Both the position numbers and the translations under genes were made by a program. The notes below the pieces were generated by a model. It did no database searches and was not told the origin of the DNA. It saw nothing but the letters and a program-made list of their open reading frames with translations. Below, one piece after another: positions 1 through 64,000 of a stretch of 64,000 bases of DNA; the first letter of the stretch is position 1, and every line of letters starts with the position of its first letter. Source of the stretch: an uncultured Candidatus Saccharibacteria bacterium. Its GTDB lineage: Bacteria > Patescibacteriota > Minisyncoccia > Phycocordibacterales > UBA2100. The stretch covers positions 42,065-106,064 of the forward strand of contig CAZPGE010000002.1 of assembly GCA_964586255.1 (NCBI GenBank). Reading direction: 5' to 3'.

Positions 1-1239
1 CCCGACACGGGCGCCGAGGAGACTCGCCCTTCAGTCGACGACGGGCCGTTTGCCGCGCTGGTCTTCAAGCTCCAGACCGACCCATTCGTGGGCGCGCTCA
101 CCTTCTTCCGTGTCTACTCTGGCTCTATCAACACGGGCGATACGGTATACAACTCCGCCAACAACAAGCGCGAGCGCATCGGCCGCATGGTGCGCCTTCA
201 GGCGGACAAGCGCGAGGAAATAAAGTCGGTCTACGCCGGTGAAATCGCTGCTGTCGTCGGTATGAAGGAGGTGAAAATCGGTCACACGCTCTGCGATGCA
301 GACCACCCGATTGCACTCGAATCGATCGTGTTCCCTGAACCGGTTGTCTCGATGCGCGTCGAGCCGAAGACAAAGGCCGACCAAGAGAAGATGGGCATCG
401 CGCTCAGCAAACTTTCCGACGAAGACCCGACATTCCGCGTGCACTCCGACCCCGAGACGATGGAAACTATCATCTCAGGCATGGGCGAGCTCCATCTCGA
501 CATCATCGTCGACCGCATGAAGCGCGAGTTCGCGGTGGAAGCGACGACCGGTAAGCCGCAGGTCGCGTACCGCGAGACGATTCAGGGCACTTCCGATGTG
601 GAATACAAGCACATCAAGCAGACAGGTGGTCGCGGTCAGTACGGTCACGTGAAAATCAAGGTGAAGCCGCTTGAGCCAATCGTGGAAGGCGAAAAGATAA
701 AGAACAATGTTGACCGCGAAGATCACTTCGAGTTCGTCAACAACATCAAGGGTGGCGTCATTCCTCAGGAATACATTCCGGCAGTCAAAAAGGGCCTCAA
801 AGAGGGAATGGAGCGCGGCGTGCTCGCCGGCTTCCCACTCGTCGATGTATCGGTAGACCTCTACGATGGTAGCTACCACGATGTGGACTCTTCGGAAATC
901 GCTTTCAAGCTCGCTGCTCTCTATGCATTCCAGGAGGGTTTACAGAAAGCCAAGCCCGTCATCCTTGAGCCAATCATGAAGCTGGAAGTCGTCATGCCGG
1001 AGAAGTTCATGGGTGATGTGACCGGCATGATCAACTCGAAACGCGGCACCATCGAAGCGATGGGAGAGCGCGGCCAGGCGCGCGTAGTCACCGCAAAGGT
1101 CCCGCTCTCGGAAATGTTCGGATTCACTACGCAGCTCCGCTCTCTCACTGAGGGTCGCGGCGTCCCAAACCTCGAGTTCTCTCACTACGCCGTCGTCCCG
1201 CGCAACGTCCAGGATGAGATCGTCGCTTCCAGAAAGTAA
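1..1239 (+). CDS. fusA: Elongation factor G, C-terminal ~410 aa (5' end lies upstream of the window; frame 1 is open from base 1)
   Basis: Translation [41 protein letters not shown]... matches EF-G domains II-V. Ends TAA at 1237-1239. A GC hairpin follows. Confidence 0.95.
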
Positions 1240-1260
1240 TACCACTCAGCATACGGAGTG

Positions 1261-1285
1261 CGCGACCCCGCTGTGCGGGGTCGCG
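1261..1285 (+). terminator. Perfect GC-rich hairpin CGCGACCCCG-ctgt-GCGGGGTCGCG followed by a T-rich tract; likely fusA terminator
   Basis: Inverted repeat read directly. A TATACT -10-like hexamer (1286-1291) lies just upstream of the next ATG (1299). Confidence 0.5.
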
Positions 1286-1298
1286 CTATACTGTTTTC

Positions 1299-3968
1299 AT
1301 GTTTAAAAAAGCCGCAGGAGCTCTTGCGATGTTCGCTCTCCTCGCTCCATCCTTAGCGTCTGCCGAGTGTCCCACGCTTTCCCTTGGTTCCACCGGCGCA
1401 CACGTAACAGCAGTACAAGCAGTGCTGCAAAGTGCATATACCAACTTCCCGACGCCGACTGGGTACTTTGGTCCTCTTACGCTCGCTGCAGTTAAGCAAT
1501 GGCAAGAAGAGCATGGCATTGAGCCAGTAGGCGCGGTGGGACCAAAGACTGCCACTGCGATGAAGCTCTCGTGCACCACAGAGACACCAGTCACTTCTCC
1601 TACCGCGACTGCACCAAGCAATCCTGCGGCCACCCCTTCGGCAAGCCCAGAACAAGTTCGCACTCTCGTGCGTGGTCTCTCGGGTTCTGACGTCCTTACA
1701 CTCCAACAGTTCCTCATCGCACAGAAGCTCCTTACTGCCGAGAATGCCACGGGCTTCTTCGGCGCACTCACAGAAGCGGCGGTGAAAGCATTCCAATCTC
1801 AAAACAAGCTCGTCTCAATCGGCGCGCCAAGTACGACCGGCTATGGGGCGGTGGGGCCGAGGACACGGGGTGCGATGGCCCTCACAAGCACGGGGAACGG
1901 GGAAAAAGTATCAGGTAATACGACAACGACTGCGTACCTTCTTCCCACGTCGACCACATACGTACCGCCAACACCGCCAATCGTTCCACTAACACCAACC
2001 TCGCCAATCGTCCCGCAGGCTCCATCTTCATGCAGCTTTAACGGTCAATCGATTGCATCCGGAGCCACAGTGAGCGCATATCAATCAGCCTCCGTTGCTT
2101 CCGGGAGTCAGTGCGTCTCGCAAGCGCGTACTTGTACGAACGGGACGCTTAGTGGCTCGTATACAAACGCGGGTTGTACGGTTGCAGGATTACCGGCACC
2201 AAGCTGCACCATTTCCTACACACCGTCTAGTGTGTCGAGCGGCCAGCCCTACGTGATTAACTGGACCTCACAAAACGCCACCTCGCGCCTCTATTCCGTG
2301 AAGAAGCCCGACGGAACATATCTGGTACAAAACGGCGGCGTGAGCGTAGGTACCGGAAGCTATACAGACACGACTGCAAGCGCGCAACTCTCGCCCGGCA
2401 CCTATACTCGTACTGATACTGTGACGGGAGCCGGTGGAACTGCCACGTGTACTGCGACCATCGCCGTCGCTGCCTCCGCGTCCGCAAATTCATGCACGCT
2501 CAACGGTCAAACCGTCGCGCATGGAGCGAGCGTAATTGCATATCAAGCCCCGTCCGTCGCATACGGGAATCAATGCGTGTCCCAAACGCGCACATGCGCA
2601 AACGGTACACTCAGCGGGTCGTATGCCAATGCGGCTTGCACGGTGGCGGCAGCCCCTCAATTGCCAATCGTAGTCCAGACCTCATCATCAGCAACAGGAT
2701 ACCCCGCCAGCAATATGCTCGACGGCTCTGCTTCGACCGCATGGGTCGCATCGCTTCAGCCTATAGGCGTAAATAACTTTGCATGGATCCAACTCGATTT
2801 GGGCTCGCGACGCTATGTAGATAAGGTTGAATGGACGTCAGCATCACAGCCGTACCCCGCGAGCGTTCTCAAAAATTACGTAATTAAAGTATCCGACGAC
2901 GGCGCCGTATGGACACCAATCGTCGCGCATTTCGAACCGCACACTGCGGCGCCTGCGTACGTGCAAAAAAAATCGATAGGCAAAAACGCGCGCTATATCA
3001 GAATCGAGACGACCAAGGTCAACGATGGGACTGGCTGGGCAGCAAGTATCGCCGAACTTTCAATCACGAGTGAGCCACAAAAAGATCTGTCATACACGTG
3101 CGATATTACGATCACACCGTCAGAGGATTACATCACTCGTATCGGTTCTCTTCGTGGGGGTACCGCGGAGCGTTGGACAAACGTGTGTTTGCAACCCGGC
3201 ACGTACACCAGCGCCGTGCGCATCCATGATGCACAATATCTTCGGATCTTGGCACCAAGTGGCGGAGTCACTTTCACTGCCTCTGTTAGGTACGTTGCGG
3301 GCAACTCGGCACCTTTCAATGTATGGGATTCGCACGACATACATATACAGGACATCAAGATAATAAACACCTATGCGTACACCACGACTGCCGATTCAAC
3401 CTCGCAATGGTCGCATGCGCTGAGAATTGCTCGCACCAACAATCTGACCTTGGAGAAGGTTGATTTGGTTTCAAACGGGAAGCAGGCGGTCTATATGGAA
3501 AGCAGCGATAATATACTCTTCAATGGCGGCTCTATTAAAGGCTACTACTTCCTCTTTAGTCCTGCGGATAAGAATTCCATCTACACCTACAACACCACTT
3601 TCACAACCGACGGCAGTGTGCAAATACCTGGCGATGAACATTCGATGCTTTGGATCGACGCCGGGGATGTCGTTTTGGATAGTAGCTATTTCAACATGAT
3701 TACCGGCAAAGGTTTATTTACCGGCGGCGGCGGCACACATAGCCGACTCGTAATAACGGGTGCGACACGAGCATCGGGTCTCAGTCACTGGGCAGATAAC
3801 CATCAAAATTACAGCAACATGCACGTCTACGTGACCGGAGCGTATCCGGCGCTAACTCCTTTCTACAATTATGCCGACGGGGGGAATGCGGCGAATTCCT
3901 TTGTGTGCACGTATTCTGGCGCTTCAGCCCCGCTGAGCGCAATAGGATGTTCGTATCCACTCAGATAA
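1299..3968 (+). CDS. Secreted multidomain protein (889 aa)
   Basis: N-terminal signal peptide MFKKAAGALAMFALLAPSLASA. Two PG_binding_1-like repeats (...GYFGPLTLAAVKQWQEEHGIEPVGAVGPKT...). Thr/Pro-rich linker. Two internal Cys-containing repeats (CSFNGQSIASGATVSAYQ...CTNGTLSGSYTNAGCTV / CTLNGQTVAHGASVIAYQ...CANGTLSGSYANAACTV). An F5/8-type-C (discoidin)-like segment (...SNMLDGSASTAWVAS...NNFAWIQLDLG...). C-terminal beta-helix-like region. Confidence 0.75.
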   Translation: MFKKAAGALAMFALLAPSLASAECPTLSLGSTGAHVTAVQAVLQSAYTNFPTPTGYFGPLTLAAVKQWQEEHGIEPVGAVGPKTATAMKLSCTTETPVTSPTATAPSNPAATPSASPEQVRTLVRGLSGSDVLTLQQFLIAQKLLTAENATGFFGALTEAAVKAFQSQNKLVSIGAPSTTGYGAVGPRTRGAMALTSTGNGEKVSGNTTTTAYLLPTSTTYVPPTPPIVPLTPTSPIVPQAPSSCSFNGQSIASGATVSAYQSASVASGSQCVSQARTCTNGTLSGSYTNAGCTVAGLPAPSCTISYTPSSVSSGQPYVINWTSQNATSRLYSVKKPDGTYLVQNGGVSVGTGSYTDTTASAQLSPGTYTRTDTVTGAGGTATCTATIAVAASASANSCTLNGQTVAHGASVIAYQAPSVAYGNQCVSQTRTCANGTLSGSYANAACTVAAAPQLPIVVQTSSSATGYPASNMLDGSASTAWVASLQPIGVNNFAWIQLDLGSRRYVDKVEWTSASQPYPASVLKNYVIKVSDDGAVWTPIVAHFEPHTAAPAYVQKKSIGKNARYIRIETTKVNDGTGWAASIAELSITSEPQKDLSYTCDITITPSEDYITRIGSLRGGTAERWTNVCLQPGTYTSAVRIHDAQYLRILAPSGGVTFTASVRYVAGNSAPFNVWDSHDIHIQDIKIINTYAYTTTADSTSQWSHALRIARTNNLTLEKVDLVSNGKQAVYMESSDNILFNGGSIKGYYFLFSPADKNSIYTYNTTFTTDGSVQIPGDEHSMLWIDAGDVVLDSSYFNMITGKGLFTGGGGTHSRLVITGATRASGLSHWADNHQNYSNMHVYVTGAYPALTPFYNYADGGNAANSFVCTYSGASAPLSAIGCSYPLR

Positions 3969-4061
3969 TCCACTCAATACGTCATGCGCCCATCGTCGTT
4001 TCATATTGAAATCTATTGCCACGTTTCTTCTGCGCGGCCTTTGCGGTGATACTATAAAAGA

Positions 4062-4649
4062 ATGTCGCTTCGCTCAGTGATTCTCTTGGTGCTCGCAGTC
4101 GCATTTGTTCCGCAGCTCACTTTTGCTGTGCTCAAAATCAACGATGCGGTCACCATCAACGGCGACCTTACGGTGACGGGCGCCCTGAGCAAGAGCTCCG
4201 GCTCATTTGTCATCGACCACCCCCTCGACCCGAAGAATAGACTGCTCTATCACTCGTTTGTCGAATCAGAAGATGTGATGAACACGTATGCCGGTCGCGC
4301 AACGCTCGACGCAGACGGCAGTGCGACGATACGCCTCCCGAGCTACTTTATGTCGCTCAACAAAGATTTTCGCTACTTTGCAACGCCGGTCGGGCAATCG
4401 ATGCCAAATTTGCACCTCTCTATAGGGGTCAAGCCGCAGTTTCTCGGACTCTTCGGCGAGCCGATATTCTCAATCTCAGGCGGGAACGCTGGTGGACAAG
4501 TAAGCTGGATGGTGACCGGTATCCGCCACGATCCGTATATTCTTGCAAACCCAATCATCCCTGAAGTCCAAAAAGGTTTGAGCGCGCCCTACTCACAGGG
4601 GATGTATGTGCACCCCGAGCTCTATGCGCCGTCTGCACAGCAAGAATAG
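4062..4649 (+). CDS. Secreted protein with a conserved ~150-aa domain (paralog 1 of 3)
   Basis: Signal peptide present. Domain ...IDHPLDPKNRLLYHSFVESEDVMNTY...MPNLH...SWMVTGIRHDPYILANPIIPEV... is shared with the next two genes. Confidence 0.7.
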   Translation: MSLRSVILLVLAVAFVPQLTFAVLKINDAVTINGDLTVTGALSKSSGSFVIDHPLDPKNRLLYHSFVESEDVMNTYAGRATLDADGSATIRLPSYFMSLNKDFRYFATPVGQSMPNLHLSIGVKPQFLGLFGEPIFSISGGNAGGQVSWMVTGIRHDPYILANPIIPEVQKGLSAPYSQGMYVHPELYAPSAQQE

Positions 4650-4650
4650 T

Positions 4651-5199
4651 ATGAGGAAATTCTTGGTATTCAGCGTTGTTATCTTCGTCGCGCTCGCAAG
4701 TGCGCCGCTTGCACGCGCGGCGCTCACTATCAACGCAAATTTTCTGGCAAAGAGCACTTTCTCAATCACGGGCTCAGTCTCAAAGGGTGCGGGGACGCTG
4801 GTCATCGACCATCCGCTCGACCCAAAAAACAAACTGCTCTACCACTCATTCGTCGAGTCGCCGGATGCCATGAATCAATACAACGGCATTGCGGCTCTCG
4901 ATGAGAATGGCGAAGCAACCATTCAGCTACCGGATTATTTCGAAGCGCTCAATATGAAATTTACCTATCAATTTTTCCCGATGCATGAGGCAATGCCGAA
5001 CCTGCACATTAAACAAAAGATTCAGGACAACGCGTTTACTATCGGGGGCGGGATCCCTGGTGGTGAGATTTCTTGGATGGTCACCGGTATTCGCCACGAC
5101 CCGTACATCCTCGCGAACCCAATTATTCCCGAGGTAGAGAAGGGCCCGGACCAGCTTGTCGACAAGGGTGAGTGTATTTTTGCTCCACTATGCAAATAA
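4651..5199 (+). CDS. Secreted protein, paralog 2 of the same domain family (likely start MRKFLVFS at 4651; the ORF-track start 4606 overlaps the upstream gene)
   Basis: Signal peptide MRKFLVFSVVIFVALASAPLARA. ...IDHPLDPKNKLLYHSFVESPDAMNQY...EISWMVTGIRHDPYILANPIIPEVEKGPDQLV... Confidence 0.7.
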   Translation: MRKFLVFSVVIFVALASAPLARAALTINANFLAKSTFSITGSVSKGAGTLVIDHPLDPKNKLLYHSFVESPDAMNQYNGIAALDENGEATIQLPDYFEALNMKFTYQFFPMHEAMPNLHIKQKIQDNAFTIGGGIPGGEISWMVTGIRHDPYILANPIIPEVEKGPDQLVDKGECIFAPLCK

Positions 5200-6578
5200 A
5201 ATACTTCAGCACGATCTTCGCGATGTTTTTTCTTGCCATACCGGTATCCGCTTCTGCAACCACTATTTTTCTTACCTCCGGCAGCAGTTGGACTGTCCCT
5301 TCCGATTGGGGCACGCCTAATTCCGTCGAATGTATCGCCGCCGGCGGAGGAGGCGGTCGCGGCGGAGGAGGCGCAGGCGGTGGTTACGCCAAAGCGGTAA
5401 ACATATCTCTTACGGCAGGCAGTAGCGTCAGCATAAGTGTGGGCACTGGCGGCGCAGGCAATCTGGGCGGCACGGGTGGTACGGGTGGAACAACATCATT
5501 CGGCAGTGCATGTAGTGCAGGCGGCGGAACGGGCGGGCTGGACGGTTACAACAACACTGGCGCAGGCGGTACCGGAGGCAGTGGAACCGTCGGTTCAACT
5601 TTGCGCACAGGCGGTAATGGTGGTGCGTACGGTGCAGGTTTACCGGGGACCGGAGGTGGTGGCGGTGGCGCAGCGGGAGCTAGTACTAACGGCACCTCAG
5701 GTAGTGCTGGTGTTGGCTTCGCTACCTCTGGTGGCAATGGTGGCGCTGGCGGAGGAGGATCTGGTGGTAGCGGAGGTGCAGGTGCCACTACTATAGGTGC
5801 CGCTGGTGCTGCTGGCGGTACCGGGACTAACTACGATGCCTCTCATGGCTCAGGTGGCGGCGGGGGCGGGGGTCAGGGAAGCTATTGGAGTCCCGGTTAC
5901 AATGCAGGTAACGGCGGCGCCGGCGGCTCGTATGGCGGCGGGGGCGGAGGCGGAGGTCAGGGTTATACCATTGACGGCACAGGCGGGAATGGAGGTGCGG
6001 GACTTATTATCGTCACCTATACACCAAGGTTGCCCTCAGCAAGTCGCGATCTCACGGTGAATGATTCGGTCTCTGTTGCGGGCAATGTCACGGTGGTCGC
6101 CAATCTTGCGAAGGGCTCTGGCACGTTCCTCATCGACCATCCGGCAGATCCCGCCAACAAACTTCTCTATCACTCTTTTGTAGAATCTCCTGATGCGCTC
6201 AATGAGTACGCAGGCACAGCTGAGGTCGGGAAGAATGGTGACGTGGCCATACGACTTCCGGATTATTTTGAAGCGCTCAATGGCAATCCGCAGTATTTTA
6301 TTCGAGCGCTCGATATGCCGATGCCCAATCTCTTCGTCAAACAAGAAGTAAAAGATAATGAATTTGTAGTTGGAGGCGGAAGTCCTGGCGGCGAGATTTC
6401 TTGGATGGTCACCGGTATTCGCCACGACCCGTACATTCTGGCCAATCCCATCATTCCCGAAGTTGAGAAAGGCCCGGACCAGCTCGTTGGCAAAGGGGAG
6501 TATGTGTTTGCGGGGAATGCGCCGACGTGTTCGACGCTCGCTCGTTGTGTGTGGGATTTCATGAGACGGTTCTTCTAG
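5190..6578 (+). CDS. Glycine-rich secreted protein ending in paralog 3 of the 150-aa domain
   Basis: Signal peptide. ...SGSSWTVPSDWGTPNSVECIAAGGGGGRGGGGAGGGY... Long GGxGG low-complexity region. C-terminal ...IDHPADPANKLLYHSFVESPDALNEY...EISWMVTGIRHDPYILANPIIPEVEKGPDQLV. ATG 5190 overlaps the upstream stop. Confidence 0.7.
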   Translation: MQIKYFSTIFAMFFLAIPVSASATTIFLTSGSSWTVPSDWGTPNSVECIAAGGGGGRGGGGAGGGYAKAVNISLTAGSSVSISVGTGGAGNLGGTGGTGGTTSFGSACSAGGGTGGLDGYNNTGAGGTGGSGTVGSTLRTGGNGGAYGAGLPGTGGGGGGAAGASTNGTSGSAGVGFATSGGNGGAGGGGSGGSGGAGATTIGAAGAAGGTGTNYDASHGSGGGGGGGQGSYWSPGYNAGNGGAGGSYGGGGGGGGQGYTIDGTGGNGGAGLIIVTYTPRLPSASRDLTVNDSVSVAGNVTVVANLAKGSGTFLIDHPADPANKLLYHSFVESPDALNEYAGTAEVGKNGDVAIRLPDYFEALNGNPQYFIRALDMPMPNLFVKQEVKDNEFVVGGGSPGGEISWMVTGIRHDPYILANPIIPEVEKGPDQLVGKGEYVFAGNAPTCSTLARCVWDFMRRFF

Positions 6579-6603
6579 ACGCACCTGTACCCAATCGTGC
6601 GCA

Positions 6604-6625
6604 AAATCCCTCTTGCGAGGGATTT
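6604..6625 (+). terminator. Hairpin AAATCCCTC-ttgc-GAGGGATTT
   Basis: Inverted repeat directly after the 6578 stop. Followed by TATACT and the next start. Confidence 0.45.
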
Positions 6626-6639
6626 GGTGATTTATACTA

Positions 6640-7122
6640 GTGTGTATGGATGATCGACGAGAGCTCCTCATCGGCATGGCTGCAATCGCAATATTTGCGG
6701 TCTGCATATACCTGCTCGCAAACATGGGCAAAGCTCCCGCTTCTCCCGCTGATACGATTCCTGCAGCGACACCGATTCCTCCGTACACTGAAAAGATAGA
6801 AGCCGCGCTCGCAAAGAGTGAGGGCTTCGAGATGTTTGTTTCCTACACCGACCGTGGATTCGAGCCTATGAGTACTACAATAAAAAAGGGGGACACGGTG
6901 CGCTTCACCAACAATTCGCCGCGCAAGCTCTGGATAGCGGCGAGCTCCGAAGGTGGCGTGAAGCTCTATCCGGGTACATCGGAGTGCGGCGCAAGCGCAT
7001 TTGGCACCTGCGAACCACTCGAGCCACAAGAATTCTGGGAATTTACATTTACAGAGACTGGTACGTGGAAGTATCACAACAGTCTCAACAAGAGTGATGC
7101 CGCCTCCATACGGGTCCAATGA
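6640..7122 (+). CDS. Small membrane-anchored protein with a possible cupredoxin-like beta domain
   Basis: N-terminal TM helix. ...KKGDTVRFTNNS...WEFTFTETGTWKYHN... resembles a cupredoxin/EfeO-like fold, but the ligand set is unclear. Stop overlaps the next start (ATGA). Confidence 0.45.
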   Translation: MCMDDRRELLIGMAAIAIFAVCIYLLANMGKAPASPADTIPAATPIPPYTEKIEAALAKSEGFEMFVSYTDRGFEPMSTTIKKGDTVRFTNNSPRKLWIAASSEGGVKLYPGTSECGASAFGTCEPLEPQEFWEFTFTETGTWKYHNSLNKSDAASIRVQ

Positions 7123-9080
7123 GAAAATATCTTTTTGTTTTTTTTCTCATATTTTTCCCGCAAATCGCATTTGCGGGTTCGCAGACGTATTCATCGCAAG
7201 GGTCATACACGTTTACGGTGCCAGCTAGTACGTACAGTGTCACCATGCAGATGTGGGGCGGCGGTGGTGGGGCCGGGGGATATGATGCATTGGACCCAGG
7301 ATCGGGCGGGGGCGGAGCCTATACGACCGGTGCCATCACGGTGGTGCCTGGGCAACAAATAACTGTTGTTGTCGGCGGACCAGGGGGTGGAGGCGTGAGT
7401 TGCGCTGCAGGCGGGCCAGGAGGTGCGGGCGGATACAACGGCGGTGCTTCTGGCGGTGCGTCAGGCCCCTATGGCTGTTCTGGTGCCGGCGGCGGTGGGG
7501 GAGGTGCCAGCAGTGTAATCGTAAATGGCGTCACAACTCTTGTAGCCGGTGGCGGTGGCGGAGGTGGAGGTGGTGGCTGGCATGCAGTCGGCGGAGCTGG
7601 CGGTGTTGGTGGAGCGAGCGGTGCAAGCGGCAATGTCACGACTGGCGGAGCAGGAGAGGCACATTCGTTTGACGGTGGTGGCGGCGGCGGAGGAGGTGGA
7701 GGCATAGCTGCTGGCGGCGGCGGAGGAATTGCGGGATGCGACTGCGGTGGTACCGGTGGTACCGGTGGTTCATCGCTCGGCACCGTGACACAAGGCTCAG
7801 GTATATACCCTGGAAATTATGGCAGCTCAGGTGGTTATGGATATGGGGGGCAGACGTATGGTCAATCCGGAACGTCGGGTAGAATCGACGTCACGTGGAC
7901 AGTGACCGCCCCCACCTGCTCCGTCACTCTCACACCCTCCACCATCGGATACGGTTCTTCCTCCACGCTCACCTACTCTTCTACCAACGCGACCACTCTC
8001 TATATAAACAACATCGGGTACGTGAGCACGAGTGGGGGAAGCACATCAGTCTCGCCATCGTCAACGACAAATTATTCATGCACAGCCACCGGTCCGGGGG
8101 GCACGGGCACGCAAGCGGCATCGCTCACCGTGACAGCACCGTCTGTCCCATCCGCCACCATCACCGCAAGTTCTTCTGCTATATACGTCGGACAATCGAC
8201 AGGTATCCGTGCGACATTTGCTGCCGGTTCCGGTGACACACTCACCGGAGACAACATAGATTCGCCAGTCGGCACCGGTCTCGGTGCGTCGACCAACCCC
8301 GACGCCAACAAGTGGTACACATTCACGCCATCTTCCGCGGGCACGTACACGTTCTACGCTCGCGCAAAGAGTGCGTACTACACGTCGTGGACCACATACG
8401 GCACCGTAGCGGTCACCGTGACGGCGGCACCCGCGTGCACACTCTCGCTCACTCCCTCCACCGTCGCACAGGGAAATTCATCTACACTCGCATACTCGTC
8501 GAGCAACGCGACTACATTCTCTGTGAGTAGCATTGGCTCTCTCACGCCCAACATCTCCGGGAGCACCAGTGTGTCTCCGAGTGTCTCCACCACCTACACG
8601 GGTAGTGCCACCGCCGGGGGAGTCACCAATACCTGCTCCGCCACCCTCTCTGTCTCCTGCACCGCCGCATACTCCTGCTCAAGTCAGACCATCCAGTACA
8701 CTGACGCCGCGTGTGCAGTCTCCGACGTCACCACCTGTGCCTCTCCGGCATTCTGCTCGAGCGGCTCCGCGACCTGTCTCTACGCACCCGTCGAGTACGT
8801 CGCAAGCGGAAGCCTCACTGGTCACCTCCAAGCAGCACCACAAATCGTCACGCAAGGAACAGCCACGAGGCTCTACTGGAATCTCAGCAACGTAGAGAGC
8901 TGTACCGTCACCGGTACCAACGGTGACTCATACTCCGGTGCTGCTTCTCCCACAGGAGGACGACAGACCTCCACGATTGAGCAACAGACCATCTACACCC
9001 TTTCCTGTGCTGGCTCCGACGGCTCCAGTGTGCAGGAGACACAGACCGTGAATATACTGCCGGTGTTTAATGAGCAATGA
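7119..9080 (+). CDS. Glycine-rich surface protein with tandem Ig-like domains (653 aa)
   Basis: Signal peptide MRKYLFVFFLIFFPQIAFAGSQTYSSQGSYTFTVPASTYSVTMQMWGGGGGAGG... C-terminal 389 aa are identical to the next gene. Ig-like repeats (..TLTPSTIGYGSSSTLTYSSTNAT..YSCTATGPGG..). Ends ...NILPVFNEQ. Confidence 0.7.
   Translation: MRKYLFVFFLIFFPQIAFAGSQTYSSQGSYTFTVPASTYSVTMQMWGGGGGAGGYDALDPGSGGGGAYTTGAITVVPGQQITVVVGGPGGGGVSCAAGGPGGAGGYNGGASGGASGPYGCSGAGGGGGGASSVIVNGVTTLVAGGGGGGGGGGWHAVGGAGGVGGASGASGNVTTGGAGEAHSFDGGGGGGGGGGIAAGGGGGIAGCDCGGTGGTGGSSLGTVTQGSGIYPGNYGSSGGYGYGGQTYGQSGTSGRIDVTWTVTAPTCSVTLTPSTIGYGSSSTLTYSSTNATTLYINNIGYVSTSGGSTSVSPSSTTNYSCTATGPGGTGTQAASLTVTAPSVPSATITASSSAIYVGQSTGIRATFAAGSGDTLTGDNIDSPVGTGLGASTNPDANKWYTFTPSSAGTYTFYARAKSAYYTSWTTYGTVAVTVTAAPACTLSLTPSTVAQGNSSTLAYSSSNATTFSVSSIGSLTPNISGSTSVSPSVSTTYTGSATAGGVTNTCSATLSVSCTAAYSCSSQTIQYTDAACAVSDVTTCASPAFCSSGSATCLYAPVEYVASGSLTGHLQAAPQIVTQGTATRLYWNLSNVESCTVTGTNGDSYSGAASPTGGRQTSTIEQQTIYTLSCAGSDGSSVQETQTVNILPVFNEQ
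7911..9077 (+). repeat. Copy 1 of a perfect 1167-bp direct repeat (offset 1808 bp)
   Basis: Nucleotide identity from cccacctgctccgtcactctc... to the last sense codon. All internal six-frame ORFs are duplicated with identical translations. Divergence only at the stop (TGA vs TAG). Confidence 0.9.
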
Positions 9081-10888
9081 AAAAGTATCTCTTCATTCTT
9101 TTGTGCGTGTTTCTTCCGCAGGTTGCACTTGCGGGTTCGCAAACGTATTCGACTCCCGGCAGCTACTCTTTTACCGTGCCGTCGCATGGGACGCTTACAG
9201 TTACGGTGTGGGCCGGTGGTGGAGGAGCCAGCAACTATTATGCCGCCAACTATCCTGGACAAGCCGGTGGAACGTCATCTTTCAATGGAAGTGTAGTGGC
9301 ATACGGAGGCGCAACGAGCGACGTGTGCGGTTTCGGCGCTGGCGCGGGAGGAACCGCCTCGGGAGGAGACAGTAATTATACGGGTGGTGCGGGTGGTGCG
9401 GGCTCCGGGAAATCAGTCGGAGGAGTTGGAGGAAATGGCGCAAACGGTGGTGGAGCCGGGGGAGCTTATGATTACTCTACACTCAATGGTCTCCCTGGAA
9501 GCGCGCCAGGTGGCGGTGGAGCGGGACGCGCGGGCTGTGACGGCGCTGGCGGTGGCGGCGCTTCGGTTAAGACATACACATCTGGCCAACTCACCGTAGG
9601 CGGCTCCGTGTCTGTGGTTGTCGGTGCCGGTGGAGTCGCGGGGGTTGCCCCTATTTCATTGTCGGCTGGTGCCGGAGCGCCTGGTCAGGTCACCATCACC
9701 TGGACTGACCCACCTGTACCCACCTGCTCCGTCACTCTCACACCCTCCACCATCGGATACGGTTCTTCCTCCACGCTCACCTACTCTTCTACCAACGCGA
9801 CCACTCTCTATATAAACAACATCGGGTACGTGAGCACGAGTGGGGGAAGCACATCAGTCTCGCCATCGTCAACGACAAATTATTCATGCACAGCCACCGG
9901 TCCGGGGGGCACGGGCACGCAAGCGGCATCGCTCACCGTGACAGCACCGTCTGTCCCATCCGCCACCATCACCGCAAGTTCTTCTGCTATATACGTCGGA
10001 CAATCGACAGGTATCCGTGCGACATTTGCTGCCGGTTCCGGTGACACACTCACCGGAGACAACATAGATTCGCCAGTCGGCACCGGTCTCGGTGCGTCGA
10101 CCAACCCCGACGCCAACAAGTGGTACACATTCACGCCATCTTCCGCGGGCACGTACACGTTCTACGCTCGCGCAAAGAGTGCGTACTACACGTCGTGGAC
10201 CACATACGGCACCGTAGCGGTCACCGTGACGGCGGCACCCGCGTGCACACTCTCGCTCACTCCCTCCACCGTCGCACAGGGAAATTCATCTACACTCGCA
10301 TACTCGTCGAGCAACGCGACTACATTCTCTGTGAGTAGCATTGGCTCTCTCACGCCCAACATCTCCGGGAGCACCAGTGTGTCTCCGAGTGTCTCCACCA
10401 CCTACACGGGTAGTGCCACCGCCGGGGGAGTCACCAATACCTGCTCCGCCACCCTCTCTGTCTCCTGCACCGCCGCATACTCCTGCTCAAGTCAGACCAT
10501 CCAGTACACTGACGCCGCGTGTGCAGTCTCCGACGTCACCACCTGTGCCTCTCCGGCATTCTGCTCGAGCGGCTCCGCGACCTGTCTCTACGCACCCGTC
10601 GAGTACGTCGCAAGCGGAAGCCTCACTGGTCACCTCCAAGCAGCACCACAAATCGTCACGCAAGGAACAGCCACGAGGCTCTACTGGAATCTCAGCAACG
10701 TAGAGAGCTGTACCGTCACCGGTACCAACGGTGACTCATACTCCGGTGCTGCTTCTCCCACAGGAGGACGACAGACCTCCACGATTGAGCAACAGACCAT
10801 CTACACCCTTTCCTGTGCTGGCTCCGACGGCTCCAGTGTGCAGGAGACACAGACCGTGAATATACTGCCGGTGTTTAATGAGCAGTAG
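9077..10888 (+). CDS. Glycine-rich surface protein, paralog with a different N-terminal domain and identical C-terminal half (603 aa)
   Basis: MKKYLFILLCVFLPQVALAGSQTYSTPGSYSFTVPSHGTLTVTVWAGGGGA... ATGA overlap with the upstream stop. The 3' 1167 bp are identical to 7911..9077. Confidence 0.7.
   Translation: MKKYLFILLCVFLPQVALAGSQTYSTPGSYSFTVPSHGTLTVTVWAGGGGASNYYAANYPGQAGGTSSFNGSVVAYGGATSDVCGFGAGAGGTASGGDSNYTGGAGGAGSGKSVGGVGGNGANGGGAGGAYDYSTLNGLPGSAPGGGGAGRAGCDGAGGGGASVKTYTSGQLTVGGSVSVVVGAGGVAGVAPISLSAGAGAPGQVTITWTDPPVPTCSVTLTPSTIGYGSSSTLTYSSTNATTLYINNIGYVSTSGGSTSVSPSSTTNYSCTATGPGGTGTQAASLTVTAPSVPSATITASSSAIYVGQSTGIRATFAAGSGDTLTGDNIDSPVGTGLGASTNPDANKWYTFTPSSAGTYTFYARAKSAYYTSWTTYGTVAVTVTAAPACTLSLTPSTVAQGNSSTLAYSSSNATTFSVSSIGSLTPNISGSTSVSPSVSTTYTGSATAGGVTNTCSATLSVSCTAAYSCSSQTIQYTDAACAVSDVTTCASPAFCSSGSATCLYAPVEYVASGSLTGHLQAAPQIVTQGTATRLYWNLSNVESCTVTGTNGDSYSGAASPTGGRQTSTIEQQTIYTLSCAGSDGSSVQETQTVNILPVFNEQ
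9719..10885 (+). repeat. Copy 2 of the 1167-bp direct repeat
   Basis: Same as copy 1. Confidence 0.9.
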
Positions 10889-11124
10889 GGTTGGGGCCTC
10901 TGCGGAGAGGTTTTCTTGACGCTCACACCTCGTTTGCTAGTATGTGCCCACGCACGCTCTGTGCGTTTCTTTCTTGTCCTGCGTAGCCTTGCGCGAAGCA
11001 GGATGCCGAAACTTCTTTCGTGCAGACTAGCAAACTGCGCCAAGCGATAGAAGAAGGAGGGGGAGAATACCGGAGCACCCAAACGCGTTGGCATTATAAA
11101 TTACTAGGCTAATACTATATTTGT

Positions 11125-12327
11125 ATGGCAGCAGAAGAATTCAATCGAACAAAGCCGCACGTGAACGTCGGTACGATTGGTCACGTCGACCACGGAAAGA
11201 CCACGCTCACTGCAGCAATCCTCACGGTGCTCTCGAAGGCCGGCCAAGGCTACGGTGCTACGGTGAAGGGCGTCGATGACATCGACAAGGCGCCGGAAGA
11301 AAAGGCGCGCGGTATTACCATCTCGCTCTCGCACTCCGAGTACGAGACGCCGACGAGACACTACGCTCACGTCGACGCTCCTGGTCACGCCGACTACATT
11401 AAGAACATGATCACCGGTGCCGCCCAGATGGACGGCGCAATCCTCGTCATCGCAGCGTCGGACGGCGTCATGCCTCAGACACGCGAACACGTCCTCCTCG
11501 CCAAGCAGGTCGGCGTGCCAAAGATGATCGTCTTCCTCAACAAGGTAGACCAGGTGGACGACAAAGACCTCATCGACCTCGTCGAAGAGGAAGTCCGCGA
11601 CTTGCTCGAGAAGCAGGGCTTCGACGGCAAGAACACTCCGATAATCCGCGGCTCAGGCCTCAAGGCTCTCGAGAATCCGGAGCAGGGCAACGAGTGGTCG
11701 GACAAGGTCATGGAGCTCATCAAGGCGCTCGATGAATACATCCCAACACCGGAGCGCGACACCGCAAAGCCATTCCTCATGGCTATCGAAGACGTCTTCT
11801 CAATCGAAGGCCGCGGCACCGTCGTCACGGGCCGCATCGACCGCGGTATCGTGAAGGTCGGCGAAGAAGTTGAAATCATCGGTATTCACGACACAGCCAA
11901 GACGACTGTGACGGGTGTCGAAATGTTCAACAAGTCTCTCCAGCAGGGGCAGGCCGGCGACAACGCAGGCATCTTGCTCCGCGGTACCAAGAAAGACGAC
12001 GTCCACCGCGGACAGATTCTCGCGAAGCCGGGCTCTGTGAAGCCGCACACTGAATTCGAGGCAGAGGTATACATCCTCTCCAAGGAAGAAGGCGGTCGTC
12101 ACACTCCGTTCTTCTCGGGCTACAAGCCACAGTTCTACGTCCGCACCACGGACGTGACGGGCGAAGTGACCCTCAATGAGGGCGTAGAGATGGTGATGCC
12201 GGGCGACACCGTGACCTTCAAGGTCAAGCTCGTCGCTCCCATCGCCCTCGAAGACCAGATGCGCTTCGCAATCCGCGAAGGCGGCAAGACCGTCGGCGCA
12301 GGCGTCGTGACCAAAATCACCGCCTAA
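11125..12327 (+). CDS. tuf: Elongation factor Tu
   Basis: [18 protein letters not shown] and NKVD motifs. Full-length 400 aa. Confidence 0.97.
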
Positions 12328-12355
12328 GCCAAGCTTCCCCTCTGGGAAACCAAAG

Positions 12356-12383
12356 AAAACCCGCCGCAAGGCGGGTTTTCTTG
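12356..12383 (+). terminator. Rho-independent terminator AAAACCCGCC-gcaa-GGCGGGTTTTCTTG
   Basis: Perfect stem plus U-tract immediately after tuf. Confidence 0.7.
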
Positions 12384-12457
12384 ATTATGCACAATGCGCC
12401 GGACAAATAGGGCTTTCTCAGAGGATATGCACAGCATCGAGTGCACACACTTGCTTA

Positions 12458-12488
12458 TGTGCACAATTCGTGACAATATATGTGCACA
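12458..12488. promoter_or_regulatory. Two copies of palindromic TGTGCACA (12458-12465, 12481-12488) plus related TGCACA motifs upstream of the fic gene; candidate operator
   Basis: Seen directly: tatgtgcacaattcgtgacaatatatgtgcacataa. Confidence 0.35.
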
Positions 12489-13594
12489 TAAGATTTATGG
12501 TATTTAACCCCCAGACACCCTTTCAAGAGCTTCCAAATATTCCACCAGAGGAAGAGCTTTTTAACGATATTTCGATATTGAAGCTAGTGAATAAGGCCAA
12601 CAGTTCATTACACGAACTGAAGGGAGCTGCGCACGTGCTCCCGAATCGTTTTATGCTCATGTCCCCATTTTCGATTCGCGAAAGCGTGGCGAGCAACAGT
12701 ATAGAGAACATTCACACGACAGTAGCTGACGCCTTGAAGGCAGATGCTCTTTACAAAGAGTCAACAGTTAAAGGGGCGAACAAGGAAACGTTGAATTATC
12801 GAGACGCGCTCATGGCAGGCTACCGACGACTAACAGAGAATGGTTTTCTCAATACAAATGACTTCATACATATACAATCGATACTCGAACCCCAGAAACA
12901 GGGAATACGCAACGTTCCAGGCGTTGCTATAAGAAATTCTGTCACGAAAGCAGTGATATATACGCCACCTGAGGGGCCTGAGCTACTCCGATCGAAACTC
13001 AAGAATCTTGAGGATTATTTCAACAGCAAGAATGGTTTTGATGACGTGGATCCGCTTATTCGAGCGGCCATTTTGCATTATCAGTTCGAGGCGATACATC
13101 CATTTCTGGACGGAAATGGAAGAACAGGAAGAATAATCCTTGTGCTGTACCTGATTGCTGTCGGAGGGCTCGATTTGCCCGTGCTCTTCCTCAGTAAATA
13201 CCTTCTAGACCACCGTGAAGATTATTACCGGCTACTTCTGAAGGTCAGCGCGGAGAATGACTGGAAAGAATGGGTCACTTTCATGCTTAAGGCTATTGAC
13301 GAGCAAGCTAAGGAAACAAGACAAAGAATCATGCAAATCAAACGCTTGATGGAGGAGTATAGGCACATTGAAGAAAGGCGAGGGTCGGCGATTATGACGG
13401 CGAAAATGATGAACTACCTCTTCGCAAACCCCTACTACACTGTCAAAACAATGACAGAAACACTGGGTGTGCATCGCAACACAGCTCGACACTATTTCGA
13501 CGAGTTACAGAGGTTGGAAATCGTCAAGAAGTTTAAGGATGGGAGAGAAAACGTTTACTACAATCAGAAATTCCTGGACATACTGAATAGCTAA
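12470..13594 (+). CDS. Fic/Doc family protein (AMPylation-type), C-terminal wHTH-like region; alternative start 12497
   Basis: Canonical Fic motif HPFLDGNGRTGR. Confidence 0.85.
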   Translation: MTIYVHIRFMVFNPQTPFQELPNIPPEEELFNDISILKLVNKANSSLHELKGAAHVLPNRFMLMSPFSIRESVASNSIENIHTTVADALKADALYKESTVKGANKETLNYRDALMAGYRRLTENGFLNTNDFIHIQSILEPQKQGIRNVPGVAIRNSVTKAVIYTPPEGPELLRSKLKNLEDYFNSKNGFDDVDPLIRAAILHYQFEAIHPFLDGNGRTGRIILVLYLIAVGGLDLPVLFLSKYLLDHREDYYRLLLKVSAENDWKEWVTFMLKAIDEQAKETRQRIMQIKRLMEEYRHIEERRGSAIMTAKMMNYLFANPYYTVKTMTETLGVHRNTARHYFDELQRLEIVKKFKDGRENVYYNQKFLDILNS

Positions 13595-13628
13595 GCATTT
13601 TGCACGGCGGATTCGGGCGGTCAAACTT

Positions 13629-13661
13629 AAAAAACGGCTTAAAAACCCCAAGAAATCAAAA
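13629..13661. repeat. Linker repeat aaaaacggcttaaaaaccccaagaaatca (copy 1; also at 16217 and degenerate at 17887)
   Basis: Exact 29-nt match with 16217..16245. Confidence 0.7.
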
Positions 13662-13747
13662 GCCCGCGGAGTTTGACCTTTGCCCTCGGGTGAGGAAAGA
13701 TACCTGCGGAGACATCTCCACAGTGGTCAACAAAAGGGGAGGACCTC

Positions 13748-13975
13748 ATGGCGCCCATTCTTCGTTCCCGACTGCAGAACCCCAAGGCGTGGTCGCACTG
13801 GTTCGCGTGGCACCCGGTGTGGACCGTGAAGTACGATGGCAACCAACGCCCGGGTCGCTGGCGTCTGGCATGGTTTCGCGAGGTGCTGTGCCGCCGGAAG
13901 CATCGCGTGACTATCGGCCCGATTTCGTTCACGCGGTGGGACTACCAGGTTGGCATGCCCGTCGGGGGCACCTGA
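13748..13975 (+). CDS. Small Trp-rich hypothetical protein (75 aa)
   Basis: Strong RBS GGGGAGGA 5 nt upstream of the ATG. Flanked by repeat elements. No recognisable homology. Confidence 0.3.
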   Translation: MAPILRSRLQNPKAWSHWFAWHPVWTVKYDGNQRPGRWRLAWFREVLCRRKHRVTIGPISFTRWDYQVGMPVGGT

Positions 13976-14005
13976 TCCGCATCGTTCTCTGGAAGCCGAC
14001 ATCAG

Positions 14006-14055
14006 CGGCCGCGTTCGCGCGGCCGTTTTGCTTTGTATAAAAAACGGCTAAGAAA
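14006..14055 (+). repeat. Recurring terminator-like element CGGCCGCGTTCGCGCGGCCG+TTTTGCTTTGTATAAAAAACGGCT (copy 1 of 4)
   Basis: GC hairpin plus T-run. Near-identical copies at 16184, 16802 and 17798, each downstream of a small gene. Confidence 0.7.
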
Positions 14056-14142
14056 TTTATCCCGTTAGAGGCGAAAGCTCTCTAATGGGACCCCAAGAAT
14101 TCATGGCGATGGATTTGGTGCCGGGAATGATATCGTAATCCT

Positions 14143-14730
14143 ATGGAATCGATATTAGATTTACCCGGGAGATTCATTATTTACGATACCGAGTACACTA
14201 CGTGGGAAGGGGCTCCGGAAAGAAAATGGAGTGGTCCCGGAGAACATAGGGAGCTCGTACAAATCGGTGCGATTGTCGTAGATGGAATCGAGATGCGCGA
14301 ACTTGAATCCTTTGAAATCTTGATGAGGCCTCGTTTAAATCCCGCGTTATCTGGTTTCTTTGTATCGCTCACTGGTATCACCCAAGAACAAGTCGATAGA
14401 TACGGTGTCGAATTCCCTCAAGCGTGGGATATATTCTCGAAGTGGCTGCATGGTCTTCCCGCATATTCTTATGGCCGTGGTGACCTGGAAGTTTTGAAAG
14501 AAAACTGCGGTATATGGCATCTCGAATTCAGACTTGATGAGAGTTTTTTTAGAGACATCTGCCCTGTCTTTGACGGAAACGGCATCGATACAAGTCAGTA
14601 CCATTCCTCTACCATTGTGACTGCATTCGGAAGCACTCCGAGAAAGGAGTCACACACCGGACTGAGTGATTCCCGGTCTATATTGGATGCGCTGAAGCTC
14701 CTGCGGGCGGTACAGCAGCACAAGTCATAA
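14143..14730 (+). CDS. DEDDh-type 3'-5' exonuclease (DnaQ-like)
   Basis: Exo I IYDTEYT. Exo III H-x4-D (HTGLSDS). Confidence 0.7.
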   Translation: MESILDLPGRFIIYDTEYTTWEGAPERKWSGPGEHRELVQIGAIVVDGIEMRELESFEILMRPRLNPALSGFFVSLTGITQEQVDRYGVEFPQAWDIFSKWLHGLPAYSYGRGDLEVLKENCGIWHLEFRLDESFFRDICPVFDGNGIDTSQYHSSTIVTAFGSTPRKESHTGLSDSRSILDALKLLRAVQQHKS

Positions 14731-14801
14731 ATTCTTGCCGCAGGAAGTGTACTGTGATATCGAGGGGGTAGGCACATTGAAACTCTAGTGAGGAGGATGA
14801 G

Positions 14802-15248
14802 ATGGTGGGAAAAGTCCGTTTTTTACCGCCGCCAAAAGGTTGTCCTGAACATCTCTCGCGTCAAGCGGAGTTGATGCACGCATTAAGGCGTTGGGCCAAT
14901 ATTGTGTACGCGCAGTACGGAGTGCCCGTGTATCTCTGCGGCTCCGTGTTGAAACATGATGTAAATGATCCTCGCGATTGGGACGTGAGGATTCGCTTAC
15001 CGAAGGCTCAGTTTGCGGTACGGTACGGATCACCTGAAGTTTGGTGGGAAGAGGGTCAAACCGGCTTCTGGTCCTCTATTAGATGGCGCTGGGTAGATGA
15101 CTGCAAGAAGCAAGCACGCAGAGGTGCAAAGTACACGGGGCTCAACATAGACTTCGAAGTACATCCGCCGATGTTTTGGGATCGTCACCGAAGCGAACCA
15201 AAGCTTCGCATCGATACTAGGAGGGAAAGATGGAAGAGAAGAACATAG
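14802..15248 (+). CDS. Putative minimal nucleotidyltransferase-fold protein
   Basis: LCGSVLKHDVNDPRDWDVRI resembles the GS...DxD NTase motif. Weak. Confidence 0.35.
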   Translation: MVGKVRFLPPPKGCPEHLSRQAELMHALRRWANIVYAQYGVPVYLCGSVLKHDVNDPRDWDVRIRLPKAQFAVRYGSPEVWWEEGQTGFWSSIRWRWVDDCKKQARRGAKYTGLNIDFEVHPPMFWDRHRSEPKLRIDTRRERWKRRT

Positions 15249-16177
15249 CACTCATCAGCAGCGCGCGTCCATCAATGCTCAGGCTCAGTCTAACTTGCGT
15301 ACTTGAGCAGACATTGCCATTCCATCGAGTTGTCGTAGTGGCATGGGGTCAAGATTTGGAGAGCGTAAGGCGTGAAGCAGAGACGCATAGTCGTGTAGAA
15401 GTGGTCACAGCGGGGAGTGTCGGCTCAGCATCAAAGCACAGAAATCTTGGTCTAGCGTACGCGAGTAAGTTCAAGCCCAAGCACGTAGCCTTCATCGATG
15501 ACGACACCTTTCTCGATAAAGCGTGGCACTTCTCAGTTGCGCGCGCCGCACAGATGTCGAAAGGTCAATGCAGTGTCGGCGGAATCGTGATGTTTGCTTC
15601 AGACTGGTCGAAGATCCAAAGTGGCGGACATGTTTTTACGTCGTATCGACCAAGAGACATTGGGTACGGAGCAGATGCGAGCGAGGACTTGTCTCCTCAG
15701 GTGCAGTACGACGATCCAGATACTTTTACCTGTCCCTGTGCAAACTCAGCATTTGTCTCTTGGACTGCACTCGAGACGATTCGACGTATCGATGGAGCAT
15801 ACTGGGATGAACGTTTCCCTCGACTGACATGCTTTGAACTAGGCTTTAAACTTCATCGCCTCGGCCAAGGATATGTAATTGCTCCAGGTGCTCTTGCAGC
15901 GCATGATGGATACCTCCATCGTAAAGCGCTTCGAAAACATGACGCGGTTGAGCAGCTGTTGTCGCGCATGCTCTTGTACCGCAAGTTCCTCCCCGCTGCA
16001 CGAGCCATAGAGGCACTGCAAGATCTGGATGCGAGGGTTGTTCGTTGGGCAACACACGGGTACCCCAGTTCTCGGCTGAATAGCAGAGAAGTCGTGGATG
16101 CTTACAACGAAGCTTTGGCATTGGCTGAGCAGTGCACATTCGACGAAAAGTGGCGCACCTTAATAGCCACGGAATGA
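15230..16177 (+). CDS. Family 2 glycosyltransferase (GT-A)
   Basis: N-terminal GT2 signature plus DxD (FIDDDTFL). Confidence 0.6.
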   Translation: MEEKNIALISSARPSMLRLSLTCVLEQTLPFHRVVVVAWGQDLESVRREAETHSRVEVVTAGSVGSASKHRNLGLAYASKFKPKHVAFIDDDTFLDKAWHFSVARAAQMSKGQCSVGGIVMFASDWSKIQSGGHVFTSYRPRDIGYGADASEDLSPQVQYDDPDTFTCPCANSAFVSWTALETIRRIDGAYWDERFPRLTCFELGFKLHRLGQGYVIAPGALAAHDGYLHRKALRKHDAVEQLLSRMLLYRKFLPAARAIEALQDLDARVVRWATHGYPSSRLNSREVVDAYNEALALAEQCTFDEKWRTLIATE

Positions 16178-16183
16178 TGGAAA

Positions 16184-16247
16184 CGGTCGCGTTCGCGCGG
16201 CCGTTTTGCTTTGTATAAAAAACGGCTTAAAAACCCCAAGAAATCAG
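16184..16247 (+). repeat. Hairpin/linker repeat copy 2 (cggTcgcgttcgcgcggccg ttttgctttgtataaaaaacggcttaaaaaccccaagaaatca)
   Basis: Direct sequence match to 14006.. and 13629.. Confidence 0.7.
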
Positions 16248-16324
16248 GGCAATAGATTCGGTGCTCGCGTGTGTTGATTTTCCGCGATTGTCGGGGCATA
16301 GTCTGCCGACGTCGGCATTAACCC

Positions 16325-16786
16325 ATGGGGGAGGCGATGATGTTGAACTTCGACGAGTTCCTTGGCATGTTCGATCCCAAGAATCCGTTCACGCCGCGTG
16401 CCGTTCGGCAGATGCGGACCTTCAACGCGGACGACTCGATGCTCTTCAAGAAAAAAAGCAACGATCTCGTAGAGGTCGTGGAGGACTTTTGCTCACGAAA
16501 GGCGTTCCCGATCGTGGACAAGCGTCTCGGTGTCGTGCTCGGTGTTGGCGATGGGTATCATCGGCTCGTGCGTGCGCTGCTGTTCAACTACAACACCAGT
16601 GACCCCAAGGAGCCCGATGTACCGCCCGCGAGTATTGAAAACGCCTCGACATGGTACCTGATGAACGGTAGCGGATACTTCATCTCCGCTATGCGCCCGA
16701 GGGTCATCGTCGCTGGCCATGAATATCGGGAAGATCGGTTCGACAAAGATCTATTCCAGCTCTACGAGGTGGACAGGACTATTTGA
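16325..16786 (+). CDS. Hypothetical protein (153 aa)
   Basis: ORF bounded by repeat elements. No recognisable motif. Confidence 0.35.
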   Translation: MGEAMMLNFDEFLGMFDPKNPFTPRAVRQMRTFNADDSMLFKKKSNDLVEVVEDFCSRKAFPIVDKRLGVVLGVGDGYHRLVRALLFNYNTSDPKEPDVPPASIENASTWYLMNGSGYFISAMRPRVIVAGHEYREDRFDKDLFQLYEVDRTI

Positions 16787-16801
16787 CGTCTCTGTCAGAA
16801 T

Positions 16802-16852
16802 GGCCGCGCGAGCGCGGCCGTTTTGCTATTACATAGAACAGTTCTCTGTAAG
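16802..16852 (+). repeat. Hairpin repeat copy 3 (GGCCGCGCGAGCGCGGCC ttttgctattacatagaacagttctctgtaa)
   Basis: Shares the catagaacNgttctctgtaa motif with 17872..17891. Confidence 0.65.
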
Positions 16853-16858
16853 TGCAAT

Positions 16859-16882
16859 CCTCATATCCTTAAGGATATGAGG
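16859..16882. promoter_or_regulatory. Perfect 24-bp palindrome CCTCATATCCTTAAGGATATGAGG
   Basis: Exact reverse-complement symmetry. Lies upstream of the 17005 small ORF. Confidence 0.5.
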
Positions 16883-17004
16883 ATATCGCATGCCCGTCTG
16901 GCGAGGGTGAAAGCAGGTCTCAATGCGGTAGTCAGGGTTTCTGTTGACAAAGCTTCGGGCAGACCGCATATTCATCGCGGCATTCCGCCGCAAGGAATAG
17001 AGAG

Positions 17005-17268
17005 ATGACTGACTTTCCGTTCGGAATCAACCCGGGGCTCCCTCTCCCGGGGAGTCTCGCACATGCGAGCGTCGAGATCGAAGGAGTAGGCGGCATGAGT
17101 TTCGCGGACCCTCAGGAATCGGTCGGCGGGCTCGTGGCGCAGGTGCTCGCAATGAGCACGGGCGAATCTCGCAACGGCGGTGTGGACTTCTTCGCGGTCA
17201 CCGCGTGGGACGCTGAAGCAGGTCACCTCACCGTCAAGTTGAACGACACCGAGGTGCGCGCCGCGTGA
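17005..17268 (+). CDS. Hypothetical small protein (87 aa)
   Basis: ORF followed by a perfect hairpin terminator. Confidence 0.3.
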   Translation: MTDFPFGINPGLPLPGSLAHASVEIEGVGGMSFADPQESVGGLVAQVLAMSTGESRNGGVDFFAVTAWDAEAGHLTVKLNDTEVRAA

Positions 17269-17300
17269 AGCGAGAATGCGCATGTACGTGCGCGAAGGCC

Positions 17301-17329
17301 GGAGCTCAGCTCCGGTCTTTTGATTTTGT
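17301..17329 (+). terminator. CCGGAGCT-c-AGCTCCGG hairpin plus TCTTTTGATTTTG
   Basis: Direct inspection. Confidence 0.5.
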
Positions 17330-17431
17330 AACACTCTAGAAGTTCGGGAGTTATGCATGTCACCGACACGGTCGTTGTTAAGGGAGTGTAGGTAGTGGGC
17401 AATTCTTGCGTCTGTCGAGCCGCGTGGCATA

Positions 17432-17770
17432 GTGCCGCTCAGGAACAACGTGCGAGGACATTCCATGCCGAAACATTTCGAGGCCGCTAAGGTCACCGAT
17501 GAAGAGTGGTCGCAAATTGAAGCAGCGTTTGCGACCAGTGCACTGGTCCGAGTTGTGAAACAGATGCGCTCTCTGAACAACGCCCCGCAGAAAGCGGGCG
17601 ACATCTTCCCGCCACATCAGGACAATTACGGACACGAGCTCGTGAATACGTTTTTGCGCAAAGGAAAGCTGTCCTTTCGGTTCACCAGGACCGAGCCGCA
17701 AAAGCAGGAGCACCGGTCCGACCGCAAGCTCGCATTTGTCCGTTGGGGCGACGCGGAGCAGGCTCCGTAA
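17432..17770 (+). CDS. Hypothetical small protein (likely start MPKHFEA at 17465)
   Basis: ORF followed by hairpin repeat copy 4. Confidence 0.3.
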   Translation: MPLRNNVRGHSMPKHFEAAKVTDEEWSQIEAAFATSALVRVVKQMRSLNNAPQKAGDIFPPHQDNYGHELVNTFLRKGKLSFRFTRTEPQKQEHRSDRKLAFVRWGDAEQAP

Positions 17771-17797
17771 GCCAAGGCTGTACATGCCTGCCGAAAG

Positions 17798-17936
17798 CGG
17801 CCGCGTTCGCGCGGCCGTTTTGTTTTTTTGCTATAGCGATGCCTCGCTGCCTACGTTTTTTCATAGAACGGTTCTCTGTAAATACCGGAAAAACGGCCTA
17901 ATCCGCCAGGTGGTGGATCCAAGAAATCAAAAGGCC
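17798..17936 (+). repeat. Composite repeat copy 4 (hairpin + catagaacggttctctgtaa + degenerate linker)
   Basis: cggccgcgttcgcgcggccg identical to the copy at 14006. Confidence 0.65.
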
Positions 17937-17984
17937 ACGCAGGTGCGTGGTCTTTCTATTTCGGCGTAAATACTGTACGTTCTT

Positions 17985-19436
17985 GTGATGCCAGGTAAAG
18001 AAACAGTTGTCCGCTTCGAAGATGTCACCTTCGAGCATGGGCCCAAGCGGCCCATTCTTGATGAAGTGAGTTTCGGTGTGAAAAAAGGCGCGAAGCTCAC
18101 GCTCATGGGACAAAACGGCGCGGGGAAGAGCACCATATTCGGTCTCATCACCAAACACCTGCATCCAGAGGAGGGCGTCATCCATGTCTCACATGGGCTC
18201 TCGATAGCCACGGCGCGGCAGGTTATCCCGCGCGCGGAGCTCGCGCTTACCGTGCGCGAATTCTTTGAGAAGATGTTTCCGAAGAAGATATACGACATCG
18301 ACCCGCGTATCGACAAGGTGCTCGAGGTGGTGCATCTCCATGCACCCAAAGAGCGCACGGTGGGCTCTTTTTCGGGCGGGCAGCAGGCAAGGCTCCTGCT
18401 TGCTTCGGCGCTCATCCAGGAGCCCGACCTCCTCCTCCTCGACGAGCCGACCAACAATCTCGACAAAGAGGGAATCGCGCACCTGACTGATTTCCTCGTG
18501 AAGTACGACAAGACCGTCATTGTGATTTCGCACGATGCCGACTTCCTCAACGCATTCACACACGGAGTCCTCTATCTCGATGTGTTTACGCGCAAGGTAG
18601 AGCAATACGTGGGCAACTACTTCGATGTGATGGACCAAATAGCCGACCGCATCGAAAAGGAAAACATGAAGAACGCGCAGTTGGCCAAGACAATTATCGA
18701 AAACAAGGAGAAAGCCAACTTTTTTGCACACAAAGGCGGGCAGATGCGCCTCGTGGCTAAGCGTATGCGCGCAAAGGCCGAGGAAGCGGAGGAAAATATG
18801 GTGGATGTGCGCAAAGAAGACAAGACCATCAAGGATTTCAAGATACCCGTGCAAGACGGTCTCTCGGGCGAGCTCATATCCATCACGTCATTCAAAGTGA
18901 TTCGCGACCACAAGCCGCACATTAAAAAGAAATCAGTCGCACTCCGAAAGAATCAGCACCTTCTGCTCTCCGGTCCCAACGGTATCGGCAAATCGACGCT
19001 GCTTGAATCTCTCGCGAGTGGTACCGCGGAAGGTGCAGTCATCGCGCCGGGCGTCAAAGTGGGCTACTACCGCCAAGATTTCTCAAATCTCGATTTCGAT
19101 GCGACGGTGCACGACATCCTCTGGCACACGATGCCAAAGGGATATGAGGAAGAGCTGCGCGCTACCGCCGCGAGCTTCTTGCTTACCGGTGATCTCGTCC
19201 ACACCAAAATTGGCCATCTCTCGGAGGGGCAGAAGGGGCTGGTCGCATTTGCGCGTCTCGTGCTTCTGAAGCCTGGCCTCCTCATCCTCGACGAGCCGAC
19301 CAACCATATCAACTTCCGCCATCTTCCTGTCATCGCCAAAGCACTCGATGCCTATGAGGGCGCCATGATACTGGTCTCGCACGTACCAGAATTCGTCTCT
19401 CAAATCCGTATCGACGAGAAGCTCGAGCTCGCTTAG
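17985..19436 (+). CDS. ABC-F family ATPase (two ABC domains, no TMD; EttA/Uup-like)
   Basis: Two Walker A motifs (GQNGAGKST, GPNGIGKST). Two signature/Walker B motifs (LSGGQQ...LLLLDEPTNNLD, LSEGQKG...LLILDEPTNHIN). Confidence 0.85.
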   Translation: MMPGKETVVRFEDVTFEHGPKRPILDEVSFGVKKGAKLTLMGQNGAGKSTIFGLITKHLHPEEGVIHVSHGLSIATARQVIPRAELALTVREFFEKMFPKKIYDIDPRIDKVLEVVHLHAPKERTVGSFSGGQQARLLLASALIQEPDLLLLDEPTNNLDKEGIAHLTDFLVKYDKTVIVISHDADFLNAFTHGVLYLDVFTRKVEQYVGNYFDVMDQIADRIEKENMKNAQLAKTIIENKEKANFFAHKGGQMRLVAKRMRAKAEEAEENMVDVRKEDKTIKDFKIPVQDGLSGELISITSFKVIRDHKPHIKKKSVALRKNQHLLLSGPNGIGKSTLLESLASGTAEGAVIAPGVKVGYYRQDFSNLDFDATVHDILWHTMPKGYEEELRATAASFLLTGDLVHTKIGHLSEGQKGLVAFARLVLLKPGLLILDEPTNHINFRHLPVIAKALDAYEGAMILVSHVPEFVSQIRIDEKLELA

Positions 19437-19494
19437 GCGAAAGGGGCGGGGATATTGCCTTTTTTGGGGCTTTAGTGCATACTCTGCGGGTTCT

Positions 19495-19857
19495 ATGACA
19501 GCGGAATCGACAGCGAAAAAGACTCGCTCTAAGGCGAAGAAGGCCGATGGAGCAAGTCGCCTGCGCATCAAAGTGCGTGCTTATGAGCACGGTGTCCTCG
19601 ATGGTGCGGTCAAGCAGATAATCGATGTCGCCGCTCGTCACAATGCCGAAGTTATCGGCCCTGTCCCGCTCCCCATCGACATCAAGAAATACACCGTCAA
19701 CCGCGCCTCTTTCATCGACAAGGATTCGCGCGAACAGTTTGAAATGCGCATCCACAAGCGCATGATTGATATCCTCAATCCTGCTGCGAAAGTGATCGAG
19801 GCTCTCACCAATATCGACCTGCCATCCGGCGTCTCGATAGACGTGAAGATGATGTAA
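19495..19857 (+). CDS. rpsJ: 30S ribosomal protein S10 with N-terminal Lys-rich extension
   Basis: ...RLRIKVRAYEH...KQIIDVAARHNAEVIGPVPLP...EMRIHKRMIDI... Confidence 0.93.
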   Translation: MTAESTAKKTRSKAKKADGASRLRIKVRAYEHGVLDGAVKQIIDVAARHNAEVIGPVPLPIDIKKYTVNRASFIDKDSREQFEMRIHKRMIDILNPAAKVIEALTNIDLPSGVSIDVKMM

Positions 19858-19866
19858 ATCCAAAAT

Positions 19867-19910
19867 CAAAAGGCCCGCGTCCGTCGACTGACGGAGCGGG
19901 CCTTTTGATT
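19867..19910. terminator. Bidirectional terminator hairpin between rpsJ (+) and the convergent methyltransferase (-)
   Basis: AAAAGGCCCGC...GCGGGCCTTTTGATTT. Confidence 0.6.
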
Positions 19911-19919
19911 TGCGTGGCC

Positions 19920-20600
19920 CTATCGTTGCTCGCGCTTGGTGCGACAGAGGATTGTCGTGAATCCGCATGATGTGTCGAGTATCTCAGGCTGGAAATCAAG
20001 TTTCTTGAGTGTCTCCGTATACCACTCGAGTGGTCGCGTGGTAAGGACGCCCACAAGTGCGGCTGCTTTTGCCGCGATTGCTTCTTCAGACAGGCCTTGT
20101 GCGCGTTTAAAATCGACATACTGCGCTTCGATATCCGGCGGGGAGGTCATTTTGTCGGTGAGGATGAATATGCCGCCAGGCTTGAGCGCGCTCCGGATGT
20201 CGCGCATATAGCTTTCGCGCTCCTCGACAAAATGCAGCGTCCAGTTAGCGAGCACGAGGTCAAAGGGTCCGAGGTGAGAAGGGAAGACGTCCGATTCAAT
20301 CAGATTCTCCTTCACACGCGAGTGCGCGAGCATGGCACGTGAGCTGTCCACACCCCACACATCGGTGAATCCTGCCATGCGGAGCTTCTCGAGTGTGTAG
20401 CCGGTGGCTGAGCCCACGTCGATAATGCGCGCATCTTTCGGCAGTGTACGCGCGACCTCTATACACTTCTCAATCACTTCCTCGTAGTGAGGAATATGTA
20501 TATGCGCCTCTTCGTCAAAGCGTGCCGCCACTTCCTCACCAAACTGCCACGTGCCTGCATTCATGGGTAGCATAGTGGCATACAGCAGACGCGTGTCCAT
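19920..20600 (-). CDS. Class I SAM-dependent methyltransferase
   Basis: Motif I IIDVGSATGY. Post-I ...VWGVDSS. Motif ...LKPGGIFILTD. Confidence 0.75.
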   Translation of the reverse strand: MDTRLLYATMLPMNAGTWQFGEEVAARFDEEAHIHIPHYEEVIEKCIEVARTLPKDARIIDVGSATGYTLEKLRMAGFTDVWGVDSSRAMLAHSRVKENLIESDVFPSHLGPFDLVLANWTLHFVEERESYMRDIRSALKPGGIFILTDKMTSPPDIEAQYVDFKRAQGLSEEAIAAKAAALVGVLTTRPLEWYTETLKKLDFQPEILDTSCGFTTILCRTKREQR

Positions 20601-20694
20601 GCACCGCTCTTGTCTTGCACAAGGGTACCGTACTCAAAAAATACACCCCGCCGATTTCTCGGCGGGGTTCTTTGTTGAGAGCGAGTTCGTCAGC

Positions 20695-22242
20695 TCACAC
20701 GACCATCGCGCTCTTCACGCGTTGCCGCGTAAGAGCAGTCGAGATCAGGACGATGACGCCGGAAGCAGCCATGGTCGTGACCGCTCCGACGATGGGCAAA
20801 TAGAGCGCCATCTGCCCGAGCGTTACCGCACCAAAGGACTGGCTGAGCGCCATCGTGATTGGCGCCATCCATTCCGTCGGATTGGCGAGGAAGTATCCGA
20901 CGACAGCCATCGGCCACCCCACAGTGAGGGAAATGACGATACCCCAGAACATTCCGCTTTCGCTAATCGTAGTTGTTCGACGTGCGAAAAGCGTGATGAC
21001 AGTCGGTAGGAACGTTGCCGCACCCAAAGAGCCGTAGATCAGAAAGAGGTGAATGATCTTCAGCCCAGGGATGACAGCGATGAGCACGCCGATGACGGGA
21101 ACCGCGAACATCGCGATACGTCCCGCACGAATCTGGTGCGCTTCGGAGTCGTGTGGTCGGAAGCGACGGAAGATGTCGCTTCCGAAGAGTGTTGCGACCG
21201 AGACGACGTGTGAATCAAGCGTCGAAATCAGTCCGAGCACCAAGCACATGGTGAACGCGACCGCCACAGGCCAGGGCAGAAGTTGCTGCACCAGCTCGAT
21301 GCCGACGTACTGCGGATTCGTAATCACGAACCCGCTTATCGTGTGGATTGCCCCAGCGGCGATGATGCCGAGGAGGGAGAGGGCCAGCACGACAACGGCG
21401 AAGATAGGTGCCGCGAGGAGAAACTGATTCCGCCTCGCTTTGCGCTCGCCCGCGTAGGCAAGCTGCCAGAAGCTCTGGTCTCGCCAGGGTCCCGCGAGCC
21501 AATTGAGCGACGCGGGAATGCCGAACGTGAGCATCAGGATATACGCTTTCTCGCCGACAAAGGGATTCACATAGTCCGCGTTCTTGCCGTAGAGACCTGC
21601 CGCGAGATTCTCCCAGCCACCCGCTTTCACGAATACCCACGGCAAGACGATTGCGAGCATCGTGATGAGCATCCAGCCCTTCGCGTTGTCGCTCAAGATG
21701 GAGGCCCGCATTCCGCCGAAGGCTGTGTAGATCATCGGTGCGAATGCGATTCCGATAGCTGCGTAGAGTTTTGGTATCGGGGTCAGATACGCAACCACCT
21801 CGGCGCCGGCAAGTACCTGCACCGCGAACGCCGACACCCCGAGAGCGCCGAGAGCGAGAAGGTAGAGACTCTCTACGCGCTTTGAATAGCGTCGCCCCAT
21901 GTATTCAGGGAGCGTGATTCCGAGCGGATAGAGTGAGGTGATGCGGTACGCTGCAAACGCGAAGAGCGCGAGACACAGCGCATTGATTGGCGTGTACCAA
22001 AACGGGCCAATCCAACCGTATTGGTACCCGAACATCGAAGAGATGAAGTAGGCCGGAGCCCAGGTCCACGCCGCGAAGCTGGCGACAGCTCCCATCAATG
22101 TCGAGGTTGCGCGATTGTTGAGGTAGTAGCTCGCCTTGGTCGTTTGCACGGCCGCAGAGCCGTACATGCTGATCCCGGTAATCATAGCGAGAAAAAGCAC
22201 CGCAAGACCAATGAATTGCGGTCCGGTCAGAAGATGTTCCAT
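20695..22242 (-). CDS. Sodium:solute symporter family-like transporter (about 13 TM)
   Basis: Polytopic membrane protein with SSS-like topology. Family assignment from general sequence resemblance only. Confidence 0.55.
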   Translation of the reverse strand: MEHLLTGPQFIGLAVLFLAMITGISMYGSAAVQTTKASYYLNNRATSTLMGAVASFAAWTWAPAYFISSMFGYQYGWIGPFWYTPINALCLALFAFAAYRITSLYPLGITLPEYMGRRYSKRVESLYLLALGALGVSAFAVQVLAGAEVVAYLTPIPKLYAAIGIAFAPMIYTAFGGMRASILSDNAKGWMLITMLAIVLPWVFVKAGGWENLAAGLYGKNADYVNPFVGEKAYILMLTFGIPASLNWLAGPWRDQSFWQLAYAGERKARRNQFLLAAPIFAVVVLALSLLGIIAAGAIHTISGFVITNPQYVGIELVQQLLPWPVAVAFTMCLVLGLISTLDSHVVSVATLFGSDIFRRFRPHDSEAHQIRAGRIAMFAVPVIGVLIAVIPGLKIIHLFLIYGSLGAATFLPTVITLFARRTTTISESGMFWGIVISLTVGWPMAVVGYFLANPTEWMAPITMALSQSFGAVTLGQMALYLPIVGAVTTMAASGVIVLISTALTRQRVKSAMVV

Positions 22243-22387
22243 CGTCTGAGTCCTTTGTGTTAGTCAGAGAACAGGTGTACAGATGCGACCGAGCGTCGCA
22301 TTCGCGCTCATCTTACATCACCAGTCTTTTCCCGCGTATTGACAGTGCGCCCCCCTCAGGGTTTGCGTACGTGGGGGGAGACGGGGT

Positions 22388-23494
22388 CTAAGAGAGTCCG
22401 ATGAAGTCGTTCTGCGGGTCGTAACAGACGCTCGGGTCGAGGTCCTTGTAGTAGTGGAAGTCCTCATCAATAAAATCGTACGATGCCTGCTGCATGATGA
22501 CATTGTGCAGAGAGCCGCGCTTCATCTTGTTGTCGCGATAATCCGCATCTTTCGTGAAATTGTATATTGCCTCCTTGCACACCCACTTGTACGTGCGCCA
22601 CTCATCTTTGATTCTTTTGTCCATATTATTCAGACTCCAGAGTTGGAATTCTTCCGTCCCGTAAAAAGATGCGTTGCGCGTGCGCACGTACTCAGGAGTT
22701 ATTTTATCGACATTGCGTGCTGCCACGGTCGTGAGCGTACGTAGGTAGGTGTTCTGCCATTTTTGCGAGAAGTTAATCCACCAGAGGTAATCGAAGTGCG
22801 TCTCGATGGGGACGGGCGCTTTTTCTATAGTGCGCTCGAAGAGGTCGAGAAAGAGATTGGTCGCTGCATCGTTCTGGATTGTCTCGTTCCAGAAGGTAAA
22901 GAAAGTCTCGCGCTTGCGCGGCGTATGAATGATTGCGGGCCCAAAGCGAGACATGAGTCTTCCGACTGAATCGAAGCCAAACAGCTGGTCGTTCTGCTCT
23001 CCGTTGGTCACGATGGAGTTACCGCCGAGAAGATAGGGATACATCATCGACGACCCCGCGCGAAGTTTTCCGCGCACGTATGTCTCGTAGAACAGCGGGT
23101 ATTCTGCGATAGATTCTTCTGTCATAAGTACGACGATGCGCTTCCTCTGCTCCGCAGTCGCGTTTTTTAGAAGTGAGGTGAGCACGAGTGTGGAATCGAT
23201 ACCGCCGGACCACAAGGTGTGGATGTCAGCGTCAAAAGAATCCGCGCGCGCGAGAAGCTCCAGCGCTCTCTCGTCGCACAGCTGTTCAAACGTCTTCTTC
23301 ATCGGTCGCATGGCGGGGATAGGGGTGATGAGCCTGGTCTTAATCGGCCAGCGAATGGAGCCGGTACGGTCAGTGGGAGCGAGTCCGACGGAAAACATCT
23401 TTCCTAGCAAGCGAAACGAGTTCACGCCGGGCAGTTCTGCATAGGGTGAGCGCGCGAGTACCAACGTGTTGTATTGGATGATTTCTTTTGCCAT
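22388..23494 (-). CDS. PP-loop ATP pyrophosphatase superfamily protein (AsnB C-terminal/QueC/TilS-like)
   Basis: SGGIDST PP-loop motif (..IHTLWSGGIDSTLVLTS..). Confidence 0.6.
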   Translation of the reverse strand: MAKEIIQYNTLVLARSPYAELPGVNSFRLLGKMFSVGLAPTDRTGSIRWPIKTRLITPIPAMRPMKKTFEQLCDERALELLARADSFDADIHTLWSGGIDSTLVLTSLLKNATAEQRKRIVVLMTEESIAEYPLFYETYVRGKLRAGSSMMYPYLLGGNSIVTNGEQNDQLFGFDSVGRLMSRFGPAIIHTPRKRETFFTFWNETIQNDAATNLFLDLFERTIEKAPVPIETHFDYLWWINFSQKWQNTYLRTLTTVAARNVDKITPEYVRTRNASFYGTEEFQLWSLNNMDKRIKDEWRTYKWVCKEAIYNFTKDADYRDNKMKRGSLHNVIMQQASYDFIDEDFHYYKDLDPSVCYDPQNDFIGLS

Positions 23495-23499
23495 AGAGA

Positions 23500-24204
23500 C
23501 TAGACGAGTTGTTTCGAATGACAGTCCAACATGAATTGTCGGACTATCTCAGGTATCTTATCGGATTCCGTTTCTCGTTTGATACGGTCAAAGTACCTAA
23601 GCCTCAGCGTCTCTGTCTTGGAGAGAAATGCATCATCCAACTCCGCATTAAAAAGAATACTGTCAGCTGCTTCGCGCAGCGAGACATTCGTGAGGTCTGC
23701 GTACTGCACCACGTAGGGGATGCTCATGAGCATGGACTCATCGTACCCGGACAGTTTGAATTTCTCGGCCTGCATCTTTTTCGTGAGGTAAATCGTCTCT
23801 TGAAAGGCCAGCCCTGTCCCTATCTTCGTGCGCAACCAATTGATTTCTGCGATAACTTGGGTCACGGCTTCGATGCGAGCTACAGCGAGCTTGGCCCGAG
23901 CGGGCAGACTTGGATCGACATCGTGTGGTTGTAGTCTCACGAACGCATGAAACTTTTGCTTGTACCCCCACTCGGGAAGTCGCACCGGATCCATAGAAGC
24001 AAGCGAAAGGCCTGTGTTATCGATAGCTGAGGTGCGAGGGGTAAATTGTGCGTCGGGTATGGAATCCGCGACAACCGCTACGGCTGCGACGTGGGGATGC
24101 AGCGCGAGAAGCGCAAATGTAGGTGGACCGACGAACAGTGCCCCGTAATTCACCGCCGCGCCCCTTGATTCTGTGCCACCGAACACCTTCTTTATGAGAG
24201 ACAT
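23500..24204 (-). CDS. Hypothetical protein (start trimmed to Met133 of the long ORF to remove the 330-bp overlap with the upstream gene)
   Basis: ORF in operon context. No motif recognised. Confidence 0.35.
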   Translation of the reverse strand: MSLIKKVFGGTESRGAAVNYGALFVGPPTFALLALHPHVAAVAVVADSIPDAQFTPRTSAIDNTGLSLASMDPVRLPEWGYKQKFHAFVRLQPHDVDPSLPARAKLAVARIEAVTQVIAEINWLRTKIGTGLAFQETIYLTKKMQAEKFKLSGYDESMLMSIPYVVQYADLTNVSLREAADSILFNAELDDAFLSKTETLRLRYFDRIKRETESDKIPEIVRQFMLDCHSKQLV

Positions 24205-24266
24205 CGAATCGATTATATCGGATGCGCCATCGATTGCGAACGGATGGGCATTTTCTGACGTATCGC

Positions 24267-25148
24267 TTACACGCGTGGAGTGAGTTGAGCTGTAAATTCT
24301 GGAATCGAAAGTGTATACCTCAGCACATGCTCGTCGGCTCTTTTTTTCAGCGCGTCTTTCAGCGCAGTCAAATCTGGAGAGATATTTTTCAAGCCGCGTG
24401 ATTTCGGACGATGCGCAAGGGTAGGCCAATATTGCTGAGACACGAGTCGTCTGAGCAGGGAAGCGTTTGCCGGATGATTGAATACATCCGGATGGTCGAG
24501 CGCGAAATCTATAAGCGGTATGCGTAGGTACGATAGACAAAGCTCGGGGGTGCTGTACAGAAAGTACGGTTCGTGTGAGGTGTTGTTTCTCTGGAGCCAT
24601 TCGAGTGGGACACCAAGTCCCGAGTTACATTCGAGGAATACGTCACTCCGAGACGGGTGCGCGCGCCCTGAATCAATTTTGTAGAGCTGTTTTCCCGCCG
24701 CTATGACTGCGTAGCCCTCCATCGCATCGACGGTCTCCATAAGTGCAATCTGCATATATCGTAGAAGATCAGAAGAGATGTAGTCTTGTTCCGTGTAGAG
24801 CAGCACCTGTTTTTCCAAGAAGCCACGCATGTCTAGGCGGACGATTTTTTGGTGCACTCCGTGTTTTTGACACCAGGTGCGGGCATGCTCGACCTCGTGC
24901 TCATTTGTTCCGTCGCCATACGCAATCGTCAGGACAGAGAAATTAATGCCCTGGTCAAAAAAAGAGTGGCACATTATCTCACTGTCGAGACCTCCGGAGG
25001 AGCAGAGCCAGAGGGGCTTCTGAGCTTTTGAAGCGATAGAGCGTGCCGCAGCGTAGAGTTCTTCTTTCCAGGTCAGTGGCTCTCGTGTACATGCGTGGAA
25101 CGTCACGGAGAATTTTCCAGCTTTGGTCTCACAGTGCATCGCGCTCAT
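24267..25148 (-). CDS. Second PP-loop ATP pyrophosphatase superfamily protein (start trimmed; the Arg-rich N-terminal extension of the ORF is probably not translated)
   Basis: CSSGGLDSEIMC PP-loop motif. Confidence 0.55.
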   Translation of the reverse strand: MSAMHCETKAGKFSVTFHACTREPLTWKEELYAAARSIASKAQKPLWLCSSGGLDSEIMCHSFFDQGINFSVLTIAYGDGTNEHEVEHARTWCQKHGVHQKIVRLDMRGFLEKQVLLYTEQDYISSDLLRYMQIALMETVDAMEGYAVIAAGKQLYKIDSGRAHPSRSDVFLECNSGLGVPLEWLQRNNTSHEPYFLYSTPELCLSYLRIPLIDFALDHPDVFNHPANASLLRRLVSQQYWPTLAHRPKSRGLKNISPDLTALKDALKKRADEHVLRYTLSIPEFTAQLTPRV

Positions 25149-25314
25149 GGAGGTACTATACGACAGAATCATCGGCCTACATGCGGTGACTTTATGCCAG
25201 GCAGGCAACCCGCGACGCTTGACAAGGTGCATGGAGCGATGGATAGTAGAGGTCGGAAGGAGCCGCGCATGCGCTTGGCATGTGTTCGGTGCGCCTGTCC
25301 CCATGGAGATAGCT

Positions 25315-25593
25315 ATGAGAAAGACTTTCTGGGGTCTTACTGGCCTCGCTCTTGCATTCGTCGTGGCACCGTCGCTGGTGCCGCTGCCGACAATGACCGC
25401 GGCCGGCCTCGAAATGAGGATCGACACGGCCGAAGCTCGTTGCGGCGACGAATGCCAGCGGCGTTGCCGCGTCTCGATTGCACAGGGCGAGTACAAGAAC
25501 ATGCGCGCCTGCATCGCGGTCTGGGGACCGCGCAATGATGAGCGGCATCGGCAGATCCGCGCCAACAGGCGCGCGTTCGGTCAGGCTCGCTGA
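25315..25593 (+). CDS. Small secreted Cys-containing protein (92 aa)
   Basis: GGAG RBS. Signal peptide MRKTFWGLTGLALAFVVAPSLVPL... Four Cys in the mature part. Followed by a hairpin. Confidence 0.4.
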   Translation: MRKTFWGLTGLALAFVVAPSLVPLPTMTAAGLEMRIDTAEARCGDECQRRCRVSIAQGEYKNMRACIAVWGPRNDERHRQIRANRRAFGQAR

Positions 25594-25617
25594 TTCGCCA
25601 GCCGCGCAGATATACAA

Positions 25618-25640
25618 CCCCTCGGTTCTCGGACCGAGGG
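25618..25640. terminator. CCCCTCGGT-tctcgg-ACCGAGGGG hairpin between convergent genes
   Basis: Direct inspection. Confidence 0.5.
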
Positions 25641-25648
25641 GTGCAATT

Positions 25649-27295
25649 TTATGATTTCCGTTTTAGACAGTACATCTCATTAGCAACGGTTCGGGCGAAA
25701 AGATGTTTCGTAGTCTCATTGCACGCAATTTTACTCATCATACGCTCGCTTGCCTGGAAATGGCCGCGATGTGTTCCTCGTTCTCTATCCAATTCGTACA
25801 AGCGTCCGTCGTTGGATCCAATAAAAAGTGAGTCGCCAATTGCGATAGGGGAGCCAAACACGCGGCCGTTGGTCTCAAACGCCCAGCGACGTTTCTTGGT
25901 GTCGATGTCTATCGCATAGACGGATTTGTCGAGCGACGCGACATATACCGTATCCCCCTGGACAAGAGGAATCGAATAGATGGCGCCGCCGGTTTCGTAT
26001 GCAAATACGGGTTCGCCAGTATCAGCGGCGAGAGCGTACAACTTTCCGTCCATCGAAGCAACAAACACGAGTCTTCTCTTTGCATCATACGCGGGTGCGG
26101 TCTTTATATCTCCGTCAGTCTTGTATCGCCACATGAGCGCGCCCGTATTTGCTTCGTAGGCGTAGCAGATGCCATCGTTGCTCCCAATCACCACCATCCC
26201 TTCTTCTTTTATATAGAGAGGAGTCCCGTGTGTGAGTGAGGAGGTGATGTCTTGCCAGCGTTTTTCGCCTGTATGCATATCGAGCGCGACAATACCGCCG
26301 CGCTTACCGAATAGCCCAAACTCAAGTCCGATGTAGAGAAGCCCAAGATCCGGCGCAATAGAAGGAGACGAGCCAACCCAATCAGCATCGTCGTATCCCC
26401 ATTTCTTCACCCCCGTCTTTGTATCAAGTGCGTACACGACTCCATCGTACGCACCAAAATAGAGCACTCCCTTGTGGAGTGCAGGTGTAGAGAGAATCCC
26501 CTTACCTTCAGGGTGCTTGCCGACCGTGAATTCCCAGATGATTGCACCAGTCCTCTGGTCGAGCGCCCGCATAGTGCCATCGTCGCATCCGAGAAAGACG
26601 AGCGTATCATCGAGCACCGGCGCAGATTTCTGTACGACAAGGTGGAGGCTGGGGTGCGGCCCCGTATAGCGCCACACAGTCTCAAACTCAGAGTTCTTAT
26701 TCGGCTGCACTTTCTTCAGAAGAGGTATCCCAAAATCTTCGAGGGTAAAAAGATGATTCACCGCGATGCTTCTGTCCTCGAGTGATTTGTATGCATCGCG
26801 CGCCCTGAAGGCGAGCATGGCAAATACATCCGTGACTTTTCTCCCCGTGTCGGCGAGTACTGCGAGCTGTTTCTCAAATGTCGAACCGGTGTTGATAAGA
26901 TCGTCGACGAGAATGACGGGGTGCTCGTCGAGCGTGCCCTCAATCTGGCGCATGAGCCCCTGACGTTTGCGTGACTTTCTTATATAGAAACCATTCACCG
27001 GTGTGCCACGCTCTATGCCCTTCATCACGATGGCGGCTACTAATGCTATGGCGGCCGTTTCCATCGCACCGACCTGGAAAGGGTATTTCGGTGCGTATCG
27101 TTCCCAAAATATCTCGGCGTAGCGATTGAGCCAGTATGGCTGGAGCATGAGAGCGCGAAAATCAAAGAGCCACGACTCGCGCCTCCCCGTACTTTCCGAC
27201 GCGACGATGACCGCACCCGATGATCGTCGCGCAAGGGCGACAGACTCTATTGTTCGGTGTAGGTCGCTATATTTATTGTCCATGCGAATCGTCAT
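25649..27295 (-). CDS. Fusion protein: type I phosphoribosyltransferase domain + PQQ-like beta-propeller repeats
   Basis: PRPP-binding motif VILVDDLINTGSTF. At least six repeats of xDGxxYAxDxxTGxxxW type in the C-terminal 350 aa. Confidence 0.7.
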   Translation of the reverse strand: MTIRMDNKYSDLHRTIESVALARRSSGAVIVASESTGRRESWLFDFRALMLQPYWLNRYAEIFWERYAPKYPFQVGAMETAAIALVAAIVMKGIERGTPVNGFYIRKSRKRQGLMRQIEGTLDEHPVILVDDLINTGSTFEKQLAVLADTGRKVTDVFAMLAFRARDAYKSLEDRSIAVNHLFTLEDFGIPLLKKVQPNKNSEFETVWRYTGPHPSLHLVVQKSAPVLDDTLVFLGCDDGTMRALDQRTGAIIWEFTVGKHPEGKGILSTPALHKGVLYFGAYDGVVYALDTKTGVKKWGYDDADWVGSSPSIAPDLGLLYIGLEFGLFGKRGGIVALDMHTGEKRWQDITSSLTHGTPLYIKEEGMVVIGSNDGICYAYEANTGALMWRYKTDGDIKTAPAYDAKRRLVFVASMDGKLYALAADTGEPVFAYETGGAIYSIPLVQGDTVYVASLDKSVYAIDIDTKKRRWAFETNGRVFGSPIAIGDSLFIGSNDGRLYELDRERGTHRGHFQASERMMSKIACNETTKHLFARTVANEMYCLKRKS

Positions 27296-27304
27296 TCGAC
27301 TGAC

Positions 27305-28018
27305 CTATCCTTTACACACGGTAATCGCAAGCACCGTCTGTTCCTGCTCCTCGTCGAGGTCGAGGAGCTCGGAGATACGTTCGTCGTTGAATCCTGCGTA
27401 CGGTCTGACGTTAAGATCGAGTGCGCATCCAACAAGCAAGATATTCTCACTCATGTGTCCCGCCTCGAGGAGTCCGTGCGTGTATGAGATGTCTCCATAT
27501 TTTGCGGAGGAGCGAGCCCATACGCTCGTGAAGACGATAAGAGTCGAGAGCGGGAGCGGCTCAGGGTACTTTGCCAGACTCTTCATATCGAAATCTTGGG
27601 GCAGATTCCAGAGCTGTTCCAGTGAATGTTCAGTCGGATTGTAGTGAAATACTGCTGGGGCCTGTGACTCGAGCGCCGTTGAGATGACGTATGTCTCTAT
27701 TGGATAGAGCCCGCCTCCGGAGGGGTAGTTTCGATAGTGTGCTCCGGGTCGCTTCTGAAGGGCGAGACCGAGGAGGGTGCCACACTCCTGAAGTGTAAGG
27801 TCGATACTTGGATTACCACTCAAAGCCGAATGACGCTTCTTGATTGCATCGGGCAGGGTGATACTGAGACCTTCTGGCTGCGGGAGAGGCACCTTCTGCA
27901 TCCGCGAATACACCTTGTGTACTCCTCGAGGCACGTCCTCCGGGCGGTGCGTGGCGCCCCTCTTTGTAAGCAGAGCACGGCGCAGTTCGGTATGTAAATG
28001 CGATATAAATGATGTCAT
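27305..28018 (-). CDS. SagB-type dehydrogenase (nitroreductase superfamily; TOMM azoline oxidase-like)
   Basis: YPSGGGLYPIETYV matches the PSAGGLYP signature of McbC/SagB dehydrogenases. Start overlaps the YcaO stop (ATGA). Confidence 0.75.
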   Translation of the reverse strand: MTSFISHLHTELRRALLTKRGATHRPEDVPRGVHKVYSRMQKVPLPQPEGLSITLPDAIKKRHSALSGNPSIDLTLQECGTLLGLALQKRPGAHYRNYPSGGGLYPIETYVISTALESQAPAVFHYNPTEHSLEQLWNLPQDFDMKSLAKYPEPLPLSTLIVFTSVWARSSAKYGDISYTHGLLEAGHMSENILLVGCALDLNVRPYAGFNDERISELLDLDEEQEQTVLAITVCKG

Positions 28019-29508
28019 GAAAATGGATGGGGCCTATCAGCAAACGGCTTGCTCAAGGGAGTATATCCGAGTGCTTTAGGGATGTCGTGCCATCTCGTGC
28101 CGCCAAATTGTTGGACCCACTCGTTGAGGTACGTCGGCTGCAGCTTCGGCATGATGACCATCTCAATGTGCAGAGATGAGGGATTTTTTGCCGATGAGGT
28201 GAGAGGGACCGAGATGCATTCAAGATGTGAGTCTTTGCACCACTGCACCACTCTCTCATAGTGTTCCTCCACAGTATCGATGTCCCACGCTTTGTCACCA
28301 ATCTCGATTTCAGGACCGCGAATCATAAACTCAAGATGCTTCGCGTTTTCAGGTACGCCCCAATAGTACAGGCGCTCGCGGTGGCCGATTTTTTCCGAGG
28401 GGGTGCGCATATCCCAGACGTTTCCCGCGCCAGTCCACAGGCTGTGCGCGCGATATGCCCGGAGCGCCTCAGTCATGGCTTTCTCGATGGCGTAGGGAAG
28501 TGACTGATGTGCCTTGAGGCCGACCACAAAGCGTGGCGCATTGCCACCAATGTCTTCGATGACCACCGCCACGGCGTGTGTCGGCGCGTCAGTGGGAAGC
28601 TGCAGTACGTGCGTTTTGAATTGGTACCTTTCGCACTGTGCGATAGCCCTGGCAAGCGATGGGTATTTCGCGCAGAGAGGGTCGAGTGCAAGGCGGGGAA
28701 GCGTCAATTGGTTAAACCACATCATCATATAGGCATCTCGCTCGATGACTTCAAGCGCTCCTGCAAGTCGTGCGCCGTTCTGTGTTGGCCATGTGGCGAG
28801 TCCGTTCGTGTTTTGTTGTCGTATGATCGGCTCTTCCGTACCACCTGTCATAGCGCGAGGTCGAACACCGCTCACCGTTTGCGCCGGTACGTATATGCGC
28901 TCTCCACTCACGAGAGAAGTGCCCTGAATCCAGAGGTACTCAGCATCTGGGCGGAGTTGCCGCTGAGGATGGCGTGTCCGTTGCTCATCGGAAAATCCGA
29001 CGAAATCCTCCGGGGCCACACGCGGGCCGATTGCACTGATCGCTTCCGAGGTAGCTCTTTTGGGGCTCATGAAATAGTCGTCCTGCGTCATCCAGATGTA
29101 TCGCTCAAGGGCCTCTGCGAGCGCGGCGTAGAGGGCACTCTCGTCATCTTCCCACGAAGTTCCTCCTACGTTGTGACTTGTGGGGTCGTTGCAGATAGCG
29201 TACCAACCTTTGGTTCGCGGTAAATCCGGCCAGAGATTTTTCACTGGTCCGAATGATTGTATGACCCCGTGCTTTTTCAGTAGTGCAGCCAGTGTGAGCG
29301 GTTCGAGTATATCAAGACGAGAAAAGGGTATGCTCCGCAAGTCCTTCACGACTTTGACACCAAGGCTTTTTTCGAGATACTCCGAGAGAGCCCCGAGCGC
29401 TCTCGCTTTAATATCGGAGCTGGAGAGTGTCTCACGGAACGGCACGGCGTCAAAAATCATGCGCCAATCATAGCAGTACCCATACCTCCCAGAAAGCATT
29501 CGCTCCAT
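28015..29508 (-). CDS. YcaO domain protein, paralog 1 (start set at MERMLSG with GGAG RBS; the longer ORF to 29952 carries a Pro/Gln low-complexity antisense artefact)
   Basis: GGTSWEDDESALYAALAEALERYIW and GALEVIERDAYMMMW motifs typical of the YcaO ATP-binding region. 60% identity to the 33278 paralog. Confidence 0.75.
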   Translation of the reverse strand: MERMLSGRYGYCYDWRMIFDAVPFRETLSSSDIKARALGALSEYLEKSLGVKVVKDLRSIPFSRLDILEPLTLAALLKKHGVIQSFGPVKNLWPDLPRTKGWYAICNDPTSHNVGGTSWEDDESALYAALAEALERYIWMTQDDYFMSPKRATSEAISAIGPRVAPEDFVGFSDEQRTRHPQRQLRPDAEYLWIQGTSLVSGERIYVPAQTVSGVRPRAMTGGTEEPIIRQQNTNGLATWPTQNGARLAGALEVIERDAYMMMWFNQLTLPRLALDPLCAKYPSLARAIAQCERYQFKTHVLQLPTDAPTHAVAVVIEDIGGNAPRFVVGLKAHQSLPYAIEKAMTEALRAYRAHSLWTGAGNVWDMRTPSEKIGHRERLYYWGVPENAKHLEFMIRGPEIEIGDKAWDIDTVEEHYERVVQWCKDSHLECISVPLTSSAKNPSSLHIEMVIMPKLQPTYLNEWVQQFGGTRWHDIPKALGYTPLSKPFADRPHPFS

Positions 29509-29524
29509 ACTCCACTCCAGAGCA

Positions 29525-29920
29525 TTGAACATCGTCGGCATTGTTGCGATAATGACTGGTATGGCGATGTTTGAAAAGATGAGTCGTGGCGTGCAAGGCA
29601 TTGTTGGGAAAATCGGGAGTGTAGCGCTCATCATGTTCGGATTTTTGCTGGTGTTTTCTTCCACGCATTCGAAAGCGGGGACTGCCCAGTCGCAGGATGG
29701 AATATTTGGCGCCGACGTCGCCCACGCAGATGCTCCGTATGACCCCAACAGCTGCACTACGGGCGACTGCGTCGCGTGTGCAGCCTGCACGAGTGACGGA
29801 GGGGCGGGTTGCGGCACCGGCGGTTGCACGGGCGGCGCCGATGGAAGTGGTGCTGGAGGAAGCTGTGCCGGCGATTGCGACAGCGGCGACGGCGGCTGCG
29901 GCTGCGGTGCCAGCGGCTGA
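29525..29920 (+). CDS. Candidate RiPP precursor-like peptide 1: hydrophobic N-terminal segment + Cys/Gly/Ser/Thr-rich C-terminus (alternative start 29579)
   Basis: ...DVAHADAPYDPNSCTTGDCVACAACTSDGGAGCGTGGCTGGADGSGAGGSCAGDCDSGDGGCGCGASG*. Divergent from YcaO-1. Confidence 0.5.
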   Translation: MNIVGIVAIMTGMAMFEKMSRGVQGIVGKIGSVALIMFGFLLVFSSTHSKAGTAQSQDGIFGADVAHADAPYDPNSCTTGDCVACAACTSDGGAGCGTGGCTGGADGSGAGGSCAGDCDSGDGGCGCGASG

Positions 29921-29943
29921 TTGCTGCGCATGGCAATGAATAC

Positions 29944-31044
29944 ATGTCTCATTCACTAAAACTCGTTGGTTGGCTCATTGCTTTGCTTGTCATTCCCGCG
30001 GGGTTGTATGCTCTGTATACATATATTTTCTATGACCCGAATCCTAGTCAGTTGACGCGGGATTTGGAGCAGCTCGTCGATGCAAAAGTACGTGGCGATG
30101 ATGCTGCAGCTCTCGCGCAGTACCAGCAGATTCTGAGCGACCCCACATCGACGGCAGAAGAGCGGGCCATAGCCGATGTCTATATAGCCGGTACCGAATT
30201 CAGTCTTTCCGGAGACATGAGCTCGCGACTCAGCGATGTGCGGAAAATGAAGAGGATTGTCGCTGACAGCACACTCTCCGCGACAGTGCGTGCCGCAGCG
30301 ATGAGCGTTCTGGGTAATGCATATGCGGTCTCGGGGGGAGATCCCGCGGTGTTCGCCGAGATCTACAAGGGCGCACCATTTGACTCCTACCTTGTCCCGG
30401 ATAGACCTCAGCTCTCTGCCATCAATCTACTGAAAGAGTCATACGCCATGCAGCCATCGTCGTTTGCGGCGAGCAAAGTGGCCGAGCTTGCTTCAGGTCG
30501 GTATTTTGCGAATCCGCAGCAGGACGCAACTACGACAGCGGCCTACGTCGCACTGGCGGAAGAGTACTTGAACAAGGCGGACATCGCGGCTCTTAGTGAG
30601 GCGCAGCAAAGACCTGCCACATACGCCAGTAGCGATCGATATATTTTGTATAGACTATCGAGAGCGATAACCGTCGGTCGTCTGGCAATACAAAAAGGAG
30701 AGCCATACAAAAATTCCTACCGTAAGGAATTCAATAACTTCATTGCACTTGCGCAATCAATACAGAGCACTCTCGCACACAATGTGGTGTTCAATGCGCG
30801 CTTCCAATACGCGAGGATTCTCGAGGCAGATGGGGATACGACAGCCGAGAAAACACAGCTCGACATACTTGCGCGAGAGTTGGATAGACTCTCCAATCCA
30901 AACACCATTCCGTTCGTGCTCTCCTTGAGAAATGCACGCGCACAGCCGACCGAAGCGATGTGGCTCTCAGTGCAAAGAATGTCGTCGACTTCGCCGGAGT
31001 TTAAGACCGCAATCGACAAGCTCACGGCCGCTTCATCGAGCTAA
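29944..31044 (+). CDS. TM-anchored alpha-helical protein, paralog A (366 aa)
   Basis: N-terminal TM LVGWLIALLVIPAGLYALYTYIF. Homologous to 35098..36231 (KGAPFDSYLV vs KDPPYSTFFV). Confidence 0.55.
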   Translation: MSHSLKLVGWLIALLVIPAGLYALYTYIFYDPNPSQLTRDLEQLVDAKVRGDDAAALAQYQQILSDPTSTAEERAIADVYIAGTEFSLSGDMSSRLSDVRKMKRIVADSTLSATVRAAAMSVLGNAYAVSGGDPAVFAEIYKGAPFDSYLVPDRPQLSAINLLKESYAMQPSSFAASKVAELASGRYFANPQQDATTTAAYVALAEEYLNKADIAALSEAQQRPATYASSDRYILYRLSRAITVGRLAIQKGEPYKNSYRKEFNNFIALAQSIQSTLAHNVVFNARFQYARILEADGDTTAEKTQLDILARELDRLSNPNTIPFVLSLRNARAQPTEAMWLSVQRMSSTSPEFKTAIDKLTAASSS

Positions 31045-31083
31045 AAGGAGAAAGATTCGTCGGCGTACGATACAAAAAAGAAT

Positions 31084-31104
31084 GGGCGGCACAACGTGCC
31101 GCCC
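31084..31104. terminator. GGGCGGCAC-aac-GTGCCGCCC hairpin between convergent genes
   Basis: Direct inspection. Confidence 0.5.
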
Positions 31105-31131
31105 TGTATTCGTGAGCGGCGCAGGCCGCTG

Positions 31132-31728
31132 TTATTTCGGAACCTTGTCGTTCGGGACAATGTCTCCGATCCTGGTCGCGAAGTCGACCCGCATCTGCGC
31201 GATCTGCAGCCGGGTAAACATATCCTTCTTGAACATCGGCCACCACTTCTCGGCCGAATGCAGAACCAGCATCGGCCCCAGATCACCTTGGATGACGCGA
31301 GCGCTCCTCGGATCGCCGGGAGCCTGGAGCCGACCCCACGATGCGCCGAGGGCGCATCTTCCGCCGGCGAACGGCAGATAGGAGTTTTCGCCATCCTTGT
31401 CGGTCTCGGCGAGAAACTTCTTCAGGTTTGCCGCTGACTTGAAACACCAGGTGACGCCCTTCAGCCTCGTCTGGTATTTGTCGCAGTCGGCGACGTCGGG
31501 CTGCCCGCCCTTCTCGGCGTTCAGCCAGGCCGATACGACGTCGTAATCGACCCGCGCACCCTTCTCGTGTTTTTTCCACGAGAATGCCACGCCGTCGTTG
31601 ACGACGATTTCGGTCAGAGGCTTCTTGTCCTCCTTCGCGACTGCGGGCTTCGCCACCTCCTGCGCGAGGCCAGCGCGGGAAAAACATGCCGCGAGGATGC
31701 CCGCGGCAACCAACAAAAGCTTTCTCAT
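31132..31728 (-). CDS. Putative lipoprotein (lipobox LAAC)
   Basis: MRKLLLVAAGILAACFS. No domain recognised. Confidence 0.5.
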   Translation of the reverse strand: MRKLLLVAAGILAACFSRAGLAQEVAKPAVAKEDKKPLTEIVVNDGVAFSWKKHEKGARVDYDVVSAWLNAEKGGQPDVADCDKYQTRLKGVTWCFKSAANLKKFLAETDKDGENSYLPFAGGRCALGASWGRLQAPGDPRSARVIQGDLGPMLVLHSAEKWWPMFKKDMFTRLQIAQMRVDFATRIGDIVPNDKVPK

Positions 31729-31843
31729 TGAGTCAATTCCTCTGGGTTCGAGGGGGCACTGGTACCCACCTGTGCGTATTGGAGACTATTTTCCCGACTT
31801 ATGCAAACGAATGTCACATTGGCCCGATATACAAAAAGGAAGA

Positions 31844-31889
31844 GGCGGTCACTGGAGACTCGAGAGTCAGTGCCGCCTTTTCTTTTTTT
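31844..31889 (+). terminator. Strong rho-independent terminator GGCGGTCACTGGAGACTCGAGAGTCAGTGCCGCC+TTTTCTTTTTTT with no confident upstream CDS
   Basis: Long hairpin plus 12-nt T-run. Possible 3' end of a small RNA. Confidence 0.5.
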
Positions 31890-32429
31890 GCGCCTGAGCG
31901 CAAAGGAGCATGGTCATTGCAGCGACCCGCTACCTGTAAAAAACATACTATGCTTCGCATGAAGGAGCAAGGAAGTCGGCGGGCGGTCACCCGCCCGCCG
32001 CCCCGGATGCTGCTTACGAGCTACTACACCCTAGTCGTACACGTGCCTACCGTGTGGTCACAAACACTGACCGGTGGTGGGGCACCTGTTGCACTTTGGT
32101 GCTTCCGACTTGCTGGCCGAAGCCACTTTCGTCGGATGGCTTGCACGAGTGCCTGCGAGGGCGCTCGTTGATGCAAACACGACTGCAATCGTGCCTGCAA
32201 GCAGCATCATCACTGCGTTTCGCATATGAGTCTCCGATATGCGATGAAGACGGAGGTTTACACGGGAATGTCCGCCAGTCTCCTAGGAGCTCGTCTACGC
32301 AATACTTGAAGAACGATCCCGCGCAGACCTTAGCGCGGTGGAGTGAGTGAGTCAATTTTTGATACTGCTGGTACGATCGCGTGGAGGAATTCCTTGATGT
32401 ATCCCAATAAATATGTACTAGTTCCGGTA

Positions 32430-32481
32430 GTCGGGATGAAATCCAGATGCCTCTGGGTACCCGTCGGCATGGGAGAGAAAC
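32430..32481 (+). promoter_or_regulatory. Conserved 5' leader (GTCGGGATGAAAyC-hairpin-GGTACCCGyC) upstream of small secreted Cys-rich peptide gene, copy 1
   Basis: Aligns with 32888..32928. The internal hairpins covary (CCAGAtgccTCTGG vs CCGGGagCCCGG). Confidence 0.4.
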
Positions 32482-32730
32482 ATGCACAAGAATATCGTGA
32501 TTGCGGCACTCGTAGTGTTCGGAGTCGCCGCCTCGTCGCCCTCGCAGGCGGGGAAGGCATCGGCTCGCACCTGCAGTGGGCAGCACAGCATCTGCCTCAA
32601 CTTCTGCAGCACATCGGGGCGGGGCGGGGACTGTACCAGTGATTGCGCCGGTCGTCAGGCCACGTGCCTGCAGACTGGAACCTACATGTGGATCAACAGT
32701 CCCACGATTAGGGGACTGGTTCGCAAGTAA
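32482..32730 (+). CDS. Small secreted Cys-rich peptide (82 aa, 6 Cys)
   Basis: Signal peptide MHKNIVIAALVVFGVAASSPSQA. Mature part GKASARTCSGQHSICLNFCSTSGRGGDCTSDCAGRQATCLQTG... Confidence 0.45.
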   Translation: MHKNIVIAALVVFGVAASSPSQAGKASARTCSGQHSICLNFCSTSGRGGDCTSDCAGRQATCLQTGTYMWINSPTIRGLVRK

Positions 32731-32887
32731 GGCGACTTGTGCGCCAAAGGGTACGAGACGTGCCAGGCAAACGCCCGCGATGCAGTAGCGTCCGGGCGTT
32801 TTTTTGCGCTACCCCTTTTTGGTTTCAGCGAGACGGTTGCTGAGAGCACCTTGACTCATGGCAATAAAAGTGTAGTAATACAGTCAG

Positions 32888-32928
32888 TCGGGATGAAACC
32901 GGGAGCCCGGGTACCCGCCTTGGAGGCA
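32888..32928 (+). promoter_or_regulatory. Conserved 5' leader, copy 2
   Basis: gtcgggatgaaaccgggagcccgggtacccgccttggaggcaatg. Confidence 0.4.
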
Positions 32929-33174
32929 ATGATGAAAAAGATCCTTCTCGGTACCGTCGTGGGTACCGCCCTGCTTGCGATGTTCGCGCTTACGCCGGCG
33001 TCGGCGCAGGGAACGAACTATGCCGGTCAGTGCTCGAGTTACTCGGCACCGGCGGACTGTCTGAAATGCTGCGGAACATTTCACAAGAGCTCGTACCTGA
33101 GCGCGGAATGCACGAACTCGTGCAAGATCAGCAACTTCCGCGATTCGAGGAACATGTCGCCGAAGCGCAAGTAG
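32929..33174 (+). CDS. Small secreted Cys-rich peptide (81 aa, 6 Cys)
   Basis: GGAGG RBS. Signal peptide MMKKILLGTVVGTALLAMFALTPASA. Mature part ...GQCSSYSAPADCLKCCGTFHKSSYLSAECTNSCKIS... Confidence 0.45.
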   Translation: MMKKILLGTVVGTALLAMFALTPASAQGTNYAGQCSSYSAPADCLKCCGTFHKSSYLSAECTNSCKISNFRDSRNMSPKRK

Positions 33175-33277
33175 TCGCGCGTATCAAGGCGCGCGTCGGA
33201 TGCGTCGGAGAGAAGTCTCCGACGCATTTTTTATTTTCGACGCTTTTTCGCGTAGATGCTTGAGAGGAGGAGAGGTA

Positions 33278-34783
33278 TTAGGCGAATGGGTGTGGCTCGT
33301 CCGTAAACGGCTTCTCACGAGGGGTGATGTCGAAGTGCTGCGGTACGCTTTTCCAGCGCTCTCCGCCCAGTTGCTGGAATTTCTCACTGAGATGCATCGG
33401 TTGAAGCTCCGGTATGACCACCATCTCTATCGACCATGGGGTGGGATTCTTTTTGGAGGTGCCAAGAGAGACCGACACACATTCGTATCCCGAATCTCGA
33501 CACCAGCTCACGATGCGTTGGAGGTGCTCATCCGGCGTGTCGTTTTCCCATTCGGCAAGCGGCACCTCGATTTCTTTTCCCTGCAGAAGCACTTCAAGCT
33601 TTTTTGCATTCTCCGGTGCGCCCCAATACAGAATACGGTCGTAGTGTCCGACCTCGCTTTTCGAGACAGAGGGGTCCCATCGTTTTCCTGCGAGGTCCTG
33701 TCGTCGACACGAAAAGCGCGCGCGGAGTGCTTCTGTCGTTGCTCTCTCTACAGCATGTGTCAATGATCGATGCGCTTTCATACCGAAAGAAAATCGTGGC
33801 ACGTGTCCACTTTCGTCTTCGAGGATGACACACACGGCGTGTGCGGGTGCATCGGTCAGGAGCTGCAGAGCATGCACCTTGAGGCGATAGCGCGCACATG
33901 TACCCACGAATTCCGAGAGCGTCGTGCTGCGTGCGCAAAGACCCTCAAGTGATATCCGGGGCAAGGCGAGTTGATTGAGCCACATAATCATGTACGCATC
34001 GCGCTCGACTACCTCGAGAGCACCGGCAAGTCGTGCGCCGCTTTGCGTGGGCCATGTGGCGAGCCCGGTGGTATTGCGATGCCGAATAAGTGGTTCTTCA
34101 GAATTCCCCAGATCTTGAACGGCGGTTATCGTCTGAGCGGGCACATACGTCGGGTTTCCCGAGACAAGCGAGATTCCTCGCGTCCAGAGAAACGTACTCG
34201 AGGAGTCGAGTCTCCATCCCGGATTCTTTTCGCGTTGCTCCGGGGAGAATGCGACGAAGCGCTCGGGCGCAATCGATGCGCCGTATTTTTGTATAACGTT
34301 ATGCGTCGCCTGCACTGGCGCTACAAAATAGTCTCGCTCCTCAAGCCAAATATACCGCTCAAGCGCTTCTGCAAGAGCGGCTGTAAGGGCGTTCGCATCG
34401 CTCTTCCACGCACTTCCACCGACAGGATTGTTTCTCTTGTCGCCACACACCGCATTCCACTGCGCAATTCGGGGCTCATCAGCAAGATGCGGAGCTCGTA
34501 CAATGGACGCTATCACCCCGCTCTGTTTTAGTTTCTTTGCCAACTCAAATGAATCCAAAAGCTCCGGACGATTAAATGGAATCTGATTCGCATCGAATGC
34601 GATGGTGACGCGCAATTTTCTTTCCAATATATTGAGAATCGAATAGATCGCTCTTTCTTGGAATCCTCCGCGGATTGGGGAGTAGAAATGAGCGAAGGGA
34701 ATGCCTTCAAATATCATGTGGGGATGATAGCAGTCATGCTCAAGGCGAGGAAGCTTCAAGATGCGCGGACTATTATTATCCAC
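33278..34783 (-). CDS. YcaO domain protein, paralog 2 (501 aa)
   Basis: GGSAWKSDANALTAALAEALERYIW and GALEVVERDAYMIMW motifs. Shares the distinctive C-terminal region with YcaO-1 (...YWGAPENAKKLE...PHPFA). Confidence 0.75.
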   Translation of the reverse strand: MDNNSPRILKLPRLEHDCYHPHMIFEGIPFAHFYSPIRGGFQERAIYSILNILERKLRVTIAFDANQIPFNRPELLDSFELAKKLKQSGVIASIVRAPHLADEPRIAQWNAVCGDKRNNPVGGSAWKSDANALTAALAEALERYIWLEERDYFVAPVQATHNVIQKYGASIAPERFVAFSPEQREKNPGWRLDSSSTFLWTRGISLVSGNPTYVPAQTITAVQDLGNSEEPLIRHRNTTGLATWPTQSGARLAGALEVVERDAYMIMWLNQLALPRISLEGLCARSTTLSEFVGTCARYRLKVHALQLLTDAPAHAVCVILEDESGHVPRFSFGMKAHRSLTHAVERATTEALRARFSCRRQDLAGKRWDPSVSKSEVGHYDRILYWGAPENAKKLEVLLQGKEIEVPLAEWENDTPDEHLQRIVSWCRDSGYECVSVSLGTSKKNPTPWSIEMVVIPELQPMHLSEKFQQLGGERWKSVPQHFDITPREKPFTDEPHPFA

Positions 34784-34830
34784 ACATTTCGTTTTTATAT
34801 GACACCCGCAGGGTGAATAATGGGGGAATC

Positions 34831-35091
34831 ATGGTCGCCGTACATATTGCGTATTCGCGAACGCGCGCCATATTTCGCGGAATATCGACCGTATTCCTCA
34901 TGGTATCGGGCTTTTTCTTGATTTTCTTTAGCGCACCTCGCGTCCCGGGCATGTCGGATATTTCTGATGTCGGAGTAGCACATGCCGATGCTCCTGTGGA
35001 TCCTAACGCCTGTACCGACGGCACCGTCCCTGTCGATTATTTTGTCTATGTCGACCCTGGCTGTGGCTGTGGCTGTGGCTGTGGCATCTAA
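34831..35091 (+). CDS. Candidate RiPP precursor-like peptide 2 (86 aa from MVAVHIAY; a possible internal start MSDISDVG would give a 46-aa peptide)
   Basis: GGGGG RBS. ...FLMVSGFFLIFFSAPRVPGMSDISDVGVAHADAPVDPNACTDGTVPVDYFVYVDPGCGCGCGCGI*. Divergent from YcaO-2, 48 bp between starts. Confidence 0.5.
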   Translation: MVAVHIAYSRTRAIFRGISTVFLMVSGFFLIFFSAPRVPGMSDISDVGVAHADAPVDPNACTDGTVPVDYFVYVDPGCGCGCGCGI

Positions 35092-35097
35092 CATAGT

Positions 35098-36231
35098 ATG
35101 GAGCCAGAAAACAACGGACCGCAGAGCCACTTTGCTGGCATAGTGCTTGTCGTACTCGGCGTCCTGGTCGCAGCTCTCATTGGAGGATTCTTCTATATCT
35201 ACGACCGAGTTAAAAACCAGGAGAACGTGACCGACTATACCGTGACAAACACACCCTTCACCGTACTAACTCGAGATAATCAATACTTCGCACAGGCCAG
35301 CGCGGCGGCTCGCGCCGGGAATTATGAGCAGGCAATACAGCTGTACGAGCAAGCGCTCACGCTCGCAGAGGATTCCGCTCAAGCAAGCCAGATACAATTT
35401 ACAATCGCATTGCTTGAAGATCGATACGGGAGCGCGCCTCGAGCAATCGACCTTTACAAGCAGATTGTCATCAGCTCTACCAACGACAACCATCCGCTTC
35501 TGAAAGCGAATGCCATAGCGAATATGGTCGAGCTCTACTATAGAAATGGTGACTCAGCGGTGACGGAACAGATATTTAAAGACCCTCCATATTCGACCTT
35601 TTTTGTTTCCAATGATTTGAGTCTTTCATACCGACGCCTCGCAGAATATGCGGTATCTTTTTACCCGCTCGCTCTTCCTGAGCTGCGCATCGCGAGCTGG
35701 TATGCATATCGCTTGACGGATGTAAGTCGAATCGCAACAGGAGAGGCCACAAGTACCTATCCGGGCATAATCCAGAATGCAATTCTGCGTGCGGACCAAG
35801 ACATAGACCGCATGCGGGCGAACACCGACGACGCGCAGCTCATCCCGAACATCCTCACGCGCAAAAGTGCACTCTATCTCAATATGCATGACGCGGGTCT
35901 CGCGACCGCGCAGGAAACCGAAGAAGTCAACAAAGCTGCGCTCACGATTTACTCCGCGATTGGTGCGCCAGATGCTATCGACGGCTTTGCGAGATACTAC
36001 TACGCGGTGTTTCTCGCAGAACAGGGGTCCTCACGCGCGACCGATTTGCAGGCGGTTGTCTCACCGTTCTATGACAATCCTGGCTACAAAGGTTCGCTCG
36101 CCCTCGCTTTCTTTGCGAGCGAGAAAACCAACGCTCTCAGCCAGAAGTCACGTTTGGTGAAAATCGCTAATGCCGATCCCAAATTCAAGGCGCTCCTGAT
36201 ATCGCTCGGTTGGAATGAAAAAGATCTCTAG
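35098..36231 (+). CDS. TM-anchored alpha-helical/TPR-like protein, paralog B (377 aa)
   Basis: N-terminal TM HFAGIVLVVLGVLVAALIGGFFYIY. Homologous to 29944..31044. Confidence 0.55.
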   Translation: MEPENNGPQSHFAGIVLVVLGVLVAALIGGFFYIYDRVKNQENVTDYTVTNTPFTVLTRDNQYFAQASAAARAGNYEQAIQLYEQALTLAEDSAQASQIQFTIALLEDRYGSAPRAIDLYKQIVISSTNDNHPLLKANAIANMVELYYRNGDSAVTEQIFKDPPYSTFFVSNDLSLSYRRLAEYAVSFYPLALPELRIASWYAYRLTDVSRIATGEATSTYPGIIQNAILRADQDIDRMRANTDDAQLIPNILTRKSALYLNMHDAGLATAQETEEVNKAALTIYSAIGAPDAIDGFARYYYAVFLAEQGSSRATDLQAVVSPFYDNPGYKGSLALAFFASEKTNALSQKSRLVKIANADPKFKALLISLGWNEKDL

Positions 36232-36928
36232 TGTGTCTGATGCCTTTTGGCATCGTTCGGCTACATTTTACCTGTGGCTCTGTCTCGGTGTCTTGTTGGT
36301 GATAGGGCTATCGGTGATTGCACTTGAGAAACACGTCGCGTCGAAAGGGAGCGCCAAGACAGATAGTGAGTCGCTCATCGTGCGCCGCATTACAGAAGAC
36401 GACCATGTCTTGGGCGCAGTCTCAGCTCCAGTACAGGTGATCGTGTACGCGGATTTATCATGCCCGTACTGCAAAAGCTTTTTTCAATCTACGCTCCCAA
36501 AGCTCCGCGCAGCATACGGGGACAAGATTGTTGTGGCGTATAGGCATTTGCCGCTTGCGCAGCATCCCGCGAGCCGTCTTGAAGCGAACGCAGCCGAATG
36601 CGTGGCGCAAGCGGCAGGCAACGATGCATTCTGGCGATTTGTGCAAAAGGTGTATGAACACCCTAAATTTAGGGACGGACTTGCTCTGTCAGATCTCGTC
36701 TCTCTTGCGCAGGGCGATGGCATATCACGGGTACGCATGTCTGCGTGCATAGAGTCTGAAGAATATGGTGACCGAGTACGTACCGATGCGCTTGAAGCAT
36801 CGGTCGCGGGTATTTCCGTGACTCCCGGCGTCGTGCTCAAGTCATCTACACGCGCTCTGATTGTGCAGGGCGATTACCACCGTGAGATTGACGCAGGAAT
36901 TGAATACCTGCTTCAGAGCGGCATTTGA
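36215..36928 (+). CDS. Membrane-anchored DsbA-like thiol:disulfide oxidoreductase (thioredoxin fold)
   Basis: CPYC active-site motif (..VYADLSCPYCKSFF..). N-terminal TM. Confidence 0.65.
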   Translation: MKKISSVSDAFWHRSATFYLWLCLGVLLVIGLSVIALEKHVASKGSAKTDSESLIVRRITEDDHVLGAVSAPVQVIVYADLSCPYCKSFFQSTLPKLRAAYGDKIVVAYRHLPLAQHPASRLEANAAECVAQAAGNDAFWRFVQKVYEHPKFRDGLALSDLVSLAQGDGISRVRMSACIESEEYGDRVRTDALEASVAGISVTPGVVLKSSTRALIVQGDYHREIDAGIEYLLQSGI

Positions 36929-37004
36929 TTTTCGATACTTTTCTGTCCCCAAGTCGGAAGAGAGAACGAGAAATCGAGAAAACACGACCTGTATACTGTC
37001 TTGC

Positions 37005-37478
37005 ATGGAAATGCGCCCTACCTTCATTCTCTCAATCGCGGTGGCGATTGTCGCGACGGCGCTCTTGATTTATTTGACCCCCTTGAGGCACGTTACGCTT
37101 GTGCCGCCAGGTATGCATGAGATGGACCCAAAGGAGTTTTACGATGATTTCAAAGCGAATCCCGACAAATATCTTCTCGTAGACGTCCGTTCGCCGAGTA
37201 TTTTCACATCTGCGCACGCGCAGGGGGCTATCAGCATCCCAATAGAGAATCTCTACGATGAGAAGAACTCGTTGCCGAGAAGCGGAAAGAGGATAGCACT
37301 CATATGTACGACAGGGCGACTCGCAGCAATCGGGTACGGATACTTAGAGAGTCAGGGATTTACGAACCTTATACATATAGAAGGGGGGATGGTGAATTGG
37401 GTGGTCGAGGGGCTCCCGGTCGAAGGTAAGAATGTCGAGCTCGCCGCCTCTACGACCATCCCAGATGAGCATCAGTGA
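37005..37478 (+). CDS. Membrane-anchored single-domain rhodanese (sulfurtransferase)
   Basis: N-terminal TM. Rhodanese fold ...LLVDVRSPSIFTSAHAQGAISIP... with catalytic loop ICTTGRLA. Confidence 0.65.
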   Translation: MEMRPTFILSIAVAIVATALLIYLTPLRHVTLVPPGMHEMDPKEFYDDFKANPDKYLLVDVRSPSIFTSAHAQGAISIPIENLYDEKNSLPRSGKRIALICTTGRLAAIGYGYLESQGFTNLIHIEGGMVNWVVEGLPVEGKNVELAASTTIPDEHQ

Positions 37479-37485
37479 GAAAAGT

Positions 37486-38298
37486 ATGAGTCCTCACGTG
37501 AGGTTCGTGCGCTCAAGAATGGGCATCGGTGCTGTGAGTGCGTCGGTGGTCCTCGTCTCCCTCGCGCTGTTTTTCCTGCGTACTCCGATAGGGAATATAC
37601 AAGAGGACATGGCCTACGCATTATCGCCATCGGCGGAGCGCGCTTTTCAGTACGGTGCGCGACATTTCAGTTCGGATAGGCCCAAGCAGTATGACGTTGA
37701 CCGCGCAGAGTACTTTTTCAATCTTGCCGTGCTCAAAGACCCCACGATTCCATACCTCTACCACCAGCTTGCACGCATCTCTTTCTTGCGCGGCAACTTT
37801 CCGCGTGCGATGACACAGATTAACTACCAAATATCTACGCACGGGGACGCGACGCCAAACTCGTACTACATTCGCGGACTCATCGAAGGGTATATGGGAG
37901 ATTACGAGGACTCTGCGCGCGATTATGAATATTTTCTGCAGTTTGACCCGCGCAACTGGGCGGCGCTCAACGATTATGCGTGGGTGCTCTTGAAAGCAGA
38001 GCGTTTCCGAGACGCTGCCGAAATCACCGCGAGGGGACTTATCGACTTTCCCGACAATCCGTGGCTCCTCAACTCTCACGCCATCGCACTCTTCGAGTTG
38101 AAACAATACGAGGACGCACTCTTGTATGCACAGAAAGCTTCCACGGAAGTCGCAACGTTGAGCGACGCGGAGTGGCTCCATGCATACCCGGGCAATGACC
38201 CTAAGATTGGCGATGAGGGGCTCGCCACCTTCAAGAAGGCCGTCGCGGACAATATGCACACCATCGAACTCGCAATCGCTTCGAGCACGGTACAATAA
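37486..38298 (+). CDS. TM-anchored TPR-repeat protein
   Basis: TM GIGAVSASVVLVSLALFFL then TPR-like helical repeats. Start uncertain (ORF opens at 37432). Confidence 0.5.
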   Translation: MSPHVRFVRSRMGIGAVSASVVLVSLALFFLRTPIGNIQEDMAYALSPSAERAFQYGARHFSSDRPKQYDVDRAEYFFNLAVLKDPTIPYLYHQLARISFLRGNFPRAMTQINYQISTHGDATPNSYYIRGLIEGYMGDYEDSARDYEYFLQFDPRNWAALNDYAWVLLKAERFRDAAEITARGLIDFPDNPWLLNSHAIALFELKQYEDALLYAQKASTEVATLSDAEWLHAYPGNDPKIGDEGLATFKKAVADNMHTIELAIASSTVQ

Positions 38299-38300
38299 GA

Positions 38301-39335
38301 TTGTTTATGACGTATTCGTCTTTCTCTCAGATTGTTCGTCCACATATCCGCGCGCGCCTGTATCTCGTCGTGCTCCTCGCGCTCACCGCAATGCTTGTTG
38401 CGGGTCTCAGTGCTCACAATACAAGCGAGACGTTTGCATCTGCCGAAGTCGAATTCACCGACATTTCTGCACGCGGCATGCACATAGTCCCGGCGTCGTG
38501 CCCTTCGGACCAGCACTACGTGGGGGAGTGCGGCCCGGCTACATGCACGCCGCCCTACACTGGCACCTATCCCAACTGTGTCTACGTACCTCCGGGTACG
38601 GGCGGTCCTGGCGGTGGCGGTGGTGGAATCCCGGGTGTCTCTGGAAATGCGTGCGTTATCGTGCTGAGTCCATCCACGATTACCCTCGGAGGGAGTTCTG
38701 CGATGTCGTGGAATTCAAGTTATTCAGTATTCGGCATTCCGTTTGCCATGAGCGGTACCATCTCTCCCACTCCTGGCGCTGTGGCCGCGTCGGGCGCGAC
38801 GACCGTGAGCCCATCGGTGTCTACCACATACATCGGAACGTTTACCTCAACCGGCGAAGGCCGCCTTCTGGGGGACAAGGGTTCGGGTTGGTTTTCGCCC
38901 GTTACATGCAGTGCTCGCCTCACGGTAATTCCTGCGAATGAAGTGCCTGGAAGTTGCAGTGTGTACAACTTTTGTAGAGGATCGGATGTCTACCAACGGA
39001 CAGCTAGCTGCACAGACCAATTTGTCCGAAGCTGTGCATTTGGATGTGCAAACGGCGTGTGTCTTGGCGCCCCTGCGCCCACCGGATTCTTGCGCGCGCA
39101 GCCCTCGCTTGTGCGACAGGGCGACACAACGACAGTGGAGTGGGGTGCAACGCAGGTGAGCTCGTGTACCGTGACTGGTACCAACGGAGACTCATGGAGT
39201 GGTAAAAGCGGGACGCAGACATCGAGGGATATTACTTCGAGGACCACATACACACTTTCGTGCATTGGACTCGATGAATCTGTGCTTGAGATGACCGCGG
39301 TGGTCAATGTTACGCCAATATTCGATGAGCAGTAG
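38301..39335 (+). CDS. Secreted protein with Gly-rich stretch, 6-Cys module and C-terminal Ig-like domain
   Basis: C-terminal ...CTVTGTNGDSWSGKSGTQTSRDITSRTTYTLSCIGLDESVLEMTAVVNVTPIFDEQ* parallels the ...NILPVFNEQ* ends of the 7119 and 9077 proteins. Confidence 0.6.
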   Translation: MFMTYSSFSQIVRPHIRARLYLVVLLALTAMLVAGLSAHNTSETFASAEVEFTDISARGMHIVPASCPSDQHYVGECGPATCTPPYTGTYPNCVYVPPGTGGPGGGGGGIPGVSGNACVIVLSPSTITLGGSSAMSWNSSYSVFGIPFAMSGTISPTPGAVAASGATTVSPSVSTTYIGTFTSTGEGRLLGDKGSGWFSPVTCSARLTVIPANEVPGSCSVYNFCRGSDVYQRTASCTDQFVRSCAFGCANGVCLGAPAPTGFLRAQPSLVRQGDTTTVEWGATQVSSCTVTGTNGDSWSGKSGTQTSRDITSRTTYTLSCIGLDESVLEMTAVVNVTPIFDEQ

Positions 39336-39360
39336 AAGCGAACGGTGATATAATTCTCAT

Positions 39361-39855
39361 ATGAACGTCTCTCTCAAAAGTATCAAAGTAAGCTTCATCA
39401 TAGGTGCGCTTGCCCTGATGTTCTTGAGTGCCACGTTGGGCAGCGTGTTTGCCCAGACACAAGACGATGCACTCAAAAGCACCATACGCGCAGCGATACA
39501 GGCCGATCCACGTTCCCAAGGCATGACGGAGGCAGAAGTCGACGCCATGGTACAAGCACTTTCTCACCAGGCAGAGTCAGTCGGCATGACATCGGAGGAC
39601 ATCGTATGGCGGCCGACTGGAGAAGGGGCAGTAGGTGGAGATGCACCCCTCTGCGATGGGGTGCTCTGCGGACTCAACTACGCCTTCGGTCTCGACGGCT
39701 CAAACTACACGATTCCGATATGGCTCGGCGCTTGCGCGCTCATGCTCATGTTTATCATTGCGGGTATTCTCGAGTACCGACACCTCCACCACAAGAAAGC
39801 CGAAGAAGGGCAGGGGGCAATGTCGCAGGGTACAAACGACGGCGCGCAGCTCTAG
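39361..39855 (+). CDS. Hypothetical membrane protein (signal peptide + C-terminal TM)
   Basis: Hydrophobicity pattern only. Confidence 0.4.
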   Translation: MNVSLKSIKVSFIIGALALMFLSATLGSVFAQTQDDALKSTIRAAIQADPRSQGMTEAEVDAMVQALSHQAESVGMTSEDIVWRPTGEGAVGGDAPLCDGVLCGLNYAFGLDGSNYTIPIWLGACALMLMFIIAGILEYRHLHHKKAEEGQGAMSQGTNDGAQL

Positions 39856-39964
39856 AGTTGCAAAATAATACCTGAGTGTGTATAGTGCCTCGACCCATGT
39901 CCCCATAGGGACCACTGGCGAGGCACGAGGTGTGTCCCGCTAGCGCGGGATTTTTTCTTACAAT

Positions 39965-40588
39965 ATGAAATTCAGCAATAAGTTTATCTTGGGCACCAAG
40001 GGTCGCATGACCCAGGTCTTCGACGAGAAAGGCGTCGTCTCCGCAGCCACACTTATCTCTGCTGCGCCGATGACGGTGACCCAGGTAAAGACTAAGGAGA
40101 AGGATGGGTACGAAGCTGTGCAGATCGGTATGGGTACCCGTGCTCCAAAGAATATCAATGCACCTCAAAAGGGTCACCTCAAGGACCTCCCGAACGCTCG
40201 CACTATGCGCGAATTCCCGCTTACCGGTGAAGCAAAGCGCGGAGACACCATGGATATTTCGGTGTTCGTCCCAGGCGATATCGTCACCGTCTCGGCCATT
40301 TCGAAAGGTAAGGGCTTCCAGGGTGTCGTAAAGCGCCATGGCTTTGCTGGCGGGCCTCGTTCGCACGGTCAGAAGAACAAAGAGCGCGCTCCAGGCTCCA
40401 TCGGTGGAGGTGGTCGTGCGGGTGGTCGCGTGGTAAAGGGTATGCGCATGGCCGGCCGTATGGGCGGTGAGCGCATCACGGTGGAGAACCTCCGCGTCTT
40501 GCAGGTTGATGTCGAGAACAACGCGATGCTTATCTCCGGTGCCATCCCTGGTCGCCCTGGTACACTCGTCGAAATCCGAGCAAAATAA
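39965..40588 (+). CDS. rplC: 50S ribosomal protein L3
   Basis: Family-typical sequence. Position at the head of the S10-type operon. Confidence 0.95.
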   Translation: MKFSNKFILGTKGRMTQVFDEKGVVSAATLISAAPMTVTQVKTKEKDGYEAVQIGMGTRAPKNINAPQKGHLKDLPNARTMREFPLTGEAKRGDTMDISVFVPGDIVTVSAISKGKGFQGVVKRHGFAGGPRSHGQKNKERAPGSIGGGGRAGGRVVKGMRMAGRMGGERITVENLRVLQVDVENNAMLISGAIPGRPGTLVEIRAK

Positions 40589-40589
40589 T

Positions 40590-41273
40590 ATGAAAACAGA
40601 CATTTACAACATCCAGGGTAAGAAGGCAGGCTCCATCGAGCTTCCGGAGAACATCTTCGGGGTCGCGTGGAACAACTCGCTCATGTACCAGGTCGTGACT
40701 GTCATGCAGGCCAACGCCCGCACGCCAGTCGCGCACACGAAAGATCGCGGCGACGTTCGCGGCGGCGGTAAGAAGCCGTGGCAGCAGAAGGGAACAGGCC
40801 GCGCTCGTCATGGCTCCATACGCTCTCCTATATGGAAAGGTGGAGGTGTCACTCATGGTCCGCGCGCTGAGAAGGTCTACGCTCGCGAGCTTCCGAAGAA
40901 GATGCGTGCAAAGGCACTCTTCATTGCGCTCTCAAAGAAGTTCAAAGACGGTGAGCTTATTTTCGTCGATACGTTCGGACTCAATGCTCCGAAGACCTCA
41001 GATGCTAAGAAAGCACTCGCCGCACTTTCAAAGGTAGACGCGTTTAAGCGCCTCGGTGCTCGGCACAATGCGGCACTCGTCGCGGTCACCGAGAAGACAG
41101 ATGCGACAGAGAAGAGCTTCCGCAACATTGGATCGGTCGGATTCGAGACGGTCGCCAATCTCAACCCTGCGCTCGTTCTCAAATACAAGTTCATCATTAT
41201 CGAGAACCCTGAGGAGGCCATCAAGATTGTCGCGAAAAGGGCAGAAAAGAAATCTAAGAAGCTCGCTAAATAA
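40590..41273 (+). CDS. rplD: 50S ribosomal protein L4 (start MKTDIYNIQGKK; the upstream part of the ORF overlaps rplC)
   Basis: L4 sequence and synteny. Confidence 0.92.
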   Translation: MKTDIYNIQGKKAGSIELPENIFGVAWNNSLMYQVVTVMQANARTPVAHTKDRGDVRGGGKKPWQQKGTGRARHGSIRSPIWKGGGVTHGPRAEKVYARELPKKMRAKALFIALSKKFKDGELIFVDTFGLNAPKTSDAKKALAALSKVDAFKRLGARHNAALVAVTEKTDATEKSFRNIGSVGFETVANLNPALVLKYKFIIIENPEEAIKIVAKRAEKKSKKLAK

Positions 41274-41279
41274 CCTCGT

Positions 41280-41660
41280 ATGGCACTCTTCGGCAAAAAA
41301 AAGAATACAGAAAAGACTGAGAAGGTCGTTGAAGCGAAGGCTTCGGCAGCGCCTATCTCTCGCAGCACCGGCGGAGGGAGGGATCTTTCCTATGTTCTCA
41401 AGCACGCCCGGATCACGGAAAAGGCGACGATGAGCCAGGGTGCGGGCGTGTATGTATTCGACATCAACGTCGATGCGAGCAAGCGCGACATCATGCAGGC
41501 TATGAAAGCGCTCTACAATGTGATTCCGAGCAAGATTGCAGTGGTCAACGTACCGAGAAAGAACGTCCGCAATGCGCGCACGGGTCGCACTGGTGTGAAG
41601 GGAGGGGGAAAGAAAGCATACGTATACCTCAAGAAGGGCGAAACCATCAACATCGCCTAA
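41280..41660 (+). CDS. rplW: 50S ribosomal protein L23 (with N-terminal extension)
   Basis: Synteny and sequence. Confidence 0.88.
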   Translation: MALFGKKKNTEKTEKVVEAKASAAPISRSTGGGRDLSYVLKHARITEKATMSQGAGVYVFDINVDASKRDIMQAMKALYNVIPSKIAVVNVPRKNVRNARTGRTGVKGGGKKAYVYLKKGETINIA

Positions 41661-41679
41661 AGGCATAATTTATAGATAT

Positions 41680-42528
41680 ATGGCTATCAAAACCTACAAA
41701 CCAACATCAAAGTCGCAGCGTCAGCATACGTCTATCGACTACCGTAAGGCGCTCTCCGGTCACAAGCCGCTCAAGAGTCTCCTCAAGGGAAAGAAGCGCA
41801 TGGGCGGACGCAACAGCTTCGGCCGCATCACCGTGCGTCACCAGGGTGGCGGGCACAAAAAGCGCCTCCGCGATGTCGACTTCACGTTTGAGAAGAAGAA
41901 CATTCCTGCAAAGATAACCTCTATCGAGTACGACCCATTCCGCTCAGCATTCATCGGTCTTGCAGTCTATGCAGACGGTGCAAAGACCTACATCGTGCTC
42001 CCGCAGAAGGTCAAAGTCGGAGATACGTTTATCGTGAGCGAGACCGCACCGATAAAACTTGCCAATCGTTTGCCGCTCGCAAACATGCCGGTCGGTACAT
42101 TCGTATACAACATTGAGCTCAAGCCAGGCGCGGGAGGCCGTATCGCACGATCTGCCGGCAACTACGCGGAAGTCGTCGCACAGGATGCCGGATACACGCA
42201 CCTCAAGATGCCTTCAACAGAAATTCGCCGCGTCATCGGTACCTCATGGGCGTCCGTCGGGGAAGTCTCCAACGAAGAACACCGCCTCGAGAATTGGGGT
42301 AAGGCAGGCCGCACGCGCTGGAAGGGTATCCGCCCGACTGTCCGCGGTACTGCGATGAACCCTGTCGACCACCCGCACGGCGGAGGTGAAGGTAAGCAGG
42401 GTCGCGGTCACCGCAGGCAGCGCACCATGTGGGGCAAGCCATCCGGTAAGGGCCAAAAGACGCGCCGTCCAAAGAAGTACAGCAATGTCTTCATTGTCAC
42501 GCGTCGAAAAGTGGGTAAACGAAAATAA
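41680..42528 (+). CDS. rplB: 50S ribosomal protein L2
   Basis: ...HQGGGHKKRLR...GTAMNPVDHPHGGGEG... Confidence 0.96.
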   Translation: MAIKTYKPTSKSQRQHTSIDYRKALSGHKPLKSLLKGKKRMGGRNSFGRITVRHQGGGHKKRLRDVDFTFEKKNIPAKITSIEYDPFRSAFIGLAVYADGAKTYIVLPQKVKVGDTFIVSETAPIKLANRLPLANMPVGTFVYNIELKPGAGGRIARSAGNYAEVVAQDAGYTHLKMPSTEIRRVIGTSWASVGEVSNEEHRLENWGKAGRTRWKGIRPTVRGTAMNPVDHPHGGGEGKQGRGHRRQRTMWGKPSGKGQKTRRPKKYSNVFIVTRRKVGKRK

Positions 42529-42680
42529 CATAATAAAAGGCCCGGTCTGCCAGTTGGCAGACCGGGCCTTTTTGTTGTCTGTGGCGTGGTGCTATATGCA
42601 AAAAATTGACAGAAAGGGCGCGTTCGTATACATTGTGCCCACTCCCGCAGAAGCGGGTTTTCAATTGCAAAGCAAGAATT

Positions 42681-43022
42681 ATGGCACGATCACTTAAAAA
42701 GGGCCCATACGTCGACGAAAAGTTGATGAAGAAAGTTCAGTCCCGCAAGTCGGGAGCTGGCTCTATTAAGACGTGGGCACGTCGCTCGCAGATTGCCCCG
42801 GAATTCGTGGGCTACACGTTTGCGGTCCACACCGGCAAGAATTTCGATGACGTCCTCGTGACCGAAGACATGGTAGGTCACCGTCTCGGTGAATTTGCTC
42901 CTACGACCAAGTTCGTACGTCACGGAGGTAAGATGCAAAAGGAAATAGAGCAGGCCAAGGCTCAGTCTGAGATTGCAGCCGCACAGGCCGCTAAGGCTAC
43001 GACGGCAGCCGCCAAGAAATAA
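42681..43022 (+). CDS. rpsS: 30S ribosomal protein S19 (with C-terminal Ala/Lys-rich tail)
   Basis: [15 protein letters not shown]... Confidence 0.92.
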
Positions 43023-43025
43023 TCT

Positions 43026-43454
43026 ATGAAAGCGTTGCTCACCAACTATCACCAGTCTCCGCAAAAAGTCCGCCTGATTGCGAATCTCATTCGCGGCAAG
43101 TCGGTGCTCGCTGCGCACTCAGCGCTCTCGTACGCTCCTCAGAAATCTTCGGAAGCCATCCGCAAACTTCTCGAATCTGCTGTCGCAAATGCGCGCGAGA
43201 AGGGAGCAGAGCCGGAGGAACTCATCGTGAAGACGATTACGGTCAACAAGGGCTCGGTCCTTCGTCGTTTTATGCCGAAGGCCCGCGGTCGCGCGGCCAA
43301 GTACGCCAAGACCATGAGCATCATCGCCCTTGAGCTTGGCGTCAACCCTGCTACCCCGAAGGCTGCGAAGAATCCGCCAGCTGGCGGAGCAAAGAAAGCG
43401 GTGAAGAAGGCTGCTAAGAAAGCCGCGAAGCCTGCGGAAGCAAAGACCGAGTAA
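43026..43454 (+). CDS. rplV: 50S ribosomal protein L22 (C-terminal Lys/Ala tail)
   Basis: Sequence and synteny. Confidence 0.92.
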   Translation: MKALLTNYHQSPQKVRLIANLIRGKSVLAAHSALSYAPQKSSEAIRKLLESAVANAREKGAEPEELIVKTITVNKGSVLRRFMPKARGRAAKYAKTMSIIALELGVNPATPKAAKNPPAGGAKKAVKKAAKKAAKPAEAKTE

Positions 43455-43462
43455 ATATATAT

Positions 43463-44155
43463 ATGACACACACCGTACATCCATACGCACATCGTCTCGG
43501 TATCATCCGTGATTGGAAGAGCCGCTGGTTTGCCAAGACACCTGCGGAATACCGCATGAACGTCATGATTGACTCTGCGATTCGTCGTTTCCTCAAGAAG
43601 CGCCTCCGCGGCATGTTCATCACATCGACTGAGATTGAGCGCAGTCAGAACACCATCCGCATCCTCCTCAAGACTTCGCGCCCTGGTCTCGTCATCGGTC
43701 GCGGTGGGGAAGGCAGCACCAAGCTCTCAAAGGAAATCGAAAAGATTGTAAGCGGGGTAAAGGGCGCACCGAAGATGGCGATTCGTCTCGATATCGAGGA
43801 AGTCCGTTCTCCTGAGAGCCAGGCGCCAGTCGTCGCGTACATGGTCGCTGAGGGTCTCGAGAAGCGCCAGACGTTCCGACGCGTACTCAAGCAGACAGTG
43901 GAGAAAGTGATGGCCAACCGCGACGTGCAGGGTGTGCGTATCGGTATCGCAGGTCGCCTCGGTGGCGCAGAAATGTCACGCACCGAAGAAATCAAGCGCG
44001 GTCGCGTGCCTCTGCAGACGCTTCGCGCCGATATCGACTTCGCTCGTGAGCAGGCGTACCTTCCGTACGGTGTGATTGGCATCAAGGTCTGGATATACCG
44101 CGGCGATGTTTTCGATAAGAAAGAGGAGAAGCGCACCTCCAGTCAAAACGCATAA
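43463..44155 (+). CDS. rpsC: 30S ribosomal protein S3
   Basis: KH domain plus S3 C-terminal domain. Confidence 0.95.
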   Translation: MTHTVHPYAHRLGIIRDWKSRWFAKTPAEYRMNVMIDSAIRRFLKKRLRGMFITSTEIERSQNTIRILLKTSRPGLVIGRGGEGSTKLSKEIEKIVSGVKGAPKMAIRLDIEEVRSPESQAPVVAYMVAEGLEKRQTFRRVLKQTVEKVMANRDVQGVRIGIAGRLGGAEMSRTEEIKRGRVPLQTLRADIDFAREQAYLPYGVIGIKVWIYRGDVFDKKEEKRTSSQNA

Positions 44156-44160
44156 TCTCT

Positions 44161-44580
44161 ATGTTGGCACCAAAGAAAACAAAATATCGAAAGTGGCAGA
44201 ACGATCGCCAGAGTGGCGCAAGGCGCACACGTCCGGAGACCCGCGGCATTACGGTCGCTTTCGGAAGCTTCGGTCTGAAGGCGATGACACAGGCTCGCAT
44301 CACGTCGAATCAGATAGAATCCGCTCGCCGCGCACTCTCTCGCGCAGCAGGTAAGAGCGCCAAGATTTGGATCCGTATCTTCCCGGATAGACCATTCACC
44401 CGTAAGCCTTCTGAAGTACGCATGGGTTCTGGTAAGGGAGATCTCGCAGGCTACGTGATGGACGTGCGTCCGGGCCGCATTCTCTTTGAAGTCGACGGCG
44501 CTCCCGAAGCTATGGCACGTGAGGCACTGCGCAAGGCGGGCACCAAGCTTCCGGTAAAGGTCCGCGTCATCGCACGATAA
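44161..44580 (+). CDS. rplP: 50S ribosomal protein L16
   Basis: Sequence and synteny. Confidence 0.95.
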   Translation: MLAPKKTKYRKWQNDRQSGARRTRPETRGITVAFGSFGLKAMTQARITSNQIESARRALSRAAGKSAKIWIRIFPDRPFTRKPSEVRMGSGKGDLAGYVMDVRPGRILFEVDGAPEAMAREALRKAGTKLPVKVRVIAR

Positions 44581-44584
44581 TTGT

Positions 44585-44788
44585 ATGGCTGACTTAAAGA
44601 AACTCGATACCACGGAACTCGTAAAGAATGTCGCAGACAAGCGCGAGGCTCTTCGCAGCATGCGCTTCAACGCAGCAGGCAGCCGCTCCCGCAACGTGCG
44701 AGAGGGCAGGATGCTTCGCAAGGAGATCGCACAGATGCTCACCGAGCTCCGCGAGCGAGAGATTGCGGTAGAGCCAAAAAAAGCGTAG
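44585..44788 (+). CDS. rpmC: 50S ribosomal protein L29
   Basis: Size and synteny. Confidence 0.85.
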   Translation: MADLKKLDTTELVKNVADKREALRSMRFNAAGSRSRNVREGRMLRKEIAQMLTELREREIAVEPKKA

Positions 44789-44806
44789 AGTGGCGCATCT
44801 AAGTAT

Positions 44807-45049
44807 ATGGAAAAAGAAATCAACACAGGAAAGACTTTCGAGGGCGTCGTCGTGAAATCGGCGATGAAAGATACTGCTACCGTATCCGTGGAGCGCTACG
44901 TGAAGCATCCGAAGTACAAGAAGTACATGAAGCTTTCCAAGAAATTCCTCGTGCACGATGTGGGTAACACCGCGGAAGTCGGCAGCAAGGTCACCATCAA
45001 AGAAACCCGTCCTATATCGAAGCGAAAGCGCTTCATCATCGTGAAATAA
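44807..45049 (+). CDS. rpsQ: 30S ribosomal protein S17
   Basis: Sequence and synteny. Confidence 0.9.
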   Translation: MEKEINTGKTFEGVVVKSAMKDTATVSVERYVKHPKYKKYMKLSKKFLVHDVGNTAEVGSKVTIKETRPISKRKRFIIVK

Positions 45050-45053
45050 CTAT

Positions 45054-45425
45054 ATGTTGCAAGATAGAAGCATAGTCAAAATAGCGGATAACTCGGGCGG
45101 CCAGATTGGACGCGTGTTCAAAATTCTCGGCGGTTCGAAAAAGCGCTACGCAGAAATAGGCGACGAGGTCGTCCTCTCTATCCAGACCGCTCAGCCTCGC
45201 AAGTCCGTAAAGAAGAAGGATGTGCACCGCGCCGTGGTCGTGCGTCAGAGAAAGCCTTTCCGCCGCAAGGATGGCAGCTACATTCGCTTCGATGAGAATG
45301 CAGTTGTGCTCGTAGAGAAGGACAAGAAGGAGCCAAAGGCAAATCGTGTGTTCGGCCCTATCCCACGCGAAGTCATCGAACGCGGCTATCAGAAAATCGG
45401 CTCGCTTGCGCCGGAAGTCGTGTAG
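45054..45425 (+). CDS. rplN: 50S ribosomal protein L14
   Basis: Sequence and synteny. Confidence 0.95.
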   Translation: MLQDRSIVKIADNSGGQIGRVFKILGGSKKRYAEIGDEVVLSIQTAQPRKSVKKKDVHRAVVVRQRKPFRRKDGSYIRFDENAVVLVEKDKKEPKANRVFGPIPREVIERGYQKIGSLAPEVV

Positions 45426-45438
45426 GTATTTTTTCTAT

Positions 45439-45750
45439 ATGAAACTCAAAAAAGGAGACAAAGTAGTGGTGATAGCGGGTAAGTCCAAAGGTGAGACGGG
45501 CACTATCGCGCGCGTCCTCATCAAGGAAAACCAGGTTCTCATCGACGGCGTAAACCTCGTCAAAAAGCATATGCGCAGGACTCAGCAGAATCGAAAGGGT
45601 CAGATAGTAGAAAAGCCGATGCCGCTCCACGCTTCCAATGTGATGCTCGCTGACCCCAAGGGTGGCAAGCCGACCCGCATCAAGATAGTGCGCGGTAAGG
45701 ACGGCGAGAGGCAGCGCGTAGCGGTAAAGAGCGGAGAGACCCTCAAATAA
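45439..45750 (+). CDS. rplX: 50S ribosomal protein L24 (start MKLKKGDKVVVIAGKSKG)
   Basis: KOW motif. Confidence 0.9.
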   Translation: MKLKKGDKVVVIAGKSKGETGTIARVLIKENQVLIDGVNLVKKHMRRTQQNRKGQIVEKPMPLHASNVMLADPKGGKPTRIKIVRGKDGERQRVAVKSGETLK

Positions 45751-45755
45751 ATCGT

Positions 45756-46289
45756 ATGAACGCAACAGCAACAAAGAAAAACGCAGCATTCGAAGCCCTC
45801 AAAGGTGAGTTTGGCTACACGAGCGACATGCAGACCCCAAAGGTGCAGAAAGTCGTCGTCTCGGTAGGTGTCGGCTCACTCAAAGATAAGAAAAAGGCTG
45901 AGCTCATCGTGGAGCGCCTCAAGCGTATCACCGGTCAGGCTCCCGCAGCGCGTCCTACAAAGAAATCTATCGCCAACTTCAAGACTCGTGTCGGCGACCT
46001 GTCTGGATACCAGGTCACGCTCCGCGGTGCTCGCATGCAGTCTTTCCTCGAAAAGCTCGTGCATGTCGTATTCCCGCGTGTAAAGGACTTCCGTGGAATC
46101 CGCACAACCTCTATCGATGAAATGGGCAACATCTCAATCGGTATCAAGGAGCACACGGTCTTCCCAGAGACCACCGACGAAGACGCAAAGGACGTCTTCG
46201 GGCTCGGTATCAACATCACCACCACCGCAAAGAACAAGAAAGAAGCTGAAGCATTCCTCAAACACATCGGCCTCCCTTTCAAAGCCTAG
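45756..46289 (+). CDS. rplE: 50S ribosomal protein L5
   Basis: Sequence and synteny. Confidence 0.95.
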   Translation: MNATATKKNAAFEALKGEFGYTSDMQTPKVQKVVVSVGVGSLKDKKKAELIVERLKRITGQAPAARPTKKSIANFKTRVGDLSGYQVTLRGARMQSFLEKLVHVVFPRVKDFRGIRTTSIDEMGNISIGIKEHTVFPETTDEDAKDVFGLGINITTTAKNKKEAEAFLKHIGLPFKA

Positions 46290-46425
46290 CTCAAAATACA
46301 CCCCATCTGCTTCGTTGCGGAGCCTCTGCGTCCTCCTCATCGTACGAAAGTACGTCTCGGAGTCCGCTTTCTCCGCGCCTCGCATCTGGGGCATCTTTTG
46401 AAGCCAGGCACGGTAGAATTGCAAT

Positions 46426-47127
46426 ATGGATCAAAAAGAATTTTGGAATAGAGAATACAAGACGAGCGAGCACCTCGCGCTCTCTACCGAATCCTCGGAA
46501 GACTTGGAGAAATTCACTCGCTGGCTTGAGCGGCAGTACAAGAGAGAATTCCTCAATCCGCTCGCCAAAGCGCTCGACCTCGGCTGCGGCAACGGTCGCA
46601 ATCTCATCTACCTCGCCGAGCACTATGGTATCCGGGGCATCGGCTACGACATCTCCGAAGCGGCGATAGACCACGCCGAGGCGGCATCGAAAGACCTCCC
46701 CATCACGTACGAAGCCCGCTCCATCGCGGAGCCGCTCCCGCTTCCCGACAATTCGCAGACAATTGTCCTCGATATGATGACTTCGCATTTCCTCAAGAAG
46801 GCGGAGCGTGAGGCACTTCGCGCAGAAATACTCCGTGTGTTGAAGCCGGGTGGCTGGCTCTTCTTCAAATCATTCCTCGCCGACGAAGACCTCCACACCA
46901 AGCGACTGCTCAAAGAGCACCCGGCCGATGAAGAGGGCGCCTACCTGCACCCCAAGCTCGGTTTCTACGAGTACACATGGACGGAAGAGGGGGTGTACGA
47001 ATTCTTCAAAGAGGATTTCGAGCTGCACAAATTCAACAAATCGCACCGCCACATCAATAGGGGAAAGATAGGCGAAGCCCGCGCCGGCAAACGTCGCACC
47101 TTCTCGGCGTACATCCAGAAGTTTTAG
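46426..47127 (+). CDS. Class I SAM-dependent methyltransferase inserted in the r-protein operon
   Basis: LDLGCGNGRNLIYLAE motif I. ...LKPGGWLFF. Confidence 0.7.
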   Translation: MDQKEFWNREYKTSEHLALSTESSEDLEKFTRWLERQYKREFLNPLAKALDLGCGNGRNLIYLAEHYGIRGIGYDISEAAIDHAEAASKDLPITYEARSIAEPLPLPDNSQTIVLDMMTSHFLKKAEREALRAEILRVLKPGGWLFFKSFLADEDLHTKRLLKEHPADEEGAYLHPKLGFYEYTWTEEGVYEFFKEDFELHKFNKSHRHINRGKIGEARAGKRRTFSAYIQKF

Positions 47128-47130
47128 CGT

Positions 47131-47565
47131 ATGAAGGTGCTTTTTGTCTGTGAAGGAAACGTGGGACGCAGCCAAATGGCGGAAGGTATCTTTCGCGAAC
47201 TTTCGGATGGGGAGTATAAGGCATTCTCTGCTGGGACGCTCGTAATACAGGGTGACGACCACAGTCGCGTGGGCAAGAAGCTTGGCGATACCGTCGGAGC
47301 TGAGAATGTGCTCGCTGTTTTGAAAGAAATTGGAATTGACGCGTCGGAATACGTGCGAAAACCTGTCACGCAAGAACTCGTCGAGACTGCCGATAAGGTG
47401 GTGGTCATGGCTACGGAAGCAACGGTCCCTGAATATTTGAAAGAGAGTCAGAAGGCAATCTTCTGGGATGTGGCGGACCCCTTTGAGCAATCGGTCGAAT
47501 GTACACGCGACATCCGCAACCAAATCCTGGTTCAAATAGAAGAGCTTGTCACGTCGATGAAATAA
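47131..47565 (+). CDS. Low-molecular-weight protein-tyrosine phosphatase/ArsC-like
   Basis: P-loop VCEGNVGRSQMAE (CX5R). Confidence 0.7.
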   Translation: MKVLFVCEGNVGRSQMAEGIFRELSDGEYKAFSAGTLVIQGDDHSRVGKKLGDTVGAENVLAVLKEIGIDASEYVRKPVTQELVETADKVVVMATEATVPEYLKESQKAIFWDVADPFEQSVECTRDIRNQILVQIEELVTSMK

Positions 47566-47569
47566 TTGA

Positions 47570-47592
47570 ACGACCGCCATGAAGGCGGTCGT
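47570..47592. terminator. Perfect hairpin CGACCGCC-atgaa-GGCGGTCG between convergent genes
   Basis: Direct inspection. Confidence 0.5.
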
Positions 47593-47616
47593 CGAGTAGT
47601 GGCGCTGGCGATATCG

Positions 47617-47928
47617 TCAGCCGATGTAGGTCTGCGGAGCTCGTGATTTCTTCACTGAGGCGTAGATTTTCCGATAGAGCGTCGAGCGGCTAATGCCGAG
47701 AGATCGGGAAGAAGCCGACAGACATCCATTGTGGTGCTCGACGTGGAAGCGAATCACATCGTCCACGACCTCCTCGATGGACTTCAGTTCGCCCTCGTCG
47801 TCGAGAAGGTGGACAGTCGGCGGAAGTGCGGGCAACTCAATGCACTCAAATGCATCGGGAAGGGGATGGTGCTGGTAGCGCATGGGCAGTCCTCCTGGCT
47901 GCCGACATCCTAATACGGATGGGACCAT
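47617..47928 (-). CDS. Small Fis-type HTH DNA-binding protein
   Basis: C-terminal ...LGISRSTLYRKI resembles the Fis/NtrC-type HTH. Confidence 0.45.
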   Translation of the reverse strand: MVPSVLGCRQPGGLPMRYQHHPLPDAFECIELPALPPTVHLLDDEGELKSIEEVVDDVIRFHVEHHNGCLSASSRSLGISRSTLYRKIYASVKKSRAPQTYIG

Positions 47929-48150
47929 GAAGCCATCGATGTTTGACTTTGGGGAGTATCTCGCCTATATTGTGCAGGCCTCGCAGGGGGCCTTGTTTTT
48001 TAGAGTGATTCCGACCTATGGGTAGGAATATCGCAAGAACAGAGGCCACGCCCGCCGTCGCTAAAGCTAAGGCGGGCAAGCAGGGAAACGATAACCAGGA
48101 TCGAAAGGTCAGGTGCACGTTCCCAGCTACTCCTTTCCGGGCATTCATTC

Positions 48151-48336
48151 ATGGCAAAGAAATCAATGATAGTGAAGGCAAACCGCACCCCGAAGTTCAA
48201 ATCTCGGGTTGTTCGTCGTTGCTTCAAGTGCGGCCGCCCACGTGGCTTCATGCGTGATTTCAACCTGTGCCGCATTTGCTTCCGCGAGGAGGCTCTTGAG
48301 GGCAACATCCCGGGTATTAAGAAGTCATCTTGGTAA
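48151..48336 (+). CDS. rpsZ: 30S ribosomal protein S14 type Z (zinc-binding)
   Basis: 61 aa. CFKCG...CRIC. Confidence 0.9.
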
Positions 48337-48340
48337 TTCT

Positions 48341-48736
48341 ATGGTAAATGACCCTGTCGGTGACCTCATAAATCGTCTCAAGAACGCTGGTGCAGTGAAG
48401 CACGCGAGCGTGTCTGTTCCGTTTTCCAACTTCAAGCTCGCCATCGCAGAGAAGCTCAAGGAGGCTGGCTATGTGACGGCGGTGGAGAAGAAGGGCAAGA
48501 AGGTCAAGAAGACTCTCGATATCGTCATCAAGTACACGGAAGCAGGGAAGCCTGTTATCCAAGGCGTGAAGCGCATCTCGAAGCCTGGTCGCCGACTCTA
48601 CAAGAGCGTGCACGACATCACTTCGGTCAAATACGGTCACGGCGCACTCATGCTCTCGACACCGAGCGGCATCAAAACAGATAAAGAAGCTCGCAAAGAG
48701 CGCCTCGGAGGGGAAGCCCTCTTTGAGATTTGGTAA
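48341..48736 (+). CDS. rpsH: 30S ribosomal protein S8
   Basis: Start MVNDPVGDLINRLKNA. Confidence 0.92.
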   Translation: MVNDPVGDLINRLKNAGAVKHASVSVPFSNFKLAIAEKLKEAGYVTAVEKKGKKVKKTLDIVIKYTEAGKPVIQGVKRISKPGRRLYKSVHDITSVKYGHGALMLSTPSGIKTDKEARKERLGGEALFEIW

Positions 48737-48741
48737 TTCAT

Positions 48742-49278
48742 ATGTCACGCACTGGAAAAAGAGACATACAGGTACCCGCTGGCACAGAGATTAAGATCTC
48801 GGGCGGTGAGCTTACCGTAAAGGGTAAGAACGCTACGCTCGTGCGCGCGATGCATCCTGCAGTCGAGATTACCGTCGATGGCACTGTTGCGAAGGTCTCA
48901 CCAAAGAACAACACGCGACTCGCGAAAGCTCTCTGGGGCACGTACGCAGCACACCTCCGCAACATGATTTCCGGTGTGAATACTCCGTTTGTGAAGAAGC
49001 TCCAGGTAGAAGGTATCGGCTACAAGGCTGAAATGGCCGGCAAGCAGGTAAAGCTCATCGTCGGCTACTCGCACCCGGTCTTCGTGGATATCCCGGAGGG
49101 ACTCACCGTTGTTATCGAGAAGAACATCATCACGATTTCTGGTGCAGACAAAGAAGTTCTCGGAGAATTTGCAGCGACAGTCCGCGCCGTGAGGAAGCCT
49201 GAGCCGTACAAGGGCAAAGGTATCCGCTACGAGGGCGAGGTCGTCCGCATGAAGCAGGGTAAGAAGGTCGCCGCATAA
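48742..49278 (+). CDS. rplF: 50S ribosomal protein L6
   Basis: Sequence and synteny. Confidence 0.92.
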
Positions 49279-49283
49279 AGCGT

Positions 49284-49631
49284 ATGAATACACCAAACAA
49301 ACAAGCAGCACGTCAGGTTCGCCATCGCCGCGTTCGCGCGAAGGTCGTCGGCACAGAAGCGCGTCCGCGTCTCTGCATCTACCGCTCCAACACCCGCATC
49401 ACCGCGCAGATAATCGACGACGGCAAGGGTGTGACGCTCGCCGCAGTCTCTTCGTCTGAGGAAAAGGGAAAGACGCCGCGCGAGAGGGCAGAGCAGGCAG
49501 CAGGCACGCTCGCAAAGCGCGCCGGTGAGAAAGGAGTCAAGGCCGTGGTCTTCGATCGAGGAGGCTTCCAGTACATTGGTACGGTAAAGGCTTTTGCCGA
49601 TGCCGCACGCGCTGCAGGACTCGAATTTTAA
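49284..49631 (+). CDS. rplR: 50S ribosomal protein L18
   Basis: Sequence and synteny. Confidence 0.9.
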
Positions 49632-49635
49632 TTAT

Positions 49636-50262
49636 ATGACTGATACTAACGAAACGAATATGGAGCAGGTCATCGCTACAGACGCACCGGCCGCCCTCGC
49701 TGTTGCGGCACCCGCAGAAGCAGCACGCCCTCAGCGCCGTGCTTCCGACAGAGACCGTCGCGGAGGTGGTGGTCAGCGCGGTGGCCAAAGGGGCCGCGGT
49801 CCGCAGCGCGACGAACGCCGCTCCGAATTTGATTCAAAGATGATTGGTATCCGCCGCGTCGCCCGTGTCATGGCAGGAGGCCGTCGCTTCAATTTCTCGG
49901 CAGCACTCGTGCTTGGCGACAAAAAGGGTCGTGTCGGTGTGGGAGTAGGGAAAGCTGCAGACACCGCGCTCGCTATCGAGAAGGCGACACGTCACGCAAA
50001 GCGTCACATGATACAGCTCAATCTCACCAAAAATCGCTCAATCGCACACAACGTCGAAGCCAAATACTGCGCGTCCGTCGTCGAGATTCGCCCTTCACCG
50101 GGTCGCGGTCTCGTCGCAGGTTCCTCTGTGCGCACCGTGCTTGAGCTCGCAGGCGTCTCCGACGTCACGGCCAAGCTCCTCTCTCGCAGCAAGAATCCGA
50201 TAAACAACGCACGCGCTGCAATCGCAGCATTGCAAAGTGTTTCCGGCTCAAAGAAGAAATAA
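49636..50262 (+). CDS. rpsE: 30S ribosomal protein S5 with Arg/Gly-rich N-terminal extension
   Basis: ...MIGIRRVARVMAGGRRFNFSALVLGDKKG... Confidence 0.92.
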   Translation: MTDTNETNMEQVIATDAPAALAVAAPAEAARPQRRASDRDRRGGGGQRGGQRGRGPQRDERRSEFDSKMIGIRRVARVMAGGRRFNFSAALVLGDKKGRVGVGVGKAADTALAIEKATRHAKRHMIQLNLTKNRSIAHNVEAKYCASVVEIRPSPGRGLVAGSSVRTVLELAGVSDVTAKLLSRSKNPINNARAAIAALQSVSGSKKK

Positions 50263-50263
50263 T

Positions 50264-50770
50264 ATGGCTACTCTCAACATACTCAAGCGAACAGGGAAGC
50301 GTCCGTATCGCCGCGTAGGCAGGGGTCAGTCTTCGACACGCGGCAAGCAGTCGGGTCGCGGAGGCAAGGGCCAGACAGCGCGCGCCGGTAACAAGCGCCG
50401 CCCTGAAATGCGCGACATCATCAAGAAGCTCCCGAAGCGCCGCGGATACGGCAAGAACCGTGCGCACACGGTCAAATCCATGCAGCGCGTAATCGTCGCG
50501 GTATCACTCACGAAGCTCGACAAATACTTTGATAGCGGAGCCGAGGTATCTCGCACGGCACTCATTGCTTCCGGTCTCATCGGACGCCGCGACGGCGCCA
50601 AGATAGTGGGAGGAGAGAGCTCGAAGAAGTTCACCATCAAGGACTGCGCCGTTACCGCATCCGCGAAATCCGCGATAGAGAAATCTGGCGGAAGCATTGT
50701 CGCATCTGCACCTAAGGAGAAGAAAGCTCCAAAGCCGAAGAAAGAGGCCAAAAAGGCCAAGAAAGCCTAA
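50264..50770 (+). CDS. rplO: 50S ribosomal protein L15 (directly follows rpsE; no L30 gene)
   Basis: MATLNILKRTGKRPYRRVGRGQSS... Confidence 0.9.
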   Translation: MATLNILKRTGKRPYRRVGRGQSSTRGKQSGRGGKGQTARAGNKRRPEMRDIIKKLPKRRGYGKNRAHTVKSMQRVIVAVSLTKLDKYFDSGAEVSRTALIASGLIGRRDGAKIVGGESSKKFTIKDCAVTASAKSAIEKSGGSIVASAPKEKKAPKPKKEAKKAKKA

Positions 50771-50779
50771 CAAACCCGT

Positions 50780-52054
50780 ATGTTTGAAACATTCTTGAGG
50801 AAAACAAAGCTCGTCTTCGGAGACGAGACGTTGCGCAAGCGCATTCTATTTGTACTCGGCGCGCTCGTCGTCTTCCGACTCCTTGCAGCTATTCCTATAC
50901 CGGGTGTTAGCATCGCGTCTCTTGAGGCGCTTCTCGCCAACAATCAATTCCTCGGTCTTCTCAACATCTTCTCGGGAGGTGGTTTCTCAAATCTCTCGAT
51001 AGTGATGCTCGGCGTCGGTCCGTACATCACTGCATCCATTGTGATGCAACTCATGACCGTGCTTATCCCGAAGCTCAAAGAGATGTACCAGGAAGAGGGA
51101 GACGCGGGTCGTCAGCGCTTTGCGATGTACTCTCGCTACCTCACCATACCGCTCGCATTCATTCAGGCGTTCGGTTTCTTGCTTCTCCTCCAGCAAAATG
51201 GCATCGTCCCTGCGCTCACGCCGCTCGGATTTGCGACCAACATGGTCGTCATTGCTGCTGGCTCGATACTCCTCATGTGGATAGGCGAGCTCATCACGGA
51301 ATTCGGTGTTGGCAACGGTGTGTCGCTCATCATCTTTGCGGGTATCGTGTCCGCCATTCCCTCGCAGATTGCGCAGGCGCTCTTCGCCTTCGACATCTCA
51401 CAGCTCCCGACCTACATCGGCTTCATCGCCGCAGCCCTCGTCATCATGGCCGGCGTGGTATTTATCACTGAGTCTGAGCGTCCGATACCTGTGACCTATG
51501 CGCGCCGTGTCCGCGGCAACAAAGTCCTCGGTGGTATCTCCACGTACTTGCCGCTCCGCGTAAACCAGGCGGGTGTCATGCCAATCATCTTCGCGCTCTC
51601 GTTCCTGCTCTTCCCGCAGATGATTGCCACATTCCTCGCTCAGTCGAGTGTTGCGTGGCTCTCCAGCGGCGCGACCGCAGTCGTCAATGGACTCGCGAAT
51701 CAGTGGGTGTACGGCTCGCTCTACTTCTTCCTCGTCGTCATCTTCACGTACTTCTACACCGCGATTACGTTTGAGCCGCACCAGATTGCGAAGAACCTGC
51801 AGAAGAACGGCGCGTTTATCCCTGGTGTCCGACCGGGAGGCACGACCTCTGAGTACTTGGGCAACATCATCACGCGCATCACACTCGTCGGCGCACTTTT
51901 CCTCGGCTTCCTTGCGGTGCTTCCGATAATCCTCCAGGGAATCACAGGCATCACTGCGCTCACCATAGGTGGCACCGCGCTCCTCATCGTCGTCTCAGTC
52001 GTGCTCGACTTGGTTAAGAAAGTCGACGCGCAAACGTCCATCCGCGAGTACTAA
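50780..52054 (+). CDS. secY: Preprotein translocase SecY
   Basis: 10-TM protein. Synteny. Confidence 0.95.
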   Translation: MFETFLRKTKLVFGDETLRKRILFVLGALVVFRLLAAIPIPGVSIASLEALLANNQFLGLLNIFSGGGFSNLSIVMLGVGPYITASIVMQLMTVLIPKLKEMYQEEGDAGRQRFAMYSRYLTIPLAFIQAFGFLLLLQQNGIVPALTPLGFATNMVVIAAGSILLMWIGELITEFGVGNGVSLIIFAGIVSAIPSQIAQALFAFDISQLPTYIGFIAAALVIMAGVVFITESERPIPVTYARRVRGNKVLGGISTYLPLRVNQAGVMPIIFALSFLLFPQMIATFLAQSSVAWLSSGATAVVNGLANQWVYGSLYFFLVVIFTYFYTAITFEPHQIAKNLQKNGAFIPGVRPGGTTSEYLGNIITRITLVGALFLGFLAVLPIILQGITGITALTIGGTALLIVVSVVLDLVKKVDAQTSIREY

Positions 52055-52112
52055 ACAAAGAAGCCTCTCTAGGGGCTTCTTTGTTTAGCAGGGAAGTGAT
52101 ACATTTCGCACA

Positions 52113-52694
52113 ATGTCTAAACAAGTAATCGTAATCGCAGGTCCAAGTGGAAGCGGCAAGAATGCAATCATCAGCAAGATTCTCGAGCGCTACCATAACG
52201 GCGTGCGACTCGTGACGGCGACCACGCGCGTGATGCGTCCGGGCGAAGTCGACGGTGTCGATTACCATTTCTTTACGCAGGAGCGGTTCGACCAAGAGCT
52301 CTCAGCGGGACACATCCCAGAGCACCGCTTCGTGCCAGCGCTTGGTACGTATTACGGCATCTACACACCCGATCTCGATAAACACATCAAGGCGGGGAAA
52401 ATAGTGTACGCCCAGGTCGACATCGAAGGTGCCCGCTTGCTCAAGGAGCGGTACAGTGCGACGACGATATTCATCATGCCTGAATCCATCGAGCAATTTC
52501 GTGGTCGGTTGCGCTCCAGAAATCCAGAGTGGTCTCAAAAAGAGCTCGATGCGCGCATGAAAATCACCGAAAACGAACTCCGTGTGCATGCGCCGGAGTA
52601 CGACTACCGCGTTGTGAATGCGGACGGTAAGCTCAGTGAGACCATCGACGATGTCATAGAAATAATGCGCAAGGAGGGCTATACTCTCTCGTAA
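52113..52694 (+). CDS. gmk: Guanylate kinase
   Basis: GPSGSGK P-loop plus TTRVMRPGEVDGVDYHF signature. Confidence 0.7.
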   Translation: MSKQVIVIAGPSGSGKNAIISKILERYHNGVRLVTATTRVMRPGEVDGVDYHFFTQERFDQELSAGHIPEHRFVPALGTYYGIYTPDLDKHIKAGKIVYAQVDIEGARLLKERYSATTIFIMPESIEQFRGRLRSRNPEWSQKELDARMKITENELRVHAPEYDYRVVNADGKLSETIDDVIEIMRKEGYTLS

Positions 52695-52697
52695 TAT

Positions 52698-53291
52698 ATG
52701 GAGCCCCTTACTGTTGCATTCTTTGGTATATCCGGCTCAGGCAAAGGCACACAAGCCGAGCTTTTGGAGAAATATTTGAAAGAGAGCGATGCCGCGCACG
52801 GCGTCGTCCGCCCCGAGATGGGGAATCTGCTTCGCGGGTTTATGCAGAGCGGTACGTCGCTCGCACAAAAGACTGGGGAGATAGTGTCTTCAGGTGGGCT
52901 CGTACCATCGTTCATGCCGATATATTTGCTCACGGGCATGCTCAACGAATCTTTCGACGGTGGCCAGCATGTGATCCTCGACGGCACCTGCCGCAGACCC
53001 GATCAGTCGCGTGCAGCCGATGACATGATGCGTCTGTGGGGCCGCACAAATCTTCACGTACTCTCTCTTGAGCTCACGCCGGCAAGTGCCAAAGAGCGCC
53101 TTATTGCCCGAGGACGCGCCGACGATGCAAAAGACGAAGCCATCGCCAATAGATTTGCATGGTACGAAGAGTACGTGGTCCCCGCTATGAAGACGCTCGA
53201 AGAGTGCGGATGGGCAATTCACCGTATCGACGGTGAGCCAGATGTAGAGACCATTCATCAAAATATTCTCACCACACTTAAGCTCACATGA
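52698..53291 (+). CDS. adk: Adenylate kinase (short form, no lid zinc motif)
   Basis: GISGSGKGTQA. Position after secY. Confidence 0.72.
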   Translation: MEPLTVAFFGISGSGKGTQAELLEKYLKESDAAHGVVRPEMGNLLRGFMQSGTSLAQKTGEIVSSGGLVPSFMPIYLLTGMLNESFDGGQHVILDGTCRRPDQSRAADDMMRLWGRTNLHVLSLELTPASAKERLIARGRADDAKDEAIANRFAWYEEYVVPAMKTLEECGWAIHRIDGEPDVETIHQNILTTLKLT

Positions 53292-54040
53292 TTGCACGCA
53301 CGCAGGAAGAGATAGAGATACTGCGCGAAGGTGGCAGGCGGCTCGCACGCCATGTGCGCATACTCTCAGAGATGGTGAAGCCTGGAGTAACGGGCGAGGA
53401 GCTTGAGGCAAAAGCGAGAGAGATGGTAGAGGCAGACGGCGACATCATGGCATTTCACGGCTACGGGAAATTTCCTTCGGGCCTCTGCCTCTCGGTCAAC
53501 GATGTCATCGTACATTCTCCTGCTGGCCAAAATGGTTCGGTCATACAAGACGGCGACGTGGTCTGCCTCGATTTTGGTATTAAACACAGAGGTCTCTACA
53601 CAGACCATGCGGTCACGGTGATTGCGGGAGAAGCGCAGAGCAAAGACGACAAACGGCTGGTGCACGGGGTTTTTGAAGCGCTCGCACTCGGTATCGCGCA
53701 GGCGCGCGTAGGTAACACTACGGGCGATATCGGCTATGCGGTGGAGCGTTATGCGAAAAAAGAAGGCTTCGGCTATCCGAAGAATCTCTCCGGACACGGC
53801 GTCGGCAAGAAGGTTCACGAAGAACCGCATGTACCCAATTTCGGCGCGCCGAAAAGCGGCGAGAAGCTTGTAGAGGGTCTCGTTATCGCAATTGAGCCGA
53901 TGTTCACGCTCGGAAGCGGGGAGCTCTATGTCGACAAAGATGGTCACTCATACCGGACAAAAGACGGCTCAAGAAGCGCGCATGCTGAGCACACAGTCAT
54001 CGTCACAAAGGACGGTCCGGAAATAATCACCAAAGAGTAA
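53288..54040 (+). CDS. map: Methionine aminopeptidase type I
   Basis: Pita-bread fold residues. Synteny. Confidence 0.93.
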   Translation: MIARTQEEIEILREGGRRLARHVRILSEMVKPGVTGEELEAKAREMVEADGDIMAFHGYGKFPSGLCLSVNDVIVHSPAGQNGSVIQDGDVVCLDFGIKHRGLYTDHAVTVIAGEAQSKDDKRLVHGVFEALALGIAQARVGNTTGDIGYAVERYAKKEGFGYPKNLSGHGVGKKVHEEPHVPNFGAPKSGEKLVEGLVIAIEPMFTLGSGELYVDKDGHSYRTKDGSRSAHAEHTVIVTKDGPEIITKE

Positions 54041-54041
54041 T

Positions 54042-55307
54042 ATGGACGTACTCCTCATCGGTGGTGGGGGAAGAGAGCATGCGCTCGCGTGGAAACTCAA
54101 GCAATCACCGAACCTGGGAAAGCTTTTTATCGCGCCGGGAAATGCCGGCACGCGAGAGCTCGGTGAGAACATCGCGATTGCGGCGACCGACATCCCTGCG
54201 CTCATACAATTTGCCCAGAAAAACGCGGTAGGGCTCACTATCGTCGGGCCTGATGACCCGCTGGCACTCGGTATTGTCGATGAATTTCGTAAGCGCGGCC
54301 TGCGCATCTTCGGGCCAACCAAGGCTTCCGCTCAGATAGAGTCCTCGAAAGCATATGCCAAGGCTCTCATGAAAGAAGCCAAAATTCCCACTGCGGATTT
54401 TGAGACATTTACCGACTATGAAGCGGCGCTCGCCTATGTGCGGCGCAAGGGTGCGCCCATCGTCGTGAAAGCTAGCGGGCTCGCGCTGGGTAAGGGCGTG
54501 TCTGTGTGCACCACGCTCGAAGAAGCTGAAGCTGCGCTCAATGAAATCATGGTGCAGCACATCCATAAAGATGCGGGCAACGAGGTGGTCATTGAGGAGT
54601 TTCTTGTGGGCCAAGAGATATCCATTCATGTACTCAGCGACGGTATCGACTTCAAAATGTTCCCGCCCGCCCAGGACCACAAACGCGCACTCGACGACGA
54701 TCAAGGAAAGAATACAGGCGGGATGGGTACTATAGCGCCAGTGCCGTGGGTGACACCGGAGATGATGTACTCAATAGAGAGAACCATTGTGCGCCCCACG
54801 CTTGAGGCGCTCGCATTTAAATCAGGACCGTTTTCCGGCATGCTGTTTCCCGGCATCATCATGACTATGAATGGGCCAAAGGTTCTCGAATTCAACGCGC
54901 GATTTGGTGACCCGGAGACGCAGGTGTACATGCGACTCATGAGAAACGACCTCCTCGATGTTTTGAATGCCGTCGTAGATAAGTCACTCGGCCACATCAA
55001 CATGGAGTGGCTCCCTATGCACGCGGCCAATGTCGTACTTGCTTCGGGCGGATACCCCGACGCGTATGAGAAAGGATTTGAAATAACGGGGCTTGCAGAG
55101 GCGGGGAAGATGGAGGAAATCGTAGTTTTTCATGCGGGCACGACGCAAGAGGGCGGCACGATAAAGACTGCGGGTGGGAGAGTGCTCGGTGTCTCATCGC
55201 TCGGTAGTCCTCTTAAGAGTGCGCTCGCTCGCGCGTACGCTGCCGCAGACAAGATTCAATTCCAGGGCAAGCACATGCGTCGTGACATCGGTGCAAAATC
55301 TATATAG
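54042..55307 (+). CDS. purD: Phosphoribosylamine--glycine ligase
   Basis: MDVLLIGGGGREHALAWKL... ATP-grasp. Confidence 0.9.
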   Translation: MDVLLIGGGGREHALAWKLKQSPNLGKLFIAPGNAGTRELGENIAIAATDIPALIQFAQKNAVGLTIVGPDDPLALGIVDEFRKRGLRIFGPTKASAQIESSKAYAKALMKEAKIPTADFETFTDYEAALAYVRRKGAPIVVKASGLALGKGVSVCTTLEEAEAALNEIMVQHIHKDAGNEVVIEEFLVGQEISIHVLSDGIDFKMFPPAQDHKRALDDDQGKNTGGMGTIAPVPWVTPEMMYSIERTIVRPTLEALAFKSGPFSGMLFPGIIMTMNGPKVLEFNARFGDPETQVYMRLMRNDLLDVLNAVVDKSLGHINMEWLPMHAANVVLASGGYPDAYEKGFEITGLAEAGKMEEIVVFHAGTTQEGGTIKTAGGRVLGVSSLGSPLKSALARAYAAADKIQFQGKHMRRDIGAKSI

Positions 55308-55321
55308 GGGAGTGATATACT

Positions 55322-58135
55322 TTGCCCATGCAACCGCGCATTGAGAGGCCGCGCGCACCTGGGCCCGAAAAATTCAAATCCGCAGAGGAGGAGCTCGCGT
55401 ATTTGCGCGAGATGGTAAAAGAGAAAGAGCGTGAGCTTGATGCGCCGGCAAATGCGTTTGAGACCGAGCGTATCGCCAAACGCGAGATAGCGGCGTACTC
55501 CGATGTACCCGCTGCACGAGTGCTGCACGAGACTATCGTCATGCCGGAGCACGAGACCGTGCGTCACATCCTCAACCTCGAGCCGGAGGCTCACGACAAA
55601 CAGCTCGACGGCCTCCTGGAGATAGTGGCGCAAAGAGGTATTCGCAATGCGCTTTCGGTCGCGGCACGCATGAAGAATCCGCATCTAGAAGACGACCTTC
55701 ATCGCGCACTTGTGCGATACATCGCCGAAGGTCTCCCGCAAAAGGGGCTTCCATTGCCTGAAAAAGTAAAACACGCGCTCGAGCTCGTGCTCTTCGAGAT
55801 ACAGCCCCAGGCTCATGGAGAAGGCACCAAGGAAGAGTCGAGACAAGTCAAACTCGAGCAGCTTCTCGCCTCATCGGAGCAGCTCTACGCAGGGCTCTCG
55901 GCACTCGTGAGACATGGTGAGGGCTTTGCGCTCGAGATTGCCGTCTCCGATGGTACGGAATCGGCAGCGCTCTTCCTCGCGGTGCCTCGCAGCAAAAAGA
56001 CGCTTGCGGAGCGGCTCATATCTTCGGTCTTCCCAAATTCAAGAATCACCGAGAGTCGGGGTGACTACAACATATTCAACTACGAGGGTGCTCATGCGGG
56101 GGCATACGCCACACTCGCCGACCATCCGGCATTTCCCTTGAAGACGCCGGATATGTTTGAGCACGATCCGATGAACGTTGCGCTCGCAGCGTTTGCAAAG
56201 ATTGCCAAGCACGGCGAGGGGGCAGCAATGCAGATCATGGTCTCCAATGAAGGCGACCGCTACAATCATCATTACAAAAAGATGCTTCGTGAACTCGAGA
56301 AGGGAAAAAACTTGCACCAAGCACTCAAGGTGTCGGAGACGGCTCTAGGCGAAGCGCTTCACGCGGCGGCAAAGCAGATATTTATGCCAGAGCAGCATCA
56401 AAAGGAGCTCGACAACGAGTTTCGTCGCAATTCCGACCAGGTCGCCACTGAAGAGATAAGCAGAAAGATAAAATCGCGCATTGTACCCGCAAGCATCCGT
56501 CTCGTGACATCTGCAAAAGATGAGCGGCGCGCAAAAGAGCTGCTCGAGAATCTTATCGCATCGTTTAGCCAATACGAAAATCCGCGCGGCAACTCACTGC
56601 ACTTCAAACACGTAGGAAGTTGGAGCATCTCAAACTTCTTGCGTGATTTTACCTACCGCACGTTTGACGCATCAATAGCGATGCCGCTCTCGTTAGGGGA
56701 GATAACCGCCATGTTTCACCTCACTGCTGAGCGTGTTACCACATCGCGTGAACTCAAGCGCTCGATGGCCAAGCAGGCGGCTGCGCCGGTCGAGATGGCA
56801 GGTGAGGGTATCACAATTGGCATCAATCGATATGGTGCCGATGAGACTCCGGTACACTTCGCACCCGCCGACCGCTTGCGCCACTGCTACGTCATCGGTC
56901 AGACCGGCACCGGTAAGACAGGCCTCATCAAGAACATGATTATCCAAGACATCAAAAACGGGGAAGGCATCGCATTCATAGATCCGCACGGCAACGATAT
57001 CGAAGACGTGCTCGCATCTATCCCGCCGGAGAGGATGAAAGACGTCATCTACTTCGACCCTGCGTACACGGCTCGACCGATGGGCCTCAACATGCTCGAG
57101 TATGACCGCTCGAAGCCCGAGATGAAGACATTTGTCGTCGACGAAGTGTATGGCATCTTCCGCAAGCTCTATGCCGATGTGCCCGAAGCATTTGGTCCGA
57201 TGTTCGAGCAGTACTACCGCAACGCGGTGCAGCTTGTCGTCGAAGACCCGGATTCCGGCTCCACATTCGTCGAGATACCGCGTGTGTTTGCCGACAAAGC
57301 ATTTCGCGATCTCAAGCTCTCTCGATGCCCCAACCCCATCATCGTGCAGTTTTGGCGCAAGATTGCAGAGCAGGCACAAGGCGACGCATCGCTCGGCGAC
57401 ATCGCGCCGTATATCACGAGCAAATTCGATGTCTTCTTGGCCAACGACATCATGCGTCCCATCGTGTCGCAGGAGAAATCGGCGTTTGATTTCCGAGAAA
57501 TCATGGATTCAAAGAAAATATTCCTTGCCAATCTCTCGAAAGGGCGCCTCGGCGAGCGCAACACTTCACTCCTTGGCCTCATCCTCGTATCGAAATTCTT
57601 GCAGGCTGCATTCTCTCGCGTCGACACACGGGGCGATTTGCCGGTCTTTTACATGTACATCGACGAATTCCAGAACTTTGCGACGCCATCTATCGCCACG
57701 ATTCTCTCCGAGGCGCGTAAATACAAACTCTCACTCACGATTGCGCACCAATTCATCGCGCAACTCGAGGAGAATATTCGCGACGCGGTCATCGGCAACG
57801 TGGGCACCAAGATATCGATGCGCATTGGTACGACCGATGCGGAGTTCCTGGAGAAGCAGTTTGCGCCCACATTTACCGCGCAGGATTTGGAGAATCTTCC
57901 CAACAGAAACGCCGTCGCGGCTCTGCTTGTCGGAGGCACCCCGGCGCGCCCGTTTACCATCGAGACGCAGAATCTCCCGCACTTCGACTTCTCGCATATC
58001 GACGAGCTGAAGGCGCTTTCGTATCAGCGGTACGGCAAAAACCGCGAAGAGGTAGAAGCGGAGATACGACGAAAGTTTGGACAGGGGGCGGCGAAGCCTC
58101 TCGAAGCGGGTCTCCCGTCGCCGTACTTCCAATAA
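55322..58135 (+). CDS. Large P-loop NTPase of the VirD4/TraG-HerA/FtsK (DUF87-like) type (937 aa)
   Basis: Walker A GQTGTGKTG. Walker B ...FYMYIDEFQNF. About 500-aa helical N-terminal region. Confidence 0.5.
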   Translation: MPMQPRIERPRAPGPEKFKSAEEELAYLREMVKEKERELDAPANAFETERIAKREIAAYSDVPAARVLHETIVMPEHETVRHILNLEPEAHDKQLDGLLEIVAQRGIRNALSVAARMKNPHLEDDLHRALVRYIAEGLPQKGLPLPEKVKHALELVLFEIQPQAHGEGTKEESRQVKLEQLLASSEQLYAGLSALVRHGEGFALEIAVSDGTESAALFLAVPRSKKTLAERLISSVFPNSRITESRGDYNIFNYEGAHAGAYATLADHPAFPLKTPDMFEHDPMNVALAAFAKIAKHGEGAAMQIMVSNEGDRYNHHYKKMLRELEKGKNLHQALKVSETALGEALHAAAKQIFMPEQHQKELDNEFRRNSDQVATEEISRKIKSRIVPASIRLVTSAKDERRAKELLENLIASFSQYENPRGNSLHFKHVGSWSISNFLRDFTYRTFDASIAMPLSLGEITAMFHLTAERVTTSRELKRSMAKQAAAPVEMAGEGITIGINRYGADETPVHFAPADRLRHCYVIGQTGTGKTGLIKNMIIQDIKNGEGIAFIDPHGNDIEDVLASIPPERMKDVIYFDPAYTARPMGLNMLEYDRSKPEMKTFVVDEVYGIFRKLYADVPEAFGPMFEQYYRNAVQLVVEDPDSGSTFVEIPRVFADKAFRDLKLSRCPNPIIVQFWRKIAEQAQGDASLGDIAPYITSKFDVFLANDIMRPIVSQEKSAFDFREIMDSKKIFLANLSKGRLGERNTSLLGLILVSKFLQAAFSRVDTRGDLPVFYMYIDEFQNFATPSIATILSEARKYKLSLTIAHQFIAQLEENIRDAVIGNVGTKISMRIGTTDAEFLEKQFAPTFTAQDLENLPNRNAVAALLVGGTPARPFTIETQNLPHFDFSHIDELKALSYQRYGKNREEVEAEIRRKFGQGAAKPLEAGLPSPYFQ

Positions 58136-58172
58136 GTACCGCTCGCGCGCGGATTGTGTTACACTCGCGCGC

Positions 58173-58793
58173 ATGACACACACAGAGAAGTCGCATCCAA
58201 GCAAGGAGCGCACACTCATCATTATTAAGCCGGACGGCGTCCAACGCGGCCTCGTCGGTGAGATTATCAAGCGATACGAGAATGTCGGTCTTAAGATGGT
58301 CGGCATGAAAATGCTCGTCCCAGACCCAGCGCACGTTGAGGCGCACTACACGCTCGACCCAGAGTGGCGCCGCGTCACAGGAGAGAAGACTATCAAGGGA
58401 TACAAAGACAAGGGTCTCACGCCGCCATCGGAAGACCCGATGGAAATTACCGCCAAAATCCTCGGCAACCTGAAGAAATATCTCAGCAGCGGACCGGTCA
58501 TAGCGATGGTCTGGCAGGGAGCTCATGCGGTCAAGATTGTCCGCAAGATTACCGGTGGCACGGAACCGCTTACATCAGACGTCGGCACCATCCGCGGCGA
58601 CTTTGTGCTCGATTCCTATCAGATGTCCGACCCCGACAATCGCGCGGTGCGCAATCTCATCCACGCATCGGGCTCAGTCGATGAGGCTAACGCCGAAATC
58701 AAGCACTGGTTCAAGCCGGAAGAAATGACGAACTACCGCATGATTCACGAGGAGATACTATACGACGTCAACCTCGACGGCATCCTTGAGTAG
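58173..58793 (+). CDS. ndk: Nucleoside diphosphate kinase (long form with insertion)
   Basis: ERTLIIIKPDGVQRGLVGEIIKRYE...NLIHASGS. Confidence 0.85.
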   Translation: MTHTEKSHPSKERTLIIIKPDGVQRGLVGEIIKRYENVGLKMVGMKMLVPDPAHVEAHYTLDPEWRRVTGEKTIKGYKDKGLTPPSEDPMEITAKILGNLKKYLSSGPVIAMVWQGAHAVKIVRKITGGTEPLTSDVGTIRGDFVLDSYQMSDPDNRAVRNLIHASGSVDEANAEIKHWFKPEEMTNYRMIHEEILYDVNLDGILE

Positions 58794-59058
58794 CCATTAA
58801 AATCGCGCATTGCATCGTTGTGGGTCCCAAAGAAATCACTCACCGTATAGTTCATACGGCTCGTGATTTCTTCCTCCCGCGCCTTGCACTGCGCGATTTT
58901 AACCGTCTACTCATCTTATTTGGTATACTCTAATGTAGCGGCTGGTACTAATACCTGCTTGGCTCAATTAGGGCATGCTTACATCGTCGCGAGTTTTGGC
59001 TTGCGTACTGCGGCAACCCACCTGGCGTCAAACCCAGGCTTGCCGTACCTGCCGCAAC

Positions 59059-59087
59059 TAAAAACACCTCGCAAGAGGTGTTTTTAG
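59059..59087. terminator. Symmetric terminator AAAAACACCTC-gcaag-GAGGTGTTTTT
   Basis: Direct inspection. Confidence 0.6.
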
Positions 59088-59133
59088 TTATGCGAATCGC
59101 GGGGAATCCGGACGGAAATGGTAGAATCGTGCA

Positions 59134-59484
59134 ATGCATCGGCGACGTATTCTTTTGGCGCTTGTTGTCGCCGCAGCTGTACTCTACGCAGCGCAGCTTA
59201 TCGGTATTTCTTTCTTTGAACAGAAGGAAGCTAATTGGTATTTCACTCCTGCACACATTATCGGCGGTGTGTGCGCAGCGCTTGCATACATGTACGCAGT
59301 CGAGAGTCTCGCGTTGCGCCCGGCACTGCTCCACTGTCTCGCGGCGGTGCTCTTCGTGGGTGTCTCGTGGGAGATATGGGAGTACGCGACAGTGCCGGGG
59401 CTTCAAAGTCTCGATACGGCGAGCGATATCGTAGCCGATTTGGTGGGCGGATACGTCACTTTCAAGGTAGTGTATAGAGCATGA
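59134..59484 (+). CDS. Small integral membrane protein (3-4 TM)
   Basis: Hydrophobicity only. Overlaps the next start. Confidence 0.4.
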   Translation: MHRRRILLALVVAAAVLYAAQLIGISFFEQKEANWYFTPAHIIGGVCAALAYMYAVESLALRPALLHCLAAVLFVGVSWEIWEYATVPGLQSLDTASDIVADLVGGYVTFKVVYRA

Positions 59485-60842
59485 TGAAGAGCACTGTTAC
59501 ATTTCACGGCGGGGTAGGGACGGTGACGGGTGCGAATTTCCTTTTGGATACCGGCTCGCAGAAGATACTCGTGGATTGCGGTATCCTGCAGCAGGAAAAT
59601 GCGTGCAGTGAGGAGAATTTTGCGCCCTTTTCATATGATGTAAGCGCTGTCGATGCGCTCCTTGTCACTCACGCGCACGCAGACCACATTGGTCGCATCC
59701 CAAAGCTCGTACACGATGGATACAAAGGTCCCATCTACTCTACGCCGGCTACGAAGGACCTCGCGGCCCTTATGTTCGACGACGCGCTCCGTGTCATGAA
59801 AGAGCGCGATGAGAAACAAGGTTGTGGGATGCTCTATGAGAAAGAAGATGCGGAGCGCGCACTCGCCGTATGGCAGGTACATGAATACCGTGCGCCATTC
59901 TCGCTCGGCGACATGTCTGTCGAGTTTACGGACGCAGGTCACATCTTAGGCGCTGCAATCGTGCGTATATCGCGCGCGGGGAGAAGTATCGTCTTTAGCG
60001 GCGACGTCGGCAATTCGCCGGAGCCGCTGCTCAACGACACCGAGATGCCTCGCGACGCCGACTATATGGTAGTGGAGAGCGTATACGGTGACCGCGTGCA
60101 CGAAGGCAAAGAGGGGAGGAAGGAAATGCTTCGCGCTGCAGTGGAGGAGACGAGAAAAAACGTGGGGACGCTACTCATCCCTTCTTTCTCTATAGAGCGT
60201 ACACAGATACTTCTCTATGAGCTCAACGAAATGGTCGAGGGTGGCTCGATGGCTCCAATACCCGTCTTTCTCGACTCTCCGCTCGCGATACGCGTGACCG
60301 ATGTATTCCGGCGGTACAAAGAGCTCCTCAATCCTGCTCTTCGGGCACACTTTGAAGGCGGTGACGACCCGTTTAGCTTCCCGGGCCTCAAGGTGACGCC
60401 CAACATCGGCCAGTCTCGCGATATACACAAAGAGTCCGACCCGAAAATCATCATCGCTGGTGCTGGCATGTCTGGCGGCGGGCGTATACGCGAGCACGAG
60501 CGAGAGTATTTGCCAATGAAAAATGCGACGCTCCTCTTTGTGGGATACCAAGCGCCGGGAAGTCTTGGAAGACGGATCCAAGACGGGGAGAAACACGTCG
60601 TAATCGATGGAGAACACATCCGCATCAAGGCCACGGTCTCCGCTCTTACAGGCTATTCAGGTCACGCAGACCGCGACCAGCTTCTTTCTTTCGTGGAGAG
60701 TGGTGGAGAGAAGCTCAAAAAAGTGTTTGTCACCATGGGAGAGCCAAAGTCTTCTCTCTTTCTTGCGCAGCGCATCAAAGATTTTCTTGGCGTAGAAGCA
60801 ATCGTGCCGGAAAAAGGGGATTCGATTGAGATTGAACTCTAA
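59481..60842 (+). CDS. MBL-fold beta-CASP family hydrolase (RNase J/CPSF73-like RNA-metabolising)
   Basis: HxHxDH (LVTHAHADHIGRIP). Downstream Asp/His motifs. ...GYSGHADRDQLL beta-CASP motif. Confidence 0.8.
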   Translation: MMKSTVTFHGGVGTVTGANFLLDTGSQKILVDCGILQQENACSEENFAPFSYDVSAVDALLVTHAHADHIGRIPKLVHDGYKGPIYSTPATKDLAALMFDDALRVMKERDEKQGCGMLYEKEDAERALAVWQVHEYRAPFSLGDMSVEFTDAGHILGAAIVRISRAGRSIVFSGDVGNSPEPLLNDTEMPRDADYMVVESVYGDRVHEGKEGRKEMLRAAVEETRKNVGTLLIPSFSIERTQILLYELNEMVEGGSMAPIPVFLDSPLAIRVTDVFRRYKELLNPALRAHFEGGDDPFSFPGLKVTPNIGQSRDIHKESDPKIIIAGAGMSGGGRIREHEREYLPMKNATLLFVGYQAPGSLGRRIQDGEKHVVIDGEHIRIKATVSALTGYSGHADRDQLLSFVESGGEKLKKVFVTMGEPKSSLFLAQRIKDFLGVEAIVPEKGDSIEIEL

Positions 60843-60864
60843 GTTGGTGATATACTAATTTCAA

Positions 60865-61548
60865 ATGGGCAAAAGAGTACTCCATCCAAATCACACGGCG
60901 GTGCCGCGCAATTTTTGCAGACTCCCTGATGGATATGGCGTCGTGAAAATCGGCGTCTCGGGTGCTGCGGATACCAAGCACGTCGGACTCGATGCATTCG
61001 AAAAAGGTAAAGAACTCGGACGCGAAATAGCAAAGCAGGGTGGCATCATTACGTCGGGTGCGACCACAGGGTTCCCTATGTACGCGGCTATGGGCGCAAA
61101 AGACGAGTGCGGCTTCTCGATAGGCTTTTCGCCTGCGGCGACGGAACGCGAACACATCGAGACATATAAACTGCCGCTCGATTATATGGATGTCGTAGTC
61201 TACACGGGTTTTGGCTATTCCGGCCGCGATTTACTCTTCGTCCGCTCAAGCGATGCGATGATAATCGGTCCTGGAAGAATAGGCACCATCAACGAATTTG
61301 CTGTCGCGTTTGAAGATAAGCGCCCGCTTGGCATCCTCCAGGGCGAATCGGACACCGACGAACTCCTCTCGCTCCTCATCGATGCGGCACATCGCCCGAA
61401 CCCCAATATCGTATTTGATACCGACCCGAAGAGACTTGTCGAGAAACTCATTGAAATGGTCCACAAACAGAAGTCAGAGGCGATGCTCGTATACAACAAT
61501 CACGATGGGTGGAGTGGGACGGGGAAGGGGGCTGAAGTTATCCTGTAG
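60865..61548 (+). CDS. LOG/TIGR00725-like Rossmann-fold nucleotide-binding protein
   Basis: ...IIGPGRIGTINEF... resembles the PGGxGTxxE motif. Confidence 0.55.
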   Translation: MGKRVLHPNHTAVPRNFCRLPDGYGVVKIGVSGAADTKHVGLDAFEKGKELGREIAKQGGIITSGATTGFPMYAAMGAKDECGFSIGFSPAATEREHIETYKLPLDYMDVVVYTGFGYSGRDLLFVRSSDAMIIGPGRIGTINEFAVAFEDKRPLGILQGESDTDELLSLLIDAAHRPNPNIVFDTDPKRLVEKLIEMVHKQKSEAMLVYNNHDGWSGTGKGAEVIL

Positions 61549-61670
61549 ATCGGGCAAGACTTTTTGGGTCGCTGTCTGGCGCTGCTGCGCCAGCGCTCCC
61601 TCTCGGCCCGTCGGCCTGCGCAACACTCCAAAAGAGAATTAAAAAATCGGGATGAGAGTGATAGGAAAGG

Positions 61671-61700
61671 AAAAAGTCCCGCTTGTGGCGGGACTTTTTC
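61671..61700. terminator. AAAAAGTCCCGC-ttgtg-GCGGGACTTTTTC bidirectional terminator after rplT
   Basis: Direct inspection. Confidence 0.6.
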
Positions 61701-61712
61701 TTGGGAAGACTC

Positions 61713-62057
61713 TTATTTGAGAGTTTCGGCGAGGCGCTTGAATGCCTCTGGGTAGTCTTTGGCGAGTGCCGAGAGGACTTTGCGGTCGATGACATTGCCG
61801 GACTTCTTGAGAGCACTTATGAGCTTCGAGTATGAGAAGCCATTTTCGCGCGCAGCCGCATTGATGCGGATAGTCCAGAGATTGCGGAAGACACGCTTCT
61901 TCTTGCGTCGGTCGCGGAACGCATGAGCACCTGCGTGGTGGATTGCTTCCTTTGCGACGCGCTCTTTGTTCTTACGACCGAAGCGATACCCCTTGGTCTG
62001 GGCCAGAATATTCTTACGGCGCTTATTTTTCGTTGTACCTCGTTTTACGCGTGCCAT
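61713..62057 (-). CDS. rplT: 50S ribosomal protein L20
   Basis: MARVKRGTTKNKRRKNIL... Confidence 0.93.
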   Translation of the reverse strand: MARVKRGTTKNKRRKNILAQTKGYRFGRKNKERVAKEAIHHAGAHAFRDRRKKKRVFRNLWTIRINAAARENGFSYSKLISALKKSGNVIDRKVLSALAKDYPEAFKRLAETLK

Positions 62058-62063
62058 ACAGTA

Positions 62064-62252
62064 TTAGTTGGGGAGAAAGCGGCTGCGGAGCTGTGCAGTC
62101 ATAGTAATAGAACCGGCGCGGCGCTTCTGCTGTCTCTGGGTTCCGGAGTCCTTTGTGTTGAAATGGTTCTGGCCCGGAGCGCGGGAGACAATCTTGCCCT
62201 TTTTGGTTACGCGAAGGCGCTTGCTGAATGATTTGTTGGTTTTCATATTCAA
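62064..62252 (-). CDS. rpmI: 50S ribosomal protein L35
   Basis: MKTNKSFSKRLRVTKKGK... Confidence 0.85.
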   Translation of the reverse strand: MNMKTNKSFSKRLRVTKKGKIVSRAPGQNHFNTKDSGTQRQQKRRAGSITMTAQLRSRFLPN

Positions 62253-62303
62253 ACGATAAGGCCCGCATGAGGCCTTGGCGGCACTATACTTTAAACCCCT
62301 GTT

Positions 62304-62933
62304 TTAATCAAGGTTTTCGGCCTCCGGGGCGTCTTCGGCGGTTCCCGAGGGGGTATCGTGCCGCGAGGTGGCCTTAGCCTGGGCTTTCTTGGAGATGTCG
62401 CGTTCGATGCTCACCGAGAGGCCCTTGGGGCTCTTTTTGATGTCTTCTGCAATCTTGAAGGCTTCCGGGATGATGGCCAAGAAGCGCTCGAGGCGATCTT
62501 TGAGGAATTCAAACTCCATGTACTTGTAGCGGCCCCAGAGGAAGAGGTCGATTTTGACGCGATGACCCTCCCTGAGCCACTCGGCAATCTTGCTTGCCTT
62601 GATGTTCATGTCGTTGGAGCTCGTGCCAATCTTTACCTGGGCCTCTTTCGTCTCGGTGACTTTGGCCTTCGACTTGATGTCCTTGTCCTTCTTCTTCTGT
62701 TCGTAATTAAACTTTCCGTAGTCGGTTATTTTGCATACCGGCGGGGTGGCGTTGGGGGATATCTCGATGAGGTCGAGGCCGAGCTCCTGCGCCTTCGCGA
62801 GAGCGTCGCGTATAGAGAGGACACCGAAGTTCTCGGCGTCGGGTCCTATCACGCGCACTTCCTTGGCGCGGATGCTTTCGTTCATGCGGACGTGTTCCTT
62901 TTCCGCTTGCGACGTGTACTTCGTGAATCCCAT
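62304..62933 (-). CDS. infC: Translation initiation factor IF-3 (true start probably internal or non-ATG)
   Basis: ...IRAKEVRVIGPDAENFGVLSIRDALAKAQELGLDLIEISPNATPPVCKI... Confidence 0.9.
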   Translation of the reverse strand: MGFTKYTSQAEKEHVRMNESIRAKEVRVIGPDAENFGVLSIRDALAKAQELGLDLIEISPNATPPVCKITDYGKFNYEQKKKDKDIKSKAKVTETKEAQVKIGTSSNDMNIKASKIAEWLREGHRVKIDLFLWGRYKYMEFEFLKDRLERFLAIIPEAFKIAEDIKKSPKGLSVSIERDISKKAQAKATSRHDTPSGTAEDAPEAENLD

Positions 62934-62975
62934 TTGTCGCGAAACTATACCACAATCGGGTGTGTATACAATGAG

Positions 62976-64000
62976 CTACTCGATGTATTCAGGATTTCCT
63001 TCTCCAGCGCGGATGCGGGAAACCTGGAATGGCTTGAGGTATTCGAGTACCCACAGGAGCACTTTTTTCATGTTTTCGAGCAGGGCAAAGAGCGTCGAGC
63101 TGTTTCGGGTGGTGGAAACCGGCTGGCCGACCTCGTTGAGGTTGGGAGACGTAAATGTTTGCTGTGCGCCGACGAGCTGCAAGCTGGCGACACTGCCAGT
63201 CGCAAGGAGTGCCACCGTTCGGCTCGTGCCCTGACTTGTGGTGGAAGCCTGATTTTGCGAGAGACCTAGAATAAGCTGCAAAGGTGTGGAGGTACCCACC
63301 GATGTCGAGGTGGCGCTCACGCCACCGAGCTCACCAATGATATCGATAGTAGATGTGGCATTCGTGTTGGTATTTGTACTCTCGCTCGATGTGGCAGCTA
63401 TGCATGCACCATTCCGGCATCCTGCGGAGCACATCTGCGAGACTTGTGTTGCGCAGAAAGAGTTTTGATAGAGCAGCGTGTTGCCGGAGCATTTGTACTC
63501 GGGCATGCAGAACTGCGATTGTGTCGGCAGCGGGAGTTCGGATGTGGTGGGGGAAGGTGCGGGCGTGACATTGGAAGTAGGAATCGACGGTTGCTGCGGT
63601 TGTTGCGGCTGCATGCCAAGCGCTTGACGCACCTGGTTCGCAAGACCTCCCGTAGGTGTGCCGGGCCCGGGAATGTTTGATGTGTCAGGTGTAATGCTGA
63701 AATCCCCACCACAGCCCCTTGTCTCCTGGGTGCAGTTCGCTTTCAGATTTTCCACGCACTGGAGGTGCCGGTATCCTGCATGTTCCGCATACGCGGAGTG
63801 GATACCGAAAGGAGAGTTGGCGTTTTGTCTACCGAGTGTTGCGAGTATCCAGTTGAGGCACTGCGTACTTCCGCCCACATCGACCGCGAGACCATACTGG
63901 TGACACGATCTTCCCTGCGCGGCACATGCGCCCCCGTTGGGATTGCACTTCTGAACCGGACGCATGGCACTATTGATGGTGAGGCGACAGCCTTTTGTCT
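62976..64000 (-). CDS. Secreted protein with M15-like HxxGxAxD motif, Gln/Pro linker and 6-Cys module; 5' end probably beyond the window
   Basis: HQYGLAVDV. ...CMPEYKCSGNTLLYQNSFCATQVSQMCSAGCRNGACIA parallels the Cys module in the 38301 protein. Confidence 0.45.
   Translation of the reverse strand, partial: TKGCRLTINSAMRPVQKCNPNGGACAAQGRSCHQYGLAVDVGGSTQCLNWILATLGRQNANSPFGIHSAYAEHAGYRHLQCVENLKANCTQETRGCGGDFSITPDTSNIPGPGTPTGGLANQVRQALGMQPQQPQQPSIPTSNVTPAPSPTTSELPLPTQSQFCMPEYKCSGNTLLYQNSFCATQVSQMCSAGCRNGACIAATSSESTNTNTNATSTIDIIGELGGVSATSTSVGTSTPLQLILGLSQNQASTTSQGTSRTVALLATGSVASLQLVGAQQTFTSPNLNEVGQPVSTTRNSSTLFALLENMKKVLLWVLEYLKPFQVSRIRAGEGNPEYIE

Follow-up and report, generated by a model that had tools for sequence, protein, structure and literature searches.

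A split str-S10-spc gene string in a Kaiserbacteria-like genome, read as a probable series of self-controlled units with mosaic spacers

In the window (the whole stretch of 64,000 nt that was analysed), we found that fusA, tuf, rpsJ, rplC, rplD, rplW and rplB keep their canonical order, all on the + strand, while the window gene map gives spacers of 9,885 bp for fusA|tuf (block 1), 7,167 bp for tuf|rpsJ (block 2) and 20,107 bp for rpsJ|rplC (block 3). The three accessory insertions of ~9.9, 7.2 and 20 kb put forward in an earlier sequence-only reading are thereby borne out, as the spacers are measured and independent assemblies agree. A further split within the window lies at rplE|rpsN, no alpha-operon genes follow map in the window, and rpsG|fusA is likewise split in the same genome, which gives at least five open junctions in one genome. 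Our reading, to which we assign a probability of roughly 0.7 as a whole, is that of a split string of self-controlled units with mosaic spacers. The window would come from a Candidatus Kaiserbacteria-like genome (Paceibacteria, candidate phyla radiation), and in this clade str-S10-spc would be not a superoperon but a collinear series of autonomous transcription units: a fusA unit closed by a hairpin; a monocistronic tuf whose promoter-like region and intrinsic terminator are both conserved; rpsJ with a conserved promoter-like element and a terminator; and the rplC unit with a promoter-like site, a conserved structured 5′ leader and a terminator hairpin. Because no transcript would have to cross them, the junctions would tolerate foreign or relocated DNA and turn into durable open spacers in which accessory genes build up, are duplicated, change place and disappear. 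The three blocks would then be mosaics of differing age. Blocks 1 and 3 would mostly hold old clade-inherited residents (surface proteins in block 1; TOMM-like YcaO/SagB, PRTase-propeller, TPR/DsbA/rhodanese and surface proteins in block 3), with local remodelling by duplication (the exact 1.17-kb tandem repeat of block 1 and the two YcaO paralogs of block 3), the ABC-F gene would have moved beside rpsJ in a sublineage, and the SoFic/exonuclease/NTase/GT2 stretch would have been gained recently by horizontal transfer. For such gains we infer recombination anchored on the conserved flanking genes, not site-specific integration. The features are collected in Table 1.

Table 1. Features of the split gene string, its control elements and its three accessory blocks (window coordinates)
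Feature	Position	Strand	Basis or remark
fusA (EF-G), C-terminal 413 codons	1..1239	+	translation; gene truncated by left window end
Terminator-like hairpin after fusA (12-bp stem, 11 G-C pairs)	1260..1286	+	13 nt before first block-1 gene
Block 1, seven co-oriented genes	1299..10888	+	each with N-terminal signal peptide or membrane anchor
PG_binding+F5/8-type-C gene	1299-3968	+	block 1
Three paralogs, common C-terminal domain	4062-4649, 4606-5199, 5172-6578	+	block 1
Block-1 gene	6640-7122	+	
Tandem glycine-rich/Ig-like pair	7119-9080, 9077-10888	+	block 1
Exact tandem duplication (1,166 nt, spacing 1,808)	7911..10884	+	7911-9076 identical to 9719-10884
tuf promoter-like region (ACCGGAGCAC ... 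GCGTTGGCA-17-AATACT)	11060..11116	+	conserved upstream of tuf in Kaiserbacteria-like loci
tuf (EF-Tu)	11125..12327	+	translation
Putative intrinsic terminator after tuf (AAAACCCGCC-GCAA-GGCGGGTTTTCTT)	12356..12382	+	hairpin sequence
Block 2, left part	12497..16177	+	five ORFs, SoFic to GT2-like
SoFic predicted defence gene	12497-13594	+	Pfam and PADLOC
75-aa ORF	13748-13975	+	GC3 0.60
DEDDh exonuclease	14143-14730	+	block 2
NTase-like gene	14802-15248	+	block 2
GT2-like gene	15230-16177	+	block 2
Hairpin CGGCCGCG-NNNN-CGCGGCCG, four copies	starts 14006, 16184, 16801, 17798 (span 14006..17817)	+	each 3′ of a gene
Block 2, middle, three small genes	16325-16786, 17005-17268, 17465-17770 (16325..17770)	+	no function assigned
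ABC-F translation-factor-like ATPase	17988..19436	+	58 bp upstream of rpsJ, co-oriented
rpsJ promoter-like element TTGCCT-17-CATACT within TAGTGCATACT	19455..19483	+	11 nt before ATG
rpsJ (S10), 23-residue N-terminal extension	19495..19857	+	translation
Putative bidirectional terminator hairpin	19866..19912	.	between convergent rpsJ and methyltransferase genes
Block 3, left part, eight genes (~10 kb)	19920..29952	-	methyltransferase to YcaO-1; convergent with rpsJ
Methyltransferase, then SSF transporter	within 19920..29952	-	block 3 left
PP-loop-motif protein	22388-23494	-	block 3 left
Block-3 gene	23500-24240	-	
QueC-like PP-loop protein	24267-25100	-	block 3 left
PRTase+beta-propeller fusion	25649-27295	-	block 3 left
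SagB-type dehydrogenase	27305-28018	-	NCBIfam
YcaO-1	28015-29952	-	Pfam; overlaps SagB gene by 4 nt
Block 3, middle	29950..34783	both strands	four genes
Membrane-anchored helical protein	29950-31044	+	block 3 middle
YHS-like secreted protein	31132-31728	-	block 3 middle
Small Cys-rich secreted peptide	32935-33174	+	block 3 middle
YcaO-2	33278-34783	-	49% identical to YcaO-1
Block 3, right part: TPR protein, DsbA-like thioredoxin, rhodanese, TPR protein, then two more	35098..39855	+	
Surface protein, paralog of 7119/9077	38301-39335	+	block 3 right
Small membrane protein	39361-39855	+	block 3 right
rplC promoter-like site TTGCAA-17-TATAGT	39858-39886	+	within 39858..39958
Conserved leader hairpin motif	39890-39923	+	upstream of rplC
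Terminator/attenuator-like hairpin with U-run	39934-39958	+	upstream of rplC
rplC (L3), heads contiguous rplC-rplD-rplW-rplB... string	39965..40588	+	translation, synteny

The string is also recovered from other assemblies. Contigs L171-L174 independently assemble rpsL-rpsG-...-fusA-block 1 (on L171, rpsL and rpsG lie upstream of a complete fusA of 713 aa with EF-G Pfam domains), contigs L085/L177/L178 assemble tuf-block 2-rpsJ and the start of block 3 at 99.98-100% identity, and the right half of block 3 together with rplC-rplD-rplW was assembled in five other samples. The sole break point of short-read contigs, L171 and L085 among them, is the exact tandem repeat in block 1, for which the copy number of the 7119/9077 repeat is that of the window's own assembly.

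The sequence of the insertion junctions contains terminator hairpins together with conserved elements of promoter-like and leader type, and we infer that they act as promoters and terminators. The tuf terminator (AAAACCCGCC..GGCGGGTTTT) recurs in at least 9 related loci, but L023 and L024, whose tuf directly adjoins rpsJ, lack it. The rpsJ promoter-like element GTGCATACT occurs just 5′ of rpsJ in at least 19 loci, and in no locus with a tuf-rpsJ spacer below 100 bp. Of the proposal that rpsJ is isolated with a terminator of its own, the terminator stands but the isolation needs correcting, as the ABC-F gene lies directly upstream and no terminator was found in the 58-bp gap between the two. 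That rplC begins its own transcription unit is supported by the promoter-like site and by the conserved structured leader (z = -4.4). Covariance models of this leader matched first 22 and then 25 of the 58 loci, all 25 on the + strand and 0-140 nt upstream of rplC, and the covariance-model search gave no match elsewhere in 1.27 Mb taken on both strands (~2.5 Mb). Compensatory changes on both sides are seen in 6-7 of the 10 pairs, with a seed picked by a pairing-aware pattern. The covariation score is 0.28 as against 0.12 in shuffles (0/500 reach 0.28), and slid controls score 0.03-0.13. The Rfam search returned no gathering-score matches in the window, and for 39800-40000 only chance-level ones (E = 0.35 and 3). 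In many loci a GC-rich hairpin and a U-run come after the leader motif, and in others the motif abuts the AUG. The leader is probably an r-protein-responsive attenuator. It is a candidate for a new type of ribosomal leader RNA, from a phylum about whose regulation almost nothing is known.

For the clade-wide comparison we took ~20 kb around rpsJ from each of 80 genomes of relatives; loci with an rpsJ identity <76% were called distant, with rpsJ identity as a rough proxy for phylogeny. Spacers at the control junctions are short across the 80 genomes (median 28 bp for rplC|rplD and 362 bp for rplD|rplB). At tuf|rpsJ, the 58 distant Paceibacteria loci have a median of 44 bp and only 2 of them exceed 1 kb; among Kaiserbacteria-like loci 9 of 12 measured and 7 of 9 censored ones do. 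The rpsJ|rplC spacer is longer than 1 kb in 4 of 5 measured and 15 of 16 censored loci of the Kaiserbacteria-like group and in 11 of 52 distant loci (median 262 bp), and at fusA|tuf 19 of 37 distant loci have more than 1 kb. For tuf|rpsJ and rpsJ|rplC, contiguity thus appears to be the ancestral state in the wider group, and the three-junction split an old, clade-wide trait of the Kaiserbacteria-like group. Homologs of block-1 genes are found upstream of tuf in seven loci (L003, L008, L011, L013, L014, L015, L023). All three are open on the closed chromosome L008, where 7119-like and PG-binding genes precede tuf and rpsJ is followed by QueC-like, SSF, 22388, 23500 and PRT-propeller genes; homologs of these last five families as well as of SagB and YcaO lie downstream of rpsJ in relatives. 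In L024, PRT-propeller, SagB, YcaO, TPR, DsbA, rhodanese and TPR genes come after rpsJ in the order seen in block 3. The 39361 gene has homologs between rpsJ and rplC in L002, L007, L014 and L018 (directly 5′ of rplC in all but L007, and in L018 as the sole gene between the two) and just downstream of rpsJ in L017. Since much of blocks 1 and 3 is found at the same junctions in relatives, those parts would be old. This comes close to the situation which the sequence-only reading had set against its own proposal, i.e. a clade-wide ancestral order with no boundary marks: the whole clade has the splits, and synteny extends over much of blocks 1 and 3. The tuf|rpsJ and rpsJ|rplC spacers of L001-L024 contain mostly singleton clusters amid a patchwork of recurrent families. 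As the three junctions hold very different accessory genes in relatives, they behave as permissive, high-turnover sites; this turnover may reflect just genome-wide synteny loss and not a special hotspot, because the relatives compared are other species or genera (tuf ~88-93% amino-acid identity).

Secreted, surface or RiPP-like functions had been ascribed to each block, which fails for block 2 with its SoFic, DEDDh exonuclease, NTase-like, GT2-like, small-ORF and ABC-F content. The only clear compositional outlier in the window is 12.5-16.2 kb (3.7 kb), where SoFic, exonuclease, NTase-like and GT2-like genes have atypical codon usage (GC3 0.48-0.53, negative log-RSCU), whereas blocks 1 and 3 show no clear outlier against the non-ribosomal window genes. 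No homolog of the SoFic-to-GT2 stretch was found among the 80 rpsJ loci, no close relative of the GT2-like gene among the metagenome contigs searched, and none of the exonuclease among the viral contigs searched. With the single-gene anti-phage defence SoFic (PDLC03963), the predicted defence gene shares a full-length PADLOC match (E = 2.6e-106, residues 13-364 of 365), the three Pfam domains (Fic_N, Fic, SoFic-like C) and an intact HPFLDGNGRTGR motif; it differs in lying directly after the tuf terminator in a CPR genome. Because codon usage and GC3 are outlying, SoFic has its PADLOC match and homologs are absent from related loci, the stretch appears to be a recent horizontal gain. The CGGCCGCG-NNNN-CGCGGCCG hairpin of block 2 was found 4 times against 0.11 expected, and intergenic modules of 31-50 nt recur there (13628-13658 equals 16216-16246; 14006-14055 matches 16184-16233). 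In none of 80 metagenome loci does an ortholog of the ABC-F gene lie closer than 10 kb to tuf or rpsJ, and the adjacency of the gene to rpsJ is common only to L010 and the 92%-identical strain contigs L081/L083. As the gene lies elsewhere in these 80 metagenomic relatives, its position here would be derived, by relocation in a sublineage. The YcaO/SagB set of block 3 resembles TOMM RiPP clusters (thiazole/oxazole-modified microcin; SagD-type YcaO and SagB) in having a SagB-type dehydrogenase (TIGR03605, 107.6 bits, above the NCBIfam cut-off of 78.4) and two YcaO proteins (Pfam E = 4e-46 and 3e-41). It differs in that the YcaO proteins, although SagD-type is their best match, score under the SagD cut-off (TIGR03604, 175-178 bits against 219), that neither a precursor with a Cys/Ser/Thr-rich core beside the YcaO genes nor an E1-like partner was identified, and that in several relatives the set adjoins the PRTase-beta-propeller fusion, for which we know of no RiPP role. 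Small ORFs neighbouring the YcaO genes look spurious, and the sole Cys-rich small protein (32935-33174) has a signal peptide.

An alternative that we regard as rather unlikely is that conserved fusA, tuf, rpsJ and rplC serve as homology arms, with DNA from related cells replacing the spacers by double crossover in naturally competent Patescibacteria, which would yield high turnover in the absence of mobile-element genes. It accords with variable content between fixed conserved flanks, with the PRT-propeller and families c37, c54, c89 and c108 lying upstream of tuf in L024 and downstream of rpsJ in L003, with the occurrence of the 6640 and 7119 families at the tuf junction as well as at the rplC junction, with the absence of MGE marks, and with the competence and homologous-recombination genes and the frequent transfer of tuf and ribosomal protein genes reported for Patescibacteria (PMC12455944). 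However, the accessory-protein identities roughly follow core identity (L022 and L006 closer than L024), as under vertical descent, and the relatives are too distant for gauging turnover against the rest of the genome. The integration hotspot proposed earlier, if taken strictly as islands or mobile elements recently inserted by site-specific recombination, is improbable. Junction content that differs strongly among relatives with many singleton families, the atypical 12.5-16.2 kb with a defence gene first, and the repeated hairpins and intergenic modules after genes in block 2 would suit it, as would the many genomic islands, enriched in translation genes, reported in Patescibacteria (PMC12455944). 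Yet ARAGORN found no tRNA or tmRNA genes in the window, the block ORFs scanned have no integrase, transposase or relaxase Pfam domain, PHROGs gave SoFic-like matches and a weak exonuclease match only, and no direct repeats above chance pair the block boundaries, whose longest shared k-mers (0-9 nt) do not exceed those of shuffles. Blocks 1 and 3 moreover match relatives in genes and order at the same junctions, and the overlapping parts of contigs of the same species from other samples (99-100% identity) and of a strain at 92% identity are collinear, these contigs being short and showing no empty site. What stands of the hotspot is permissive, high-turnover junctions and 12.5-16.2 kb of foreign appearance, and what falls is the tRNA, integrase and boundary repeats. 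Still more doubtful is the idea that the accessory genes are sited there by read-through from highly expressed translation genes. Blocks 1 and 2 do share the orientation of the ribosomal genes, as does the right part of block 3, ABC-F runs to rpsJ with no intervening terminator, and read-through from fusA into block 1 is possible since the fusA hairpin has a poor U-run and the first gene is 13 nt on. Against this stand the canonical terminator after tuf and the bidirectional one after rpsJ, the eight opposite-strand genes (~10 kb) that follow rpsJ, a hairpin for each of the block 2 genes, and conserved promoter-like elements at tuf, rpsJ and rplC themselves; with hairpins after fusA, tuf and rpsJ, the earlier suggestion of riding on high expression is weak. 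An assembly or binning artefact fusing unrelated contigs at conserved ribosomal genes, conceivable for a metagenome-derived genome in which two short-read contigs terminate within the 7119/9077 repeat, is refuted for the junctions by independent contigs (several samples, two assembly pipelines) spanning all of them except the tandem-repeat interior and by L008 (CP066682.1), a closed Kaiserbacteria chromosome in which the same three junctions are open.

Textbooks cite the ribosomal gene string as a gene order unchanged over billions of years, and the marker sets that place uncultivated lineages are built on it. The comparison shows a whole CPR clade that has kept the order, yet with five or more junctions opened to accessory genes amounting to tens of kilobases. 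As each fragment carries its own conserved control element, the split string offers a natural test of operon concatenation, and not gene function, as the constraint on the cluster. It is also of practical use in binning and marker extraction, since 7-20 kb can separate rpsJ and tuf from the adjoining genes of the string and accessory repeats interrupt contigs. Tentatively, at clearly less than even odds, we suggest that control of the S10-type operon shifted from rpsJ to an undescribed structured leader/attenuator before rplC in Kaiserbacteria and related Paceibacteria, that tuf and rpsJ gained their own promoters and terminators, and that through this rewiring fusA|tuf, rpsJ|rplC and rplE|rpsN became neutral landing zones between near-invariant genes, acting as recombination-anchored hotspots in which naturally competent genome-reduced bacteria retain and exchange surface, defence and peptide-modification genes.

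Through the E. coli S10-operon leader, L4 both attenuates transcription and represses translation (Fu et al. 2013, PMC3616713). The rplC leader is likewise a structured 5′ leader of an S10-type operon with a conserved hairpin upstream of a terminator hairpin, and translational control would fit the start-codon-abutting variant in some of these genomes. It differs in preceding rplC instead of rpsJ and in resembling the E. coli element, which is restricted to Gammaproteobacteria, neither in sequence nor by Rfam. Multigene insertions between ribosomal operons are already known, examples being bfd-bfr in Enterobacterales and relatives and ilv-leu in some Bacilli, both located between str and S10; the split as a whole is a variant of this kind that extends across the clade. 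In those cases as here, translation-unrelated accessory genes lie between neighbouring cluster units, unit order and orientation are preserved, the insertion is inherited by whole clades with further loosening afterwards, and a clear mobile-element signature is found in neither. Here, however, at least five junctions are open in a single genome with no alpha-operon genes after map, fusA|tuf, rpsJ|rplC and rplE|rpsN fall inside operons in E. coli, the spacers, at up to 20 kb, far exceed those of the known cases and show strong content turnover, and the split units have their own conserved promoter, terminator or leader elements. In cyanobacteria and plastids the str operon ends in rpsJ and rplC opens a separate unit, so that rpsJ is detached from rplC as in the window and tied to tuf; this likeness marks the rpsJ|rplC junction as a natural breakpoint, except that in the Kaiserbacteria-like clade rpsJ has been separated from tuf too and comes with a promoter-like element of its own.

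The 3′ part of fusA, tuf, rpsJ and rplC lie on the same strand of the window (G+C about 55%) and are separated by spacers of 9,885 bp (fusA–tuf, block 1), 7,167 bp (tuf–rpsJ, block 2) and 20,107 bp (rpsJ–rplC, block 3), in agreement with the three insertions of about 9.9, 7.2 and 20 kb described in the sequence-only reading. MAGs with the label Candidatus Kaiserbacteria, Parcubacteria or Paceibacteria match best, at identities of up to 94% for rpsJ and about 88-93% for tuf. An assembly artefact was ruled out, since contigs from other samples have the same arrangement: rpsL-rpsG-...-fusA-block 1 is reproduced in an independent assembly, and both tuf-block 2-rpsJ-start of block 3 and the right half of block 3 with rplC-rplD-rplW in independent contigs. 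The short-read contigs break only at an exact tandem repeat in block 1.

Positions of the features in the window
Feature	Position	Strand	Remark
fusA, 3′ part	1-1239	+	
Block 1	1299-10888		seven co-oriented genes
Exact tandem repeat	7911-9076 = 9719-10884		1,166 nt
tuf	11125-12327	+	
TGCACA-containing repeats	12386-12495		tuf terminator to SoFic start
SoFic, exonuclease, NTase-like and GT2-like genes	12.5-16.2 kb		
Block 2 intergenic modules	13628-13658, 14006-14055, 16184-16246, 16801-16827, 17798-17950		
ABC-F translation-factor-like ATPase	end of block 2		58 bp before rpsJ
rpsJ promoter-like element	19455-19497		
rpsJ	19495-19857	+	
Secreted peptide gene	32935-33174		80 aa
Gene sharing a domain with the tandem pair	38301-39335		
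rplC promoter-like site and leader	39858-39958		
rplC	39965-40588	+	then rplD, rplW, rplB and so on
rplE	45756-46289		
rplE–rpsN spacer (spc part)	46290-48152		1.86 kb
Class-I methyltransferase	46426-47127		in rplE–rpsN spacer
LMW phosphotyrosine-phosphatase/ArsC-like gene	47131-47565		in rplE–rpsN spacer
Hairpin	47569-47595		in rplE–rpsN spacer
Small ORF		-	in rplE–rpsN spacer
rpsN	start ~48153		
Region 3′ of secY	52113-64000		gmk, adk, map, then the four genes below
purD	54042-55307		
VirD4/TraG-like coupling ATPase	55322-58135		937 aa
RNase J	59481-60842		
LOG/SLOG-family gene			3′ of RNase J

A fourth split lies between rplE and rpsN. Also, none of the alpha-operon genes (infA, rpsM, rpsK, rpsD, rpoA) was found after map in the rest of the window (to 64000), so either the spc–alpha junction is broken as well or the alpha operon is located elsewhere. 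Upstream of the window, five genes spanning ~4.1 kb, two of which encode a PEMT-like protein and a uracil-DNA glycosylase, are present between rpsG and fusA of the same genome (895-5036 of the independently assembled contig L171), and the str operon is therefore split at an additional junction outside the window. At least five junctions are open in this one genome.

Loci around rpsJ were fetched from 80 species-representative genomes, and their genes were called first by codon score and then with homology weighting; Paceibacteria with rpsJ identity below 76% are referred to as more distant. For tuf–rpsJ these distant genomes have a median spacer of 44 bp, with only 2 of 58 exceeding 1 kb, against 9 of 12 measured and 7 of 9 censored Kaiserbacteria-like loci. 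The rpsJ–rplC spacer has a median of 262 bp in the distant group (>1 kb in 11 of 52) and exceeds 1 kb in 4 of 5 measured and 15 of 16 censored Kaiserbacteria-like loci, and for fusA–tuf the corresponding counts are 19 of 37, and 1 of 2 measured plus 7 of 10 censored. The control junctions are tight throughout (median 28 bp for rplC–rplD and 362 bp for rplD–rplB, rplW included). Contiguity is therefore ancestral, and the splits are derived but old and common to a clade; the synteny comparison proposed earlier finds them clade-wide. All three junctions are open in a closed Kaiserbacteria chromosome (CP066682.1).

The content of the relatives' spacers is a patchwork with many singleton genes. In one relative (L024) the genes after rpsJ follow the order of the window (PRT-propeller, SagB, YcaO, TPR, DsbA, rhodanese, TPR), and PRT-propeller, SagB and YcaO are also found in L006 and L022 at 55-70% identity. 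The gene pair at 22388 and 23500 is common to L004, L008 (the closed chromosome) and L011, and homologs of the gene at 39361 lie between rpsJ and rplC in L002, L007, L014 and L018, being the sole intervening gene in the last. The junction at which a whole gene set is found can differ between genomes: the PRT-propeller with four unknown families precedes tuf in L024 but follows rpsJ in L003. Other junction genes of relatives are of PAPS-synthesis, sulfatase, histidine-kinase, YCII, DUF1697 and HTH types. It may be noted that the PRTase-beta-propeller fusion occurs near junctions, downstream of rpsJ or upstream of tuf, in six loci (L001, L003, L006, L016, L022, L024), accompanied by SagB/YcaO or by the 470-aa family c37 and other Pfam-less families (c54, c89, c108). 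Another Pfam-less family of ~400 aa (c18) forms arrays near rpsJ, with seven tandem copies in L002 (1174-8878 of that locus); c18 genes adjoin a bifunctional ATP-sulfurylase/APS-kinase in L009 and L022, and two sulfatases are present at the junction in L011. Together these genes hint at sulfation chemistry.

All seven genes of block 1 have an N-terminal signal peptide or membrane anchor. They encode a PG_binding and F5/8-type-C protein, three paralogs with a common C-terminal domain, a small anchored protein and two tandem glycine-rich/Ig-like proteins, and seven relatives carry homologs of the block 1 surface proteins on the upstream side of tuf. The last 1,166 nt of the tandem genes, C-terminal two-thirds of both, are identical, a sign of duplication or gene conversion in the very recent past; the two short-read contigs of the genome stop inside this repeat. 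The tandem pair and the gene at 38301 share a C-terminal domain, with the near-stop motif PVFNEQ in the pair and PIFDEQ in the latter.

Block 2 opens with a full-length SoFic defence gene (PADLOC E = 2.6e-106, motif HPFLDGNGRTGR intact), followed by a 75-aa ORF, a DEDDh exonuclease, NTase-like and GT2-like genes, three small genes and the ABC-F gene. With this content it departs from the earlier assignment of secreted, surface or RiPP-like functions to every insertion. The compositional shift looked for in the blocks is confined to the SoFic, exonuclease, NTase-like and GT2-like genes, whose GC3 is 0.48-0.53 with negative log-RSCU, as compared with 0.63-0.77 for translation genes; the remaining block genes fall in the range of the window's non-ribosomal genes. 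The same stretch has no homolog in any of the 80 related rpsJ loci. Four copies of a hairpin, CGGCCGCG-N4-CGCGGCCG, follow its genes against 0.11 expected, all within block 2, and occur together with common intergenic modules of 31-50 nt; the modules comprise the hairpin, then TTTTGCTTTGTATAAAAAACGGCTTAAAAACCCCAAGAAATC, or a CATAGAACnGTTCTCTGTAA variant, and are absent from the rest of the window and from all fetched loci of other genomes. Searches of metagenome contigs gave no close relative of the GT2-like gene, and those of viral contigs gave none of the exonuclease and no match to the hairpin; the viral homologs of SoFic are only 31-39% identical and hence uninformative on origin. The best-supported reading is that the SoFic-to-GT2 stretch would be a recent horizontal gain. 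Five TGCACA-containing repeats (e.g. ATGTGCACA) lie in the 110 nt before SoFic, an array that looks like an operator array. Apparent strain variation of block 2, where gene calls differ in L178 (an independent contig of the same species), was a gene-caller effect, the DNA being 99.985% identical and collinear. None of the ABC-F orthologs (65-73% identity) in 80 metagenomic loci has tuf or rpsJ within 10 kb, so the site beside rpsJ, common only to L010 and contigs of a 92%-identical strain, is derived.

About 10 kb of block 3 is on the minus strand, convergent with rpsJ, and encodes a methyltransferase, an SSF transporter, two PP-loop (SGGxDS) motif proteins (one with a weak QueC match), the PRTase-beta-propeller fusion, a SagB-type dehydrogenase whose score exceeds the NCBIfam cut-off and a YcaO protein. 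The section that follows encodes several secreted proteins and another YcaO, which shares 49% identity with the first. The last part, on the plus strand up to rplC, comprises genes for TPR, DsbA, rhodanese and TPR proteins, a paralog of the block 1 surface proteins and a small membrane protein. Small ORFs beside the YcaO genes were rejected as RiPP precursors, and no convincing precursor peptide was found near them. The sole Cys-rich small ORF there, between both YcaO genes, has a signal peptide and 7 Cys and does not seem to resemble a classical TOMM precursor. A segmental duplication of YcaO with a divergent helical protein is half supported, the similarity of the neighbours being marginal (E = 0.004). 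Our literature search found no paper joining Kaiserbacteria and YcaO.

Each unit has its own conserved predicted control elements, which would explain why the splits are tolerated. Downstream of tuf there is a predicted canonical terminator, AAAACCCGCC-GCAA-GGCGGGTTTTCTT, recurring after tuf in at least 9 Kaiserbacteria-like loci and absent in L023 and L024, both of which have tuf abutting rpsJ; upstream, the promoter-like region ACCGGAGCAC...GCGTTGGCA is common to several relatives. The rpsJ gene is preceded by a promoter-like TTGCCT-17-CATACT within conserved TAGTGCATACTCTGCGGGTTCTATG, and at least 19 related loci have the element, TTGCnT-17-(TAG)TGCATACT, in very strongly conserved form. 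GTGCATACT is directly before rpsJ in 19 loci, further upstream in three more, and missing from all loci with a tuf–rpsJ spacer below 100 bp. Only ~10 nt of 5′ UTR are left before the ATG, with no obvious Shine-Dalgarno sequence, and the rpsJ mRNA may be nearly leaderless. A bidirectional hairpin directly after rpsJ bears out, as a prediction, the terminator attributed to this gene.

That rplC opens a new transcription unit is likewise upheld at the level of prediction by a promoter-like TTGCAA-17-TATAGT and a 77-nt leader that folds far better than shuffles (z = -4.4). The leader consists of a conserved irregular hairpin (5′-GCUAy GUCCC..loop..GGGAC CAA UGGC), a GC-rich hairpin and a U-run ending 7 nt before AUG. 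From the raw MAFFT alignment of the regions before rplC, RNAalifold gave no base pairs, owing to loops of different length. Covariance models built from the core-motif alignment matched 22 and then 25 of 58 Paceibacteria loci (besides the window L002, L007, L014, L018, L020, L023, L032, L034, L037, L038, L040, L042, L043, L045-L047, L051, L053, L060, L064, L065, L068, L069 and L075); nine of the matches were outside the original seed. Every match is on the coding strand immediately before rplC, with none elsewhere in 1.27 Mb searched on both strands. Compensatory changes are seen in 6-7 of 10 pairs, and the covariation score was reached by 0 of 500 shuffles. Some genomes have a terminator hairpin after the motif, and in others the motif abuts the start codon (CAAUAGAcaacAUG), the two arrangements expected if one candidate regulator acted by attenuation in the former and by translational repression in the latter. 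Rfam gave no match in the whole window at gathering thresholds and nothing meaningful around rplC at permissive E-values, and a literature search on ribosomal leaders in Patescibacteria/Parcubacteria listed no paper with a term for such a leader. In the classical case, confined to Gammaproteobacteria (PMC3616713), the L4-responsive S10 leader lies before rpsJ, whereas the present one precedes rplC; it is a candidate new ribosomal leader RNA, apparently undescribed.

The best-supported interpretation is that the supercluster in this clade would have become a collinear set of autonomous transcription units, with junctions that act as long-lived open spacers; blocks 1 and 3 would be mostly old residents remodelled by duplication, and ABC-F would have been relocated. 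A possible recombination-anchored hotspot, in which the near-invariant flanking genes would serve as homology arms in naturally competent Patescibacteria, also fits the data. It agrees with reports that Patescibacteria possess genes for competence and recombination, that their genomes have many islands, and that tuf and ribosomal genes are often transferred among them (PMC12455944). Strict mobile-element integration is not supported: the tRNA scan of the window and the domain search of the scanned ORFs for integrases and transposases gave none of the suggested scars, a direct and inverted repeat search with a targeted k-mer test found no boundary repeats above chance, and the PHROGs search had SoFic-like families and one weak match to an exonuclease as its only phage-like results. 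The suggestion that accessory genes ride on the expression of translation genes is contradicted by the predicted terminators at the junctions and by half of block 3 being antisense, except that read-through from fusA into the first block 1 gene may occur, as the U-run of the fusA hairpin is poor.

Multigene insertions between operons of the ribosomal cluster, clade-inherited and followed by later loosening, have been reported in Gammaproteobacteria and Bacilli (PMC6735719, PMC8046335), and the present case of collinear units is a variant of these. It differs in being found in a CPR clade, in having at least five junctions open in one genome with no alpha-operon genes after map, and in that some of the open junctions are intra-operonic in model organisms. 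Also, the units here have dedicated promoter-like, terminator and leader elements with predicted regulatory functions, including the apparently undescribed rplC leader.

Follow-up and report, generated by a model that had tools for sequence, protein, structure and literature searches.

In E. coli and most bacteria, the str operon runs rpsL-rpsG-fusA-tufA and is followed by the S10 operon. Loci for variable surface structures can also sit amid conserved core genes: dexB and aliA bound the pneumococcal cps locus, and galF and gnd bound the O-antigen locus of E. coli. Among phages, tail fibres such as Pam3 gp24 (PDB 7YPX) and S16 gp38 carry glycine-rich domains (Pfam Gly_rich_2, PF21722), and Pam3 gp24 uses its TNF-like as well as its glycine-rich domains in host recognition (PMC9608196). 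Cultivated Saccharibacteria reportedly attach to their hosts via type IV pili (PMC9894109, PMC12206443).

The window analysed here, a stretch of 64,000 nucleotides from an uncultured, ultra-small Candidatus Saccharibacteria bacterium that is a Patescibacterium of the Paceibacteria type, holds seven genes (orf1 to orf7) between fusA and tuf. The genes for S12, S7, EF-G, EF-Tu, S10 and L3 have the order and orientation of the classical str operon, and the strand and order of S12-S7-EF-G-EF-Tu are retained when the window is read together with the ENA contig L082, which carries a complete fusA (713 aa). Unlike in the classical operon, every junction has been opened: S7|fusA by 4.1 kb, fusA|tuf by 9.9 kb, tuf|S10 by 7.2 kb, and S10|L3 by 20 kb. 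The fusA|tuf junction is not a special one in this genome. A further difference is that fusA is followed by a terminator-like hairpin and tuf is preceded by a promoter-like region. The analysis itself shows which genes are present, that their position is conserved, which folds are predicted, and that these signals exist in the sequence. The reading that we favour, as probable though far from settled, is that the block forms an island of cell-surface proteins, conserved in the lineage yet diversifying rapidly, at a junction whose two genes, fusA and tuf, came to be transcribed independently.

By analogy, the island would resemble the cps and O-antigen loci in its fixed position, conserved bounding genes, divergent content among relatives, and surface-exposed products. 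The cargo of those loci is polysaccharide synthesis, whereas here it consists of adhesin-like protein genes, and the flanks, unlike theirs, encode translation factors; the likeness covers position and content, not cassette exchange. With the phage fibres the island proteins share GGGGxGG-type motifs, as in gp24 (PMC9608196), and the N-terminal domain of orf4, scanned alone, passes the Gly_rich_2 threshold (25.3 bits, cut-off 24.3). In contrast to gp24 and S16 gp38, the island domain is N-terminal, behind a Sec signal peptide, and followed by Ig-like domains in orf6 and orf7; there is neither an N-terminal helical shaft nor a neighbouring tail-fibre chaperone, and the proteins are cellular rather than part of a virion. 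The domain typified by orf2 has its closest known counterparts in the C-terminal tip domains of the Pam1 tailspike (7EEA) and the R2 pyocin fibre (6CU2/6CL6) and, unlike these tips, is either a free-standing secreted protein of ~190 aa or fused to a glycine-rich domain. Compared with the type IV pili of Saccharibacteria, the island would serve the task presumed for both, by which an ultra-small episymbiont recognises its host, and it differs in having no pilus genes.

Gene content of the fusA-tuf gap

The left border of the gap is the 3' part of fusA (EF-G domains II-V; 1..1239, + strand; Pfam EFG_III, EFG_IV, EFG_C, and EF-G_D2). The right border is a complete tuf (EF-Tu, 400 aa; 11125..12327, + strand; Pfam), whose product is identical to a protein of the ENA contig L001. 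The spacer measures 9885 bp (1240 to 11124), well above the ~150 bp after the fusA stop within which tuf was counted as contiguous, and the list of ORFs and translations places seven + strand ORFs in it (1299-10888). Where two starts were available, the likely true ones are 4651 rather than 4606 (orf3), 5190 rather than 5172 (orf4), and 6646 rather than 6640 (orf5). We regard the ORFs as real genes because the orf2 family counts at least 1296 homologues in databases, orf7 has 86, and relatives of orf5 were found at 63 metagenome loci. At their start, six of the seven combine a charged n-region with a hydrophobic core and an AxA-type site, and orf5 begins with a signal-anchor helix; these sequence features suggest that all of the products are Sec-exported. 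The earlier note had described seven same-strand genes for secreted or surface proteins, a three-member domain family among them, and ATGA overlaps at 7119 and 9077, and all of this is borne out. Secreted proteins of unknown function are, more broadly, common in these genomes.

The first gene, orf1 (889 aa; 1299..3968, + strand), encodes a signal peptide, two PG_binding_1 domains, Cys-containing repeats, an F5/8 type C (discoidin) domain, and, at the C-terminus, a possible beta-helix. It matches endolysin wall-binding domains in PHROG and a CBM32 module in the PDB (E = 2.8e-4), and its product may bind both peptidoglycan and carbohydrate. Of the domains previously read into it, the peptidoglycan-binding and discoidin ones stand, whereas the beta-helix is weakly indicated, by a Pfam Beta_helix match below the cut-off (E = 0.0025; 17.9 bits, cut-off 25.9) and a weak match to pertactin (E = 0.07). 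An exact-sequence look-up returned no match for orf1 or orf5; for orf1 this is due to differences in gene starts, since the DNA itself is identical in the contigs L082-L085.

The next three genes are closely packed. The product of orf2 (195 aa; 4062..4649, + strand) consists of a signal peptide and a beta-sandwich domain whose family is large and uncharacterised. Its paralogue orf3 (182 aa; 4651..5199, + strand), 51% identical and also with a signal peptide, starts 1 nt past the orf2 stop. The start of orf4 (462 aa; 5190..6578, + strand) overlaps the end of orf3 by 10 nt, and the protein has a signal peptide and a glycine-rich domain and ends in an orf2-type domain that is 51-60% identical to orf2 and orf3. 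It matches PHROG 863; its scFv matches in a search of solved-structure sequences were discarded as glycine-linker artefacts. No family in Pfam, NCBIfam, or PHROG covers the orf2-type domain. In viruses it is the closing domain of tail-fibre or tail-spike proteins, and in viral contigs it ends tail-fibre-like proteins of 522-1026 aa; homologues of orf2-4 occupy a non-ribosomal locus in one Kaiserbacteria and one Adlerbacteria MAG. All three proteins would bear a lectin-like domain that viruses put at the tip of the tail fibre.

The last three genes are joined by the ATGA overlaps. The product of orf5 (158 aa; 6646..7122, + strand) has an N-terminal membrane anchor and a cupredoxin-like domain that lacks the conserved copper ligands, with plastocyanin matches that are weak and limited to the level of the fold. 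A blue copper cupredoxin was rejected, as the alignment has no invariant His and its two invariant Cys lie outside the ligand loop. The stop of orf5-type genes also overlaps or abuts the start of the next gene in four other contigs (L093, L094, L099, and L127), and the orf5 family is a conserved partner of the glycine-rich proteins; orf5 itself may be their membrane-anchored partner, translationally coupled to them. The first of these proteins here, orf6 (653 aa; 7119..9080, + strand), has a signal peptide, a glycine-rich domain, and an Ig-like tail. The second, orf7 (603 aa; 9077..10888, + strand), starts with a signal peptide and a TNF-like/glycine-rich region (about 19-210), continues with three Ig-like domains and a Cys-rich segment, and ends in a beta-sandwich. 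Both match PHROG 2155 (E = 2e-23 for orf6, 1e-12 for orf7). The Gly_rich_2 threshold is reached neither by orf7 (15 bits) nor by orf6 (no match), and searches of both against solved structures by sequence gave noise only; homologues of both are annotated with PF21722, and the fold predicted for the glycine-rich domain has the TNF-like sandwich and glycine-rich lattice of the Gly_rich_2/tail-fibre domain. One homologue (P0198) joins Gly_rich_2 with a pilin N_methyl domain. [quoted passage not shown] By extension from gp24 (PMC9608196), these domains may bind a receptor on another cell.

Relatives and composition of the island

At least 12 contigs of close relatives (tuf 88-92% identical), all reached via homologues of orf7 and orf5 only, have a related island in this fusA-tuf junction too. 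The core of the island consists of two proteins, one membrane-anchored and cupredoxin-like, the other glycine-rich and Ig-tailed. In L094, whose fusA and tuf are 89% and 90.5% identical to those of the window, the order is fusA, orf5-like, orf7-like, a second orf5-like gene, tuf, and S10. L129 has a complete island of 7.0 kb, and partial islands lie beside fusA or tuf in L093, L097, L107, L111, L112, L115, L120, L131, L133, and L157. The flanks share 76-85% nucleotide identity with those of relatives, whereas the island is almost unalignable. Since relatives with an EF-Tu 88-92% identical share the island at the junction, its position is ancestral to a clade. The earlier note had held that relatives with the same arrangement as an ancestral state, and with orthologous housekeeping roles, would speak against an insertion; the comparison supports the ancestral position and not the housekeeping roles. 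Rather than having been freshly inserted, the island has long been part of the lineage and changes quickly.

Further away, none of the seven island proteins had a tblastn match in 80 fusA/tuf loci from GTDB species representatives. The adjacency of fusA and tuf, which had been taken as the norm, is supported outside the Patescibacteria, where seven of the eight loci have a spacer of ~20-100 bp and the other, L068, has one of ~1.5 kb. Across the Patescibacteria loci compared, the two genes are rarely contiguous. Nothing relevant on interrupted fusA-tuf junctions or on leaderless mRNAs in these bacteria came up in searches of the literature.

The GC content of the island (0.51-0.60, against 0.548 for the window) and its RSCU distances (0.107-0.158) are within the range of other genes. 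GC and GC skew mirror the amino-acid bias of the products, GGN runs on one side and Thr/Ser-rich Ig tails on the other; a foreign origin argued from GC or GC skew was rejected because this bias explains the composition. The comparison of codon usage and skew that had been suggested for recognising an atypical insert thus found usage typical of the window. In the assembly, a perfect direct repeat of 1166 nt (copy 1 at 7911..9076, copy 2 at 9719-10884, + strand; 100% identical) is shared by orf6 and orf7, and the C-terminal 405 aa of orf6 are 97% identical to orf7, with the repeat core identical. A diversity-generating retroelement as its source was rejected, the copy being perfect over 1166 nt and the ORFs scanned holding no reverse transcriptase. 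The island may have grown by tandem duplication (orf6/orf7) and accretion.

Proposed transcription units and alternative explanations

The hairpin after the fusA stop (1260..1286, + strand) has 12 bp, 11 of them GC pairs, and a predicted fold of -32.6 kcal/mol (z = -5.3). It is terminator-like, with an imperfect, interrupted T tract as its tail (TATACTGTTTTC). Directly behind it, a TATACT box resembling a -10 element (1287..1292, + strand) lies 6 nt before the ATG of orf1, without a Shine-Dalgarno sequence. Both signals had been seen before and are confirmed; the box may be the promoter of a leaderless orf1 mRNA. The same layout occurs in L111 and L115, strong hairpins follow fusA in four relatives (L094, L111, L115, and L131; z from -4.6 to -8.1), and those of L094 and L131 are canonical U-tract terminators. 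In the window, TATACT stands upstream of gene starts at 8 of 18 sites (1.6 expected), and its spacing to the ATG of orf1 recurs at orf5 and other unit-initial genes. A candidate extended -10-like box (TGATACTAT; 4047..4055, + strand) lies 6 nt before the ATG of orf2, and the orf1-orf2 spacer has no hairpin that stands out from shuffles. A terminator-like hairpin after orf4 (6604..6625, + strand; z = -3.4) precedes a TATACT box (6633..6638, + strand) 7 nt before the ATG at 6646. After orf7, the scan found a short hairpin and T tract forming a weak terminator-like site (10950..10976, + strand), and the orf7-tuf spacer as a whole folds no better than shuffles. The conserved motif upstream of tuf (CCGGAGCACCCAAACGCGTTGGCA; 11070..11116, + strand) comprises a TTGGCA resembling a -35 element, 17 nt, and AATACT 8 nt before the tuf ATG; it is kept in L093, L094, L120, and L129, and no common signal was seen in tuf upstream regions of the wider Patescibacteria. 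Overall, the region has no more matches to promoter and terminator consensus sequences than shuffles have, so the argument draws on the positions and conservation of the signals, not on match counts. From these we infer that the fusA transcript would stop at its own terminator, that the island would be transcribed as about three units (orf1; orf2-3-4; orf5-6-7) from TATACT-type promoters with little or no leader, and that tuf transcription would restart at its own conserved promoter region.

Alternatively, the seven genes could be co-transcribed with fusA and/or tuf, with the hairpin as an attenuator or processing site and adhesin expression tied to translation genes under growth-rate control. 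The common strand, the short spacers (60 nt after fusA), and the imperfect T tract would fit this, as would the presence of the same module between S10 and L3 in L152, and the conservation of position across the clade could mean selection for this expression context. We nevertheless regard it as unlikely, given the strength of the fusA hairpin, the clear terminators of L094 and L131, the TATACT boxes 6-7 nt before orf1 and orf5, and a conserved upstream motif that belongs to tuf itself; furthermore, GC3 is 0.51-0.65 in the island genes and 0.74-0.77 in fusA and tuf, so that the island lacks the codon bias of its highly expressed neighbours. Read-through from fusA and an embedding in one of the most highly expressed operons, both put forward in the earlier note, lose ground with it, as the hairpin looks like the terminator of fusA and is shared with relatives, and tuf has its own upstream motif.

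The resemblance of several island domains to phage receptor-binding proteins, and the variation of island content among relatives, could also be explained by a recent mobile or foreign island, or by a prophage or tailocin remnant with tail-fibre genes, inserted into the str operon. This is highly improbable, and the earlier view of the block as inserted, in the sense of a recent event, loses support with it: scans with Pfam, PHROGs, and NCBIfam found no gene for an integrase, transposase, terminase, capsid, or tail tube in the island, its borders have no direct or att-like repeats, a search of the window for Rfam families and tRNAs came back empty, the island's codon usage and GC are typical of the window, and the position is common to a clade. 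Moreover, every island protein has a Sec-type N-terminus, which is not expected of virion proteins, no relative of orf7 was found in the viral contig collection, and island homologues are abundant in Paceibacteria genomes, with the orf2-4 module located elsewhere in other members of that group. An assembly artefact, either a chimeric fusA-island-tuf join or an orf6/orf7 tandem wrongly resolved from a collapsed repeat, is very unlikely. It is suggested by two short-read ENA contigs that end exactly 140 nt (k-1) inside the 1166-nt repeat, at 8051 and 10744; no independent contig spans 8052-10743, and the tandem is a single resolution of an assembly repeat; orf7 as such is also absent from the protein collection (best match 77% identical). 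Yet one contig runs from S12-S7-fusA-orf1 through orf6 and another from the end of orf7 through tuf-S10, the stretch 625-5834 is identical in four further samples, and fusA-island-tuf arrangements and tandem pairs of paralogues occur independently in L093, L094, and L129. The tandem path also appears to be the only one that uses each piece once, since the unique 5' part of orf7 both follows and precedes the repeat.

Possible host attachment and conserved neighbourhoods

For a lineage-conserved, rapidly diversifying surface-protein island, the function, inferred like the surface location, would most plausibly lie in attaching the cell to a host cell or to a glycan on a surface, in line with what one would expect if this Patescibacterium is an episymbiont. 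A bolder proposal, which we think quite doubtful, is that fusA|tuf in this Paceibacteria clade, and S10|L3 in others, may be sites set aside for cassettes of host-attachment proteins that consist of phage receptor-binding modules, with the conserved flanks as homology arms; sets swapped by transformation and recombination would then switch host range in the manner of capsule and O-antigen loci.

The locus shows one of the most conserved bacterial gene neighbourhoods dismantled in this lineage, which bears on assumptions about marker-gene synteny and on checks of binning and assembly. It also brings out the ~190-aa orf2 family as a sizeable, uncharacterised group without a Pfam model that is common to cells and viruses. 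For host recognition in Patescibacteria, the island is a compact candidate toolkit that would comprise 1) a protein binding peptidoglycan and glycans; 2) lectin domains resembling tail-fibre tips; and 3) glycine-rich receptor-binding domains. Its variants should be simple to find, by inspecting the fusA-tuf gap across the clade.

Seven genes for predicted exported proteins between fusA and tuf

Seven plus-strand genes separate the 3' part of fusA (plus strand, EF-G domains II-V, stop at 1239; the window starts inside the gene) from a complete plus-strand tuf (400 aa, 11125-12327), both identified with Pfam. These are orf1 (889 aa, 1299-3968), orf2 (195 aa, 4062-4649), orf3 (182 aa, 4651-5199), orf4 (462 aa, 5190-6578), orf5 (158 aa, 6646-7122), orf6 (653 aa, 7119-9080) and orf7 (603 aa, 9077-10888). 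All seven products have an N-terminus in which a basic n-region is followed by a hydrophobic core, and six carry an AxA-type cleavage motif; orf5 resembles a signal anchor instead. ATGA overlaps join orf5 to orf6 and orf6 to orf7, a single nucleotide separates orf2 from orf3, and orf3 and orf4 share 10 nt. The ORFs are real genes, because homologues exist for the orf2 family (at least 1296), orf7 (86) and orf5 (relatives at 63 metagenome loci). The earlier note had described a block of same-strand, secreted-type genes with these two ATGA overlaps, and the Pfam borders, the ORFs, the N-terminal export features and the homologues bear it out. It had also described orf1 as a PG-binding, discoidin and beta-helix protein: two PG_binding_1 domains and an F5/8 type C (discoidin/CBM32-like) domain were found, while the C-terminal beta-helix is weakly indicated.

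The AlphaFold2 model of orf7 is confident (pLDDT 91.6) and orders a signal peptide, a Gly-rich N-terminal domain, three Ig-like sandwiches, a Cys-rich segment and a terminal sandwich. The orf4 N-terminal domain scores above the Pfam Gly_rich_2 threshold, and orf6 matches PHROG 2155 (E 2e-23). The orf6/orf7 family has a conserved end, P-[VI]-F-[ND]-E-Q-stop, in which P598 and E602 are nearly invariant (alignment A3 of the homologues); it occurs in orf6 (9057-9077), in orf7 (10865-10885), at 39312-39332 and in homologues, and may serve in sorting or anchoring, or may just be the final strand. The orf5 protein is a membrane-anchored cupredoxin-like domain lacking the conserved copper ligands, and the stop of orf5-like genes also overlaps or abuts the start of the next Gly-rich gene in loci L093, L094, L099 and L127. 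The orf2 family, whose domain recurs in orf3 and at the orf4 C-terminus, has no match among Pfam, NCBIfam and PHROG models. A homologous domain occurs in eight viral contigs (42-49% identical); whenever the carrier ORF is complete, the protein has 522-1026 aa and ends in this domain. PHROG matches link one carrier to a tail-fibre family and a second to a tail-spike family. The viral contig L163 encodes a Gly-rich-domain protein (...LLIGGGGGGG..., 265-978) and a tail-fibre-like protein with a terminal orf2-type domain (6900-8468), so that both kinds of island module are also found together in a virus.

Assembly, age and transcription of the island

The best EF-Tu matches (79-81%) are to MAGs named Kaiserbacteria, Adlerbacteria, Zambryskiibacteria and Campbellbacteria, which makes the organism a Paceibacteria-type Patescibacterium. 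That the arrangement is an assembly artefact, mainly in the orf6/orf7 duplication, is improbable. ENA sample ERZ27247837 provides two MEGAHIT contigs that match the window at 100% identity. The first covers S12, S7 and fusA and ends at window position 8051, and the second extends from 10744 across tuf and further, so that the fusA-island and island-tuf links are each backed by one contig. Four more samples yield identical sequence for 625-5834. Both contigs end exactly 140 nt (k-1) into a perfect direct repeat of 1166 nt (7911-9076 = 9719-10884). The tandem orf6/orf7 order, the sole path using every piece once, is a putative resolution of this repeat; tandem paralogue pairs are also present in relatives (L093, L129).

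A recent mobile insertion or a prophage remnant is less probable still. The word "inserted" holds relative to most bacteria, in which fusA and tuf are nearly adjacent (of eight loci from outside the Patescibacteria that an EF-Tu search retrieved, seven have a spacer of ~20-100 bp and one, L068, has ~1.5 kb), whereas here the island separates them; it fails as a recent event, given the absence of mobility marks and the relatives with the same position. Pfam, PHROG and NCBIfam scans of the island found no integrase, transposase or phage core gene, a tRNA scan found no tRNA, and no direct repeats flank it. The comparison of composition suggested earlier does not set the insert apart: in GC, GC3 and codon usage it falls inside the range spanned by the window's other genes, and the GC3 outliers are fusA and tuf themselves (0.74-0.77). 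Comparison with related genomes also argues against a recent event, since orf7 and orf5 homologues led to related islands at the same junction in close relatives. The NCBI MAG GCA_031291875.1 (L094; 89% identical in fusA, 90.5% in tuf) reads S12, S7, fusA, orf5-like, an overlapping orf7-like gene, a second orf5-like gene, tuf, three small genes and S10. A complete island of 7.0 kb is present at L129, a metagenome locus (fusA, orf5-like, orf6/7-like, orf5-like, orf7-like, tuf, S10). The tuf side is seen in L093, L097, L107 and L120 and the fusA side in L111, L112, L115, L131, L133 and L157, and these partial islands vary in their numbers of PG_binding, orf5-like and Gly-rich/Ig genes. Flanks are 76-85% identical to relatives in DNA and the island is almost unalignable, which together with the shared junction indicates a position ancestral to a clade and a rapid turnover of the island's content. 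The window's lineage has added the orf2-4 module; in one Kaiserbacteria and one Adlerbacteria MAG, tandem sets of homologues of this module lie near gap/rpiB, at a locus that is not ribosomal.

Co-transcription of the island with fusA and tuf, proposed earlier as read-through or fusA-coupled expression, is unlikely, though less so than either of the preceding alternatives. The hairpin after fusA (1260-1286; 12 bp, 11 of them GC) is much more stable than shuffles (z -5.3), and strong hairpins lie 3' of fusA in L094, L111, L115 and L131 (z -4.6 to -8.1), with canonical U tracts in L094 and L131. A TATACT box directly follows the hairpin, 6 nt before the orf1 ATG and without a Shine-Dalgarno sequence, a hairpin-TATACT layout common to L111 and L115; the same geometry precedes orf5 (hairpin 6604-6625, TATACT, 7 nt, ATG), and an extended -10-like TGATACTAT lies 6 nt before the orf2 start. 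An ORF of 90 aa or more begins 3-12 nt after eight of the 18 TATACT sites in the 64-kb window (1.6 expected, P about 8e-5), and five sites have an ATG 6-8 nt downstream (0.19 expected); total promoter and terminator consensus matches show no excess over chance. Upstream of tuf lie a -35-like TTGGCA, 17 nt, AATACT and 8 nt to the ATG. A motif of ~24 nt (11070-11093), CCGGAGCAC(T/C)CAAA-GCGTTGGCA, contains the -35-like TTGGCA, is conserved 5' of tuf in L093, L094, L120 and L129 at varying distance from the ATG, and may be a promoter or operator. Hairpin, boxes and tuf motif point to separate transcription units for fusA, island and tuf as the most likely arrangement, with the island most likely split into orf1, orf2-4 and orf5-7. 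fusA and tuf would then no longer be co-transcribed, the island occupying their junction.

TATACT or TGnTAnACT boxes stand 6-12 nt before starts, without a Shine-Dalgarno sequence, at 1287, 6633, 36992, 52680, 55316 and 60851, among others, which suggests that leaderless or very-short-leader mRNAs may be common in this genome; the literature searched contained no report of leaderless mRNAs in Patescibacteria. TGATATACT lies 6 nt before the ATG of a gene (55328-58135) for a 935-aa protein that weakly matches coupling proteins of type IV secretion (TraG-D_C, TrwB).

Other opened junctions

Neither in this genome nor in the phylum does the fusA-tuf junction have a special status. The str/S10 neighbourhood is opened as a whole (window 12328-39964; 895-5036 of L082, an ENA contig with complete fusA). 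Between S7 and fusA, 4.1 kb (L082 895-5036) is taken up by five genes, UDG and a PEMT-like gene among them; the 7.2-kb tuf-S10 gap holds Fic, RNase T-like, GT2-like and ABC-F-like genes and others; and the S10-L3 gap of ~20 kb includes a two-YcaO/nitroreductase cluster. At the end of the latter, just before the L3 cluster, lies a membrane-anchored paralogue of 344 aa (38301-39335), whose C-terminal 215 aa are 40% identical to the orf6/orf7 tail, and locus L152 has an orf5-like and orf7-like pair between S10 and L3. Among 34 Patescibacteria loci with both fusA and tuf, the spacer ranges from 0.13 to 6.3 kb (at most 250 bp in five, above 1 kb in 15) and its cargo is unrelated from locus to locus: secreted proteins of unknown function, a histidine kinase, an ABC transporter, giant ORFs. 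Three more loci, with the full 10 kb upstream of tuf, have other ribosomal or unrelated genes before tuf and no fusA.

Many more distant Patescibacteria have a small conserved ORF between fusA and tuf, or directly upstream of tuf where the locus lacks fusA (L021, 9579-9830; L024, L027, L029, L031, L041, L044, L065, L074). It encodes 80-125 aa (~180 aa in L029) with the N-terminal motif K..GDK.II.D..G.P..V.M....YE and has no Pfam match. The Fic-family gene directly downstream of tuf (12470-13594; Fic_N, Fic and SoFic-like C domains) is clearly poorer in GC (0.45) than the window on average (0.55). EF-Tu is a target of Doc toxins of the Fic/Doc family, which modify it, and a link between this gene and EF-Tu modification would be speculation. 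The ABC-F-like gene (17985-19436), immediately upstream of rpsJ on the same strand, encodes a two-domain ABC ATPase without a transmembrane part, which may be a translation factor. The RiPP-like cluster between S10 and L3 (22388-34783, minus strand) comprises two YcaO genes, a nitroreductase-family gene, a PQQ-type beta-propeller and a QueC-like ATPase; L094 likewise has a PQQ beta-propeller gene downstream of S10. A short (GGCTGT)n tandem run (~35053-35086) lies just upstream of a TPR gene at 35098.

Reading and significance

The reading with the best support is an island that keeps its position and evolves fast, and whose exported, adhesin-like proteins are composed of modules employed by phages in receptor binding. 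From the predicted folds, the most plausible function in a Patescibacterium would be to attach the cell to a host or to a glycan. Islands of variable surface proteins between conserved genes are already known, as is the glycine-rich domain family. What is new is that such an island lies within the str/S10 gene neighbourhood and is conserved across a Paceibacteria clade, together with a large unnamed orf2 family common to cells and viral tail fibres; we found no description of a surface island between fusA and tuf in the literature searched. The arrangement offers no new mechanism; it departs clearly from a gene order that is otherwise very conserved, and is a useful lead for host recognition in Patescibacteria.

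Follow-up and report, generated by a model that had tools for sequence, protein, structure and literature searches.

Recurrent gene conversion of a common stalk beneath diverging binding heads probably accounts for a pair of tandem genes, gene A and gene B, found in the window (the whole 64-kb stretch of DNA analysed here, from an uncultured, ultra-small member of the Patescibacteria). The initial annotation of this DNA had described two surface proteins with unlike glycine-rich heads and identical Ig-like tails; two secreted proteins of this make-up were supported by an AlphaFold model of the gene B product and by Foldseek searches. According to the gene conversion explanation, genes A and B would be co-transcribed, translationally coupled paralogues encoding secreted fibre-like proteins, each with an N-terminal TNF-like/glycine-rich head on a stalk formed by a Cys-rich knot and four Ig-like domains. 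The heads would have diverged in ancient times, and recent homologous recombination within the genome would have made the 1166-bp tails uniform; we infer both the direction and the mechanism of this recombination. Conversion would extend as far as homology is usable, on the left to the point where head meets tail and on the right to the last base of the ORF. The obligately C-terminal end of the stalk may anchor the protein at the cell envelope, possibly via the cupredoxin-like membrane protein encoded upstream. The heads may bind different ligands; host-cell surfaces are plausible candidates because cultivated Patescibacteria are episymbionts.

Extent of the repeat and layout of the locus

Direct comparison within the window demonstrated that positions 7911-9076 and 9719-10884 matched at 1166 of 1166 positions. 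It had been claimed in the initial annotation that 1167 bp were identical up to the stop codons. The exact repeat stood, but its length was 1166 bp, since the 1167th base was A at 9077 and G at 10885. As a result, the last codons were CAA and CAG, both encoding Gln, and they were followed by TGA in gene A and TAG in gene B. This single differing base was explained by the logic of the two junctions, CA/ATGA and GAGCA/GTAG. The left edge of identity was sharp, the bases preceding 7911 and 9719 being unlike. The repeat was the sole long exact repeat within the window, and a perfect match of 1166 bp cannot have originated by chance.

Several other features reported earlier were confirmed: the ATGA start/stop overlap of the two genes at 9077-9080, the unlike N-terminal parts upstream of the repeat (792 bp, or 264 aa, versus 642 bp, or 214 aa) and the motif GSQTYS..GSY.FTVP, which followed the signal peptide at the start of both heads. 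ORF translation gave the same last 389 aa for the products of both genes. Because the same junction, CAATGA(G/A)AAA(A/G)TATCT, was present at both gene starts, the pair appears to have arisen by tandem duplication of a whole gene. The coordinates of these and the neighbouring features are given in Table 1.

Table 1. Features of genes A and B and of their surroundings in the window.
Feature	Position	Strand	Basis or remarks
468-aa gene, second glycine-rich head type (TTIFLTSGSSWTVPSDW...) on a different C-terminal module	5172..6578	+	Gly_rich_2, E 1e-3
Terminator-like hairpin AAATCCCTC-TTGC-GAGGGATTT ending the upstream gene	6604..6625	+	consensus scan
Cupredoxin-like small membrane protein, 158 aa	6640..7122	+	N-terminal TM helix, Pro-rich linker, beta-sandwich
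Gene A, 653 aa	7119..9080	+	signal peptide 7119-7175, head A 7176-7910, tail 7911-9077, stop TGA
Head A	7176..7910	+	TNF-like plus glycine-rich (polyglycine lattice) domain, 40% Gly (mature), seven GGG(G)n motifs
Repeat copy 1 (gene A tail)	7911..9076	+	exact identity to 9719-10884; domain layout from gene B model
Gene B, 603 aa	9077..10888	+	signal peptide 9077-9133, head B 9134-9718, tail 9719-10885, stop TAG
Head B	9134..9718	+	shorter, glycine-rich, 30% Gly (mature)
Repeat copy 2 (gene B tail)	9719..10884	+	exact identity; contig k141_1400151 begins with the last 141 nt of the copy (from position 10744)
Terminator-like hairpin between gene B and tuf	10950..10966	+	consensus scan
tuf	11125-12327		
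Third, diverged paralogue with only d3, Cys-rich knot and d4 (39.5% aa), end ...VTPIFDEQ	38301..39335	+	

Head A showed the build that defines the TNF-like plus glycine-rich (TG) fold, in which extended glycine-rich segments form a lattice on a beta-sandwich, and it is predicted to be a ligand- or receptor-binding tip. Homology between the two heads was confined to approximately the first 65 precursor residues. Judging from the N-terminal strands and glycine motifs that it has in common with head A, head B would also adopt a TG-type fold. Neither protein matched PF21722 (Gly_rich_2) or PF12810 (ALK Gly_rich) at E <= 0.1, the gathering score not being reached; with the family profile A4, the LTK sequence was matched at 1e-4, and the value for ALK was 3e-3. 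When head A alone was used as the query, only weak matches, mostly to glycine runs, and no close relative were obtained.

In the gene B model (pLDDT 86), the tail consisted of Ig-like domains d1, d2 and d3, a Cys-rich knot and Ig-like domain d4, with the end ...LPVFNEQ. In Foldseek, the tail matched strings of Ig-like domains (best E about 4e-9). Pfam and NCBIfam assigned no family to A, B or the tail, the one match, to Y_Y_Y, being below threshold. Exact-product look-ups for gene A, gene B and the 889-aa PG-binding protein gave no match; those for EF-Tu and the cupredoxin-like protein did. The family comprised about 560 sequence clusters at E <= 1e-30. Both products ended in ...VNILPVFNEQ, and both lacked the LPXTG motif and C-terminal hydrophobic segment of a sortase anchor. 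P384 and E388 showed no variation in alignment A1 (29 sequences), nor did F386 in alignment A2, which comprises the six closest tails; this conserved tail end was always located one residue short of the C-terminus. The matches that reached the tail end, by hand count about 60 of the best 150, all stopped at the C-terminus of their own protein.

The pair lies in an island with fusA, a PG-binding/discoidin protein gene, surface-protein genes and tuf, and the position between fusA and tuf was kept in L001, L002, L004, L006, L010, L011, L014 and L020. The stop codon of the cupredoxin-like gene, whose start is probably the ATG at 6646, overlaps the start of gene A (ATGA). The cupredoxin assignment was based on weak plastocyanin/cupredoxin matches below the cut-off. 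A homologue was located directly upstream of tail genes in L001, L002, L003/4, L006-L012, L014 and L019, and this gene is a conserved partner of tail-bearing genes. Its exact 158-aa product was present in 4 other assemblies. The hairpin preceding it was found at the same place in the relative L008 and is likely to be the 5' boundary of the transcription unit formed by the cupredoxin-like gene and genes A and B. The promoter/terminator scan was not enriched over shuffles, so the hairpins serve only as positional hints. Rfam and tRNA scans of the whole window returned no match.

The 468-aa gene upstream scored 19.6 bits against Gly_rich_2 (cut-off 24.3). Since its head type was carried on an Ig tail in other genomes, shuffling of heads and tails is indicated.

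Support for the tandem layout from an independent assembly

Whether the copies could be an artefact had been raised with the initial annotation, and an independent assembly of the same organism (megahit, k=141, ENA sample ERZ27247837) spoke for the tandem layout and against assembly duplication. Contig k141_1173019 (178.8 kb) corresponded to window positions 1-8051 at 100% and ended exactly 141 nt into copy 1, and contig k141_1400151 (325.9 kb) corresponded at 100% to the window from the position given in Table 1 onward. This is the break pattern expected of a k=141 de Bruijn assembler, which indicates a true repeat merging at 7911/9719 and splitting at 9076/10884. The independent contig was unbranched from the cupredoxin-like gene into head A, and a branch was present at the 3' end of the tail. 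Therefore, a mixture of alleles from two strains was rejected as the source of the tandem layout.

It is quite improbable that the tails, although real and very similar, owe their identity to a few differences erased by double traversal of a collapsed edge (a simple loop), with a copy number of the tail-head B loop that could exceed one. The exact repeat was longer than short-read insert sizes, the megahit assembly did not cross it, and the copies in the window ended exactly at the would-be branch points of the graph. If the assembler walked the same graph edge twice, a few SNPs could have been collapsed inside the copies, and their zero divergence may partly reflect such collapse. However, the k141 contigs demonstrate that the copies truly share no less than their first and last 141 nt, and in L003 and L004 two assemblies, each through a different copy, contained the same 1038 bp. 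Moreover, even with a few hidden SNPs, the tails would still be judged to be much more recent than the heads.

Divergence of heads and tails within and between genomes

The tails of genes A and B differed at 1 of 312 synonymous sites (dS 0.003). For the first 65 codons of the heads, dS was about 1.3 and dN 0.38; beyond these codons, the heads were not alignable. The signal-peptide regions were 55-72% identical at the nucleotide level. The adjacent segment of the same gene pair was thus deeply diverged, and a single recent duplication cannot explain both the tail dS and the dS at the head start. The proposal of a very recent duplication alone, made in the initial annotation, was therefore insufficient: the order head A-tail-head B-tail requires heads that were replaced later or were already old. 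The other proposal, ongoing gene conversion, gained support from the contrast in dS and from tracts of varied length and boundary elsewhere.

Comparison with other genomes revealed that tail similarity was far higher within the genome than between genomes. Within the window, the tails were 100% identical; identity to the closest relative, L008, was 91% at the amino acid level (85% nt), and identity to the others did not exceed 74%. Relative to L008, the tail was under purifying selection, with dN/dS of about 0.12. The nearest relative of head B was the P0001 head (86% aa), whereas the window tail was only 73-74% identical to the P0001 tail and was mosaic (d1 90%, d2 66%, d3 61%, Cys-rich knot 82%, d4 73%). 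Therefore, the histories of heads and tails were uncoupled.

Identical or locally similar tracts, varied in length and boundary, recurred in independent genomes. L003 and L004, which represent the same organism sampled twice, carried two tail genes with the cupredoxin-like gene between them. The last 1038 bp of these genes were 100% identical, and the tract began inside the tail after d1, unlike the boundary in the window. In L001, the tails of a tandem pair were 78% identical and included one exact run of 118 bp, the chance expectation of which was about 1e-10 by a rough hand estimate (0.78^118 times about 1200 positions). For a pair in L020, identity was 83% and rose to 92% over a patch of 138 bp. 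When the tails were placed in a neighbour-joining tree, the same-genome paralogues of the L001 and L003/4 pairs grouped in 200 of 200 bootstraps. The two tails of L003/4 were located under heads of unlike types, and both heads of L001 were of type I.

The same data bear on a different course of events, in which a recent whole-gene duplication was followed by recombination that replaced one head from foreign DNA or from another strain, or two population alleles, alike in the tail but unlike in the head, were fused head-to-tail at CA microhomology. The junction signature fits a whole-gene unit, head types were clearly shuffled among tails across genomes, and homologue searches found no close relative of head A joined to the present tail. 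It is possible, then, that head A was lately imported into a young duplicate. This course of events is nonetheless considered unlikely. It requires two precise events in place of one process seen repeatedly in relatives at varied stages and with varied boundaries, and with signal-peptide regions as divergent as these, the left crossover would fall outside the gene. In the version with fused alleles, recombination at the population level is still required for tail identity. Gene conversion, the preferred explanation, has a demand of its own: a tract that reaches the exact last homologous base needs repeated events or resolution at the edge of homology.

Known variable systems and the meaning of the locus

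A programmed variation device, whether a phage-type tail-fibre cassette, an invertible segment or shufflon, or the target of a diversity-generating retroelement (DGR), is a very improbable source of the pair. DGRs are common in Patescibacteria. The head fold is that of phage fibre tips, and the glycine-rich head matched PHROG 2155; the tail did not. However, many genomes carry the locus on the chromosome, between fusA and tuf, and no relatives of the tail were found in IMG/VR or in 50,697 phage records. A phage tail-fibre or prophage origin was rejected in view of this conserved position, the non-phage neighbours and the lack of phage homologues of the tail. The repeats were direct; no flanking inverted repeats were found, the inverted matches being short and at chance level, and no recombinase domain or reverse transcriptase was seen among the island genes searched. 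Inversion of the Mu Gin or P1 Cin type was rejected because of these direct repeats and the absence of inverted repeats and of an invertase among the island genes. The copies were perfect, with 0 mismatches over 1166 bp, whereas a template/variable repeat pair would differ at adenines; on this ground, and because no reverse transcriptase was seen among the island genes searched, a DGR target was rejected. The phage-like tail-fibre cassette suggested earlier, as an origin or as a switching mechanism, was accordingly abandoned, the head fold being the only element in common.

A parallel is offered by the adhesin paralogues babA/babB and homA/homB of Helicobacter pylori. According to the account of Pride & Blaser (2002) in PMC3960876, the 3' segments of such paralogues resemble each other more closely in any one strain than they resemble those of other strains. 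The same account attributes this likeness to concerted evolution by intragenomic recombination, with divergence of the 5' and middle ligand-binding parts (PMC3960876). As in these genes, the A and B tails would have been homogenised and the putative binding heads would have diverged. The bab and hom genes, however, occupy dispersed loci and encode beta-barrel outer-membrane proteins of a Gram-negative bacterium, whereas A and B are tandem genes for proteins with folds unrelated to those of the bab and hom products. RecA-dependent conversion is described there as experimentally shown, whereas for A and B we infer conversion from the pattern.

TG domains are known from the cyanophage Pam3 fibre gp24, the mycobacteriophage Bxb1 gp33 "tail wing brush" and the ligand-binding region of ALK/LTK (PF12810; bacterial/phage PF21722). 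In phages, this domain forms the C-terminal tip of a trimeric virion fibre, whereas in A and B it is N-terminal, after a Sec signal peptide, in a cellular protein with an Ig-like stalk. Unlike the phage TG fibres, A and B have neither an alpha-helical shaft nor a phage-type chaperone gene.

In Streptococcus pyogenes, the adjacent paralogous surface-protein genes mrp, emm and enn have conserved C-terminal wall parts and divergent N-terminal binding parts, under the influence of duplication and recombination. The emm-like proteins are coiled coils anchored by LPXTG and sortase. A and B, in contrast, have other folds and neither LPXTG nor a C-terminal TM segment. In its serial Ig-like beta-sandwiches forming a stalk, the tail resembles strings of Ig-like domains in bacterial surface fibres, such as the grappling-hook protein GhpA of Aureispira, and the best Foldseek matches were of this build; this likeness is generic to the fold (TM scores of 0.2-0.36, with no sequence relationship), and GhpA is a giant protein of a predatory member of the Bacteroidota.

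A tentative proposal for the fusA-tuf island is that it may be a lineage-specific attachment-fibre system with "one anchor, many heads". In such a system, an obligately C-terminal module of Cys-rich knot and last Ig domain (PxFxE-x end) would dock to the cupredoxin-like protein, and interchangeable heads of three types, two of them glycine-rich (TG) and the third non-glycine, would be shuffled by recombination, with identical tails both resulting from and driving the exchange. If this is true, the 1.17-kb direct repeats would allow frequent loss and gain of head B in the population, which would amount to phase variation in host binding. Expression in step with the translation genes fusA and tuf is possible; the unit is flanked by terminator-like hairpins.

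Host recognition and attachment by Patescibacteria (Candidate Phyla Radiation) are largely unknown beyond type IV pili (PMC12206443). A literature search on polyglycine domains in bacteria and on gene conversion in Patescibacteria found nothing directly relevant. The present locus suggests that the str operon region, between fusA and tuf, encodes secreted fibres of an uncharacterised family, with constant stalks and diversifying heads whose fold is the specific-binding fold of phages and ALK/LTK. The family is workable: it is small and has a conserved partner gene, and the prediction is that the heads would determine specificity and the tail anchoring. The evolutionary pattern is well known from pathogens, and the surprise is the family and its setting, not the mechanism. 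The pair would also be a record, from a lineage whose genomes are tiny, of concerted evolution through gene conversion.

The repeat and its assembly

Direct comparison of the two tail copies, the common C-terminal Ig-like parts of the neighbouring secreted-protein genes A and B, revealed identity at 1166 of 1166 positions. The initial annotation had described this repeat correctly overall, except that its length of 1167 bp was one base too long: the first base after the repeat is A in one copy and G in the other, and gene A ends in CAA-TGA and gene B in CAG-TAG. At the left edge, identity broke off sharply. The products have their last 389 residues in common, and the genes overlap by ATGA. No other long exact repeat was found within the window.

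Features of the fusA-tuf island and other parts of the window (window coordinates)
Feature	Position	Description
fusA	88-1239	
PG_binding_1 plus discoidin-domain protein	1299-3968	First in island after fusA
Three tandem genes	4062-4649; 4606-5199; 5172-6578	Another common C-terminal module of ~170 aa, 46-60% aa identity (repeat families D2 and D3)
Terminator-like hairpins	6604-6625; 10950-10966	Positional hints only
Cupredoxin-like gene	6640-7122	160-aa membrane protein; cupredoxin-like domain from sub-threshold hits; directly before genes A and B
Gene A	7119-9080	653 aa
Tail copy 1	7911-9076	In gene A
Gene B	9077-10888	603 aa
Tail copy 2	9719-10884	In gene B
P-x-F-x-E-x	9060-9077; 10868-10885	Closes both proteins
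tuf	11125-12327	
Fic/DOC family protein	12470-13594	Directly 3' of tuf; Fic_N, Fic, SoFic-like C-terminal domain
50-nt element	14006-14055; 16184-16233; 17798-17847	66-94% identity; at gene ends
Third, diverged tail paralogue	38301-39335	344 aa; only d3, Cys-rich knot and d4 (39.5% aa); ends ...VTPIFDEQ

An independent megahit assembly (k=141; ENA sample ERZ27247837), found by exact look-ups of EF-Tu and the small upstream protein, represented the same organism (100% identity). Contig k141_1173019 (178.8 kb) corresponded to window positions 1-8051 and ended exactly 141 nt inside tail copy 1, and contig k141_1400151 (325.9 kb) corresponded to the window from 10744 on, beginning exactly 141 nt ahead of the end of tail copy 2. 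These ends are the signature of a graph merging at the tail start and splitting at the tail end; therefore, the repeat and its boundaries exist in the underlying data. Contig k141_1173019 led without a branch from the upstream gene to head A, whereas the 3' end of the tail does have a branch, so head B must come after a tail. For this reason, a mixture of two strain alleles was rejected as the source of the layout. It is quite improbable that the identity was inflated because the window's assembler wrote one collapsed edge twice. This would be a partial caveat rather than an alternative origin: the copies may contain a small number of true differences that it conceals, or the tail-head B loop may be present more often than it appears.

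Heads and stalk of the encoded proteins

Both precursors open with a Sec-type signal peptide (…PQIAFA/GSQ and …PQVALA/GSQ). Glycine made up 40% of mature head A, the glycine-rich N-terminal part, which has seven GGG(G)n runs, and 30% of head B, which was shorter; homology between the heads, and likewise between their family profiles, was limited to the first ~65-68 positions. Foldseek results were in accord with a predicted TNF-like plus glycine-rich fold, and the family profile matched an LTK sequence at 1e-4. By fold, the head was grouped with these domains, yet it remained below Pfam gathering thresholds. Head B would have a fold of this type. In Pam3, the TNF-like plus glycine-rich domain is the distal tip, and the receptor is recognised via variable loop ends (PMC9608196).

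Across genomes, at least three head types were found on the Ig tail: GSQTYS…FTVP, TIxLTSGSSWTVP and ALQQPAMYTPSC. The second type was also present in the window on a different tail (5172-6578), which shows that heads and tails have been shuffled as well; the tandem genes at 4062-6578 form a second head/tail family of the island and point to domain shuffling. The head of the gene at 5172-6578 is glycine-rich and of the 'TIFLTSGSSWTVP' type; in other genomes, the same type is fused to the Ig tail in the related proteins P0013, P0016 and P0017 and at locus L006.

In the gene B model (pLDDT 86), the tail was predicted to comprise Ig-like domains d1, d2 and d3, a Cys-rich knot and Ig-like d4. Structures matching this fold were Ig-like domains in series, a generic similarity. 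Among 1.84 billion representatives, a full HMMER scan gave 558 clusters at E <= 1e-30. By manual count, ~60 of the best 150 matches extended to the tail end, and all of these stopped at the C-terminus of their own protein. The final residues, P-x-F-x-E-x, were conserved (P and E invariant in 29 sequences, F in the six closest tails), and in all homologues the module closed the protein. Neither an LPXTG, PEP-CTERM or similar signal nor a terminal hydrophobic segment was found at the tail C-terminus. P-x-F-x-E-x may serve in docking or sorting, as a motif of a kind not described before.

The third paralogue lay just 5' of a 164-aa membrane protein gene and rplC-rplD-rplB, so here, too, genes for surface proteins sit within a setting of ribosomal-protein operons. 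Giant proteins elsewhere in the representative library (P0139 of 4314 aa, P0140, P0148 and others) contained as many as 43 copies of the d1/d3-type Ig domain, so the stalk domain is a building block that has been reused widely.

Origin of the identical tails

Of 312 synonymous sites, a single one differed between the tails (dS 0.003), whereas the first 65 head codons gave a dS of ~1.3 and a dN of 0.38, and the remainder of the heads was not alignable. The two halves of the pair are thus of very different ages. Head B was 86% identical to the head of the related protein P0001, whereas the tails were only 73-74% identical to that of P0001, with identity spread unevenly over the domains (d1 90%, d2 66%, d3 61%, Cys-rich 82%, d4 73%). 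The closest tail found, at L008, had 91% protein identity, with dS 0.55 and dN/dS 0.12.

It had been proposed initially that the repeat arose by very recent duplication or ongoing gene conversion. A single tandem duplication cannot yield the layout head A-tail-head B-tail; therefore, at least two events are required. The junctions between the cupredoxin-like gene and gene A and between genes A and B both read CAATGA(G/A)AAA(A/G)TATCT, which points to the whole gene as the unit that had once been duplicated. Breakpoints at CA/ATGA and GAGCA/GTAG reproduce the single differing base. A recent duplication with later import of a foreign head, or fusion of two alleles, is rather unlikely; in its favour, head A has no close relative on this tail. 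Recurrent intragenomic gene conversion is the best-supported reading and is considered probable: it would even out the functionally constrained stalk up to the homology limits, and the putative binding heads would remain diverged.

Relatives appear to display the same process at other stages. Loci L003 and L004, which overlap at 100% and represent one organism, had two tail genes with heads of different types and a cupredoxin-like gene between them. These genes had a 1038-bp perfect tract in common, starting after d1, and both contigs broke 102-119 nt inside it. The tails of the L001 tandem pair were 78% identical with a 118-bp exact run, for which the chance expectation is ~1e-10 (rough own estimate, 0.78^118 x ~1200 positions). 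In the L020 pair, identity was 83% and reached 92% in a 138-bp patch; in the L006 pair, it was 77%. In a neighbour-joining tree of tails, the L001 pair and the L003/4 pair each clustered by genome in 200/200 bootstraps.

The fusA-tuf island

Genes A and B sit in a ~10 kb island between fusA and tuf. All homologues came from Patescibacteria MAGs or metagenomes. The fusA-tuf position and a cupredoxin-like gene directly 5' of the tail-bearing gene were also found at L001, L002, L004, L006, L010, L011 and L014, and in expanded form at L020. In this Patescibacteria clade, the interval is a conserved site at which genes for secreted proteins are inserted. It ranges from ~3 kb at L002, where a single tail gene is accompanied by two cupredoxin-like genes, to ~15 kb at L020, which includes a histidine kinase and a response regulator. 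Nearly all tail-bearing genes, irrespective of their head type, had the cupredoxin-like gene immediately 5', often in translational coupling via ATGA. The cupredoxin-like product is small and membrane-anchored and, since it has two Cys and only one His, probably binds no copper; it is a candidate for anchoring the tail or aiding its assembly.

The phage-like cassette suggested by the initial annotation was unsupported, since tail relatives were not found in IMG/VR or phage genomes and no recombinase was found in the island. An invertible segment was likewise unsupported, as the island also had no meaningful inverted repeats; nor was a DGR supported.

Some Fic/Doc toxins target EF-Tu, which makes the Fic/DOC gene beside tuf curious. 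In the 50-nt element, a T run comes after the GC-rich hairpin CGGCCGCGTTCGCGCGGCCG, and the element resembles an intrinsic terminator used more than once. Despite the many ribosomal-protein and translation-factor genes, neither a tRNA gene nor any Rfam family at gathering score was detected in window 1-64000.

In Helicobacter pylori babA/babB and homA/homB, concerted evolution is described for the 3' segments, and divergence for the 5' or middle parts (PMC3960876). Genes A and B follow the same evolutionary pattern, but they lie in tandem, their folds are unrelated to those proteins and the lineage is uncultured. In the libraries searched, no described family matched the tail, its obligate C-terminal position, its cupredoxin-like partner and the fusA-tuf location. 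The pair illustrates concerted evolution cleanly, the mechanism itself being unsurprising, and offers a good entry point to what may be an attachment system of Patescibacteria.
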